This document shows, in pieces, positions 1 to 64,000 of a stretch of 64,000 nt of DNA. How positions within the stretch are numbered: the stretch's first letter is position 1; each line of letters opens with the position of its first letter. Source of the DNA: Mytilus edulis (taxonomy: Eukaryota). Where the stretch lies: contig NC_092351.1 of assembly GCF_963676685.1 (NCBI RefSeq), forward strand, positions 57,226,001 through 57,290,000. The letters are read 5' to 3'. Under the pieces are notes generated by a model. That model was not told where the DNA came from. It searched no databases and saw only the letters and a program-made list of their open reading frames with translations. The translations under genes and the position numbers were made by a program.

Positions 1-764
1 TTTATATTTTAAGGGAGAGTTAAAGCTGTTGACAGACAAATACGAATTTGTACACGAAAAAAATCATGGCTTTCAGGAACAAAATGCGTCTGATTTCAAT
101 ATTTGTATACAAAGGATGATTTGTCATAAAAATATATCCATTTAACATTCAGAATTCGTAATCTGATAGTTTTTGTTCGCATTTAATTAAAAAAAAATTC
201 CTTGTAACACAGTACAATAGTTAGTATATTACTGATACACATCGTACTATCTGTAATTAAGCTAGGATCTCCTTACCACCGTTTTATGTGTATAGTAAAA
301 TAAAATTTTACTAGTGTTATTAAAAACTTATTATTTTGAGTAGCAAACTTCCTTAATATCATTCAGATTAATGAAAGGACATTGTGTTGATGTTTTATTG
401 ACAAAGTTCAAATACATTATACGTATTTGATATGCTAAATTTAATCAATTAGGAAAAACGAATTGTATGAAAAAATAAGTTGTTTTATTTAGCAATGTAA
501 TGCTATACCAATTAAACATTCTTGGTATTGTTTACAGAGACAATTATTTGTATGAAAGTATTGAGACGGGACAGGTTTTGTATTTTTGTTATTGATACAT
601 TTAAATAATCGGTCGTTTGAATGTATGTATTTCAACAACTTCTACACTTTAAACGTATGAAACGATTTTTCAAAAGTTTATAAACCTTTGATTCAATACT
701 TTTTAATTTAATGTTTAATTTGCTGCTCTGAATCCCTTTAACCCTAATATTGTAGTATTATGTA

Positions 765-1240
765 GATATAGGAAGATGTGGTATGAGTGCCAATGAGACA
801 ACTGTCCATCCAAATAACAATTTATAAAAGTAAACCATTACAGCCTTTATCACGGAGCCTTGGCTCACACCGAACAATAAGCTATAAAGGGCCCAAGACC
901 TACTAGTGTAAAACCATTCAAACGGGAAAACCAACGGTCTAATCTATAAAAAAAAAAGAGAAACGAGAAACACGTATAAATTACATTAACAAACGACAAC
1001 TACTATACATTAGATTCCTGACTTAGGAGAGGAGGTGCGAACATTAGCAGCGGGATTAAACATTTTAATGGTACCAAACCTTCTCCCTTTTTCTGAGACA
1101 ATAGTATAACATCACAACCTAAAAAAAACAACACACGATAAAATATCAATTGGAATGCTTAACTCAATCAAAAAACGTAAATTAACACACTATGAACGAA
1201 TAAATTTGATCTGCGATGCCTGAATGCAAATTCATAGTTA
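765..1240. mobile_element. Abundant SINE-like interspersed repeat (AGATGTGGTATGAGTGCCAATGAGACAACT family)
   Basis: The same motif block recurs at ~6512-6700 (inverted), ~32690-33040 (inverted), 42005-42056, 48344-48714, 52359-52675 and ~58640-58965 (inverted). Boundaries are approximate and the class is not established. Confidence 0.7.
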
Positions 1241-1653
1241 ATGAAGTAATTAGTGATATATATATAAGGTCAAAAGTAAATGAACAAGTTTAAACAAAGC
1301 TATGGTAGGATACCACTGTGAAATATTTAACAACTTGTAGAAAATCCTCACTTTTGAAAAAAAACCGGTTTCATCTTTACACAGGTAGATAAAAATAATT
1401 TTGTCGTTACGTATACTAAATCTTCCTATTGGGAATACCAAGAAAGTTTTGTAATCTAATTAAACATAATCTATCATTTGGTACATATGCGTGAATATCA
1501 ACAATAAAACTATAGAAGAAATGAAAATTAGTAGATATTCCAAATAATCACAGCTAATATAGACAAGATCCACTATTAATAAAAAATAACAAAAAAGCAT
1601 TACAAATAGTATCATTAAACTCATCATAGATACCAGGACTAAATTTTGTAAAT

Positions 1654-1697
1654 ACGCCAGACGCGTGTTTCGTCTACAAAAGACTCATCAGTGACGC
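1654..1697 (-). ncRNA. Type I hammerhead ribozyme (intact core)
   Basis: Minus strand reads GCGUCA-CUGAUGA-GUC-UUUUGUA-GAC-GAAA-CACGCG-UC|UGGCGU. Stems I and II pair, and the CUGAUGA/GAAA/UH core is complete. Confidence 0.88.
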
Positions 1698-2018
1698 TCG
1701 AATCCAAAAAAGTTAAAAAGGCCAAATAGAGTACGAAGTTGAAGAGTATTGAGGACCAAAATTCCTAAAATTTTTGCCAAATACAGCTAAGATAATCTAT
1801 GCCTGAGGTAGAAAAACCTTAGTATTTCAAAAAATTATAAATTTTGTAAGCAGTTAATTTATAAATATAACCATATCAATGATAATTCATGTCAGCACAA
1901 AAAGTGCTGACTACTGGGCTTGTGATACCCTCGGGAAAATAAATCTCCACCAGCAGTGGCATCGACCCAGTGGTTGTAAATAAAATCATCATAGATACCA
2001 GGACTAAATTTTGTAAAT

Positions 2019-2062
2019 ACGCCAGACGCGCGTTTCGTCTACAAAAGACTCATCAGTGACGT
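2019..2062 (-). ncRNA. Type I hammerhead ribozyme (intact core, palindromic stem III)
   Basis: Minus strand reads ACGUCA-CUGAUGA-GUC-UUUUGUA-GAC-GAAA-CGCGCG-UC|UGGCGU. Stem I ACGUCA/UGGCGU is fully paired, and ACGCGCGU is self-complementary. Confidence 0.92.
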
Positions 2063-2839
2063 TCGAATCCAAAGAAGTTAAAAAGGCCAAATAGAGTACG
2101 GAGTTGAAGAGCATTGAGGACCAAAATTCCTAAAAGTTTTGCCAAATACAGCTAAGATAATCTATGCCCGAGGTAGAAAAACCTTAATATTTCAAAAAAT
2201 TAAAATTTTTGTAAGAAGTTAATTTATAGATATAACCATATCAATGATAATTCATGTCAGCACAAAAAGTGCTGACTACTGGGCTTGTGATACCCTCGGG
2301 GAAATATATCTCATCAATAGGTCAAATGAACAAGAAAGTACGATTTGAGAGTACTTGCAGTTACTGACAGCTATTTAAAAGCCGAAACAATTAATAAAAA
2401 AAAATCAAGCATCAGAGACTAAAATCAACTAAAACACATCCCAGGGATTTAGTATTTTAACGTCATGAACAGTGAGAGTAGACATGACTTGTGCAATGCC
2501 AAACACAAATGTATCGACAGGTAGTAGCTAGGATAGTGAGGAGCGAATTCTTTACAGTATTATGGTAGACTTCAATCAATATTTTTTTCTTAAATGATCA
2601 TTTCATTTAAGGACAATAACTTATAAACTAACTTTATGCTTTTAATTCGTATTAAATAAGTCTGTCATAATTGACGTGTGGAATATGTATGTAGGCTTTG
2701 TATAAGTCTGCTGTTTTTAGGATGACGACCATATTATATTGTGTTGGAAAGTGCATTTAACACACTATATGTAAATATTCTAGTTTACCTACTCAGTTTT
2801 CCAGCCTGATCGTATCGATACTTACCACCAACTTGAGGC

Positions 2840-3640
2840 TACAAAGAGCCTGTGTCGTTCACTTGTATCTACCGTGTTTGGAAAGCATGTACAAGAAGGT
2901 TAAAATCATAATAAATACTAGTAGTATTAGTATTAGATATCCTTTACTGATTGGTCATACGTTTGTTTAATTTGGAACAGTAGTTTAATTATAAAAGCAG
3001 ATAATTTTGAAAAAAAAGGTTAAATAAATCACAAAAAATGACTTAAAAGGACAATAACTCCAATAAGATGTCAATTGACAATGTTGGTCATGTTGATTTA
3101 TTCGTAGATCTTACTTTGCTGAAAACTGTTGCTGTGTATAGTTTATGTCTATCTAAAAAAATATTCAAAATAACCAAAACTGCAAAATTTCCTATAAATT
3201 GCCAATCAGGGCAGCAACCCAACAACGGGTTGTTTGATATGTCTGGATATGTAATGGGGAGATATTTATATAAATCTGGTGAACATTTGTACCCTAAGTC
3301 AGATTTGCTCTTAATGCTTTAGATCCAGAGACATAAGCTAAACACTGTATTTTACCCCAATGTTCTAAGTTTCGTCATGTCAACCATCTTGGTTGTCAGG
3401 CGGGGTATTTGGACACATACTAGATAACATAATAATGATTATGGCCAAGTTTGGTAAAATTTGTGTCAGTAGTTTCAGAGGAGAAGATTTTGTAAAAAAT
3501 TATAATTATAATTGTAAACTCTTATTACTGATTACAATTAATTTATCTATAATAATATTTAAAATTAAAAAACCCAAACTACGAAATTTTCTTAAAACTA
3601 CCATTTCAGGTGCTGCAACATAACAACATGTCGTCTGTTC
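2840..3640 (-). mobile_element. HINE/Helentron-like non-autonomous element fragment
   Basis: Reverse-complement similarity to the 49661-50790 element (e.g. GGGGCAGCAACCC vs GGGTTGTTGCCAC, TTTTACCCC vs GGGGTAAAA). Boundaries are approximate. Confidence 0.55.
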
Positions 3641-4784
3641 GGAGTAGCTGTTTGTCCGGACGAATACTGCTAGAACTTTTTGTCCGGCCATTGAATGCGC
3701 ATGTTATTTCTGTGCGTATAATGCTATCTTCAGCAGCACTAGGGGATCGCATGTTATCCGATCACTATTGATGATCATGGCTGATAGTGTCGATGTCAAT
3801 ATTTGTAATTTTATCAATTTTCAGAATTTAGATAGGGAATTCGACAGTATGAATTCAGAGGATGATATAATTTTACCAATTCATTCGACTCGCTATAGTT
3901 GTATAAATAGTTATCAGAGGAACCAGGATAATAATGTATAAAAGTGGGGATGTGGGACTTGGGTTTATAGAAAAAATAGGGATATGAAACCCTTAGGGAC
4001 AGTAATGATTTGATTTTGTTGGAAAAGAAAAGAGGGATTTGGGAAAAAGGACTACCCCGTGCTTGAAATCGACCCCCCTCATGTAAATGAAATAAAATCT
4101 CACAGGGAATTTCTCGATTAGAACATTACAATGTTCTTTTCATTTTAGGAGGAAACTAAAGAAAAATGCCCCCCTCTCACTCAAAATATGTATGACTTTA
4201 TGCTTAGGGGGTCCATTGCTCTGTTTGATAGATAAAGGCAAAATAGTTTTTTTTACGTTCTATTTTTAGCCATGTCGGCCATCTAGATTGGCAAGTGGGG
4301 TCATTGGACACATTTATTTAGCTAGATACATGTACCGTAAATGTTGATTGTGGCCAAGTTTGGTTAAATTTGGCCAAGTACAGGAGAAGATTTTTATAAA
4401 AGTTAACGACGACGATGACGAACGTCATATGGTTAGGAAGCTGACATGGCGAGCTGAAAATTAATTTTCCGCAAAAAATGAATGATAACAAAGCGATAAA
4501 CGCTACGAACATACACATGTACTTGAATAGATCACCTCCAAAATATGAAAATGTTAAAAAACGAAAAAGAAAACTCTAGCAAAAAACTTATCAAAATTAT
4601 GTACCAGGTCACTCCGGATCCAACATAAAATCTTTTGTCCCATAATTCATGGAAAACCCATTTATCCTTAAAAAGACTTAATAGCTCATAAAAGTTCATT
4701 TGCCAAAATTGAAGCCTCATATTAAAATTCAAATATTTCGAAAGAGCATTATATTGATTGTTTGAAATGGCCGGTGTCCTTTAA

Positions 4785-5113
4785 GGAACAAAATAAGCCA
4801 AAATATTGAAAGGCCATGGAACTCCTTTTCGAAGTATTTGATTTTTAAAATATGGCGGTAAAAAGCTAGAAAGGGCTGACTATGACTTTTACCTTAGATT
4901 TGCATTGGATTTATTTGGGTCTCAAATCAAAAGAAAAGAAACAAAAAATCTGAATTTTTTGAAAATGCAGTTTTATGAGCTTAACGTTTAGTCTTTGATG
5001 AAAAGATAAATGGATGCTATGGGGTAAAATACTTTACATTGTATCGTACGAAAAAAAACCCCAAGGAGTCCGAGCATCTGACACAAATTCCGAAACCTCA
5101 CCACAGTAGATCC
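4785..5113 (+). mobile_element. Truncated copy of the Kolobok-like MITE at 60868-61255
   Basis: Colinear similarity (GACTTTTACCTTA, ATGGGG.AAAA, CCAAGGAGTCC, GACACAAATTCC), ending ATCC|TTAA. Confidence 0.65.
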
Positions 5114-5458
5114 TTAAGGCAATTTTAAATTTGTGTAGGAATTATTCATGGATAAACTACCGTAAACCATTAAACGTCACATCTTAGGCAATTCAACAGC
5201 TAATAAAACTACACGTATACACTAATTAATATATTACAAAGAAGACATATAACACCTTTCCCCTACCTAAACAGCAACACGAACCATCTTTCACTTTAAA
5301 ATCATGATACATCGAAGCATTCCAAAGCTTTTTTAAATAGCTAAAACTTGTATGTGTAGTAACTAATCTACCTAATTTAAATGCGGTAGTTGAAAGATAA
5401 AAATAAACTTAAATGATTCATTGTTTTACTGTAACGAACGAAGTAATATTTTGTCAAA

Positions 5459-5801
5459 ATGGCGACTCATTTTAGAGCTCCCACACGTTTGAATATTAGT
5501 CCTTTCGCAGATACTGTGTCAACAGATTCAGAGACAGTGATGATAAGGAACCGATCGTTGTGGATAGCTGTTTCAGGTTTACAGAGCACATTTCATGCCT
5601 ATCAAAAAGCAATGGAAGAATTGGTAGAAACGCCTCTTCAGAATCTTTCGAATCATACTGACATCCGTGCGGACAAAGCTAGGCTTAAGGATTCTGAGAA
5701 GATATTGAGGAAACATGTACTATTACTTATCGACGGTGTAAAAACCATGAAGAAAGCTATGACTAAACACAGTAAAAAAATCGATGAATTACTTACTCAA
5801 G
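5459..5801 (+). CDS. Putative first coding exon of the coiled-coil/Hsp110-lid gene (114 codons + 1 nt; unrecognised helical protein)
   Basis: AAAATGG start context, open frame MATHFRAP...KKIDELLTQ with amphipathic composition, and donor CAAG|GTAAAT in phase 1, matching the next exon. Confidence 0.72.
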
Positions 5802-8800
5802 GTAAATTTACAAACGACTATTCTTTTGCTGATTTTCCTAAAATGCTTCTGTAATTATTGCTAGGACTTTCATCTATTTATTGTCATTAGTTAAAATAAA
5901 AAAAGTAAGTGAAATGTAGTTATCTTAGAATAAGCCTTAGATCGACGAAAAACAAACAAAATGGGAGTTTACATATTCTATATGACATTCTTTAACTTGA
6001 CTTAAAACGTTCCGAATATTTCACGCATTCAGGGTGAGAAATAGTAACAATCATATATCAACCGATCAAGTAAAAATAAAATCAATTGGAGACACGGATT
6101 CACTAAAAAAAAACAACATGAGAACATTTGTTGATACCATTCTCCTTTCATAAACCCCCTCAGCCAAGGTTGACCTTATTTGAATTTGGCGGTTCTGTTT
6201 ATGTCCTTTTTGATAAAATATCTCCAAACGTTACAGCGTATTTACACATTCCATTCTTAAAATTGCATAGGTTAAGCGATCTTTACGAACGCAAATGCAG
6301 ATCAGTGTTCCAGAAGCATTGGTTTCATTTATTAGCAATAGGTCGATCCTACTGTTAGTGGATTATAAGTCCCCATGGGTACCATCAGCTAAGTAGATGG
6401 TGCAATGGTACTATCATCAATTATAAAATACGTATTTAAATTTATCAGCTAATTATATTTACGTACCACTGACTTCAAGTTGTTTTGATTTTATCATTCC
6501 TGATGAACTTAGACCGTTGATTTTCCCGTTTGAATGGTTCTACACTAGTAATTTTGGGACCCTTTATAGCTTGTTGTTAGGTGTGAGCCAAGGCTCCATG
6601 TTGAAGGCCGTACATTGACCTGTAATGGTTTACTTTTTTAAATTGTTATTTGGATGGAGAGTTGTCTCATTGGATCTCACACCACATCTTCCTATATCTA
6701 TTAGTTTAGAGAAGTGCTTCGGACGCACGAAATTTAGAATGTTTTGATTTCATACACAAGATGATTTTCAATAATTAAAACGTATAATGTATAAAACAAA
6801 CATTCAAATCGTTTCATTTATATCATTAATGTTAGTTAGAACTACTGGTAGTCGATAAGTCTGAGTAGAATTTAATTTCATATGCGCACTAATAAAAAGA
6901 AACATTAAAGAATGTTTTTATTGTCTGACTTTCATTTTTTTTTAGACCTAAATAAAATTGAAAAAGGAAATAAATGGCTATTCTATTTATTTTTTAAATT
7001 ATGAAACAAATTCAACAATTAAAGGGGCACTAGCTGTCAAATTCAAGTTCACTCATTTGACTCAAATTATCATATTGATTTATAACATACTAAAACGTTG
7101 ATCCAATGTATATATAGTCTTTAATAAACAATTTATAATGAATAGGGTCGGATATATGTATCAACACTTCGTTTGTATTTTAGTCTAGACACAGTCTAAC
7201 TAGGCATAATGTTGACCTATAAAGACTACCGGCGGTCATATAACCCGGTTTAAACACAAACATAGATACAAAAGCGAACTTGTACAATCGGAATTTTCTA
7301 TATTTTTCTAATTTCATTTTATAGGTTATAAATATATCTTAATCATCCTTTTCCCCTGTATAAGAATAAGCCTTTTTTTCAAATTAGTCAATCGAATAGT
7401 GAATAATATAGCCTCACTGAATTCGTATTCATATAAACCTCAATTCAACGACTTATCTGGGAGATGGGAGATGGGTTATGGATGTATTATGCGTTTTCAG
7501 ATATTAAAAGAAAAAGAATGTCAAAATTTCAAATAAAACAAGGGTAAATCCATTTGATTGACTGATTCGATACACAAAAACTCATTACTATATTATCAAG
7601 ACCCTTATACATGTTCTCTGTGTTCTTAACGCAGAAATTTTCGTAATAGTTCATAAATAAGTTTGTGTATGAGTCCTTAGCATAATTCCATTAATATTAA
7701 CCACAGACTGAGTGATAGTCTTTGTGGTGCTTGACCTCTTTTCACCCACTCAACAAATATCAGACTAAGAGTAAAAGTAGCAGGTGGACAAATGAACGTC
7801 AGCCATCCTTGAGAAGAATTAGTGCTTTTTAGCTACATGTGCTATAGCATCAGGAAAATTCCGTCAACAATGGTTAATTTATTTTCAAGGAGTTGAGATA
7901 ATTTGTATTCATACGGGAATTATGAGAATCTATTTAAAGAGAGAAAATCTCATTCCTATACATGTAAAAGCGCTGATTTACGCATATATTTAACCTATTT
8001 AAAATAGTAAATGAAACAGACTAAGAAAAATCAAATTGCAGGAGTTTGCTTTCTACTTATATCAATATTTACGTAGTTATAGGATTATATGACCGTCGGA
8101 GGTCTTCGGAGATTACCTTGGTGGGTAATTAGATGCAAATGCCTTAAATATAATCAAAAGCAAAAAAGAAATTGATGTAAGTGTGGGCAAGTTTAATCAT
8201 ATACAAATTATCTATTTAATAGTATTTCCAACTTTGTACTTTATTCATATCTATTTTATCCTATATCATAATGATCTTACTATATTGAACATATTTTGTA
8301 TTATATGGTCCAATGACTCCAAATATTCTATGTAGGCTCTTTGATATAAACCACCACTGACTATTGGACAAACTATTTTTCTTAATAGTTGTTTTATCTG
8401 GTTCTGGCTAGTTTGACAGTTCACCTTTTGACTATATATACTGTAATGTTAAACTATACAGTCAATGCAGAATAAGTAACACCAGAAGCAACACTATGAG
8501 CCGTATCCAGCATTATGAGGCATTTACATTAATGGGGTTTTCAAATTAATCCATGGTTAAAAATGTTTGTCTTAAATATTTTATTTGTTTTCATTTACTT
8601 TGCTAATTGTATTTCAAACTTTATTTTTTCTTATTTACCTGTTATTAAGTTTTATTGTTGTATAGTATTTTATTTATAGGTTAGACTATACTTGGTGATG
8701 TTTTATGAAGATTTAAGCCCCAGGCGGAGCCGAGGGTTTAAATCTTCATTAAACATGACCAAGTATTGTCTGGCCAATTTAAAACATATTCACACTTTCG

Positions 8801-11441
8801 AGTGACCTTTCAAAATTATCCTTTCCCATTGTAATATTTAAACATGAACAAGAGTTCACTTTTTATAATGAACTAAATGTAAAACGTAGGTAATCATCGT
8901 TTCAATGGATGGAATGAAATAGCTGTGACATAGTTTGTCAGGACCAAATGGATAAATTGTTTTTCTTCTGCTTCAGGTAAAATTTAATACTTATTTATCT
9001 TGAGATTTTTTTATTTTAAAAAACAACACAATATTATATAACTCCCTTTTTGAAATTTGATTTTTTTTTTATAAATATAGAACTCAGTACATATATTGTG
9101 TTTTTCTGAAAAAAAATTCCTTTGCTTTATATATCAGCAATCTGGCATTGTTTTCTTGAACATGTTGAAAGAAAAAACAATCCCTCAAATGTCAGGTATA
9201 TACATTAAATAAATACTATTTTACCTATATCGTTACCCCAATTGTTTTTTTTGTTTATTCTATATATTTGTACCATTAGAAAATGTATGAAAATTTGCAA
9301 AATTCACAATGTTTTGTTTTAATCTTTGCTCTTTCACCTTTTATCAGTAGACTTTTTTCCTATGGAAAATGCCTCAGGGAATTGTACATTTCGTTAGTGC
9401 ATTTATTAAGAGTTCACTTTCATACTTAACTGACAATGAAAAGTCATTCACGTATAGCATTTCATAGTGCATGGAAGATCATGTACTATGAAAATTAGAG
9501 TGGGAAAAACTGACTTTTCATTGGTCGAGAAGGGGTGAGTATGTTCTAAATAGTCGTATGGTCTTACTTACTTCAGTGAACATTTTTCATTAGAATTGAT
9601 TAACAAATTGTTTACATTCAGAGCTGTCTTTTAACTGTGTTTTTCATTATTTTGCATTTGCAATTGTGTAATAAAAAATAATATACATTATGTGCTACAA
9701 TATGATATATTCATTTCTTTGTAAAGTTTTATTATTTGTCATTAGCTGTATATTTTAGATATGTCGTTGCCTTCTTTTTATATATAATAAAGTATTTGAA
9801 CGTTCTGCGTTCAATTCATCTAAGCCTTATTCCACCTGTTCAAATAAGAACTTATATGCAACAGCACGGCCTTCAGAGATGCGAAACCCCATACCATATA
9901 CTCGACAATAAAAGGTTTCTGAGCCAAACAACTGTCAGTATATAATAGGTCTTAGTGAAGCTAGTGTGTTACTCTCAAGAACCAAGTTAGAAAACTTCTT
10001 AAAGTTTATACCACAGACTTACACTCCACATGGAATTAGTCAATCGATTAATGAATAATTTGACCTAACTGAATTCGTATTCATGTAACCTTCAATTCAA
10101 CTACTTAGCTGGGAGATGAGTAACACATGCATTAGGCGTGTTCAGTTATTGAAAGGAAAAGAATGTCAACATTGAATGTGAAACAAAAGGTAAATCATTT
10201 GATTGACTGATTCATTCCTATACAGTTAAAACGATGATAAACATATATATTTACTAGTAGCCTATAATATAATATAAAACAGACAAATCAAAAAATCAAA
10301 TTGCACGATCTACTTATATCTATATTTATGTTAATATCGGGCTATAAACCATTGGCAATCTTCAGAAGTCACTCCAATAATTGAAAGGCGTCAAAACTAA
10401 AATACACACGGCACACTAATACAATTATCGAGTCCATGCAATGCATTATTAGTTTACTATTGCATACTAATTTTGATTAGATTTCAAGTATATCCTTTTC
10501 ATTTTGGATGTTACATTCGATCAAATTCCGGTTGTCGATTATTTACCATATTGTGTTGTGAAAAGCCAATGTGGCTGTACCTTTTAAATGCTTTGATAAC
10601 AGTTCTTTTATTATGTCTTCTGTATGCTATAATGGTCGTATGGTTAAATATGCATTAAGGGTTTTGTGATATTTGTTACAAGTGTTTAGCTTCTTTATTG
10701 ACGTATTGAACCTTATTAACATTACTAGTGGTTGTATTGATTCCGTTTCCTTGGGCATTGTCTAAATCAAATATATCCTTTCTGTACTTTTTGTTTGATC
10801 AAAATTTTGATTACTTCGATATTTTATATCCTCTTTTGAGCAGACGTCTTTAGCTTTAGTTCACTTGACCTACTAAGTCATTCGATCATTTGCCACCCGT
10901 TTGCGTTCTTACTCCGTTGTCTGTCTGTCCATCTGGCCATCCGTTCATCGTCTGGTATCGATAAAGATCTTCTCAATTAAGACCTCTAGACCAAATTTTA
11001 ACCAAACTGTAGAGCTGCATGATTCGTAGGATATCTAGACGAGAATAAAGTGTGTGTTATTCAATTCTTTTTAGATGGTTAAACATTGATAATAGTAATA
11101 AATGCAGTGTTTTATTTATTCCCCACCGACTTGAGATTTCAACTCAAATCTGAAACGATAATAATCATGTTAAGTTCGGTATAATTGTACAATCCTATTG
11201 GGAGTTACTTTTCCTGAAATAATACATTTTACGAAATGTCTCTGTTTTAAGTTAATATCATGAAAACTATAATAAATCATGTGAACAAATTATTCAATGA
11301 GTTAACATTTAAAAGTAAGTGGAATACAGAAATTGTAAATGAATTCCCTACAGGAGATTTTTTTAGTTAATATAGTTAAAAGTCACAGGTTTGGGTAGAA
11401 ACGATGATAAATGAAGAGCGTTCAAACTTTAAGTGAAAAAA

Positions 11442-11579
11442 CAGGGGCAGATCCAGCTATTTTAAAAAGGGGGTTCCCAACCCAGAGTAAAAGGGGGGGG
11501 GGGGGTTCCAACTATATGCTCCCATTCAAATGCATTGATCGGCCAAAAAAAGGGGTTCCAACCCTTGGATCCGCAAATG
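11442..11579. mobile_element. Small MITE with CAGGGGC.GATCCA-type termini
   Basis: Imperfect inverted termini CAGGGGCAGATCCA...TGGATCCGCAAATG; GC-rich against the background. A related element lies at ~50895-51015. Confidence 0.5.
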
Positions 11580-12952
11580 CAAAAACGATCTGCAAAGTCG
11601 GAAGATTTACAAATAATTAAATATAATCAACATCGCCAATTGATCCTTTCTATGAGTTCTTGCCCTTGAAAGATTATTTTTACCAAATAATTCGCTAGAC
11701 TATTGTAAAAAGAGATAAACTTACAACATACAACAAAGATGTTAAGCCCATAATACCTACAAATAAGTAATTAAAACCACGATGTTCGATCGATTTCTTG
11801 TAGGGTTATTCCCTTGCCATTATTTCAAACACGTAAGGAGCTGGGTTGAAAACTTCAATAACTAAAAATGATCAGTATGAAAAAAATGTACTTGTTTTGC
11901 CACCGAACTATATATATTTTCCAATTTATACAATTATGGCTGTTATAATGTTAACTATAATAAGTTTGGTTTAAAGTTTTATACGGAAAAGGTTCAACAC
12001 GACAAGGTATATCTACCCTGAAAATCAGAAAAAAATTGTAAAGTTATTGGCCTTGAAATATTTTTTTTGCATTTCTGAATGTGATCGTAAATGATTAAGA
12101 ACCAATGTTAACAGTGTAATTGAAAATTTGATTTATATTAGTTCCGAAGATAGAGCACGTGTTAGTCGAAAATGGCAACGATAAACGCAAAATGGCATGG
12201 TCATGGCAATATTTCGCTATGGAACCTGTCAAAAATTGAAATCAGAAATCGTAATATTTAGAAAAAAATATAAATGATGAAACATGCAGAGGTAAAAAAT
12301 TGTCAACTTTGTTATGCAAGTTTGACTTAAAAGATACGACCACTCAATAAGGTAGATTATAACCGTGAATGTTCTAGGACTACTGGCTATATCTCGAAAA
12401 CTAACAACTGATGAAGCCTAAAATTTTAACCATGTTTGACCTTTATAGGCAACAATTTAAATATTAGGGGAATTATGATCTTTCAATATAATATGTAATT
12501 TTATAAAAAAAAGTCTCAAACAGTTAAAAACAAAGAAAAAAGTACAGGGAACTTGTATTGGACAGACGTTAACCTTCAGAATCGACTATGGTAGGCTGAA
12601 CCAGCTTTTCTAGAACAGAAACACACTTGCAATGTATAACTCAGAATCTTTTAAGCGTATGGATGCAGTGTTCTCCTTCACACATAAATATGCAAGTCTT
12701 TAGTCTTATTATATCAGTATTCTTATTTGTTTCATCGTTTTTTCTTCTTTTTTGTTATAAAAAGGATGTAGACGTGGTCAGATATTTAGTTGAACTTCTA
12801 GAATTTATCTACATTATGTTAAACGCAATGCCTAACATTCTAGTCTTGAAAAGATTTTCAGCAAAGTTTTGTTAAACATGTAGGTAAATACAGAAAAAAA
12901 GATGCAGGATATTATTATGTTTCATCTTTGCCTATTTTTCATTTCTATTCAG

Positions 12953-12999
12953 ATGACCCGGATATCTCCAGAGGATACAATGATGTAGAAGATCACAAG
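12953..12999 (+). CDS. Putative exon 2 (47 nt; DDPDISRGYNDVEDHK)
   Basis: Long pyrimidine tract + CAG acceptor and AAG|GTAGAT donor. Phase 1 in, phase 0 out, which exactly bridges exon 1 to the phase-0 repeat exons with no stop. Confidence 0.65.
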
Positions 13000-13796
13000 G
13001 TAGATTAAAGAATAAATAAATTTTGTACCAAAAACTTATCAATAAAGGCAACAGTAGTATACCGGTATTCAAGAGTCATAAATTAATTGAGAAAAAACCA
13101 AACCGGGTTACAAACCAAAACATAGGGGAACACATCAACTGTTAGAGGAAAACAATGAATAAACAGGAGCACTGAAGTGCAACAAAAGCAAACGCCACCA
13201 AACATAGAAACGAACTGTTTGACAACGGCTGCCAAATTCCAGACTTGGGGCAGGACATTTTAATAAAAAAAAAGTGGTTTGAACTTGGTCTAATGGAATC
13301 TCATTACAATTTTTTTTTCATTTTATTACTATGGCTCTTTCATTGATTAGATTAAACATTGTTTAATAAGTATTTTACAATCATTTTTATAGCTATTTAG
13401 CAAGTTACTATCAAACTTTTTTTCACAGTAGGATAATCAATAACCTGTCCAATGTAACATTTGTACTGGCAGTATTCTAAAATACGAGATAATACATAAC
13501 ACAATGATTTATTTAATAATTTTATGCTTTATTCTACATCCTAGTATATATATATAATTAAAGCATTGTAACAGATGAGTTATGGCCCCTGAACCAAGGT
13601 GATTAGTGTTTCATAGCTCCGCAAAAAAGTGATTTTTTTTAGTAAGATTGCAGCTAATAGTATGGTATGAATTGTTGAAGACTGTATGCAATATATGTTT
13701 ACGGTTCTTTTGAGACTAAAACATTCAAAAACGGACAAATAATTTAGTATTTATCAATGTGTGAAGACAAAAAAAAATCCAAACGAAAAAAACAAA

Positions 13797-15045
13797 ATGG
13801 CCACCTCTTATGCCGAAGCAGCTAGAGATGAAAACAAATACAAAAACAAAAATGATGACTGCCTGATTGGTAATGTTAAACCAACATTTCTTCTGGAAAC
13901 AGACGCCTTTGGTGAAAATGATATGAATCATTTAGGTCAGGCCCATTCCTTATAAATATAGAGGTATATCGAGCAATAGAAGAGCAGGTACCAGTTAGAG
14001 CTTTAATTGGGTTACAGAGAGTTCGAGGCATCTGGCGAATATATTTCGACAATGAACAAGACAAAAAAGAACTACTGTCATTGGGGTTAACCATCAGAAG
14101 AAAATCAATAACCTTGTACTTGAGAAACCCAAAGGTAACCATGATTAATGAAGAACCAAATGCTATAAAGGTACGAGTCAAAAAAGTTCCTCTATCAGCA
14201 GATGACGACCAGATCTTGAAAACTCTTGAAACCTCAGTTAGGAAGTGTGAGATAATCACTCACTCCAGGGAAAGATTGAGAATTGACAATCTTGTATCAA
14301 AATGCAGAACAGGTGATAGGATAGTCGTATGCAAAACTTTCAATCCGCCTCTGCCAAAGTCGTTGAAAATAGGCAATTATTGGCTACTATCAGCCATTTT
14401 GGCCAAGCATCTACAAGCAGACCAAATATGAAATGTAGTAAGTGTCTAGATGAAGGGAACAAAGCAAACACTTGTCCAAACGGATGGAAGTGTAAAAAAT
14501 GTGGTCAACTAGGACATAGACAATATGAGTGCGACGAGCATTCTGATGTTGAAGTTGAGGAAGAAAATACATATATGACCAACATGGAGGGTGTCTGCAA
14601 TCCAGACATTTTCCATGCAAGTGAAAATGATGTACAGACCAATGAACAAACTGAAGACAACGATGAGTCATTCCAGGATAGTGATGTCGATTCCAAAAGC
14701 TCGACAAAACCTCTCCTAAATACCAAGGGTAGAAGTAGGTTAGAGAGTGACACGGAACATTCGCATTTGAACCTTGGTACTCAGGAAAGTAAATCCGCTG
14801 GAAAAGATAATTCCCAACAACAAAAGGAAAAACCTAAAATTCTTAAAAGTGTTGACAGAAGACCAGGTATCTCGAGGTATTTGACAACAAAACCGAGTCA
14901 TGATCAGAGTGACACTACAAACAGCACACCTAAACAGTCAAAAACAAAGAACATGGAAAAATCTCCAGTAACCCCAACAGAGAATCTGCACGACACAACA
15001 CGAGATGAGACTGCTAAGAAGCCAAAAAAAGAGACGATAATTTAA
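13797..15045 (+). pseudogene. L1/Tx1 ORF1 (gag-like, zinc knuckles), frameshifted
   Basis: MATSYAEAAR start, LIGLQRVRGIWRIYF and RTGDRIV blocks, and tandem knuckles CSKCLDEGNKANTC and CKKCGQLGHRQYEC. Frameshifts near 13950 and 14380. Confidence 0.85.
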
Positions 15046-16196
15046 CATCTGTTAATTAAAATACAAAATATAAGACTAGAACTCTTTTATTTTAAATTAT
15101 AAAAATAAAACTAAAAAAAAATGCATTTTGTCAATCATATTTTTCCCAAAACAGTATGTATAGCACTGATATCATTTATTTTTAACTGTATATACTTTTC
15201 GAGATATGTCTCAAAATGTTTGTTGTTATGTGACACAGCTGATGAAGGTTGTCCACTTAAAATATCCAGACTGACAGATAGTCTAATCAATACCAATAAT
15301 GAAGATCATAAATGGTCTGTTCTTCATTAAAGTTTTATCCTGAAAAAGAAAAAGACAAATAAAAATAAAAAGTACATTAATGTATGTGTATTTAATAAAG
15401 TGGCAAATAAATGTTATGGTGTACTAGAGAATCTAGTCATGTCGATGATAATATTTATGTCATGTTATTATAATATTAAATTAAAGTATTTACCATCTGC
15501 TACTAAATATCCTGATCGAGAAAACATATTAATCAATCTTAAAAAGTCTCCATAAAAAGCGGATGAAATAACCTTGACCAGAAATTCTATAAATACTTTA
15601 ATGTTTAGGTCAAAATATAGAACGTACAAAACTAAAAGTAGAGATCAAGTGTACCATGTGTACCTGGACAGCGAAAGTCTAAATCTATTGCAAAACAAAT
15701 ACCATATACTTGACGAATATAATCATCACGAGAATAGGTCATCAATACTAATTATGGAAAAGATCGATAACATAATACATTTTACTGTACGGGAAAATAA
15801 TTTTACACTGTTTAAACATGTTAAAATATCAATCAGGAATACACCGACTATAAACATAGAGAAGATAGTAAACAAACCGATATTACTTCAGAAAAAAACA
15901 AACACAGTTCTAAATTCATCTTTTAAATACCAACGATCTAAAAAACGAATCGCAATCAGTGAGGCGTATAACGGTATTTCTCAGATAAAACAAATGCTAC
16001 ATCAGTATGTAAACTGCCCTATAACTAAGTCTTCTTATACAGAAACAAGACTAAAAGAATTTAGTTTTAAGTCAGTCATAAGAAATAACAAAATAACAAT
16101 AAAGAAAACAAATCCTAAATGCTTCATTATTAATGGTAAGAAAGATAACTCACCATGCTACTGTATGAAATTTAAAATATCCAACTATAAACCACC

Positions 16197-19100
16197 ATGA
16201 AAAACTATTTGCATATTTGTACGGTCAATGTTAATGGCCTACAGCAACCTGAAAAATTAAATAAAATAGTAAGTTGGGCAAATCAACAAAAATGTGATCT
16301 AATTTTTATACAGGAAACTCATTTTACTAAACAAATGCAAGATACTTTGTCTAAAGAACTTGGTAAAAACATTTTCAGAAGTGATGGTACAAGTAATTCA
16401 CGCGGAGTAGCAATATGGATAAAAGATAGAATAAATTTTAAAATTATTGATGAGCACAAAGATTCTGATGGTAGATTTATTTTGATTAATATTGAAATAA
16501 ATGAAAATATTTACACGCTAGTAAATATCTATGCTCCAAATAGATCAAGAGAAAGAAATAGTTTTTTTTTCAAAATTGTTAAATCATATATAAATAAATA
16601 TGGATTAGATCAAACAATTCTTGGGTGGAGATTTTAACGACATCTGGTCATTAATTGATACAAAAAATGAAACTAAATCCTCCAAAAAATTTGATAAACC
16701 AGTTACAGGTTTAAAAGGGCTTATAAAATTGTGTAAATTAATAGACATTTGGAGAAGTAGAAATAAAAACCTAAGGCAATTTACTTGGTGTAGGAAAGAT
16801 AGATCAGAAGCCACAATAATTGATTACTTTCTGATTTCAAAAGAAGTAGAAAAAAAAAAATGTAAAAACTACGATATTAGACCTTTAGAACAGAAAATAA
16901 CTGACCATAATGCAGTATCCTTCAAAATTAATACTAAAAGAGAAAATAAGGGGCGTGGCTACTGGAAATTAAACTCAAGTGTGGTTACTGTGATGATTTA
17001 GGGATACAATGGGACAATTTGAACATAGAGGTAAGAGATGCAAGTTTAAAGTATTGTAAAAGAAAAGCCAAATTAAAAAAAGATAAAATAAATATCCTAG
17101 AAAAACACCTAAATGATCTCAATAATAAAGCAAATAATGGTACAGATGTAAATCATAAATTACAAAAAGAAATTGAGAATGTGGAAAATGATCTAGAGAG
17201 TTTATATAAAGACAAAATTAAAGGACAAAAAATAAGATCAAGGGTAAAATGGTTTGAAGAAGGGGGAAAAATAGTGCATACTTCTTGGGACTAGATAAGA
17301 GTCGTCAAACAAAAAAGATTATAACTGAACTATATGATGAAAATGGGCTCGCAACAACGGATCAAGATAAAATTCTAAATCTACAAGTGAAATATTACAA
17401 AAAACTTTATGAGTCAACTAATCCTTGTGATAATGAAGTTAAAACATATATTAAGGAAACAAAATTTACAAAAACGCTTTAAGATTCAGATAGTTATCAA
17501 TATAAAGGGGAAGTAACAGAAATTGAATGCACTTATGCAGTTTTAAAAATGAAGCTTAATAAATCCTCTGGTCTTAATGGGCTGACAGTGGAATTTTATA
17601 GGCAATTTTGGACGAGCCTAAAAAAATATTGTTGTCAAAGTATTTAATTATAATTATGAAAAAAAAAGAACTTACAAACTCACAAAAAAAGGTGCAATTT
17701 CACTAATTTTTAAAAAGAATGATTCTCTTTAATTAGATAATTATCGTCCCATAACTTTATTGAATATTGATACTAAACTATTAGCTTATGTGTTTGCTCA
17801 GAGACTTAAAAAAGTACTACCATCTATTATTAGTCTAGATCAAACAGGATATGTTAAAAATAGATATATCGGTTTTAACATCAAACAAATTCAAGATATA
17901 ATAGATTATTCTGAGAAATTTAATATAGAAGGAGCAATCCTTTTCTTAGATTTTAGTAAAGCTTTTGACTCACTAGAATGGACTTTCATGACGGAAACAC
18001 TGAAACGGTTTGGATTTAAAAGTACCTTTATCAGATGGGTGGAAACTATGTATAACGACATTAAGGGATGTATCTTAAATTATGGGTGGGTCTCAGGTCC
18101 GTTTAAAATATATCGAGGAATACGACAAGGGTGTCCGATTTCAGCGTTACTTGTTGTTATTACAGTAGAATTAATGGCAATAAGACTTAGAAGTAATAAA
18201 GATTTTAAAGGTATAAAAAATACATTAATTGGAAAATCTTGTAATTTAAACATTTGTCAATTAGCTGACGATACAACACTTTTTCTTCAGTCAAAGAAAG
18301 AAATAAGTTTAGCTCTCAGTATAATTGAAACATTTGGAAGTTTTTCAGGACTTAAGCTTAATAGAAATAAAACGGAAGGGGTATGGTTAGGAAGATTAAA
18401 AAGTTCAAAAGATAAATATGAAAATATAAATTGGACCGACAAACCAATCAAAAGCCTTGGAATATATTTTGGGTATGACAAAAAACAGTGTCAAACATTA
18501 AATATTGAAAAAGTGTTGGACAAATTAACGAAACTTGTAGAAAGATGGGCAAAAAGAAAGTTAACACTACTTGGAAAAATATTAATAGTAAAAGCTCTTC
18601 TGCTACCAAATATTACCTACATTGCTACTAACAGTATCATTACTAAGGAATATCTACAAATATAAATAAAATCTTATATAAATTCATTTGGAACGGAGAA
18701 CCGATAAAATAAAAAGGTCAATAATAACAAAAAACTTTGCAGAAGGGGGGTTAAAAACGATTGATATAAAATTCTATATAAAATCTATACATTGTAAATG
18801 GATTATAAAAATATTAGAATCAGAAAATGCAAATTGGTCTGTATTATCAAAATTATACCTTAATAAATTCGGAAAAAACCTTCTTATTCTCAAAATGAAT
18901 GAAAATAACACAAAATTGCTAGATAAAAACATATGAAACAGTACACCAACCTTCTATGAAGAAATGATAAAAACATGGATAAATGTAAATAATTGTGAAA
19001 ACAATCATCATGATCAAATCAATAATTATTTAGAAATCAGAAAACAAGTTATATGGGGAAATAAATTCATAAAATTTCAAGGAAAATGTTTGTTCTTTGA

Positions 19101-19963
19101 TTATAACTGGATTGATAGTAACATACTATATATAAATGACATAATAGATAAAAGAGGAAATATATCAGAAGAAATGATTACTTCAAAATTAAGAAATAAA
19201 AGGAATTGGATTTTTGAATACTCAAAACTAAAAAATCTATACCAAAGCAATGGACAGACATATTAAAATCAGAAGAATCATTCAAAACAAAAGTCCACAT
19301 CAACCGAACAAAAACTAAACTTAGAGATTGTAATGATGTTCTTACTATTAATACTAAAAACATATACAAATTAGTATTAAGTGTGTCAAAAACAGAAATA
19401 CCAGTAGGATTTTTAAAATTGGAAAGAGTCTTTAGCAAAGGGAGACTAATAAATGAATTTAAAGACTCTATTAAATTTAATTTTGAATATCTTAAAGATA
19501 ATAAAATAAAAATGTTTAGGTGGAAATTAATGCACTTTATTTTGCTAAATGAGGTGCTGCTTTTTCAGTGGAAAATTTCACAAAACAATTTGTGTTCATA
19601 TTGCAATGAAATAGATAATTATAATATTTTTTTCATTACATGTTCATATCATAAAACATTCTGGAAATCAATAAAAGTTTTACTTAAAAAAAGTCTTCAT
19701 AGGCGAACATGTAATAAGTCTTCATTCGTTGGTTATAGGATACAAAATTCATGACGATGCATACTTTGCGCTAAATCATCTGCTTAGCGTAAAGTTCTTT
19801 CCAGTCTATAAAACACATTATGTTTCTAATAAAAAAAACCAAAGCAGTAGACACAATAAGAATTTTTGAATATGAGGTAGAAAATACTGTAGAACTATAT
19901 AGTATTGACCAATATATAGATCAGCAGTCTATTAACACAGGTGTTGAATATTTTGAAGAATAA
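16197..19963 (+). pseudogene. L1/Tx1 ORF2 (APE endonuclease + reverse transcriptase + C-terminal Cys motif), multiply disrupted
   Basis: Endonuclease motifs TVNVNGL, IQETH, NIYAPN, GGDFN, IDYFL, TDH; RT motifs NYRPITLLN, LDFSKAFD, GIRQGCPIS, QLADDTT; C-terminal CSYC. Several frameshifts plus in-frame stops (~17480, ~17730, ~18934). The end coordinate is approximate. Confidence 0.93.
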
Positions 19964-21554
19964 TAATGAAGTCATTTTCTAGTTAACTTAAGCTACATGT
20001 ATGACCAAAAAAAACCAAACCAGATGCTATATATCTAGATTATGTGTGATTGTATGCGATTTTTTCCCTTTATTATAAATGTACTATGCAAGTAATTATA
20101 TGTAAGTGCTATGCCTAAGGTATGAATATGTGTGAAAGTTATGGAAATAAATTTGTTTGTAAAATGTATCATGTGACACTGAACAAGTATGCCTGTATGT
20201 GCAGAAAAGTTTGTTTGTACAACAATTATTACTATGAATGTTAATGTGGGTAATTCAGATATATTAGTATATTAGGTGTGTGTGTGTGTGTCTTTGTCAA
20301 TATATAGGTACTTCGACACTTGTACGCTACATTTGTGTACATTCTTTACAAACTTTGGCAGGTAAAGGTCATGACACGGTACTTCTCTGGGTCAAATCAA
20401 TAACAAATTTAATAAAGATTGAAAGTGCAAATATGAAAAATATATTTACACTCCAACTTACCTTTTCGCAATATTATTCCAAGCTTTCAAAACCACATCG
20501 AAATTAATATTCCAAATTCTCGAAACACTTAAAAAAATATTGTCCAAACACGAGGAACAGAAAAGTCGTGTGAGGTCACTTGACCGCTATAAACAACTTT
20601 CGAGTTCTCATTTCCGTCAAAAACTCTAGTTTAAGTGAACGTCATTTGTGCGTTTAGTGGCGTCGTCACTTCCATTCCAATGTTGAGCGAGTGGTTGGAA
20701 AACTATAATTCTATATTGTACGAATTATTCGGCAAATTGAATTCTCAAAATTGACAATCAGCATTGCTGTCATTAGGGAATTGTCAATAAGTACCTACAG
20801 AACAACCATTATTTCTAGTTTATCCTGCACAATGACGATCACTAAGACGCTTGATGAACGCAAATAATGCAGGGATACAGGCGACCCCCTCTATCTGGTA
20901 AATGACGTCATAAAGGCGCGAATAATTGACGAGTTTTTTACGGTGACGTTTCTGATTAGATAATAAAAGAACCCCAAAAGTCATTCCGGATGAAAGATCT
21001 ATTTCCGTAAAAAAATTATTGTGTAGATATTGTTTATGAATATATCTGAAAACACTTTTTGTGAAGTAGCAAAGACTATTAGTTTAATGTGTGAAATAAA
21101 CCAGTGTAATTTATTAGTTAATTTTACTGAATATTATCCCTGGGTATTCAGTGGTAATTTAACAGGGAAACTTGATGAAATGCTGTACACCAAATTTAAT
21201 TGTTAAACAGCAATATGTGCAATAAAGAATCAATTAGAGTGTTAAAAAAAATAATTAAAGCATTGTAATATTGGTTGGTCAATTAAGATTTTATTGATGT
21301 CTTCAAGCTGTTATTATGATAAGACGTGATAAAAAAGCTGGAAAATATGGAAGTTAAACTATTTTATAGAAAGGATATACAGACCATGAAGCTATCTGTC
21401 TCAACCTAAAAAAATCAAATTTGAGGGACATTAACATATTTAGGATATAAGTATGGGTTTGCCTATGAACCCGATTCAGATCATGATATATTCACTCAAG
21501 TTTCTTGAGTTATTGAGTAGACGCAATCGTAAGATCACAACATAGACATGTAGC

Positions 21555-21817
21555 GGAAAGGAAAAGAAATACTAAACATCGAGTAAAACTCAAAACGGAA
21601 AGTCCCCAATCAATTGGCAAAATGAAAAGCTAAAACACATCAAACAAAGACAACTGTCATATTCCTGACTTGGCATTGGTTTTATAGCTAGCTAAACTAC
21701 TCAATATACGAGAGTCGCATAAAAATCTATTATATTGACAACGATGTATGACCACAACAAACATACGTAATAGGTAAAAATGCAAGAAAATTGGATACAG
21801 CAACCAACATTGTGTCA
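21555..21817. mobile_element. SINE-like insertion with 9-bp TSD
   Basis: Flanked by ACATGTAGC (21546-21554 and 21818-21826); similar to ~60185-60270. Confidence 0.6.
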
Positions 21818-23395
21818 ACATGTAGCAGCAGATGCATAAATAGCAAGAGACGCTTATCCTGTCTACGCATCTTGTTGTGCTCCCTTTAGAGTTTATGCAA
21901 TTCCCTCAGTTTTGTTTTATTTTGTATAATTTTAATTGATTTATGATATTTAAATATATATGAATATAACTGTTGCCTCAAATTCAAGTATATCTTGATT
22001 TTTAGATGTAAAATATTGTCAAATATAATGCCTACCCATGTTAAAATTAGCATACGTGTAGAGCATGACATGAAGGAAAAACTTCTATTCTTATAGGAAA
22101 AAAACCACGTTATTTTCATAGGTCGAAGTGTACAAAATTACTTACAAATGTTTGGCTGTTCCCGTTTCCTCCTCATGAAGTCTGTACATTACATTTTCAT
22201 ATTACATTTTCATATTTACTTAGTTTTAAATTGATTTTAGGACAAGTATATGTTGTTTGAATAACAATATATAATAAATTTTATGTAAGCAGCTAAAATG
22301 TACATAATACATTAGGATGAAAATGAAAATAACAAGATTGTAAACAGAAGCATGTGTCAAATATATTTTGTGCAAATTAAAAAACGGATTTTTTTACAAA
22401 GAGAAATAAGAACGTCATATCAAAATGAACAATTGTCTATTTCAGGATGAACCCTTAAATCATAGTTATACTAAATACCATACTATTTTTGTCTTTAAAC
22501 TGCAATGTGACTCCGTTTTTATATTTTCATTTTGTGTTTTAAAATATATTTCAAATCTGATTTTAAAGGAAAGCATCTGACTTTGGTGTAGTAAATTTGA
22601 TACGCTTCTATATGCGTGTTATGGAAATCAGTCGGGGGAATCAGTGCGACTGCTTTCACAATAGAGTATCAACAAAAAGCAACAAATGAATAAGTTTTTA
22701 CAGTTTCATTAAAAAATAAGAACAAGACTAATATTTTTTTGTTTAATTTGTATGAAAAACCTAGAGAAATGAAAAAGATGTCGGTAACTGGCTCCTGGAA
22801 GTATACATTTCATTACGAAAATAAGCTTAAGAGAGAAATCACCTTCCTCTCTTAATTTCGGAATGAAATATTTAGGTCAAGGGAACAGAAAATGTAGTAT
22901 GTCACAGATTTTGGTCAAATTTTCCATACAATTTTAGCTAGTTGAACTGAACTGAAAATAGAGAAAAAAACCTGCAATTATTTATTTTATTTACTGAAAT
23001 ATAGTTCTTGTTTTTGTGATATGACTGTGTTGTGCTGTCACACTAATGTCCTGGTAAGTGGGAGGGCTGGGTGCATTTTTGCATGCTTAACCCCGATTAA
23101 CTCTGTATCTGCTTGTCTCGAGTCAGTAGCTTGTAAATCAGTGTTTGTCGTTTATTGCTGTTTATCATATTTTTTCCTTTTTTTTTGTTATATACAAAAA
23201 TCAGGCAGTGAGTTTTTGTTTTAATTGATTTAATTTTTTTTATGTCGGAAATCTTTAATGTGGTTTTACTCATTGTTTAAGATTGTGCAGTTATATGTAT
23301 TTGCTAAGATTGATATCATTTGATCTCTTGCAGAAAATTGTTTCAAAGCTTTATTTCACTCAATAATATTCATTGATTTATTATAATATTCAAAC

Positions 23396-23806
23396 ACATC
23401 ACTGAAGAGACAATAACATAAACGGTACCAATTTTTTCTGTACCAACTGCGCATTTCGACAATCAATATCTCTTCAGTAATGCTCGAGGCAAAAATATTT
23501 GAAAACCCAAAGTTTATTGATAAGGAGCTATAAACCAAAAAGGACAGAAATAACATGAAGTATACCAAACGCAGGGCAAGGAATCAGAGTTTTGTATGAG
23601 GGACAGATAAGAGAGGGAGATACATTCCTAAATTTTAAATATTTCAAAATTTTGTAACAGCAAATTTCAATAGCGCAACATTTATATTTTCATGCCAGTA
23701 CTGAAGTACTGGCTACTGGGCTGATAATACCCTCGGGGACTATCAGTCCACCAGCAGGGACATCGACCCAGTGATTCGATGTATTGTCGAAATGTGCATC
23801 TGGTGT
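23396..23806 (+). ncRNA. Type I hammerhead (CUGAAGA subfamily) interrupted in loop II
   Basis: The 5' half ACAUCA-CUGAAGA-GACA (23396-23412) and the 3' half UGUAU-UGUC-GAAA-UGUGCA-UC|UGGUGU (23780-23806) rejoin into a complete motif once the ~366-bp insert is removed. Confidence 0.75.
23413..23778 (-). mobile_element. Retrozyme monomer (second subfamily) with a degenerate hammerhead at 23440-23483
   Basis: Minus strand reads GCAUUA-CUGAAGA-GAUA-UUGAU-UGUC-GAAA-UGCGCA-GU-UGGUAC (cleavage triplet altered). It shares CTACTGGGCT..ATACCCTCGGG..CCACCAGCAG..CATCGACCCAGTG with the 1616-2312 units. Confidence 0.8.
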
Positions 23807-24240
23807 AGTAAAATATGTACTGTTAATGTTGATGACTACTTACAAATAAAGATTGGAGTACGAATTTTGTACTTAATATGTATTCCTAATATCAAGCTCT
23901 ATTTCTTCATTGATATTTATTGATAAATGATATTCACCAACTTGTGATATGCTGTATCACTTTATTGATATTTATTCCAATACGTTTTAGTTGTTTAAGT
24001 GTCTGAATAGTTAGAACTATAAAAAGTTTATGTAAAAGAATATAAGTAATCTGTTTTACCTTCAAACTTGGACAATATTTAAGGAACTAATTAGCCACAA
24101 ATGAATCTGTATAAATTTTGCTCCGTAAATAAGATCTGCTTCCTGAATAATTTTTTAAAACGTGAACTCGCTAGTTGCAATATTAGTTAAGATATGTAAT
24201 GTTTTGTTCGCTTGATGTATTTTGGCACTTTACCATCCAG

Positions 24241-24338
24241 GAGAGAAACATTGAAGACATGGGCAAAAATTAGATATTGAATCTCTTATTCTTGAAATGG
24301 ATCAGTTGAAATCTGAAGAATCGAAGGATAGAGTTAAG
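24241..24338 (+). pseudogene. Repeat exon copy 1, disrupted (98 nt)
   Basis: CAG acceptor and clear similarity to the copies at 26994 and 27914. Phase-0 reading hits TAG at codon 11, and the ancestral GTAAGG donor reads TTAAGG. One extra A in the A5 run would give 33 open codons to AAG|GTTATG. Confidence 0.65.
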
Positions 24339-25574
24339 GTTATGTGCTCTAAATATTTCTTAGTATATTCTCTGTTTCACTTGCATAATAAACTGACTTA
24401 AAATAGAAATGAGCTGTAATTCGGATACTCGTATCAACTGAAACCCGACCAAACCCGAGATACAGAAAAAATATGTCGGAAATAAAGATACGTTCATTGG
24501 TATTCGCTTTGGACTAACTTAATTGTTGAAGGTCATAATACATTTGCTCTAGTTTTCTTGATTTTAAGTAGAAGTAATCTTATGTTCACAATCTCCTTAA
24601 TTACGAGTGACAGATTGATGCATTCGTAGCAATTCGATAATCCTGTCTACGCACCCCGTCTCGCTGTTTTGGAGTCTACTCGATTCTCTCATTTTCATTG
24701 TTTGCCTTCAAATAATGATGTTTGAACATTTGTAAACTATTGTTTACTCACATTTAAGGTGTTTTTTTTTAATTTATTAAGGTCAACATAACAATCCTTA
24801 ATTATTATCTTTTTTATTACCCTTTTAATCTTATTGTTACAGAACTACATATATTTAGAAATGAAAAGCTGTTAAAACGGATCATACCAAAAAAGTGTAT
24901 AGGTTAAAGTCATAACAATACAAGAATAAGGCTAACAGACATGGACAATGCAATCTGTTAAAAAAAATCCGTTTTTTTATCGATTCCTCATTTTGTGATT
25001 AAGTCGAGTCAATGCACTGTTGTTGTCCTTTTAAAACTGTTTTTTAAGGTTCTTCCCAGAGAAGGCCCCTAACTTTGCTGGCTTAAACTTGATATTTTTC
25101 GATTTGCGTGAATCTGTCGAGTGAACGAGTTAAACCGTTTTCAGGATAGAAAAATCAACAATAAGCAATGTTACATATGCAGTTTATATAACTTTAAAAT
25201 GTAACAGCACATATAAACAAGAATTATACTTTATTTTAATTTTTCTTTGTGAAATTTTGAGAACTGACTATATATCGGTTACTGCATCACTGAAGTGTGT
25301 ACATTTCATTATATCATTTAAAGTGGAAGACATTAGTTCAGGCATTAAACATGTTATACGCCAAGTGAATGTACATATTTCACGCATGTATAAGGTGCTT
25401 CGTGTCGATCGCATGGGTCTATCCTTTTTCAACTGAATTTTATAGTTGATTTTAGAGTATTGATGTTAAACCACTGTTTTCGAGCCACTGTTCTGTAAAC
25501 ATACTTAACCCCGCAACATTATGTTGTAGTCTGTCCAAAGTAATGAGTCTATAATTAAGGTCTTTCCTTTTACA

Positions 25575-25604
25575 AAAGGGAAAGACCTTACTGTATTTCT
25601 TCTG

Positions 25605-25638
<34 letters not shown>

Positions 25639-26500
25639 TTCCGCCAAACTTTGACGAAGTTAGCAGCCTAAACCGTAAGACGTGTCGCTTTCATGTTCAC
25701 ACTTTGTATCGGTGTCATGAATACCTATCTGGAACTCACCCTGTTAGTCGAAATATTTTGTCGGTTCGGAGTAATCCCTCCGAAACCAAAAAACCTTGTT
25801 ATCGTTCCAACACCGTAACCATAATAGGTAGAAAAAAAACAAAGGGTGAAATTTGTTCAGGACCAGACCTTGGTTCTTCGTTACATTTAGATCGAAAAGA
25901 TTCAACGACTCATTGGTAGGGTTATGCCCCTATGAAAATTAACCGGTGTCGGTGGACCACCAAAACTCAGAAACCGTAAGTCGTAGAGACCTAGGATCTT
26001 CACCATTCATCATCAATTCATGTATCTTTGAAAAATATCTCAAGGTCAAATTTGTATGTTGACCTTGACCTTTGACCTAACACCTTGTTATGGAAAAATC
26101 TCAGAAACCATTATACTTACAGAAGTTTTAAATAGTGGAAAATGTTTGGGTAATTATGGCGCAACTTTGTTACATTTTGACCAAAGAGATTTGACCTTTC
26201 TATAAGGGGCATAACCCCTGTTTTAGGTTTCTGAAAAGACAAAATCAGCTTTTACTATATAACCAAAGGTCCTAGACCCCTGGGGTCTTCAGTAATGGCA
26301 TTGGGGACTAATGACCTTGACAAAGGTCAAAAGGTCAAAGGTCAAGGTCATGTCCCATATAGCGAATTATGTGTTTTTGACCTTATTTAAAGGATTTTCA
26401 GTGTGTTTTAAAGCTTTTCAATACATTCTACGTCTATTGGAACATACATTTTACATTATAAAAGGAAAGACCTCTCAATTGTTCAAGAACAATTGACATT
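25575..26500 (+). mobile_element. HINE/Helentron-like element with (ATT)n microsatellite
   Basis: GGAAAGACCT near both ends, (ATT)n at ~25608-25637, TGACCT-rich core, and terminal hairpin CAATTGTTCAAGAACAATTG. Confidence 0.6.
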
Positions 26501-26993
26501 TTAATTGAAACTCTTTTTTTGCTGGATATAAATTTTTATCCGTTTATACTGTTTTGTACATAAATAATTGTACTTGTTTGAATTGTTTAACATTTGAAAT
26601 GTCGAGGCCTTTTATATTTTGTTATGCAGTATTGTTTTGAAATGAGTCTGGAGCTTACGCAACATATGATTTGTATAGAAAACAGAGTGTGGTCTCTTAG
26701 GAAAGTCACTTAATCAAGCAGTCATATTTGGATATATGTTAAGAATACATTATAACAAGCCGACTTTATATCTTCGTCGTTTTAGATTTTTTTGAAAAAT
26801 GTTTTATATGAAAAAAAAAAAAACGTTACGTGATGCTATCGTTTCTTTTTTTTTACATTAAATTTGATGTCATATACAGTATTCCTAACAATAGTACCAA
26901 CATCAGATACGTTTCGGTAAATTTGAATAATTAAGTTTTTTTTCACAAGAAATTTTTTTGGTCGCTTGATGTTTTGTGTTTTTTTCTATCTAG

Positions 26994-27089
26994 GAAATAA
27001 GCAAGAAAGACATAGCAAAAATAATAGATATCGAATCTCTTCGGCTTCAAGTGGACCAGTTGATAGATGAAAATCGAAAGTTACAGGAG
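26994..27089 (+). CDS. Repeat coiled-coil exon (EISKKDIAKIIDIESLRLQVDQLIDENRKLQE)
   Basis: TTTTCTATCTAG acceptor, GAG|GTAATG donor, 96 nt, phase 0-0, heptad leucines. Confidence 0.75.
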
Positions 27090-27913
27090 GTAATGTGCTC
27101 TAAATATTGTTTAATAGACCTTGTGTTACACGTGTCTAATAATATGTCCTAAATACTCCATGTATTCAAGTGTAAATCGGATACTGGTAACAACTGACAC
27201 CAGACCGAACCCAAGAGACAGACACATATGAAGGACATAAGGATACGTTAATTGAAATTCTCTTTTATCTCGTTGCAGTTCACTATATATTCACTAGTGC
27301 TATTATTTTTAAGAGGACGCAATTTTAGATCACAACAGGTTGAAGTGTTCGATGATGTATGCATAGCAGAAGACGCTCGACCTGTGTATGCATCCTAAAT
27401 CGTTTCCTTGATCGGTCACGCGATTATATTCGTTTTAGTTTTTGTCTTAACTTGTATAATCTTAATTGATTTGTGGTATTTGAAGGTCTGTTACCTACAA
27501 TTGCCTCTAATTTCAGTAATTTTGGTTGAATAAAGACCAATATGGCCATTAATCATTCCTCTACATGTAAAATGCTGTATCACTTTATTGGTTTTGATGA
27601 TAAACAGTTACCTTCATGGATGACACCTATATTAAGGGAAATAATTCTTGAAATCAGTAAAACGTTTGTAACATTCTGTTTTAATACAGATTTTAAGCAC
27701 TCATGTGGAAAAGAAGAAAAGAAGTAAAAAATGTTTATTAACTTACATGTAGTCAATATTTATGAAAAAATATCACAAATACATCTGAGATTTGTGAGTT
27801 ATGTCACTCACCCTAGATTTGCTTAATTCACACTAAAGTCAAAAATAAAATTAGTGTACTAGTATATATGTATTGTGTTGGTGGCTAATAATTATGTATT
27901 GTTTTCTATCTAG

Positions 27914-28006
27914 GAGATAAACAAGAAACACATTACAAAAAGAATAAATATCCAATCTCTTCGTCTTGAAACGGATCAGTTAAAAAATGAAAATCGACGG
28001 TTACAG
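27914..28006 (+). CDS. Repeat coiled-coil exon (EINKKHITKRINIQSLRLETDQLKNENRRLQ)
   Basis: TTTTCTATCTAG acceptor, CAG|GTAAGA donor, 93 nt, phase 0-0. Confidence 0.78.
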
Positions 28007-28431
28007 GTAAGAGTATGTCCTCTAATTATTTCTTGATATACTTTCTGTTATACTTGCTTCAAATTTAAGATTTTTTATGCTTAATACGTGTGATATGATG
28101 TATCACTTTATTGATTTTGATGTTAAAACCTAACAGTAAACGAAACGGATGAGACCTAGATTAAGAAAGATAATTCTTGAAATCAGTAAAACGCATGTAA
28201 CATTCCGTTTTATTACAAATGTTTTAGCATTCATATGAAAAAGAAGGAAACTTATATTTGTTAGCTTAGTCAATAATTATGAAAAAATATCACAAATACA
28301 TCTGTGATTTGTGAGTAATATCACTCACCCTAGATTTGTTTAATTCACACTCAAGTGAAAAATACAATGAGTGTACTAGTATATATGTATTGTGTAAATG
28401 GCTTGACAATTTGGATTATTTTTCTATCTAG

Positions 28432-28518
28432 GATAAGACCAACATTACAAAAAGAATAAATATCCAATCTCTTCGTCTTGAAACGGATCAGTTCAAAGGT
28501 GAAAATCAAAGGTTACAA
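28432..28518 (+). CDS. Repeat coiled-coil exon (DKTNITKRINIQSLRLETDQFKGENQRLQ)
   Basis: TTTTCTATCTAG acceptor, CAA|GTAAGT donor, 87 nt, phase 0-0. The 6-nt deletion relative to the neighbouring copy preserves frame. Confidence 0.75.
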
Positions 28519-29141
28519 GTAAGTTTATGTGCTCTAATCTTTTCTTAATATACTCTGTATTTCACTTGCCTAATAAATTGACATAAACACTGATATTGAC
28601 TGGCTGTAACTTGAATAATGCTATCATCTGAAACCCGACCAAACCTGGGAGACAGAAAATAAACAAAAAATAAGGATTCATTCATTGAAATTCGCTTTGA
28701 ACTTGTAACAGGTAATTGATGTTAAGGGTCAATTTACAAGTGGCTGATGATACATCTACAAGAGAAGCTCATCCCGTCTACGCACTTGTCTTGTTCTGTT
28801 TTGTGTTCACGCGCTTTCCTTTTTTAAAGTTTTTGTCGTGATTTGTGTAATCTTTATTGATTTGTTAGAGTTGATATCTGTGAACTTTTTAAATTTTTTA
28901 AAATATTTCTACCATGAATATCACTAAAGACATATTAATTGACGAATAGATCTGTCGCAGTTAATTTGAACCTTTTATGCTATTGAATGCTCAAAAGAAT
29001 GATTTTTATACAGGCATACAATTTATTTATTTATACCTTATGTCAAGCTTAATTTCACCCTATAGACAGGTTTTCTGATTATTTGCCTTAGTTTAAGTTG
29101 CACCTTTTTACTTGTTTGGCTTCATAACTATTTTGATCTGA

Positions 29142-29185
29142 GCGTCACTGATTAGTCTTATACAGACGAAACGCGCGTCTTGCGT
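29142..29185 (+). ncRNA. Type I hammerhead remnant with core mutation (CUGAUUA)
   Basis: GCGUCA-CUGAUUA-GUC-UUAUACA-GAC-GAAA-CGCGCG-UC-UUGCGU within a retrozyme fragment at ~29103-29220; G8 is replaced at 29153. Confidence 0.8.
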
Positions 29186-29668
29186 ATTAAATTAGAAGCC
29201 TGGTACCTTTCATAACTATTAGCTTGTCGACATGTACTATTGTATTGTTTATTTGCGTATTTCTATTTTCCTGAATGTGCTGTATTCCTGTCATGTAATG
29301 ATGTCATTTGAGTGTCAGATTTAACATTGCCATACAATTGAGAGGTTCGGCTATCAACAAACCAGGTTCAGCCCACGATTTTTTCTTAAAATGTCCTATA
29401 CCAAAAAAATTAAAATTGATGTGTTTCCCTAGGTATTAGTTTGCAACCCAGAATTTGTTTTTGTCCCAATTGATTTAAGACTTTCGAACATCGGTGTGCT
29501 ACTGTTGCCTTTATTTATAGATGTAGTCGTAGTTGCGGATGCCATTATAAATATAAACACGACAAACATCTTTTTGACAGACCACCTATAATTTCTGAAC
29601 GTAAACACAAGAATTCGAAGCCGTACTTGACCTTGTCAAAATTATAAAATTAATGCTATGAATAATTA

Positions 29669-32600
29669 CACGATAGGTAATGTTGTCCTGTGATAATTTT
29701 TGTTTGTGCTGGTGATTCGGTCCTGACTAGACGGATGGGTCCTGGTTCTGTGCTGGTGGATTGTTTACATTGTATCAGAACGGTGATAAAACAACAGTTC
29801 TGTTGCTTAATTTTTCTCTGATACGTTATAAGTACCATGCGAGAAATATTACAACATTTTTTTAATTGTAAAAGTAGTGCCAAATTTGTCCTAACGACGT
29901 GCTGGTGATAAGGTAAAACCGTCCTGGCTATGTACACCTATGTCCTGGTTCTTTGCCTTTATATCTTAGTTAAAAGTGGCGAACATTCATAATCATTGAT
30001 GCAGAAAATGTGTGTAATTGATTGAAAATATACCTAGCATATACTTGGTGGATATTTCATATGAACAAAGTTGAGTCTATTTTGTTTTAATTTGATTTTT
30101 GAAAGAGGGTGCAAAATTTTTGTTGTTAAGGTGTTTTATGCATTTTAAAACTTTTATTAACTTTTGAAGATAAATGTGCTGTTAACTGTTATTGGCTAAT
30201 GAGCTGGTAACTGTTTTCCTAAAATTGACATTGTTGTAAACTTTTACTATGAAGAAAGCAATTTACCTCTGTTTACTGTTTTCTCATATACGATAATTTG
30301 AAATGCTGTTATCGGTTATCAATATTTCAAATTTACTGTAATCTGATTTGAGCAAAATACTGACCTGTTAATGGAACCCCTCTTGCCCTCTTAAGATAAG
30401 AAAATATGCATATGTTTTGCGGGATTATTTTTTTTTGCATGACCATCAAAATACGATGTAAAATATCCAATACCTATATAAAAAAAAATTATGCGATATA
30501 TTTGCCAATGGACATATTTATCAGAAACCAAATGAAGTGGGTGTTAACAACTAAACGTAACCGTATGACCTTCAACAATGACCCAAAAAATTAAAATGTA
30601 AAAGGTTTTGCATGAAAAGCAAGAGCATAAATATAGAGTAAAGGATTTTTTTCTGATTAAATTGAGCATGGAAATGAGGAATGTGTCAAAGAGACAACAA
30701 CTCGACTAAAGACCATAAAACAGCCAAAGTCCAACAATGGAGTTTCAACACAGCTAGATCGTCTTCTTTTCAAAAAATGCAAATTTTAGATGGAGGCAGC
30801 CATGCTAGCCATTAACGAAACATATTACGTCGTAAAACGTTCATGCTAAATTTCGAAGAGAAGCGAGAAAATCAAGTGAATTTTTCGAGTTTTATGTTTC
30901 GAGTTTGTTACATTGGACAACGTCAAGAAAACGTCTTTTTTCATAATCTGTGTCTTTCAATACCTACATGCATTACATTTTTTTTTATACTTCTTCTTTC
31001 AGAAATTTGCGACACAATCTTTATTTCATATATTATTTTCAATATTCATTTCAGTATTTCTGAAAAAATTTTCCCATAAAATATTGACTTACCGCTATTT
31101 TTCGTGGTAGTTGCAATATCTAATCTTGCGTCCATGTCTTCATCATATGAAAATCAAGCAAAACCTAAGTTGCAAACTATCATGTGAGTTGAGATTAGAA
31201 ATTAAGCGTAGCCCAAGCATCCCGGACATTGTTCCTCTGACAAATTTGTCCGATAGTGTAGACACTATCTTTTTTTCCAACCAAATGAATCGCCGCCTTC
31301 TTTCTGTGCATAATAATCATGTGTTCTCAGCAACTAAAATCAAATTTATTTGTAACAATTTAGTATTTACTAAAAGGATGACAATACTATTGTGTTTTTT
31401 TAATATCGGAGGGGAGGTCACTGTTTAAGTTGTTCAGCTTGAATAGTTTTGAAAATATAAATTTATTGATTAAAAAAATTTGATGCAGATTTAAAAGATA
31501 TAATTTAAAAAAAAATGTATCTATTAGCTATTAATCATCATGCATAAAAATCAAATATGCCTACATTTATTAAATTGAGTAAAAAATGAGTGAACGATGA
31601 TAACAATACCAGGAAGAAAATACTCTTTTAGATAGATATTCGTAATATTACCACGAAGCTTTTATTGTTTGTGTTTCAAACATACCTTCTCCGAAGTAAT
31701 AAATCGAAACAAAGGTATTTCACTGCACCCATTTACATCATTTTTATAATGTGTATTTTAAGTATTATCATATTAACATGAAGCCTTGATAAGTATTAAA
31801 AAATCGAATCTAAAGTCAGATATATCAAACAGTTTTTTATTTATTTTATACGTGTTCAGGACACCACAATCAAATCAAACAGGCCTTGAACGTAAAATGA
31901 ATACTCGACTGTATCATTACGATAACATAATTGCCCATTTTCAGCCCTCCTCCCCCCAAAAAATAAAAATTTAATTTAATTAACACACAAAATACATATA
32001 CATTATACATTTTGTAGCATAATGGAAATTTTTAAATTAAAATGTCGATACATAAAATAGAATTAAAACTACCTAGTATCTTCCACATGTAATGTCTGAT
32101 GTATACATGTTTATAATGACAATAACTGTTGTGAGCACAACATTCACTGCACAGTTCTAAAGTTCTTCTACGCCACAAAGCAAAATATGAATTTTGTTTC
32201 ATGAGTAACGATAGCTATTTAAAACTACTAGTAATAGCTTTCAGTAGCTGTGAGTACTCGTGGTTCAATAATTTTGTCTTTATGTCATTATTTTGTATAG
32301 AAAATTTTCTGCTTTTTGGTTGGGTTGCTGTCTCTTTTACATATTCTCTATTTCCATTTTCAATATGTAAGTGTTGTGTTGTTACACAACTGTACCAATA
32401 AAGGAGGAAAGGAGGAGGGTTTGGTTGGGTTGAGGTGGAGAGGGGTTGTTGAGCGCAAAAAAAATCATGTTTACATGAATTGAAAATTGCGGATTTTTGT
32501 TCAAGTTTATTGTTGTTTTTCTGGAATTGTTTAACATTTTACATTTTATTATTCATCCCTTATTTGATTGATTTTGTAGTTTCATTTTATCATAGATCAA

Positions 32601-34176
32601 ATTCATTTGTTCAGTGCATGTTCGCTTGTGTTAAAATGTTTTTTGATTGCGTTAAGCCATTTCAATTGATATTTTATAGTGTGTCATGTTACACTATTGA
32701 TTCAGATAAGGGTGAAGGTTTGTTACCATTTAAACGTTAAAACCCGCTGCAATTGTTTGCATCTATCATAAGTCAGGAATCTGATGTTCAGTAGTAATCG
32801 TTTACTGGTTCATAAGTGTTACTCGTTTTTTAAATAGGTGAGACCGTTTATTTTCTCGTTTTAATAGTTTTACACTAGTAATTGAATTTGTGTGATTCTA
32901 TATAGCTTGCTGTTCAGTGTTAGCCATGCCACAGGCTCCGTGTTAAAGACCGTACTTTGACCTAAAATGGTTTAATCTATAAATTGTGACTTGGAGGGAG
33001 AGTTGTCTCATTGGCACTCATACCGCATCTTCTTATATCTGTTAGCCCTGTCACGAGTGCCCAAACCAGTGGTTGTCGATGGTCGCAATCTTTTATAATA
33101 ATAATTTGTTTTTTTCTTCAAACTTGTATTTTAAATCAGGCCGAACGTCTTCGTTATAGCTAGCATTCGTTATGTTTTTTGCTCGTTGTTGAGGGTCATA
33201 CTTTGACTTGCAATTGTTCATATCGTGTTCCACTCTAGTAAGTTTTTTTCAGTCATGTATGATAAGCAAGTCTGGGTCTTTTTTTATCCAGTGCGAATGT
33301 ATTGGAGACAGTGTATATATTAAGGAAGAAATTGGTGGCACCAGTAGTCAGATCATCTTACCACCAAGATGACCTCGTATATATAATTGAAACAAACCAG
33401 TCAAACGTTTATTGTCGTAATAATTATCGCTTTACCCAAAGCACCTTTTAATTGTTAGTTAGCATATTATGTAGAGAATCATCAATTTAAGGACATAAAT
33501 ATCTTAAATAAAACTATTCTAATTAGATATATTTTCATCTGATATTAGACGTAATATGTTGTCCTTTTATAGTATAGAAGTTACGATTATTTGAAAACGC
33601 TTATTAAACAGCCCAACGAAAGCACACAAGTAAAAATAGGTGTCACAAATCCGATTGATTACAATTATCTGCCCAATTTTATTCATTGTGTAACGTTTGT
33701 TTTAAATCAGGACCAACTTTTTACAATAAAACACCGTATCAGGACCCACCAGCACAATGACAGGACTCGCCAGCAATGAATCAAGACATGTCTATACTGA
33801 AAAAATGCACAGTGTTAATAAATTGCGCAGGTTTTTCACAAAAAAAATTTTGAAGTGTGGATTTGGGTTTGGAAAGCGGACTCCAGAGGAAATTTTTGCT
33901 TTATTTTTTCAGTTCTAGATTTTATAAGAATGAGCACTTTTGTGTTACGCTTACTGAAATAGTTTGAGGGTCGTATTTTACATTGTTTGCCTATGAACCC
34001 ATAAGAAACAAAATAAAATAATTTCAACTGTTTCTTTCCATTTAATTTTTTATGGCAGAAAACGTCAAAAATCATCAATTTCGTCTTTATCACATATTTT
34101 CAATGATCACCAGCAGAAGTCAGGACCAAATCACTAGCACAGAACGTTTTCTCGTTGTACAACCCTACCAACCGTG
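29669..34176. mobile_element. Putative old non-autonomous TIR element with CACG termini and nested repeats
   Basis: ~60-bp imperfect inverted ends (CACGATAGGTAATGTTGTCC...TGTGCTGGTGATTCGGTCCTGAC vs GTCAGGACCAAATCACTAGCACA...ACAACCCTACCAACCGTG) and subterminal TGCTGGTG/GTCCTG motifs. No clear TSD. Confidence 0.5.
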
Positions 34177-34380
34177 AATGTGGTCATACATATAATAAGC
34201 CGAGTTTTATGTTTATAAAAAAACATCATGTGCAATTTTATCAAAACACAGATATTTCTGTGGTCAGACAAATAATAAGTAAGTCCAATATTCGAAATTC
34301 CTCAAGTACGACAGTTCAGTAATTTAACAGCCTGTTTCTTCCGACGCGAGTTTGCTCGTTTGTGAAAGAATATATATACA

Positions 34381-35110
34381 CTAGAACACACCCGTGATAT
34401 CGCGGGTCCGTGACTGAATTAAAGTATATAACTATGCGCAAGCCTTATTTTAGTATTAGTACTGTCATCTGATAAAGTCATGCCGATTATAAGATACACA
34501 ATTTTCTCTGCTTTCAAATCTTTCTGTTTGAACCCGTCGAACTGGAACTTATCAATTATTGATAATATTAATTATTTGGAAAACAAAAGGTCCTGGAATG
34601 GAGTATTTTTTAATCAACAGCATTGTCCTATATTAGTTATAAATAAAGTTGAATTCTTTGATTCGCTGTTTTACGTCATGCCCGCTAACAAATTGAAACT
34701 TTCCAGATTTTTAGTATTCGTATTGTTATCTTAGAAATTCTTACGGATTAAAATACTACAATAGGTAACAATTTGACAATTAAGTAATGTCAACCCTGTG
34801 ATTATGACCCGTGTATATAGCATATTAATCCTGAATATACCGTTTGGTGGTGCGCCTGTCAGATGCGGAACGTACAGATAAGGTAATAGGTAACAGGTGA
34901 TTATACTATTGGTATCGGTATCGGACTCGACCCGGAACTTCCTAATTATTGGCAATATTAATTACGTGGAAAACAAAAGGGCCTGGAGTGGTGTAATTTT
35001 AATCTACACCTTTGTACTATATTAGTTGTATATAAAGTTGAATTCTTTGATTCGTCGTTTTTACGTGATGACGGCTGACAAATTGGACCTCGTAATTTTA
35101 GTATTATAGA
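34381..35110 (-). mobile_element. Non-autonomous Helitron
   Basis: Minus strand begins A|TCTATAATACTAAAA and ends with hairpin CCCGCGATATCACGGG then TGTGTT-CTAG|T. It inserts between A and T with no TSD and has an internal ~150-bp direct repeat. Confidence 0.88.
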
Positions 35111-36256
35111 TATAGACATGTAACGTTTGAATATACTTTTCTCAGAGACGCAATTGTACTAGAACTGCTCACAATTGAGTCTTATATATCGGACCGCCGG
35201 TTTGATACTGTTTGAATTTTGAGTTGTCGGATTACAGAAATTTCTATCATTTTTTACCAAGATCTTTGAAAATCATTTCAAATGTATACACGTGAACAAT
35301 TTCATATATGCATAGATCAATCTACTGAAGAAAGGTCAAATCAAGTTTCAACAGAAGATATTGAAGATATTGTATACGTCGAGCAAACAAAGTAAACTGA
35401 ATATATACTTAAAGCACAAAGGGCACTTTGTAAAACATTTAAGATTTTCAGCAAGAACTGGACGTCAAAGAAAAAAATAATTTACAAGCTTAGTGAATTA
35501 TGAATTCTAAGACTTACGGCGCAGTCCGGTGTATCTGCGCACCTAAGACTTAAGACTTCACTTCATTCAATTAATGAAACCAATTATTGGATAATATTGT
35601 GTGAACACATTTATAACATACATTTATTTCTGTTTGTATGGTTTCACCCTCGATATTTTGAATAATGTGCGTTCAAAATTAGGGAAAACCCTGTTCTGAG
35701 AATTCCTTCAATGTCCGGTGATTTCGCGCATGCCTTCCAAAAATAGATTATTTCGAATAAAGGAAGGATTTTATACTGCGAAATATAGCTGAATTTGAAC
35801 CTTACACAATGCAAAAGATGCAGAGCAAAAATTATTATTTTAATCTGATATAATTTTGACATAAATAAAACAAATTTTATCTGATGATGTAATTATTTTA
35901 ATGAAAATTGGCCAAATATGGCAAATCACAGGATTGCAGTTATTAATTAACTCTTGAACTTATCAATTTTATTCTTTTTCATCCCTTCGGAAGGCTAAAA
36001 CAATAACAAGAACGATTTTATTTGTGTTACTGTGTTGATATGACGAAATCAGCTAATGCACGATATCACCGGCCGCGCGGACACCGGGGACTCCACTGTT
36101 ACTAACCAAATAGCAAACCATGTGTTCACCTCATCAGTTCGAGCAACAACTGATCTGCATTATCGAGTATAAAATTTGATTCGTGTAATAATTCCACTAA
36201 AGTAAAGAAAACTTTCTTTAGTACACAATAGTATCGATAAGGTGTCACTGTTAACA

Positions 36257-38425
36257 CACGGATGTCAAGTTGGTTTAATATTCAACATTCAACATTCAAC
36301 ATTCAAATTTTTTTTTCTTTTTTTTTTTCTTGTTTCCATTTTCAACAGTCAACATTCGATTTCAATATTCAACATTCAACATTCAATTTTTTTTTCTTGT
36401 ATCCATTTTCAACATGCAACATTTGATTTCAACATTCAACATTCGATTTCAATATTCAACATTCAACATTCAAATTTTTTTTTTCTCGTTTCCATTTTCA
36501 ATATTCAACATTGGATATCAACATTCAACATTTGTTTTCAACATTCGGTATTCAACTTTCAACATTCGTTTTTAACATTCAACATTTGTTTTCAACATTC
36601 AACATTCGTTTTCAACATTCAACATTCATTTTCAACATTCAACATTCGATTTTCAATTTTCGACATTCGTTTTCAACATTCAACATTCGTTTTCAACATT
36701 CGATTTTCAACTTTCAACATTCGTTTTCAACTTTCAACATTCGTTTTCAACATTCAACATTCGTTTTCAACATTCAACATTCGTTTTCAACATTCGGTTT
36801 TCAACTTTAAACATTCGTTTTCAACATTCAACATTCGTTTTCAACTTTCGATTTTCAACTTTCAACATTCGTTTTCAACATTCAACATTCGTTTTCAACA
36901 TTCAACATTCGTTTTCAACATTCAACATTCGTTTTCAACATTCGATTTTCAACTTTCAACATTCGTTTTCAACTTTTAACATTCGTTTTCAACATTCAAC
37001 ATTCGTTTTCAACATTCAACATTCGTTTTCAACATTCGGTTTTCAACTTTAAACATTCGTTTTCAACATTCAACATTCGTTTTCAACTTTCGATTTTCAA
37101 CTTTCAACATTTGTTTTCAACATTCAACATTCGTTTTCAACATTCAACATTCGTTTTCAACATTCGATTTTCAACTTTCAACATTCGTTTTCAACATTCG
37201 ATTTTCAACTTTCAACATTCGTTTTCAACTTTCAACATTCGTTTTCAACATTCATTATTCGTTTTCAACATTCAACCTTCGTTTTCAACACTCGGTTTTC
37301 GATTTTCAACTTTCAACATTCGTTTTCAACATTCAACATTCGTTTTCAAAATTCAACATTCGTTTTCAACATTCAACATTCGTTTTCAACATTCGATTTT
37401 CAACTTTCAACATTCGTTTTCAACATTCAACATTCGTTTTCAACATTCAACATTGGTTTTCAACATTCGATTTTCAACCTTCAACACTCGTTTTCAAAAT
37501 TCAACATTCGTTTTCAACATTCAACATTCGTTTTCAACATTAGTTTTTTCAACTTTCAACATTCATTTTCAACATTCAACATTCGTTTTCAACATTCAAC
37601 ATTCGTTTTCAACATTCAGCATTCGTTTTCAACATTCGATTTTCAACCTTCAACACTCGTTTTCAAAATTCAACATTCGTTTTCAACATTCAACATTCGA
37701 TTTTCAATTTTCGACATTCGTTTTCAACATTCAACATTCGTTTTCAACATTCGATTTTCAACTTTCAACATTCGTTTTCAACTTTCAACATTCGTTTTCA
37801 ACATTCAACATTCGTTTTCAACATTCAACATTCGTTTTCAACATTCAACATTCGTTTTCAACATTCGATTTTCAACTTTCAACATTCGGTTTTCAACTTT
37901 AAACATTCGTTTTCAACATTCAACATTCGTTTTCAACTTTCGATTTTCAACTTTCAACATTCGTTTTCAACATTCAACATTCGTTTTCAACATTCAACAT
38001 TCGTTTTCAACATTCGATTTTCAACTTTCAACATTCGTTTTCAACTTTTAACATTCGTTTTCAACATTCAACATTCGTTTTCAACATTCAACATTCGTTT
38101 TCAACATTCAGCATTCGTTTTCAACATTCGATTTTCAACCTTCAACACTCGTTTTCAAAATTCAACATTCGTTTTCAACATTCAACATTCGTTTTCAACA
38201 TTAGTTTTCTCAACTTTCAAAATTCATTTTCAACATTCAACATTCGTTTTCAATATTCAACATTCGTTTTCAACATTCAACATTCGTTTTCAACATTTGA
38301 TTTTCAACTTTCAACATTCAACATTCGTTTTCAACATTTGATTTTCAACTTTCAACATTCAACATTCAACATTCGTTTTCAACATTTGATTTTCAACTTT
38401 CAACATTCAACATGTGATATCCGTG
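36257..38425 (+). repeat. TTCAACA/TTCGTTTTCAACA-based complex satellite bounded by short inverted termini
   Basis: ~2.1 kb of 7- and 13-bp units; starts CACGGATGTCA and ends TGATATCCGTG. Confidence 0.92.
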
Positions 38426-40788
38426 TATATTTGAGTCCATTCGTTTTTCATTTTGAATTATCAAAAACAAAAAAACAAAAACGAGAATGTTTTCATTGTA
38501 CGTTTTTGATTTTTCAATATGAAAAACAAAAGTGTTTCCGTTTTTCGTTTTCGATATTACTAAAGAAGAGTTTTGTATTTAATTTATTTATTTTTAGATA
38601 CATAATGTAATATGTTTTCCTTTCTTGTTTCACAGTCATTGAAAATAGTGCCAATGTAGGGGGGCAATATAAACACTCCTGTGTTAATTCAACATAATTT
38701 ATACAAAATAAACCGCATGACTTCTGAATTGAAATACGGTGATAAAGTAATCAAAGATTTTCAAATTACCTTGTTTATACCTTTGATAAGGAATGAATTA
38801 TCATATTTAAATATTAAACGAATCACAAATTTAAATTGTACAATATAATATTACGATACATAAAAATGGTACAAATACATAGATTTGTTACAACATGATA
38901 CTTATAAGGGAGGTAATTACTTTTTAAAACTGACAAGAAAACTAGCCTGGTCGTTAAAGTATACATGCACAGCGGTTGTCAGAACAATATTATTTTGATC
39001 TAAGATAATGTCGACGGATGAAAAAGTCTTAAACAATCTGAACACGGGTGCGTGAACTTTACTTTTAAGTTTAGAAAGGTCGATCTAAGATTATTAGAAT
39101 TGATGACCAACGTCCATCACCTGCCAGTATTTTCAGTACCGTGAACATCGAGGACGATATTAAATGTGTTTTGCTTGATAGATTGATTAAAAAACAAATT
39201 TCCGCAATTTCACAATTCAAACCTGGACAAGCATTCAATTATTTTGGCATTCGGAGCCTATAGGGTTTTAGTTTTGCTTATTTGTGAAGTCTATATATAT
39301 GGTGACCTGAACTAGAGGGCGTTGATGGGGAATTATGTAATTGAGAATAGTTGACAAAAAATATAAATAATAGAGACAATGGACCAAGAAATAAATAAAA
39401 ATTTTTAAAGCTAGAATAATGGTGTTAAAATATAAAGAGAAGAGAAAAATTGGCAAAAAGTATAAAGAATAGAGAAAAATTGCCTAAAATATCAAAGAAT
39501 ACAGAAATTAAGAACCCTGAATCCAGACCATCATACTAGTTGCCTTAATCAATGTTTAGTTTGTCTCTGGGAGATTTGCATTGGTTATCATACGGTTTCT
39601 CTTTATTTCGATGGCTATTAATTAAGATACGAGCTTTCATTATTTGCCAACATATTACATATCACATTATAAAAAAAAATACTATTATTTTTTGCAAACT
39701 ACCATAGATTTGCGGGTAATTGTTCTCCATAAAACCACATTGGAGTCCACTTTTTTTTTCATGTGGACTTAAGCTAACCACCCTACCCTACCATTACCGA
39801 AAAGATTATAAAACACATTTCAACGGCAATACTTTTGTCCGCACAATGTGTAAAGGGGAGCTTGGTAGGCTAGCTGATGTCTACTGGAGAAAATAATCAA
39901 CATGATCAAGGTTGCTGTTCGGCTTATTTTATTTTTAAAAGATAGGTCCAAAGTCGGGGTCGGACACTTAACCCAACCCTTACCGAAAATTTTATAAAAA
40001 ATTTCCTCACTAGGTGCAAAGGGAAGCATGACAGCAGAGGTTTACAGTAGAAAAATCCAAAGTAGGTCTCAAGTTGAGGTCGGATACCCAACCCAACCCT
40101 TACCGGATAGTTAATAAGAACAATTCAGCGGCAATACTTTTATCTGCACTAGGCGAAAACGTAAGCTATAGATATAGGGCATACTTGATCAAAATTACAA
40201 GTTTGGGTATAGCTAGGATTAATTTTTTAAAGCTAATAAATAATTCCTTGCCCACCATACTTTGAATACAAAAAATAAACCTTTAGTCTAATCATAATTA
40301 AGCGAAATCCACTAGTTCCGAGGTAGAATGTTTTGTAAAATCAGTTTTATGTGGTAAAAAAACTTTCTTTTCTTCTAATGCAGAGCAATTATTACTGTTC
40401 ATGAACTATTTCATAGGATGCGGATAATATGGAAGCTATATATTTCACACAATAGAGCAATTTGCCATCATTTAAAAATAATCATAACTATTTACGATTC
40501 TATAAACACACAAAATTGTTGACTTTTTAAAATGTAAAGCGTGCTACACACTGTATAATATATTGAAAGCGATTTCTATTGCCTTTATACAACTAACGAA
40601 CCATAAATGAAATTTAAAAAAAATCATTAAATATTGTATTTGACTGCTTAACTATATATTGAAAACTGGTGATATAGTGGTTATTTATTAATAAAACATT
40701 TGAAGTATGTTTGAGTATATATATTTGAAAGCTGGATGCTAACGACGGACTGCTTGAGCCTAGTCTCACAAACTCCGCATTTGCATTA

Positions 40789-41050
40789 CAGCCGATTGTA
40801 TTGAGTGTGTAGACAAAGGTAATATCATTGGTTACCTTTCTTGTTAAACCGTGAAGTCATTTTTAGGTAAGGTATACTACCCTTCTGTGGAAGTAACCTA
40901 GTCCTACAGACAGTTTGATTGGTTATATGTCGGACCAGTCTGCTCTTAAAGGAGGATAGTTTATCTAACCTAATAATGACTTCACCATACAGCTAGCAAG
41001 CAATCTAACCAAGGATACCACCTTTGCTTACACACTCACTGAATCGTCTG
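40789..41050. mobile_element. Palindromic MITE, TA TSD (Tc1/mariner-like)
   Basis: TA|CAGCCGATT...AATCGTCTG|TA; the arms are ~120-bp imperfect reverse complements (TGAGTGTGTA/TACACACTCA, GTGAAGTCATT/AATGACTTCAC). Confidence 0.8.
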
Positions 41051-41414
41051 TAACGTCTTTACATTACATGTTGCAACACCTTGCCAAATTATTGGGCTCC
41101 AGTAAATGTTTGGAAAGTTAAGTAAATGTTTGGAAAGTAATGAAATCTGTAATGGTAGTTTGTAAAAACAATGTCAAAATCGAAATGTAACTGACAAAAG
41201 AAGTTACATACATTAAAAAAGGTTGAGACATTGAAGGCCAAATAAGTTTTCATATTTCACATTCTTGCGTGTCTTATAGTTATCCGACGGTCATTATAGA
41301 GTTTACAAAGTAATTTAATACTAAGGCAAAAGTTAATGTAGATTTTCATTGGTGAAATTTAGACTGCAATACAAATAAAGGATTCTCAAATGATCATGAC
41401 TTTGGTTTGTAGTA

Positions 41415-41555
41415 NNNNNNNNNNNNNNNNNNNNNNNNNNNNNNNNNNNNNNNNNNNNNNNNNNNNNNNNNNNNNNNNNNNNNNNNNNNNNNNNNNNNNN
41501 NNNNNNNNNNNNNNNNNNNNNNNNNNNNNNNNNNNNNNNNNNNNNNNNNNNNNNN
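41415..41555. other. Assembly gap (141 N)
   Basis: Run of N. Confidence 1.
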
Positions 41556-43758
41556 AACTAATCAATTATTCAATCAATACAATTGAGAATGGAAATAAAG
41601 AATGTGGCAAAGAGACAACAGCCAAACCAAAGAGCAGAAAACAGAAAACAACCGAAGGCCACCAATGGGTCTTCAACACAACGAGAAAATCCCGCAACCA
41701 GAGGCGGGCTTCAGCCGGTCTCTAAATAAAAATATGTACTACTTAAGTGAATATGGACTTACAGTAAACTAAAATAAAAAAAAACATAAAATAACTAACA
41801 AAGGCCAGAGTCTCCTGACTTGGGACAGGCGCAAAAATGCGGCGGGGTTAAACATGCTTTGTGAGATCTCAACCCTCCCACTATACAACTATACAACTAT
41901 AGCTAGTCAGCTAGCAACTGATTCATAAATTAAACTACTAGCAGTAACTGACATGCCAGCTCAAGACCCCAATTAAACCGATCAAAAGATTATATAGATA
42001 TAATAAGATGTGGTATGAGTGCCAATGAGACAACTCTCCATCCAAGTCACAATTTGTAATATGGAATATGTGTACTGTGTTTCAAATTAATTAGACTGCA
42101 ACTTCATCAAAATCTACCTTTACCAAAAAACTTTAACCTGAAGCGGGACAGACGGATGAACGGAAGAACGAACGGACGCACAGAACGAACAGCATAAAGT
42201 CCATAAATGGAACGTAAAAAATGTGCTGAAATTGAATGAAGGTCTGGTTAATCTCAATGAGACCATAATCGGCATATCCAAATAAATTTCCCTAAGGTCA
42301 CAAACAATATCTTTCACTTAAAGATCTATTGCCATTACTTCTGCAATATAGTATTTATCAATAATAATGTAAAAGAAATTGTATGCATGTAAATTAAAAA
42401 CGACCAGGGCAGCAAACTTAGCAGTCCTTTCAATACCAATCAAACACTGTAAAAATATTTTTGAATATTGTTCTCATTGATATAAATAGTAATTTTGTTA
42501 TCAGTAACTTAAAACCATATTAAATATTATTGTTTTACACATCAAGGTACTACAATCTGTTGTTACCTATGCTTTAGCATTGCACAAGGTCGTGTTTTTC
42601 TCTTATTGTTAATAACGTCTTTACACTAAATCCATTGGATGTTGGATTTGCACTGATTGACATTTTGGTCTTAGATACATGATTTTTGTATTAGTTTTTA
42701 TTGGCTTTGAACTAGCTGTCAGTAACTGCTATTACACTCCGATCTGTGCTTTTTTGTCCTTTTTACAGCGGATGACCGTGAAGTCATTCCGGTGTATTGA
42801 TGCGAGAGAGCTTTCCATTACGTAACTTTCGTGTTGAACTTGTAGCCGATCTATAATCTGTAAATACGCGGAAATCATCGAGTGTAAAATAACATTCATA
42901 ATCGCTTGTTATCCACTTATTTCTTCACTGTGTACTTAAAAATTTATTATTTTTAGAACATAAATTAAAAATATGAAAATGTTTTGTTATATATTATATA
43001 TATGTACTTATATAATTATTTTCTGTGACTGTATCTTACATTAATTTGTAGGATCCTTTACTATAGATAATTTAGCTGATCTGTTAAAATAACATCTCCA
43101 TGCCTTATATATCATGTACTGTAAGTACGACGTTAGATTAAAACTGACGTGGAAAGGTTGGACTATGGCTTCAATATTCAATGTTTTAAGAGATCATGTT
43201 TTACTTGGCGTAGCCTTAATAAGTTGGAATAGATCTACGAAGACCAAAGAATGGTCATGTATGGTTTGGCACTTGTACATGCCCACCGATGTCCAGATAT
43301 TGTTCGAAATTGTTTTTGAAAAGTTACGATGCTACCGGATATTGAAAAACATGTCCTTTTTTCATGGAAAATTAAACTGTTACGGCATATTACAGAACAC
43401 TAAACTGTCTTTCATTGCTGTAAATACAAGTTAAAAAGCTAACGTGGGTTACATTAAAGCTAGAAATCCAAATCCTCCGGCAACAGATAATTAAAAAGAA
43501 AAAGCACATGACCTTTACGTCGTTTTGCATTTGCGCCGATTTTAACATCATTTGAGGGTTAAACTTGCATTTAGCGGTGTTCAGGTCCTAAATAGAAAAT
43601 AAAGAGATGCGGACTAAATGTACACGGGACAAAGTTGCAATCAATACATAGACAAAATACAAATTATCAACGAGCAGGGCTTTTATTCCTGTTCTTCATC
43701 TTGAAAGAAGCTGGAGGGATTTCAACTCGGAACCGGACCATTTATACCCATTATACAA

Positions 43759-43825
43759 TAGCCACATAGGTTAGTGCATCGGACTACAAACTCAAAAGGT
43801 TCCTGGTTCGATCCCCGTTACGGGG
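43759..43825 (+). mobile_element. tRNA-derived SINE head fragment
   Basis: A-box-like TAGCCACATAGGTTAG and B-box GGTTCGATCCC (43805-43815); no complete cloverleaf. Confidence 0.55.
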
Positions 43826-43965
43826 AGAAAATTACAATCCACTATAAATAAATATGTTTAAACTAACCATAGTCATACACTTGACTATTAGGATTACACG
43901 TTTTTTTTCCTTTATCCTACATATGTCTTTTGATATTGTTCCTATATGATCCTATATGTAAATCC

Positions 43966-44269
43966 TTGAATGTTGAATGTTGAAAATGGATACAAAAAAA
44001 ATAAAATAAAAGAAATGAATGTTGAATATTGAAATCGAATGTTGAATGTTGAAATCGAATGTTGCATGTTGAAATCGAAAGTTGAATGTTGAAAATGGAT
44101 ACAAGAAAAAAAAAAATTAAAAAAATTTGAATGTTGAAAGTTGAATGTTGAAATCGAATGTTGAATGTTGAAATCGAATGTTGAATGTTGAAAATGGATA
44201 CAAGAAAAAAAAAAAAAAATTTGAATGTTGAATGATGAATGTTGAATATTGAACCAACTTGACATCCGT
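43966..44269 (-). repeat. Inverted copy of the left end of the TTCAACA satellite element
   Basis: Reverse complement begins ACGGATGTCAAGTTGGTTCAATATTCAACATTC, matching 36258 onward, including the T-run/CTTGTATCCATTTTCAAC sub-units. Confidence 0.88.
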
Positions 44270-44307
44270 TGTTAACACTGTCAATCATGATGACATCGTT
44301 CTCCTTT

Positions 44308-44750
44308 TTTTAGCTCACATGACCCAGAGGGTCAAGTGAGCTTTTCTCATCATTTAGCATCCACTGTCCGTCGTCGTTCGTTAACTTTTACAAAAACCTT
44401 TGAAACTACTTGGATAAATTGAACCAAAATTGGCTTTACTCAACCGTAGAGTATCTAGTTAAAAAATTATCCAATGACCTCATCAAGGATAAAAAATAAA
44501 ACATAGGGGTAAAATGTAGATTTTGGCTTATGTCTCTGAAATCAAAAGAATTTAGAGGATTACTAAAATGGGAATAAACCTGTTCATCAGGTCAAGATCT
44601 ATCTGCCCTTGAATTGTTTTCAGACGAATCAGACACGCTGTTGTTGGGTTGCTGCCCCTGAATTGGTAATTTTAAGAAAATGTTGCAGTTTTTGGGTATT
44701 AAAATCAATATCATTATAGATAGGGATAAACTGTAAACAACAAGATTGTC
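44308..44750 (+). mobile_element. HINE/Helentron-like element, 5' portion
   Basis: TTTTAGCTCAC...GTGAGC hairpin, GTCCGTCGTC microsatellite, and a core similar to 49661-50790. Confidence 0.7.
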
Positions 44751-45146
44751 CAGTAAAGGTGTAATACCACCATTGATATTCCCCAATTAGTCTTTGTTGA
44801 ATTTGCACTTATCAAAGAAAATATGCAGAACTTATCATTGATTCAAATAACCAAATACTTGGCTTGAGTAAAGTTTTATCCTGTCCAATACGATAGAAAC
44901 AAAATACACGTATAACCATGACTGGATTTAAACTAATGAAATTTTACCTGTGTACAAGCTTTAATAACCATGTAACCTCAGGTTATAGACACCCAAAATA
45001 AAAAAAATAATGGACTTTGAAATACCAAAGATTAACCTAGATTTGCTTCCTTAAAAAAGCAAAATCAAACTGACCAATAGCAAGTATATTAGTTAAGAGA
45101 TGTATTGTTTTGGTCGCTTTATTTATTTGTGAACTTTCCCGTACAG

Positions 45147-45236
45147 GACTTCCTCATGAGAGACATGGCAGATACATATTTTAGCGAAGCTCTATGTGAA
45201 ATGGATGAGTTGAGAAGGGGAAACCAAAGGTCAAAG
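45147..45236 (+). CDS. Divergent repeat exon (DFLMRDMADTYFSEALCEMDELRRGNQRSK)
   Basis: CAG acceptor; the AAG|GTAAGGTTATGTGCTCTAAA donor context is shared with the upstream copies; 90 nt, phase 0-0. The downstream intron is also homologous. Confidence 0.7.
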
Positions 45237-45765
45237 GTAAGGTTATGTGCTCTAAACATTTCTTAAAATATACTCTGTAACACTTTAGATAAAAAAACGT
45301 TGCTATTTTCAACTGATTAATCATAGCAACTCAAAATAGTTCAAAATTTCAGAGAAAATCTACAGCCCACAAGGATTTTTCTATTAACTTAAAATCATCC
45401 ATCAAACCCGAGAAACCGGAAAGTGTGTAGTCAAAAAGGATGTGTTCATTGAATCTCGTTTTGAACTTGTGGCAGGTTATAACATATTTGATAAACTGTT
45501 CTTGGTTTTGAGTAGACGTAATCTTACATTTTTAGGTTTAGAACCTAACCAAGTGTCGAGTGATGAATACATAGCAATAGACGCCTACCTTGTCTATTTT
45601 CGCGCAGTTTCTCGCTCCATTTGGAGTAATGCGATATCCTTGGTTAAAAGACTAGTCTTGTTTTGTTTAATCGTTAATGATAAATGCTATGTGAATATCT
45701 GTTAACTACTTTTGAGTTATTTTTAGATATGATAAAGGTTAATAATGCTTTAATTTTTTCATTGT

Positions 45766-45822
45766 ATTGAATATTCTTGCTTTGAATTGAATCAGTTGAG
45801 AGATTAAAATCGAAGATTACAG
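45766..45822 (+). pseudogene. Decayed partial repeat exon
   Basis: Reads IEYSCFELNQLRD*NRRLQ|GTAAGG; the GAA codon of the other copies is TAA here, and the 5' part is lost. Confidence 0.65.
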
Positions 45823-46707
45823 GTAAGGGTATTTTGCAATACCGTCTTATTAATTTGCCTCTTAATTGGCGTAAGAACTAGATATCAACTTGAAAAACTA
45901 ATGTTTTAAGTATATCAACTGGTTTTTAAATAGATGAGTTATAACAGTGCTTTCAAATAATCTTTTAGTTTCTCTTATCATGACTTTTATGTACGTCATA
46001 TTTAAAAGATGCAGTCCGGAAGGGGATGATTTTTATATCATTTTGTGTATCTTCAATGTGAAGGAATACTAATGTATTTTCTTTTTTAGCTACAACTGAA
46101 AACAAAGCCAGACGTTTTTCAGTTAGGACCTGAACATTTCTTGAAAAGGTTTTTTCTTCATTCTTTATTTTTTGGTTTAAATTTTAATGTAGTATTGGCA
46201 CATTATTTGCTTTCCTGTAAACCCTAAATTAACCCTCTTAAATCTTCTTCTGATCATAATTTATTATGCGAAAGCACATTTGATGTGTTTAACTTTCCGA
46301 AATGAGAGTACTTTAGGGGGAAATCAACATTACTACAAAACACTTATACTTGTGTCTCTATGTATTGTATTGTCATTATTTCTTGTACGGTACTGTTTAT
46401 TTGGATTGATAATCTTCTGTTATCAAAACTGTTGTTAAGTTCAATAAAAAGTTAATTGAAATTTTGAACTTAGAAGGCATTTGTAAATGAATCGAAACTG
46501 TGGTTTCTCTTGTCAACAGGACAGGGCCTTCAGTCTTGTCTGTTACATTTCCAATGAGAATAAAAATGTATATGGAAATTAATCGAAACATAAGAATACG
46601 AAAAACCTGATTTTCGAAAAAAGTGGTCATTTGTTTCCATTTATGTTGGAGAAAAGAGTTCGTTAAACTTTTTTACTAAGTCTTTCTTTTATTTTCATCG
46701 ATGACAG

Positions 46708-46833
46708 AATCAGATAACTATGCAAAATAGGTTTGAGAAAGAGCGAGCTGATGCTAAGAATGCTGTAGAGGAATATGTATATGACATGAAAGATAAACTG
46801 TCTGGGGCCTATGAACCTTTTGTTAGAGAAGCA
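46708..46833 (+). CDS. Hsp110/HSPA4-like C-terminal helical region, exon A ([42 protein letters not shown])
   Basis: The [16 protein letters not shown] signature of Hsp110; AG/GT boundaries, 126 nt, phase 0-0. Confidence 0.95.
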
Positions 46834-47588
46834 GTAAGTAGCATGCATATTTACTGACAAACTATATGGTCAACTTAAAATGCAACTATTATGTTAGCTT
46901 TCCAAATTTTAGTTACTCATGATATTATGAAAAAAATATTTTCCAGGTGATTTAGTTATGTGACTCTCTTATATTTGAATATGCCAAGTTGATTAGTACG
47001 GGTAAAACATGAAATAAAAGAAAATTACCAAAAATTAGAAAATTGGTTTACAGTATGTCTAATAAACGATTATCTATGGTTCTGAAAATATCAAACACAA
47101 TAGGGAAGCTTAAATACAAGGATGTTATCAATCATATGTTTCTAACGGATTTGTGATTCGTTTAAACTTTATCTCATGTAAATGTGTATTCACGCAGTTT
47201 GCACGCCAATGTCGTGTGTAGCTTTTGGAAGTCATTATAAAATTTCACAATTTTAAATAGTTCATGAAATATTTGCTTGAGGTCAGTATGATGTTTTATC
47301 GACCTTGAGAGACATATTGACTGAGGACAATATAACATGGTAACGACCTTATCGAAAGTATAACTGTATAGAAACAAATTGTCATCTCAATATAACACCT
47401 ACAATACTCTCTCCGCCTTTATTTTTTATAATAGAGAATATCAACTTCTATATTTCTATTGGGTTGTCACTGATAAAAAAGGAATATATATAACACTTGA
47501 TTAACCATGACCATTTACAACTGTTACATTACAATATGTTTTAAAATACTGCACATGAAAATCATATTTATTTTGTTTTCCATTTTAG

Positions 47589-47696
47589 AACAGAGAAAAG
47601 TTCAGTAAATTATTATCAGAAACTGAAGACTGGCTGTGTGAAGAAGGAGATGACCAGAAAAAACAAATTTACCTTGACAAACTTACACAGTTAAAG
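47589..47696 (+). CDS. Hsp110/HSPA4-like exon B (NREKFSKLLSETEDWLCEEGDDQKKQIYLDKLTQLK)
   Basis: TEDWL(Y)EEG motif; AG/GT boundaries, 108 nt, phase 0-0. Confidence 0.95.
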
Positions 47697-48736
47697 GTAT
47701 TTTGATTTGTTATGTTTTATTTGAAATCAGTACATTTGTGAGTTAGAAAACATCATATACCTAATCCTGGCCTTGTTTACACTAGTTTATATCATGATAT
47801 ACAAATGTATAAATATATGTATAGCTATATTTGTTTGTAAATTACATACAATATGACATACTTAAATTTTTATGCCACATGTATGGGCATGATTTTTATT
47901 GGTCTGTGCATCCGTTTGTCTTTTCCTTCCTCCGCTCGTTGGTTTGTCTCGCTTCAGGTTAAAGTTTTGGTCCACTGAACATAGAAAATGATAATGGCGT
48001 TGGGGCATACGTGAACTAGGGACACATTCTTGTTTGATATATATAATATGTTGAAAATATAAATTAGAAAGATGATATTCACCCCGCTAGATGTCAAATG
48101 CTTCAACATGTAAGCAGTCTAAAGTCTGCTTTTTCAAGGTAGTTGCAAACCTCTACTTATATAAGTTATGAAAATAACCAGTCAAGGTTTCCTTAAGGTC
48201 TACAGTGTTGGGGGGAAAACATGTTTACTGTTGTGCCAGTTGATAACTGTAATTTTCTGTATAGATTTAGAAAGAATTTTGATTGCTATCACAGAAGATA
48301 TCTTATTTAGACATGTATTTTAATAGCTTCTATAAAAAAAAGTAGATGTGGTATGATTGCCTATGAGACAACTCTCTACAAGAAACCAAAATGACACAAA
48401 AAACAACTATAGGTCACCGTACGGCCTTCAACAATGAGCATACCCGCATAGTCAGCTATAAAAGGTCATGAAATGACATTGTAAAACAATTCAAAGGAGA
48501 AAACTAATGGCCTTATTAGTTATGTACAAAAAATGAACGAAAAACAAATATGTATTACATAAACAAACGACAACCACCGAATTACACAGTCCTGACTTAG
48601 GACACTCATTTTCATACAGAATATTGCGGGGTTAAACATGTTAGCAGGATCCCAACCCTCCCTTAACCTGGGAAAGTGGTATAACAGTACAATATAAGAA
48701 CAAACTATAAAAATCTGTCTATTTGATTACTTTAAG

Positions 48737-48856
48737 AATATTGGTATTCCAATAAAAGACAGATATGATGAATTCCAGTGGAGGCCTGCAGCATTTGATG
48801 AATTATGCCATGGTATACAACATGTCAGGAAATTTTTAGATCTCTGTGGTCAGAAG
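48737..48856 (+). CDS. Hsp110/HSPA4-like exon C (NIGIPIKDRYDEFQWRPAAFDELCHGIQHVRKFLDLCGQK)
   Basis: Matches the GxPIKxRY..RPxAFxEL pattern of Hsp110; AAG acceptor, AAG|GTAATG donor, 120 nt. Confidence 0.92.
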
Positions 48857-49415
48857 GTAATGCATAGTTCTTGAAGTCATTATATCCTCTACTTTGATTG
48901 TGATGCAGGGGTTTATAGCAACTGTTGTGTCCTTCACTCTACACTTTGTCTTCAAAACAACTATAGAATCAGTAACACATGGTATTGCTCACCCCTATCA
49001 CAGCCTACACCTGCTATCAACTTTTACGATGTAAAATTTAATTCAATGATGTTGGCAGTGGCGTCAACAATTTGTGGCTAGGTCAGTTGAAGAGGAGCCT
49101 CTTCTGATAAATCAATGATACCGTAAATTGGGTTATTTTGGTTATAGTTTTATTTTAGTTTATTTGATGCCTCAAATGAAAGTGCCAAAATTAAACACAC
49201 CAAAATAAGGCAAACACTAAAAAATTGAAACGCCAAAATCGCATACCGGTACCACAATATCGTAATGTTAATTGTATGGGAAAATATTTGATGCTATTAT
49301 ATCTTCCGTATTTTTACTACAATTCTATACATAGTCAAATCTGCCAATAAGTAACTGGTATAATTTGACAACACTTTCTAATTCTTACTTTATTGTCAAT
49401 TTTCTAAAATTGTTA

Positions 49416-50803
49416 CAGCACTTCTATAAAAGCATGCAAACAAATCATTGATTAACTTGCTTGCTATATTTGTTGGATGTTTGTTTACTATTTACTGGAA
49501 TTTGATTGGACAATAACCATTAAATTCATTTCATATCAATTCTTATTGTCCAATCAAATCCCAGTATATATAAAATCTGACTGAAACTCCGCCTTCCTAT
49601 TGTTGGCAAACAACCAAGCAAACATAGCAAGTAAGTTGATCAATGTTTTGTTTTGCATTCTTTTTAGCTCACCGTTCCAAAGGAACTGTGAGCTTTAGCC
49701 ATCACTTGGCGTCCGTCGTCGTCCGTCTGGTGTAAACTAGTTCAAACATCTTCTCTTCTGAAACTACTGAACCAATTCAAACCAAACTTAAGCTGAATGA
49801 TCCTTAGGGTGTCTAGAATAAAGTTTGTGTTTTATTTTATGTTTCGTCAAAAAACCTAGCCGCCATAGCTAAAATAGAACATCGGGGTAAAATGCAGTTT
49901 TTGGCTCATATTTCAAAAACCAAAGCAGTAAGAGCAAATATGACATGGGATAAAAGTGTTCATAAGGTTAAGTTCTATCAGCCCTGAAATAACCCTTTGT
50001 TGGGTTGTTGCCACTAAATTGGTAATTTTAAGGACATTTTGGAGTTTTTGGTTATTATCTTGAATAGTATTAATGACAAAGATAAGCTGTAAACAGCAAA
50101 TAGGTTCAGGAAAGTAAGATCTACAAATAAGTTTTGTATGACCAAAATTGTCAACTGGCCCCTTTAAGAGTTATTGCCCTTTTAGGACAATTTTACACAT
50201 TTGTTTATCATGTTTTCTAACTTTAAAAAATCTTCTCCTCTAAAACTACCGAAACCAAATTTAATCTGAATGATCCTTAGGATATCTAGAATAAAGTTTG
50301 TGTTTTATTTTCTGTTTCTTCAAAAACATGGCCGCCATGGCTAAAAATAGAACAAAGGGGTAAAATGCAGTTTTTGGCTTCTATCTCGTAACCAAAGGAT
50401 TTATAGCCAATCTGACATGGGATGAAAGTGTTCATTAGGTCAAGTTCTATCAGCCCTGAAGTTTTCAGATAAATCTAACAACCCATTGTTTAGTTGCTGC
50501 CACTAAATCGGTAATTTTTAGGAAATTTTGCAGTTTTTTGTTATCATCTTGAATGTTATTAATAATAAAGATAAACTGTAAACAAAAACAAAAAAAATCA
50601 GCAAAGTAAGATCTAAAAAATTAAAATTAAACTTTGTTTGATTTCATCAAAAAATAAATTCTTAAGGTTCTTTGATATGCTGAATCTACAAAAAAACAAA
50701 AAAAAAAATACGATGAAATTGGACACTTAAACTAAAGATAAATGCAAAAAAAAATCAAGGTGAGCGATTGAGGATCTTGAGAGCCTTTTGTGTAGAAGAA
50801 CTG
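49416..50803. mobile_element. Palindromic TA-flanked MITE interrupted by a HINE-like element
   Basis: TA|CAGCACTTCTATAAAAGCATGC...GCATTCTTTT[insert]GTAGAAGAACTG|TA, with inverted arms at 49435-49485 and 49608-49660. Confidence 0.7.
49661..50790 (+). mobile_element. HINE/Helentron-like non-autonomous element, near complete
   Basis: TTTTAGCTCACC...GTGAGC 5' hairpin, CGTC microsatellite, two ~480-bp core repeats, and 3' GGTGAGCGA plus imperfect hairpin AGGATCTTGAGAGCCT. Inserted in a T-run. Confidence 0.8.
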
Positions 50804-51533
50804 TAAGAAAACACAGCAAGAAATTTTATTCACACATGTGACACTTTTTTCAGCTTTGAACCACGATATACGGAATTATTTGTAATTGCATCCGGCATAG
50901 TCAGATCCAGTGCCCCCGTTTTTCGATGGAAAAATTTGGTTGATTATATAGGGAATCAATGAAGCATGACTGGAATGAGCCCCCCCCCTTATGAAAAGTT
51001 CTGGATCCGCCATTGAATCTGTATCAGATTCCTTCATGAGGTTAACTTTGTCGTGTTTCTTGTTTGAGAAGTTCGATGATATTTTATCAAATAACATGTA
51101 AATAAAGGCAAAAATCAAACATGTCCATTGGACGAAGCACCACGATTACACACACCAAAATAAAACACAGCCCTTTCAAGAGAAAACTGCCAAAATATCA
51201 CGACGCCAACATTTCCCAATTTACGGTATTTGGTATGCAACTTGTACAAGCATTGGGACATCACATTTTCATTCAGTTAAATGGCCTTGGACAAATAACA
51301 TATGTGCAACACAGGGGGTCATTGGAATTCTGTTCTCATTTTCCTTTTTTAATGAGTCACTTTCAAATTTGAGATGGGAGAATATAAATATTTGTATTGA
51401 ATAGCTTAAAAAATGGTAAATACTGAAGTGGGAAAGGCTGGGCTTCTCATTTGGGATAGGTTAAACAAAAGAAATCCACATGTATGAAAAGAAGGTTATC
51501 AAGATATTACTATGCTGTATATTGTATTTACAG

Positions 51534-51695
51534 GATGAAAAGTTCGCCCACTTATCAGCAGAAGATATTGAAAAAGTCTCTAAATGTCTGGAAGAAAAAG
51601 AACAATGGCAAAACAAAGCACTGATGGACACACAAAAACAAAGTTGTTATGATCCTCCAAATGTTTTAGCACAACAAATTCGATCAACAAAACAG
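51534..51695 (+). CDS. Hsp110/HSPA4-like exon D (DEKFAHLSAEDIEKV...DPPNVLAQQIRSTKQ)
   Basis: DEKxxHL..KV..W..DP pattern; CAG acceptor, CAG|GTGAGC donor, 162 nt. Confidence 0.93.
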
Positions 51696-52828
51696 GTGAG
51701 CCAACTTTAAAATTGGTGTGTTATCATTAATTATATTACAGACTTAGAAATATCATCATTTATAAATTGTACATAATATTCTCTCTATTTAGAGCTGTAA
51801 TGATACACTTAACTAATGATAAGAAACTTATTTAAGGGTTGCGGTAAGATACATTTTGATTACATTCATAATCAATACATAACCTTAAACCCAATACATG
51901 TAGTGTAATATTAAACTACCTTTGTTCTAGGGTTTTTGTTTTTTTTTGTTAACCTGGTGTTCACTTATTATAGCTGAAATACATGCCATTCTTTTTATGA
52001 TGTTTTTAATTTGAAACAAGTATTAACTGGAATTTTGATTGGTTTTATATGGAACGGAACTGAACAGGAATACCAAGAAAATGAATCTAAAATCAAACCA
52101 AGCAAAAATACTCCGGTTCATAACTTCTTCTGTGAATTGTTTCACAACTAGTCTATATATATATATACATATTATATTTTTGTCTATATTGATTTATTTA
52201 TCCATCAACAGTCTTCGGAGGTCATCAGGATGGATAATTAGATGGCACCTGTTCTAAAATACACGGGAAATGCTTAGATATTATAATAAGTCCACCGTGC
52301 ATGGTTAATTGTTTTGTTTGTAATTTTTGTAATTTGAATAAATGTTTTATATAGAAAAGATGATGTGGTATGATTGCCAATGAGACAACTCTCTACAAGA
52401 GACCAAATGACACTAAAAATAACCGCTTTAGGTCACAGTATGGCATTCAACAAATAGCAAAGCCAATACCACAGTCAGCTATAAAAGGTCCCAAAATCAC
52501 AAATATAAAATAATTCAAACCAGAAAACTATTTGGCCTAATTAATGAACCAAACAAATGGACGAAAAACAAATGTGTAACACAGCATTAAATGACAACCA
52601 CTGAAATACAGGTTCCTGACTTGGGACAGGCACATACACAAAGAAAGTGGCAGGGTTAAACATGTTACCAGGATCTTGTATGTTTCAAATATAATTTGAT
52701 GAATTAGGTAAATTGATGAACTAGATTTTAACAGCTAATGCCTAATTTGGAACAAAAGTATTTTTAAAGGATTGAAAATTTTAATCACTTGACGTTGATA
52801 ATTATTGTAATCTTATTTAATATGTTAG

Positions 52829-53023
52829 TCATTAGATACTACGTGCAATCCCATTATGAACAAACCCAAGCCTGAAGTGGAACCACCAAAAGAAGAGAAA
52901 AAAGATGTGAAGAAGGAAGGAGAAAATAATGGAGAGAAAATGGAAACAGATTCAACAAAACCAGGAGAAACACCCGCAGATTCACCGAAAACAGAAGTAA
53001 AACCGGAAATGGACATCGATTGA
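52829..53023 (+). CDS. Hsp110/HSPA4-like terminal exon (SLDTTCNPIMNKPKPEVEPPKEE...KPEMDID*)
   Basis: CxPIxxKPKPxVEPPKEE and the terminal EMDID typical of HSPA4; TAG acceptor; TGA at 53021-53023; AATAAA at ~53376 and ~53797. Confidence 0.95.
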   Translation, partial: SLDTTCNPIMNKPKPEVEPPKEEKKDVKKEGENNGEKMETDSTKPGETPADSPKTEVKPEMDID

Positions 53024-54912
53024 TAACGTACATTAATAGGACAATTTTTTTTTTTATTGAAATGGAGTGAGAGGTCACGGATAATGAAGAAATAGTTGTT
53101 TTAGATCTTGAACTGTTCATTTTGCAGACGACATGCTGACTTCGTTTTTGATAAAATTTAGGGCACTAAAGACTTTATTTTGTAAAAAGAAATTATTTTG
53201 TTTGAAATCTCTTTTCTATAAGTCAATTTTAAATTGGAGAGGAAACTAGCATTAAACTTCTTTTTCCGATGTATTTTATGAACATGATTAGATGTTGATG
53301 TGAAAATGAAACAGAATGTTGTTGATAAATTTTTATTCTTTCATTCTTGCACATTATATAAGTAAATTTTGTCTTAATAAAGAAACAGTTATGTATAAAA
53401 CTAACACATATGTTGAAAAGTCTGATATCGTGTTTCGAATCAGTATGTATGTTTTATTCACACATTTTCCATTGGTAACTGCATTTGTATAATATATCAT
53501 TTAAGATAATATAATTTATACAATATTAAAGCTGCGAGCTAATTGTTACTGTTAATATGTGTAATGCAAGTAAGTGCTTTTGTGTTATGAATGGTTGTTA
53601 TGGTAACTATGGTAAAATACTGTGTTGAAATTGAAAAAGAATTTGTACATAGATTTATTGGCAACTGAAATCTGCTTATTTTGATACATACAAAAAACCA
53701 AGAACAAAAGATGCTGGTCAAAAGACCAAAACAAAAAAAAAATGACATTGTAAAAGGTCACACCAGGTGTCACCACTTTAAAACTTTTTTTTTTAGAATA
53801 AAAGTGGCAATTGAACTTCTGACTACAATATATCAAATGCTTTAACATAAATTTTTGTTGAAGCATATATATTACAATAATTTTTATAACTTCGTTCTCT
53901 AAATACATTTTATGTTATATAACTGAGATTTTAGGATTCAGTCCAATTATGAAAACTTTATTCTTTATTCTTTTTTTTTTACATTGTTGATGCTGTTATT
54001 CAGTGATTGACGTTTACAATTTTATCCATGTTACTGTAAGTTGTTTCATTGCTTCAATTTCAATCATACATTTCATTATCATTCAGTTATTTGTTTTAAA
54101 TCATGTGCAGGTATATATATATAGTGCTTAAGTAATCGCAGGGATCCAGTTTATCCTTAAACAAATAAGTTATATATAATCTCTATTTCAAAAATTAAGT
54201 CCACAAGGGTCGACTTTTACATATAAAATAGATACAAAACTGTTTTCTGCTCTTTGGTCTCTTTGGTCTGTCACCCCCAGTTCAAAAGAATGTTTGATAA
54301 AAACTCCAATGTCGATTAAATTCAGAGGTGGAGCTAAAGAAAGATTTTAAAGTCAAATTCAGGCATTTGAAAATGGATTAAAGTTGCACTGCCCAGCACG
54401 GTCATTAAGGTGGAATATAAGGACTGCTGAGTTTCTTTTGATTGTCCTGTTTGTAAAAATAAAAAAAATAAATTATTCCTCAACTAGCAGTGCTATAACC
54501 AAGGGATTTTTGTGAGGCATTTTTTCATTTTACCAAGAATTTCTCGAAATGCACAGATTGAATTATTCCCTTTTATTTATTCTGACTATTAACAAACCCC
54601 CATGAATAGGTTTGGCCTAGAGTATTGAAATGTTAACTGCGAAAATAACAATTGTTAGAATACACAAACAGTTTTAAAATATTCATTCTTTTTTTTCAAA
54701 AGTTTACATGTGAGAAAAGGCTTTTCTTTTTATACTTCATAAAATTCACACAGCACATTGATTTATAGACCATTTTTTTTTGTTGCTTTTAAAGTATTAC
54801 CATCAGTAGATTACAAATTATGTTTATTAAACTACAGAATGGTGTTGTTTGGTATTATTTCTGTAAGCTCTCTTATTTGTTTCCCTATGGAAATTTGTAC
54901 TCCTCATATTAA

Positions 54913-56476
54913 GGTAGCACTACAGTCAGAATTTTCTGACTTTAATCAACAGTCTTTAAAGATTAATTTCTCTAAAACTACTCGATGGATTGTTAAAATT
55001 TTTAACTCATTTTAAAGCTGAAATATAACTCTTTCTTAATCTATTTAAAAATTTATTTTTGGTTTGATTAATCTCAAAATATAGCTAATTAATTGCCAAA
55101 AAAGTGGTCTTCCAACTTGGATCAAAATGGCACATTCATGTCAAATGGCAGTAAAAATTTGTTTTCATCCCTTTAATCAACCATATAAAATCAACAAAAC
55201 CATGTCTTAGATTTTTGATATATGCCTCCAGTAAGAAGATATATCTGATTTAACTGCTGGGTTCCAAACCTCATTTCACCTTTCATCTTTGGAGACCTAT
55301 AAATTCATTTAGAAGCATATTATCTAAAAACTGGGACACGGTATTGTAGAAAACACACCCTTTAATCATTTATATCAAATTCGGGCCAAAGGGGGTACCC
55401 ATAAAGATTCTATTTTCATTTTTTCATTACAATTCTCATGAAATTTTTTTCTGAGAAATGACCTAAAAACTGAATTTCCCCCTTAACACCTCTATAAAGT
55501 CAATATAAATACACAAATTCCACTGGGAACACTCCAGGAGTGTTCTGATACCATTACTATATCATTAGAACCACACACTTTGTGTCTTTGATGCTCTAAT
55601 GCTGTAAATTTTGCATTATATGTGAACTGTCCAACACTAACTTGGCATTTGGCGGGAGTTTGACGTCACAGATTTGACCAACATCTATAAAGTAGTAATT
55701 AAATATAGACAAAGCTCCGCCTCTTTCCAGACAGTCTAAGATAAGAGAATAACATGATTGACCAGCTGTATATAAGCAATGTTTAACATCATTATTCTCT
55801 CTATATATAAGAATAATTTTCATTTGAATTTTAAAAAAGAAATAAACTTTGTCTGAAATAAGCTAGAACATTAAGAGAAGTGTGCATAAAAAACATGTTC
55901 ATAAAAAGATAAAGAATTGGACCATCCTCTTCTTGAAAATACACTTTTCCTCAGATTTTTTTTAATTTAATGGAACTGAAAAATTACTCTTAAACTAAAA
56001 ATTAGTTAAAATGCATAAAACTGTATTCAAATGAAGAAGACCCAGGGAATAAATTTACACCGGCAGTCAGAGGCTTTTAATACTTTCCCACTCTTTTCCA
56101 TGGTATTTTATTTTTATTTTTGGTAGATTTTTTCCCTTTAGATTTTTTTCTTTTTCTCTGTTCACTTTCCTGTTATATAAATTATTTTTGTTGCAAAACA
56201 ATGAGATAAGACTACAATATTTCTCTTGTGGTCAGGGATTAACAGCAGGACACTGGCATCAACAGATGATTGACATATTAGCCCCTACCAAATGCCTATA
56301 TATTTAGATTAATTACCATGTGCTTTTATTTACATAAGTCAATTATCAATTTACTCCCTGTTGCAATAAGATTATGACTTTGGGATTTTTACATACTGTG
56401 CAGAATAGTACTAACTTCAAAATTATGTGATAAAAAAAATATCTTCAAAAAATCATTGTTAGACTGTAGTGCTACC
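54913..56476. mobile_element. Non-autonomous Kolobok-like DNA transposon (1564 bp)
   Basis: Perfect 15-bp TIR GGTAGCACTACAGTC/GACTGTAGTGCTACC, TTAA on both sides, purine (GG) termini, no transposase ORF. Confidence 0.88.
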
Positions 56477-57248
56477 TTAACAAGTTTAATATTTAAAATT
56501 TACACAGCAACACATTGAAAATTAAACAAAAATACAAGACAGTAGGATATTAACTAGAAGAAAATGATATGTCCAGTAATAATTTTTTCATAAATGATAA
56601 ACATGTGACCATTTATAGAATAACTGAACCATGCATTGTTGTAAACTTGTATGTCATTTGTGAAGAGTTGATCATACCACATCTTCTTTTATACATACAT
56701 ATCTGTTTTCAAATATATGTATTTTACAGAAAGAAACCAATTTGTAAAGTTAAAATTGACCGGTCAATAGAATTTTTCAGTTCAGCAATGGAGCAGTTTG
56801 TAATTCATCAGCATTTTGTTATGTCATGTGATTGTGAAGTTTATGTTGCCGATTAAAAACTCTAAATATACATTTGTACAACTGATTTACTGTTAGAATT
56901 TGCTCAATGTTGTCTGCATTGCTGTTGGCAGGAAAGTATTGTCCAGTTATTGAGTGATTGTCCTTAGTGCAGAAGGTCATGGGTTCATTCCCAGAGCAGG
57001 TTGAACGAGATACTAATATTGATAAATTGCTGCTTGTCTGTATTATAGTTAGATTTAAGATTGGTTGGCTAGGAGATTTAATAATGTGAACAGTAGGATA
57101 AAATGTCATCTTGCAGACATACAAATCTGATTCAGTGTATTGGACTAGTACACAGCAGGTGTATATTTCAAGTATTCATTACAATATCTAATGAAATGTT
57201 GATAGTATTTTAATATATTATTTGGCTTTTTGAACTATTTTGATCTGA

Positions 57249-57292
57249 GCGTCACTGATGAGTCTTATGTAGACGAAACACGCGTCTGGCGT
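57249..57292 (+). ncRNA. Type I hammerhead ribozyme, solitary copy (intact core)
   Basis: GCGUCA-CUGAUGA-GUC-UUAUGUA-GAC-GAAA-CACGCG-UC|UGGCGU within a retrozyme fragment at ~57222-57325. Confidence 0.85.
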
Positions 57293-59334
57293 ATAAAATT
57301 ATAATCCTGGTACTTTTGATAACTGTTAATATTAAATATACTGTAAATTCAGAAATTGTGGGAAAATTTTTTTGATTGTGAAAATTGTTAGGGTACAGTG
57401 TTCTCCCCAGGACCTTTAAGCATCATGGTAGGGAATAACAATAATGAATATGGCATTTGTGTCCATTGATCAACAATCCAAACAAAAAAAGCAAGCAAAA
57501 TTTCTTAATATACATTTTCCTGTAGCAGATTTTGATATTTTCCAGTTATGACCTCTAGCCTGTGGAATGTGTGAACAAGTTCATTAATGTTGTGTTCATC
57601 TATTGATTAGATTGGTTGATTGATTGTTTTTTGCTTGCTTAATGTACAGTGGGAAGTATTTCATGCATGTTCAGGATGAAAACAAATTAAAGATTAATTC
57701 ATTAATTTTATCAAGTTAGGCCAACAAGAATGAAAAGGTGGAAAATTATGACTGCCATTTGAAATGAGGGTATGTTGGATGTGGGTTATAAATTCAAGCT
57801 TGCAACAGGCTACATATAGACTACCCAAAGAGATGATGAAAGAGCCTTATAAACTGGCAGAGAACATGAGAATCTCTACAGGAGGCATCAGATTTAACAT
57901 CCATAATAGAATAAACGGAGTAATTATACATTCTTTAGTTTTAGTGTATGGAATGATTAAAAGGTGTACATGCTTGACTGGCAGATTTCATCTGATCTTG
58001 ACCTCATTATTATGGTACGTTGGTCAAAGGTAAGATTTTATAATTTTGTCCGTTTATTAGATACTATAAAGCTTGGGGTAAATTTTGTATGGAATGAATG
58101 CATGATGTACATGTCTTGTCATTCAGGGTTCATCTAACCGTTACATCATTTTCATGGTTCAATAGTCAATATTAACTATTTGTGTTTTGATTGTAAGGTA
58201 TACATTCTGGTCTAGCTGTTATCTTCTGACCTTGACATTTTTTTGAGGTTCATTGGTCAATGTTGAGTTTTTGTGTTTTTGTCTATTTCAAATACTATGA
58301 GCGATATGTTAACAACATAAGGTGTAAAGATAATTGTAAGGTGTATATAACCATTGTAATGGATCTTTGAAAAGGTTTAGTTTAAGAGATACTTGTAGGA
58401 AAACCTTCATGTCTAAGTCTTTCAACATAAAATCAAGTCAGTAGAGCAGTAGAAACATGTTATTTGGTAAGATGTGTTATAAAATCCATTAACTTGACCA
58501 AATTTTCATTTTGAGATTTATAGTTTCCGTCCATTTGTCGGTGTTGTCAAATATATCGAAATCATCGAAATCATCTAAATATCGGTGTAGAACTTATTTG
58601 ATGGACTTTTGATACTCTGGTTGGTTTATTACTTGGTAAGGGTGAGTGTTGGCGCCTGTTAAAACGTTTCAACCTGCTGCATTTGTATACACCTTCCTCA
58701 AGTCAGAAGCCTGTTGTTCAGTGGTTGTCGTTTGTTGGTATTGTTCATAGTAGTTTTTGCTTCTCGTTTTTAATTTATGTTATATAAATTCGTTGGTTTC
58801 CTGGATATGAATTTTTTTACACAAGTCATTTGGGCTCTTTATAGCTTGCTGTACGGTGCAAGCCGAGGCTCCATGTTAAAGGCTGTACTTTGACTTATAG
58901 TTGTTTACTTTTCATACATTGTGACTTTGATGATTGATCACCCATTGGCACTCATATACCCATCTTATTTTATGTATATTGCGTTTGGTTTGGTATATTT
59001 GGGCTGTTATAACATCAACGTTAAAAACACAAGGGTTGAATTGGGCATTGAAATATGAGCATGTAATAAGTTTCGTCAGTTCAAACCTTGTCTGAGTGGG
59101 ACGTCCACTTGACTGTTTGATATGTATAAGATCGCAGCAATGCCCGAAGATAATGTGGACGAAGAATTCAATGTCTCTTGTAGACAAAGATCCAAACAAT
59201 CTGCACATAAAGAACTTCAGTAACAACTTTGAGCGATCAAAAGGGGCCTGTTGCAAGGTTAAAATATTTTCTTGTCAAATAATTTCTCTCTGGCATTCTG
59301 ATTTTTGGCTCTGCATTCTCGGTTGACCTGTTTT

Positions 59335-59775
59335 AGGCTCTTAAAGCAAAAGTTCCAAATGGTGAAGTTGAAATCATCCCTTCTTAAATTTTATGGACGC
59401 CATCACGCGTTGGATGACTGTTATGGAATAACCGTTTCACAGATGATATCGGATGTTTCTTATGTCGTAACCACAACCCCCTCCCCTTTTCACGAATGTG
59501 ACCTACCGAATAAGACAATTTGCCGGATTTGTAATAACACGAGCAACACAACGGGTGCCACATGTGGAGCAGGATCTGCTTACCATTCCGGAACACCTGA
59601 GATCACCCCCAGGTTTTGGTCGGGTTCGTGTTACTTAGTCTTTAGTTTTCTATGTTTTGTCTTGTGTACTATTATTTGTCTGTTTGTGTTTTTCTTTTTT
59701 GACCATGGCGTTGTCAGTCTATATTCGATCTATGAGTTTGACTGCACCCCTTATATCTTTCGCCCCTCTTTTAAA
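59335..59775 (+). mobile_element. 3' fragment of an RT-encoding retroelement (probably Penelope-like)
   Basis: LLKQKFQMVKLKSSLLKFYGRHH..YGITVSQM resembles the C-terminal end of an RT family common in bivalves (recalled, not searched), followed by a non-coding tail. Confidence 0.55.
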
Positions 59776-60636
59776 GGACCTACCTATTGTAATCATTGTT
59801 AATTTGTTGTCGTTCTGAACGAATAAAATATATGCAAATGAACGTTTTAAGCGAATATTAATCAATCAACACTCATGGTTATTTATTTCAAAAGTATTTA
59901 CACCAATTGATAAGTTTTCTTATGTTTCATATCCGTTTTCATGAGCATTTTGTAACATGGTATGTATTGCAAACAGTTGACGTATGTACGTATGTTTCCT
60001 TATACAATCGTTGATGACATATGTAATTAATATGATAATTTGATATGGTTCGCATAACCGAATCACATGAGTAGAATCGTAGAGTTCAAAGAGAAATAAA
60101 TAACAAGCATGGGTTTGAAATGATATATAAACTTTGGAATTTTATTCAGTTTGTTAGGCAAAAAATATAATCGCAAAAATCCGAGAAAAGTTAAAAAAGG
60201 AAAGTCCCTATTGAAATGGCAAAACCAAAAGCTCAGACACATCAAACGAATGGATAACAACTGTCATATTAGTTCAGTTTACACGCCAATACCCTCTAGA
60301 AAACAGCGTGTTTAATCTTTAGGCTATATTATTATTAATATTAAACGTAAACTTTGTGTGCCAAAAAATTAGGTGTTGTCAGTTTATTGCTCTGAGCATA
60401 TACAAATCGAACTCAGACAAACAATGCCTTTAGTTCAAAACTCAGTAAGCGGTGAAGTAATTTTAGCCTCATTTTGGATTAATTATTTTCACAGTTTCGA
60501 AATGTGTATTTCAAATGAATCTTTGACTAAAATCCTCATTTCATGTAAGTGAAATCTATATCCACCACTCAGTTGATTAAAATAATAGACTAAAACAGTA
60601 TCTTTATTTGCTAAACATTTATTATTAGAAGCATTT

Positions 60637-60851
60637 CTATATTCTTCTTATCATCATGATAGATGTTTTGGCAACATGGTTAGCGAAAAAGTGCCAATAT
60701 AGGTTGGAACTGAACTTTTTGTTGAGTGCACTCCAAGTGCAATTTCCATACCACCAAGGCCCACCTCCCTTGGCACAGTCACCACTGCTCTGATCATTGT
60801 CTTGGTCAATGGTGGAAAACAGCAGTCCATTTTGAGACGTCATCGAATCAC
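60637..60851 (-). CDS. Fibrinogen-related protein (FReD), terminal exon
   Basis: (G)DSMTSQNGLLFSTIDQDNDQSSGDCAKGGGPWWYGNC...SIMMIRRI*, with FSTxDxDND, WWY..C and MMIR motifs; TAG acceptor, phase 1. Confidence 0.93.
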
Positions 60852-60867
60852 CTAGAGAATGTATTAA

Positions 60868-61255
60868 GGATGTACTTAGGTGAGGTTAGGTAAAATTTAA
60901 TAGATCAAGAATTTAAAATTGATACTATAAGCTGGTAGAGCATTCTTAAAGGATATAAATAAGCTAAAATTATTAATAGGTCATGGACCTCCTTTCTGAG
61001 ATATTTGAGATTTAAAATATGGCTGACTCTGACTTTTACCTTATGTTTGCATTGGTATTATTTTGGTCCCAAAACAAAAGAAAGAAAATCAGAATCTTCT
61101 AAAATTTTGGTAAATGACCTTTTATGAGCTATTTAGTGTTATGTGAAAAAAAAATGTGTGTTATGGGGCAAACTATTTTACCTTGTTTTGTATGGAAAAA
61201 CACCAAGGAGTCCAATAATTTGACACAAATTCCAAAACCGCACCTAAATACATCC
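60868..61255. mobile_element. Kolobok-like MITE
   Basis: TTAA|GGATGTACTTAGGTGAGGTT...AACCGCACCTAAATACATCC|TTAA. Confidence 0.85.
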
Positions 61256-62125
61256 TTAATAGTATTATAAATATGTGTTCTAGTTGTAGAGAAAGACTTG
61301 GGTTATTCTATGAGCTACACTCATAAAAAAGAGGGTCTGAGGAATGTCTTCATTTCTGTTTTCTGAATTTATTCCGAAGATCATTTTTATTATTCTTTAT
61401 ATTAGAGAACACCATTATTCTATATACTTTTTTACGTGTTCGTGTTCGTTTTTCGTTTTTCTCTATTGTTTATATTTTGTTCGTATTTTATTTCTGTAAA
61501 CCACATCATAACCCTTCTATCTTATCAGTTGTGCTGTTATCTTGGATAAAAAAAAAGCGATATTTAAAAAACTAAATTTTCAGAAATTCAGGATAAAAAG
61601 GGAAATAACTAGTAGACAAAAATGATTGTTACTAAAATTTCGAATTTTGTACGATCGAGTTGTGTACCATTCTAGGTTTATATCAATTCCACCGGATAAG
61701 CAAATATAGTGCTATAAAACAAACCCAAACTATAGAACAATAGAAAAGATGATTATATATTCCGTTTTAGTAAAACAATTTTACAAATTTGCATAAAATG
61801 ACGTTTAGAAACTGCGATGTTTGCCGTTTTTCTTCCGGTACCATTTGAATACAATTACAAGAATATCTCGTGATGCATCATTCAAACTATATATTAAGAT
61901 AAAATGTTTATTTTCAGTTGTGATATTCACTCGAAATATCATAAATATATCCGCCCTTAAAATTGTTTTCTCGTTTATATGATGAATTGATCGAAATATC
62001 ACGTTTTCTTGTAATTCCAGCCTTTTAATAATGAATTCCTGAAAGGTCCAGGGCTGATATTTATAAATTGTCATAAAACTATGCATATCAGCCCTGTTTA
62101 AACATTCGAAAAATAATTTGATTAC

Positions 62126-62290
62126 CTGCATTTCCTCTATAACTCCCAATGTTTAGTTTGTATTTTGATGCTGCATCTCCAATGCTGAATTGTTTGTACA
62201 CAGCGTATCTCTTCTTATTTTTGTTGTCTGTCAAATCTATCCTTAGTTCATATTTCTCATTAGATGTCAAATGATGGATATGCTTGTTTC
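62126..62290 (-). CDS. Fibrinogen-related protein, penultimate exon
   Basis: (G)NKHIHHLTSNEKYELRIDLTD...AVYKQFSIGDAASKYKLNIGSYRGNA(G); AG/GT boundaries, 165 nt, phase 1-1. Confidence 0.93.
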
Positions 62291-63361
62291 CTTTACAATA
62301 GAATAATAATAATGAAAACGAAAAGGAGATATATTTTTATTTGCATGAAAAAAAAACTCTACAACAGAATACAACCAAAATATCAGTATATTCCAGTGGG
62401 AAATTCATAGCAATTAACAAAAGTTTGCAAAGCATGGACAAAATGCAAAATAAACTTATACCAAAAAAAATAAAAAAAAGGAATTTAACAGACTAACTTT
62501 GGAATAATAAAAATATAAAAATACAGTCTTTGAATTATTCTTTGGACCAAGTTTTCGAATATTTGTTTTATCAAATAAAGGGTCAAAAGATATGTATGAT
62601 GTTTTATTAGAAAAAAAATGTAACACAGTGGAGATAAATGGTGTCTTGATTAAAAAGGAGAATAGGATTAGAAAAAAGTGCATAATATGTCTTTCTACAC
62701 CACAAAAAACTCTATTATATAGATATTCATTTTTTTTCGCAAATCTAGGAAACAAAAGAAAAAAAAGGATAACAAAAACTTAATAATACTCCTTAAAAAA
62801 TTATATTTATAGAACAAATCTCTGAGAAAATAAGTTAAATTTTACAGGACTAAAACATTACATCAAAGAATCTCTACCACTAGAAAAGAATATATTTTTT
62901 GAAAGTAACCCTTTTCATATGGCCAGTTTCTACTCTGAAGCCTAGATTCCAATATTAGAAGACTAGGTTTTTTTTTTATCAAAAAATAAAAGGTACTTTG
63001 TTTACTTGATTTACTTTCACTTACATGTTTTTACTTTATCCACATCGCCATCTATTTTAGGATTTAAAACTGTTATATTATAGTAAATATGCATGTTTGA
63101 TGTTTGTCTATGTTTATAACTACATTTATATTCATCTTAGTTAATGTCTTTACGACAATAATTAAAAATTCCTTTGAGGGCGGTATTGTGAATGCTGTAT
63201 GTAAGACATATTTTTGTTTATTGTTTTTTTTTTGTTTTTTTGTTGTTTTGTTTTTTGTTTTTCAAAAATTAAAAATTCCTTTGATTTTTATTTATTTCTT
63301 TTCTTTTCTTTTTCCAATAATATATGGATTATTCTATATTGACAATGTAATATATGAATAT

Positions 63362-63362
<1 letters not shown>

Positions 63363-63441
<79 letters not shown>

Positions 63442-63478
63442 CTTAACCAATCGATCGATTAATCAATCAATCAATCAA
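63363..63478. repeat. (TCAA)n microsatellite
   Basis: Tetranucleotide run with a short interruption. Confidence 0.95.
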
Positions 63479-63644
63479 TTGTCAATTTTTATAAATACAT
63501 ATTTTTTTTTTTCCATAAATGTTCGACATATGATTAAAGGATAATTTAAAATTGAATCCTGAGACCGTGTTTTGATATTTTAAATTGATTCTGCGCTTTA
63601 GCCGACCGGAAAGGTATTAGCACAAAGTCGATAAAATGACTTAC

Positions 63645-63741
63645 CTAGCCAGTATTCACCTTCAACATTCCCAAACCCTTTTTCGTATTCTGCCCACTTT
63701 CGTTGGAAATCCACAGTACCATCATAGTGTCTTTGGATTAT
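63645..63741 (-). CDS. Fibrinogen-related protein, internal exon
   Basis: [32 protein letters not shown](G); 97 nt, phase 0-1, G|GTAAGT donor. Upstream exons lie beyond the window. Confidence 0.95.
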
Positions 63742-63860
63742 CTAAAGAATAGGAAATTTCAATACGATATCCGAAGACCTTTTCCTTTTTTAATAAATAT
63801 TATTAATATAGCGTAAAATAATATTTCGAAAATAAAAACTGATTCTTTAAAAGGTGTGAA

Positions 63861-64000
63861 TAAACTCATCATAGATACCAGGATTAAAATTGTATGTATA
63901 CGCCAGACACACGTTTCGTCTAAAAAGACTCATAAGTGACGCTCGAATCAAAAATGTTTAAAAGGCCAAATAAAGTACGACGTTGAGAGAGCATTGAGGA
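63861..64000 (-). mobile_element. Retrozyme unit (runs off the window) with a core-mutated hammerhead at 63900-63942
   Basis: Same family as 1616-2312; minus strand reads GCGUCA-CUUAUGA-GUC...GAC-GAAA-CGUGUG-UC-UGGCGU (G5 replaced). Confidence 0.85.

Follow-up and report, generated by a model that had tools for sequence, protein, structure and literature searches.

Organization of the locus

The window analysed here is a stretch of 64,000 nucleotides of the Mytilus edulis genome (NC_092351.1, chromosome-scale contig C8, positions 57,226,001 to 57,290,000), and all coordinates refer to it. A PF00012 scan of the genome and tblastn searches with full-length Hsp110s revealed three Hsp110 (HSPA4-like) copies at this locus:

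Copy A, + strand: complete gene, 18 coding exons, 846 aa (XP_071126726.1)
Copy B, 45165-53023, + strand: last five Hsp110 exons only, 260 aa (XP_071124043.1, P0335)
Copy C, − strand, 70 kb downstream of copy B: lid-less, 562 aa (XP_071126727.1)

Copy A ends 67 kb upstream of copy B, outside the window, and is the intact, separate HSPA4 parent that the original prediction had anticipated. Contig C46 repeats the 5′ half of copy A (99.9%) and contributes no further information. Copy C extends from the nucleotide-binding domain (NBD) to the start of the lid, where it has its own stop codon inside exon 13, directly followed by its own copy of the 3′UTR and flank. The part missing from copy C is exactly the part found in copy B, and the two are complementary with an overlap of about 19 residues. 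Judged from its sequence, copy B is a partial duplicate that encodes the helical lid alone, and it is a stand-alone gene that is already represented in RefSeq. Its elements are the following:

44734-45032, unstranded: dispersed repeat, SINE/MITE-like, about 115 bp 5′ of the first exon
45165-45236, + strand: first coding exon of copy B, start of XP_071124043.1 (260 aa)
46708-46833, + strand: exon 13 equivalent, where the retained lid helix begins; contains the invariant KNAVEEYVY motif
47589-47696, + strand: lid exon 14 equivalent, 5 of 108 nt different from the parent
48737-48856, + strand: lid exon 15 equivalent, 4 of 120 nt different from the parent
51534-51695, + strand: lid exon 16-17 equivalent, 6 of 162 nt different from the parent
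52829-53023, + strand: last Hsp110 exon, with the NPIMNKPKP motif, acidic/disordered tail and stop, 5 of 195 nt different from the parent

The Hsp110-like nature of the last five exons, originally recognized from the letters, is confirmed by tblastn matches to Hsp110s, and they correspond to the lid and C-terminal tail. Residues 25-260 of copy B share 92% identity with residues 611-846 of the full-length M. edulis Hsp110, and all ten splice sites of copy B are intact. In exon 46708-46833, 19 of 126 nt deviate from the parent, and five of the first nine residues are changed.

The 24 residues encoded by exon 45165-45236 have no homologue anywhere and are the sole part of copy B that is foreign to Hsp110. 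This exon occurs once in the genome. Its open frame follows a TAG and starts at 45093, and the RefSeq protein joins its donor (45236/45237) to 46708. Reading by eye revealed a CCAAT motif and a TATA-like motif 55-85 bp 5′ of the exon. The heat-shock element pattern GAANNTTCNNGAA has no match within the window. The repeat at 44734-45032 has thousands of first-look candidates across the genome. We infer that copy B is expressed, but its 5′ end is predicted and the first exon in RefSeq could be an ab initio extension.

Boundaries of the duplicate

Two features define the surroundings of copy B:

41415-41555, unstranded: assembly gap (N) between the upstream exons of the original prediction and the lid-only gene
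46639-57115, + strand: duplicated segment, from a blastn comparison of copies A and B, colinear with the parent

Colinearity with the parent gene begins 69 bp before exon 13 and extends 2.3 kb beyond the stop, and the homology ends where position −25675 in copy A corresponds to 46639 in copy B and −17873 to 57115. Copy B is thus a partial duplicate, 7.8-10.5 kb in size, that covers the 3′ end of the parent. It retains just 69 bp of intron 12 and includes a homologue of the 3′UTR (53024 to about 54248, 87% identical). The absence of upstream NBD and β-sandwich exons, as originally claimed, holds for positions 1-46704 of the window, where neither the PF00012 scan nor tblastn detected any. No Hsp110 homology is present in 41556-46638, parent homology starting at 46639. 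The sequences on either side of the gap at 41415-41555 do not overlap. The breakpoint at 46639 lies in continuous sequence, 5.1 kb to the right of this gap, and the missing exons are therefore not concealed in the gap.

A second gap is located at 114108-114207, and the 72.5-kb contig that carries copy B is flanked by both N gaps. The 470 bp that precede the second gap match the 471 bp that follow it with 99.8% identity in the same orientation, which indicates that the contigs overlap there in the assembled orientation. This bears on the possibility that the exons of copy B belong to the 3′ end of a different Hsp110 transcript, be it that of copy C, if the 72.5-kb contig were mis-oriented, or an alternative read-through of copy A. 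Copies B and C are complementary, both broken in exon 13 and both constrained, the contig of copy B lies between two gaps, and a flipped contig would put copy B downstream of copy C on the same strand. However, a single gene divided into copies B and C by a mis-oriented contig was rejected in view of the 470-bp overlap at the right end of the contig, and copy C has its exon-13 stop followed by its own 3′UTR copy and flank. Copy B contains no more than 69 bp of intron 12, and read-through from copy A would require a 72-kb intron spanning another gene. Moreover, the N-terminal end of exon 13 is heavily changed in copy B, as expected if no preceding helix continues there. A shared transcript is accordingly very improbable. 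Excision of copy B from copy C was also considered and rejected because each retains its own exon-13 start and 3′UTR/flank and in the distal flank all three copies have diverged from one another to about the same extent.

Upstream exons and the proposed fusion

In the original prediction, a partial HSPA4/Hsp110 duplicate with lid exons but without ATPase or β-sandwich exons had been captured by an unrelated coiled-coil gene to give a fusion of about 488 aa, in which exons 5459-5801 and 12953-12999 and three coiled-coil repeat exons would be joined over the gap with 45147-45236 and, from there, with the Hsp110 lid. The partial duplicate was borne out. The fusion is unsupported, since the database proteins are separate (132 aa and 260 aa). 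The region upstream of copy B contains:

5459-13008, + strand: separate small gene, with exon 5459-5801 and terminal exon 12953-13008, for a 132-aa uncharacterized protein (P0351)
24202-28706, + strand: four local tandem units that bear the proposed ‘coiled-coil’ open segments, whose status as exons is unsupported

In the 488-aa model, AG/GT boundaries and compatible phases are found for all 11 intervals, which add up to 488 codons and a stop in an open frame, and the frame is kept open in three of the repeat units. Yet the proposed donor at 12999 is read through in P0351, which maps with 100% identity onto exons 5459-5801 and 12953-13008 and ends at 13008 with the C-terminus HKVD; a transcript-derived relative, P0352, even reads through the exon 1 donor. 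Paralogues of exon 5459-5801 occur elsewhere on C8 and on C12. A protein atlas search with exon 5459-5800 returned unrelated bacterial clusters only, and Pfam gave no match for the upstream exons searched singly.

The repeat exons at 26994-28518 had been placed on the same side of the gap as the first Hsp110 exon, but they lie to the left of it. They have no homologue and no Pfam match. The tandem units exist as local copies only, and the mismatch of 11-22% in the open segments versus 16-28% in the flanks is a weak contrast. Between 13009 and 45146 the + strand contains 142 phase-0 segments of 84-132 nt with an open frame between AG and GT, and the splice signals and phases of the middle exons are therefore at chance level. 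The introns that the 488-aa model requires would contain LINE remnants, a 2-kb satellite and the assembly gap. The RefSeq lid protein is 260 aa long and starts at 45165, and a database search able to detect B-like lid proteins of at least 474 aa found none. In these searches exons were used singly and spliced proteins were taken only as returned by the database; no protein that joins exons from two unrelated parents was among them, the database proteins being separate. The 488-aa model is hardly tenable in view of these observations.

Selection, divergence and gene conversion

Comparison of copies A and B showed the pattern of purifying selection on the lid exons of copy B. The mismatch is 3.4% in exons and 12.8% overall in non-coding sequence, where it amounts to 12.1% over the first 20 bases of the introns and 11-16% farther away. 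No indels are present in 711 coding bp, compared to 104 gap openings in 4120 non-coding bp (P = 1e-4 for zero indels, or 2e-3 for exons 14-18 alone). The pairwise dN/dS of copy B versus copy A, a check proposed with the original prediction, is 0.20. The number of replacements on the B lineage in exons 14-18, as assigned from protein sequences only, is 7-8 where the neutral expectation is about 33 (about fourfold fewer; P 2e-7). For copy C versus copy A, dS is 0.34 and ω is 0.15 over 477 codons. Because its conservation is limited to the exons, copy B looks like a functional duplicate, as had been supposed.

Part of the similarity arose in another way. Between copies A and B, dS is about 0.5 in exon 13 and 0.11 in exons 14-18, which shows that exons 14-18 were homogenized with copy A at some time, so that part of the similarity stems from gene conversion. 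The proximal 3′UTR of copy B differs by 8% from that of copy A versus 21-24% from that of copy C. The mosaic divergence of exon 13, exons 14-18 and the proximal 3′UTR indicates that A/B conversion happened. Constraint on copy B is also relaxed: five of the first nine Hsp110-derived residues are changed, and derived substitutions such as D31N, Y83C and K212E occur at sites with 90-100% conservation among 68 Hsp110s.

The conversion raises the question whether copy B is a dead fragment of a gene, with or without transcription, that resembles its parent through recent or repeated conversion and not through selection on a protein. The mosaic divergence would agree with this, as would the assignment of 14 of 18 replacements to the copy B lineage, several of them at invariant sites. 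Partial duplicates are abundant in Mytilus genomes, and M. californianus has an independent lid-only model that is near-identical to the full gene of that species. No B-like protein of M. galloprovincialis or M. trossulus was found among the named members of the cluster of copy B. However, the jump in mismatch from 3.4% to 12.1% within 20 bp of the exon borders is unlike a conversion tract. The 711 coding bp contain no indels or stops, against one gap opening per 40-50 bp of non-coding sequence in the same tract, and ten of ten splice sites are intact. The signs of a processed or decaying pseudogene were not found in copy B, which has kept its introns and splice sites, has no stops or indels, and has conservation confined to exons. 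We consider a dead fragment improbable.

Predicted fold and conserved motifs

Copy B was confidently predicted by AlphaFold2 to adopt an all-helical fold, with five helices, a mean pLDDT of 82 and values above 90 for residues ~30-210. The best structural matches of this model are to the lid of Sse1 (91 columns, rmsd 1.0-1.4 Å), and phmmer relates copy B to the Sse1 lid with an E value of 1e-12. The Pfam HSP70 match covers model positions 513-596 of 599 only. The α-helical lid, a three-helix bundle with a conserved motif for Hsp70 contact, is present in copy B, and residues N42, E45, Y47, V48 and Y49 occupy invariant columns. N42 and E45 are in the motif that aligns to KNTLEEY of Sse1. The metazoan C-terminal extension with its NPI.NKPKPK motif is also present, with one change at a site that is at least 90% conserved (K212E). 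Two other hallmarks of the Hsp110/Grp170 family were not found: no exon for an actin-like NBD of copy B is present in the window, and parent homology begins 69 bp before exon 13, which leaves out the β-sandwich with its acidic insertion. Pfam detected no BAG family match in copy B.

Origin and possible function

In view of the above, we favor a three-copy locus in which copy B is a DNA duplicate of the Hsp110 3′ end that produces a stand-alone 260-aa protein, is not spliced to the ‘coiled-coil’ exons, and could be an ATPase-less Hsp70-binding modulator or a partner of copy C. The probability of this interpretation is about 60%. In such a scenario, the 3′ end of the Hsp110 gene was duplicated at the DNA level, after which the copy would have gained a new first coding exon of 72 nt, adjacent to a dispersed repeat. 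The product would consist of 24 novel residues, the α-helical lid (SBDα bundle plus metazoan helical extension) and the disordered tail. It may act on Hsp70 as an ATPase-less binding modulator, either BAG-like or as a decoy. The helix bundle of Hsp110 contacts the Hsp70 NBD (PMC4753570), and a role in Hsp70 binding is suggested for copy B because the motif that holds the Sse1 residues touching NBD subdomain IIB keeps its invariant residues.

Alternatively, copy B could dock in trans on the lid-less paralogue C. In this option, one Hsp110 paralogue would have undergone natural fission into a lid-less protein of 562 aa and a lid-only protein of 260 aa, both selected, which either reassemble in trans as a two-chain exchange factor or act as separate Hsp70 regulators (dominant-negative-like or BAG-like). 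The parts are complementary with about 19 residues of overlap, purifying selection is seen on both, and their ages at exon 13 are alike. Contacts between NBD and SBD of Hsp110 are reported to be strong enough to act in trans (PMC8424595). On the other hand, the two genes are convergent and 70 kb apart, which does not imply co-regulation, and copy B is nearer to copy A than to copy C along most of its length. A split Hsp110, in either form, is unlikely.

The preferred interpretation is of interest since Hsp110 is thought to require both NBD and lid for opening Hsp70, and the mussel is an intertidal animal with expanded heat-shock gene families. A selected lid-only gene beside a lid-less paralogue that complements it would amount to a natural experiment on each half in isolation. 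If the lid by itself binds subdomain IIB of Hsp70, it would represent a new type of ATP-independent Hsp70 co-factor derived from Hsp110. If copy B is only a well-preserved fragment, the locus still illustrates how a false fusion can emerge when AG/GT-compatible frames are chained over genes, repeats and a gap.

Comparison with known systems

With the canonical Hsp110s (HSPA4, Sse1), copy B shares the predicted helix-bundle fold of Sse1 and the KNAVEEYVY motif. Unlike these proteins, it lacks the NBD, the β-sandwich, the acidic loop and the first half of the long lid helix, and it starts with 24 unrelated residues. Copy B cannot bind ATP, and the NBD-NBD contact through which Hsp110 is anchored on Hsp70 is not available to it.

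A precedent for active Hsp110 fragments is HSP110DE9, an exon-9-skipped, truncated human HSP110 from microsatellite-unstable colorectal cancer that binds wild-type HSP110 and is dominant negative (PMC3259994). It acts on the chaperone network as a truncated Hsp110, but it is a somatic splicing mutant that retains the N-terminal part, whereas copy B is germline and comprises the C-terminal part. In architecture HSP110DE9 is closest to the lid-less copy C.

The BAG-domain nucleotide exchange factors, which are free helical bundles and have no ATPase, act on subdomain IIB of the Hsp70 NBD (PMC4753570) and may serve as a model for how a lid-only protein could work. They have no sequence or Pfam relation to copy B and a different bundle geometry, which makes the comparison an analogy only. 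Isolated SBDα lids of Hsp70 (PDB 3LOF, 5Z8Q), which are weak structural matches of the copy B model, demonstrate that a lid bundle folds alone. These lids are laboratory constructs from canonical Hsp70s and not natural genes, whereas in copy B a lid appears to be encoded as a gene of its own.

Three Hsp110 copies at one locus

The window (C8:57226001-57290000, on a chromosome-scale contig of the 1.37-Gb genome) lies within a 210-kb stretch that holds three Hsp110 (HSPA4-like) copies:

Hsp110 copies at the locus (window coordinates)
Copy A: -49100 to -20141 (C8:57176900-57205859), + strand, complete, 18 coding exons, XP_071126726.1
Copy B: lid exons 46708-53023, + strand, residues 611-846 only
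Copy C: 141124 to 123228 (C8:57367124-57349228), - strand, outside the window, XP_071126727.1, 562 aa

The M. edulis RefSeq proteins of the Hsp110 cluster map to this locus at about 100% identity, and lid exons were found genome-wide in A and B only. A separate intact paralogue had been expected; copy A, complete and upstream of the window, is such a gene. As they stand in a database protein, the five lid exons of copy B show 92% identity to residues 611-846 of the M. edulis 846-aa protein. At 26-39 kb upstream of copy A there are two intronless canonical Hsp70 genes (C8:57137719-57139530, +; C8:57148999-57150809, -), which makes the locus a small Hsp70/Hsp110 cluster. The region with the 5' half of the full-length gene (C8:57170001-57193892) is 99.9% identical to a separate 32,728-bp contig, C46, which terminates in a tandem array of about 166 bp and is probably a retained haplotig.

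The proposed coiled-coil fusion

The original prediction joined eleven intervals into a coiled-coil/Hsp110-lid chimera. Their AG/GT borders and phases are as described and yield 488 codons plus a stop, and the last five exons are Hsp110, matching full-length Hsp110 proteins exon by exon. The repeat exons, said to sit on the same side of the assembly gap as the first Hsp110 exon, actually lie to its left. Public models give separate proteins. The RefSeq protein XP_071124043.1 (260 aa) takes 24 residues from 45165-45236 and then the five lid exons; it contains the proposed junction 45236>46708, but its frame goes no further upstream. Positions 5459-5801 plus 12953-13008 encode an uncharacterised 132-aa protein, in which the donor proposed at 12999 is read through to a stop two codons later; in a 148-aa transcript-derived relative even the first donor (5801) is read through. 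The middle exons (26994-28518) have no independent support: their repeat units have local copies only and no Pfam match, their conservation is only slightly above that of the flanks, and 142 chance phase-0 segments of the form AG, open frame, GT occur in the same interval. Between the parts of the chimera lie LINE remnants (14.3-19.8 kb) and a 2-kb satellite of 20-mers, and a search for proteins with this lid, covering lengths of 474-1508 aa, returned no long B-like protein. In view of the 260-aa model, the separate 132-aa protein and the unsupported middle exons, the coiled-coil fusion is an artefact that arose when open frames were strung together.

Other features of this part of the window are as follows:

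5459-13008, +, gene of the 132-aa RefSeq protein, from a small family without a Pfam domain; paralogues at C8:58764254, C8:59267678, C8:59343182 and C12:73033250, those on the same chromosome 57% identical
14329-19754, +, degraded non-LTR retrotransposon; open frames with zinc knuckle, AP endonuclease, reverse transcriptase and zf-RVT domains
36333-38413, 2-kb satellite, 20-base unit, about 100 copies, higher-order periods 74 and 94; it accounts for a GC skew of -0.51 there and for long domain-less open frames at 36242-37902
44734-45032, dispersed repeat of about 300 bp, with thousands of first-look candidates across the genome at 72-90% identity

The dispersed repeat stops about 115 bp short of the lid-only gene's first exon, on the upstream side, and may be a source of promoter sequence for this gene. 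That RefSeq first exon may itself be an ab initio extension.

Truncation of copy B and its lid-less counterpart

NBD and beta-sandwich exons are absent from window positions 1-46704, as had been predicted. The only N run of the window, at 41415-41555, has flanks without overlap. Colinearity of copies A and B begins at A -25675 = B 46639, 69 bp ahead of the exon 13 acceptor, and extends through A -17873 = B 57115. In the 5.1 kb from the gap to 46639 nothing is homologous to intron 12 or to an Hsp110 exon, and in copy A exon 12 is just 1.5 kb upstream of exon 13; the missing exons are therefore not hidden just inside the gap. The truncation of B is a genuine duplication boundary in continuous sequence and not an effect of the gap.

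Copy C, 70 kb away, is complementary to B. The exons that encode its NBD, its beta-sandwich and the beginning of the lid are intact, and a TAG closes the frame 57 nt into exon 13. Since this TAG runs straight into C's version of the 3'UTR and flank, 5.4 kb with the lid exons were lost from C. C is constrained as well: the 477 codons compared with A give a dS of 0.34 and an omega of 0.15.

Could B and C be one gene split by the assembly? The contig of B (72.5 kb) has an N run at either end; were it turned around, B would come to lie downstream of C. The 470 bp on the left of the second run (100 N, window coordinates 114108-114207, outside the window) match the 471 bp on its right at 99.8% identity in the same orientation. 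This overlap fixes the orientation of the contig, and C carries a stop and a 3' end of its own, so the split was rejected. The flanks of the second gap (113638-114678; C8:57339638-57340678) are probably two overlapping, unmerged contig ends, in which case the 100-N gap and one 470-bp copy may be artefacts.

Selection on copy B

Over the five exons A and B differ pairwise by 20 synonymous and 19 non-synonymous changes (dN/dS 0.20). Outgroup proteins assign 14 of 18 replacements to the lineage of B, some at invariant positions, so that constraint on B is relaxed, though by no means gone. Non-coding parts of the duplicated tract differ by 12.8-15.2% with one gap opening per 40-50 bp, whereas coding sequence (711 bases) differs by 5.5% overall and by 3.4% in exons 14-18, without any indel. 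For exons 14-18, drift would be expected to leave about 33 replacements and 6 indels on the B lineage; 7-8 replacements (P 2e-7) and zero indels (P 2e-3) are observed. The step at the exon borders is sharp, from 3.4% mismatch inside exons to 12.1% over the 20 intron bases next to them, and is consistent with selection on coding sequence but not with a conversion tract. The divergence between A and B is mosaic, with an old exon 13 (dS about 0.5, similar to the 0.34 of A-C) and with exons 14-18 and the proximal 3'UTR homogenised with A later (dS 0.11). Copy B is a real lid-only Hsp110 copy, truncated by duplication and held under purifying selection. Beyond the original prediction, the main interest lies in its complementary, equally constrained lid-less partner C.

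Predicted structure and comparison with known systems

Copy B is already in RefSeq, unremarked, as the 260-aa 'heat shock 70 kDa protein 4-like'. In M. californianus, XP_052075873.1 (212 aa) is also a lid-only Hsp110 model, with exon 13 tandemly repeated and without the last exon. Since it is 97-100% identical to the full-length gene of its own species, it is either an assembly artefact or a partial duplicate that arose recently and independently. Breaks may recur in intron 12.

An AlphaFold2 model of B, built with a 68-sequence alignment, has a mean pLDDT of 82 (>90 for residues ~30-210), with five predicted helices plus a disordered tail. Helices 1-3 of the model superpose on the lid of Sse1 with an rmsd of 1.0-1.4 A over 91 columns, and phmmer relates B to Sse1 with an E of 1e-12. 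The motif that houses Sse1 N572 and E575 is intact; these residues align to N42 and E45 of B, both in invariant columns. Mutation of N572/E575 leaves Sse1 with 20% of Hsp70 binding and 5% of exchange (PMC11479587). The Sse1 helix bundle touches the Hsp70 NBD, and BAG domains are free helical bundles that act as exchange factors aimed at subdomain IIB (PMC4753570). Contacts between NBD and SBD of Hsp110 are reported to persist in trans (PMC8424595), and truncated human HSP110 acts in a dominant-negative manner (PMC3259994). By analogy with these precedents, and given the fold match and the retained motif, we infer a putative role for B in binding Hsp70 or the lid-less copy C.
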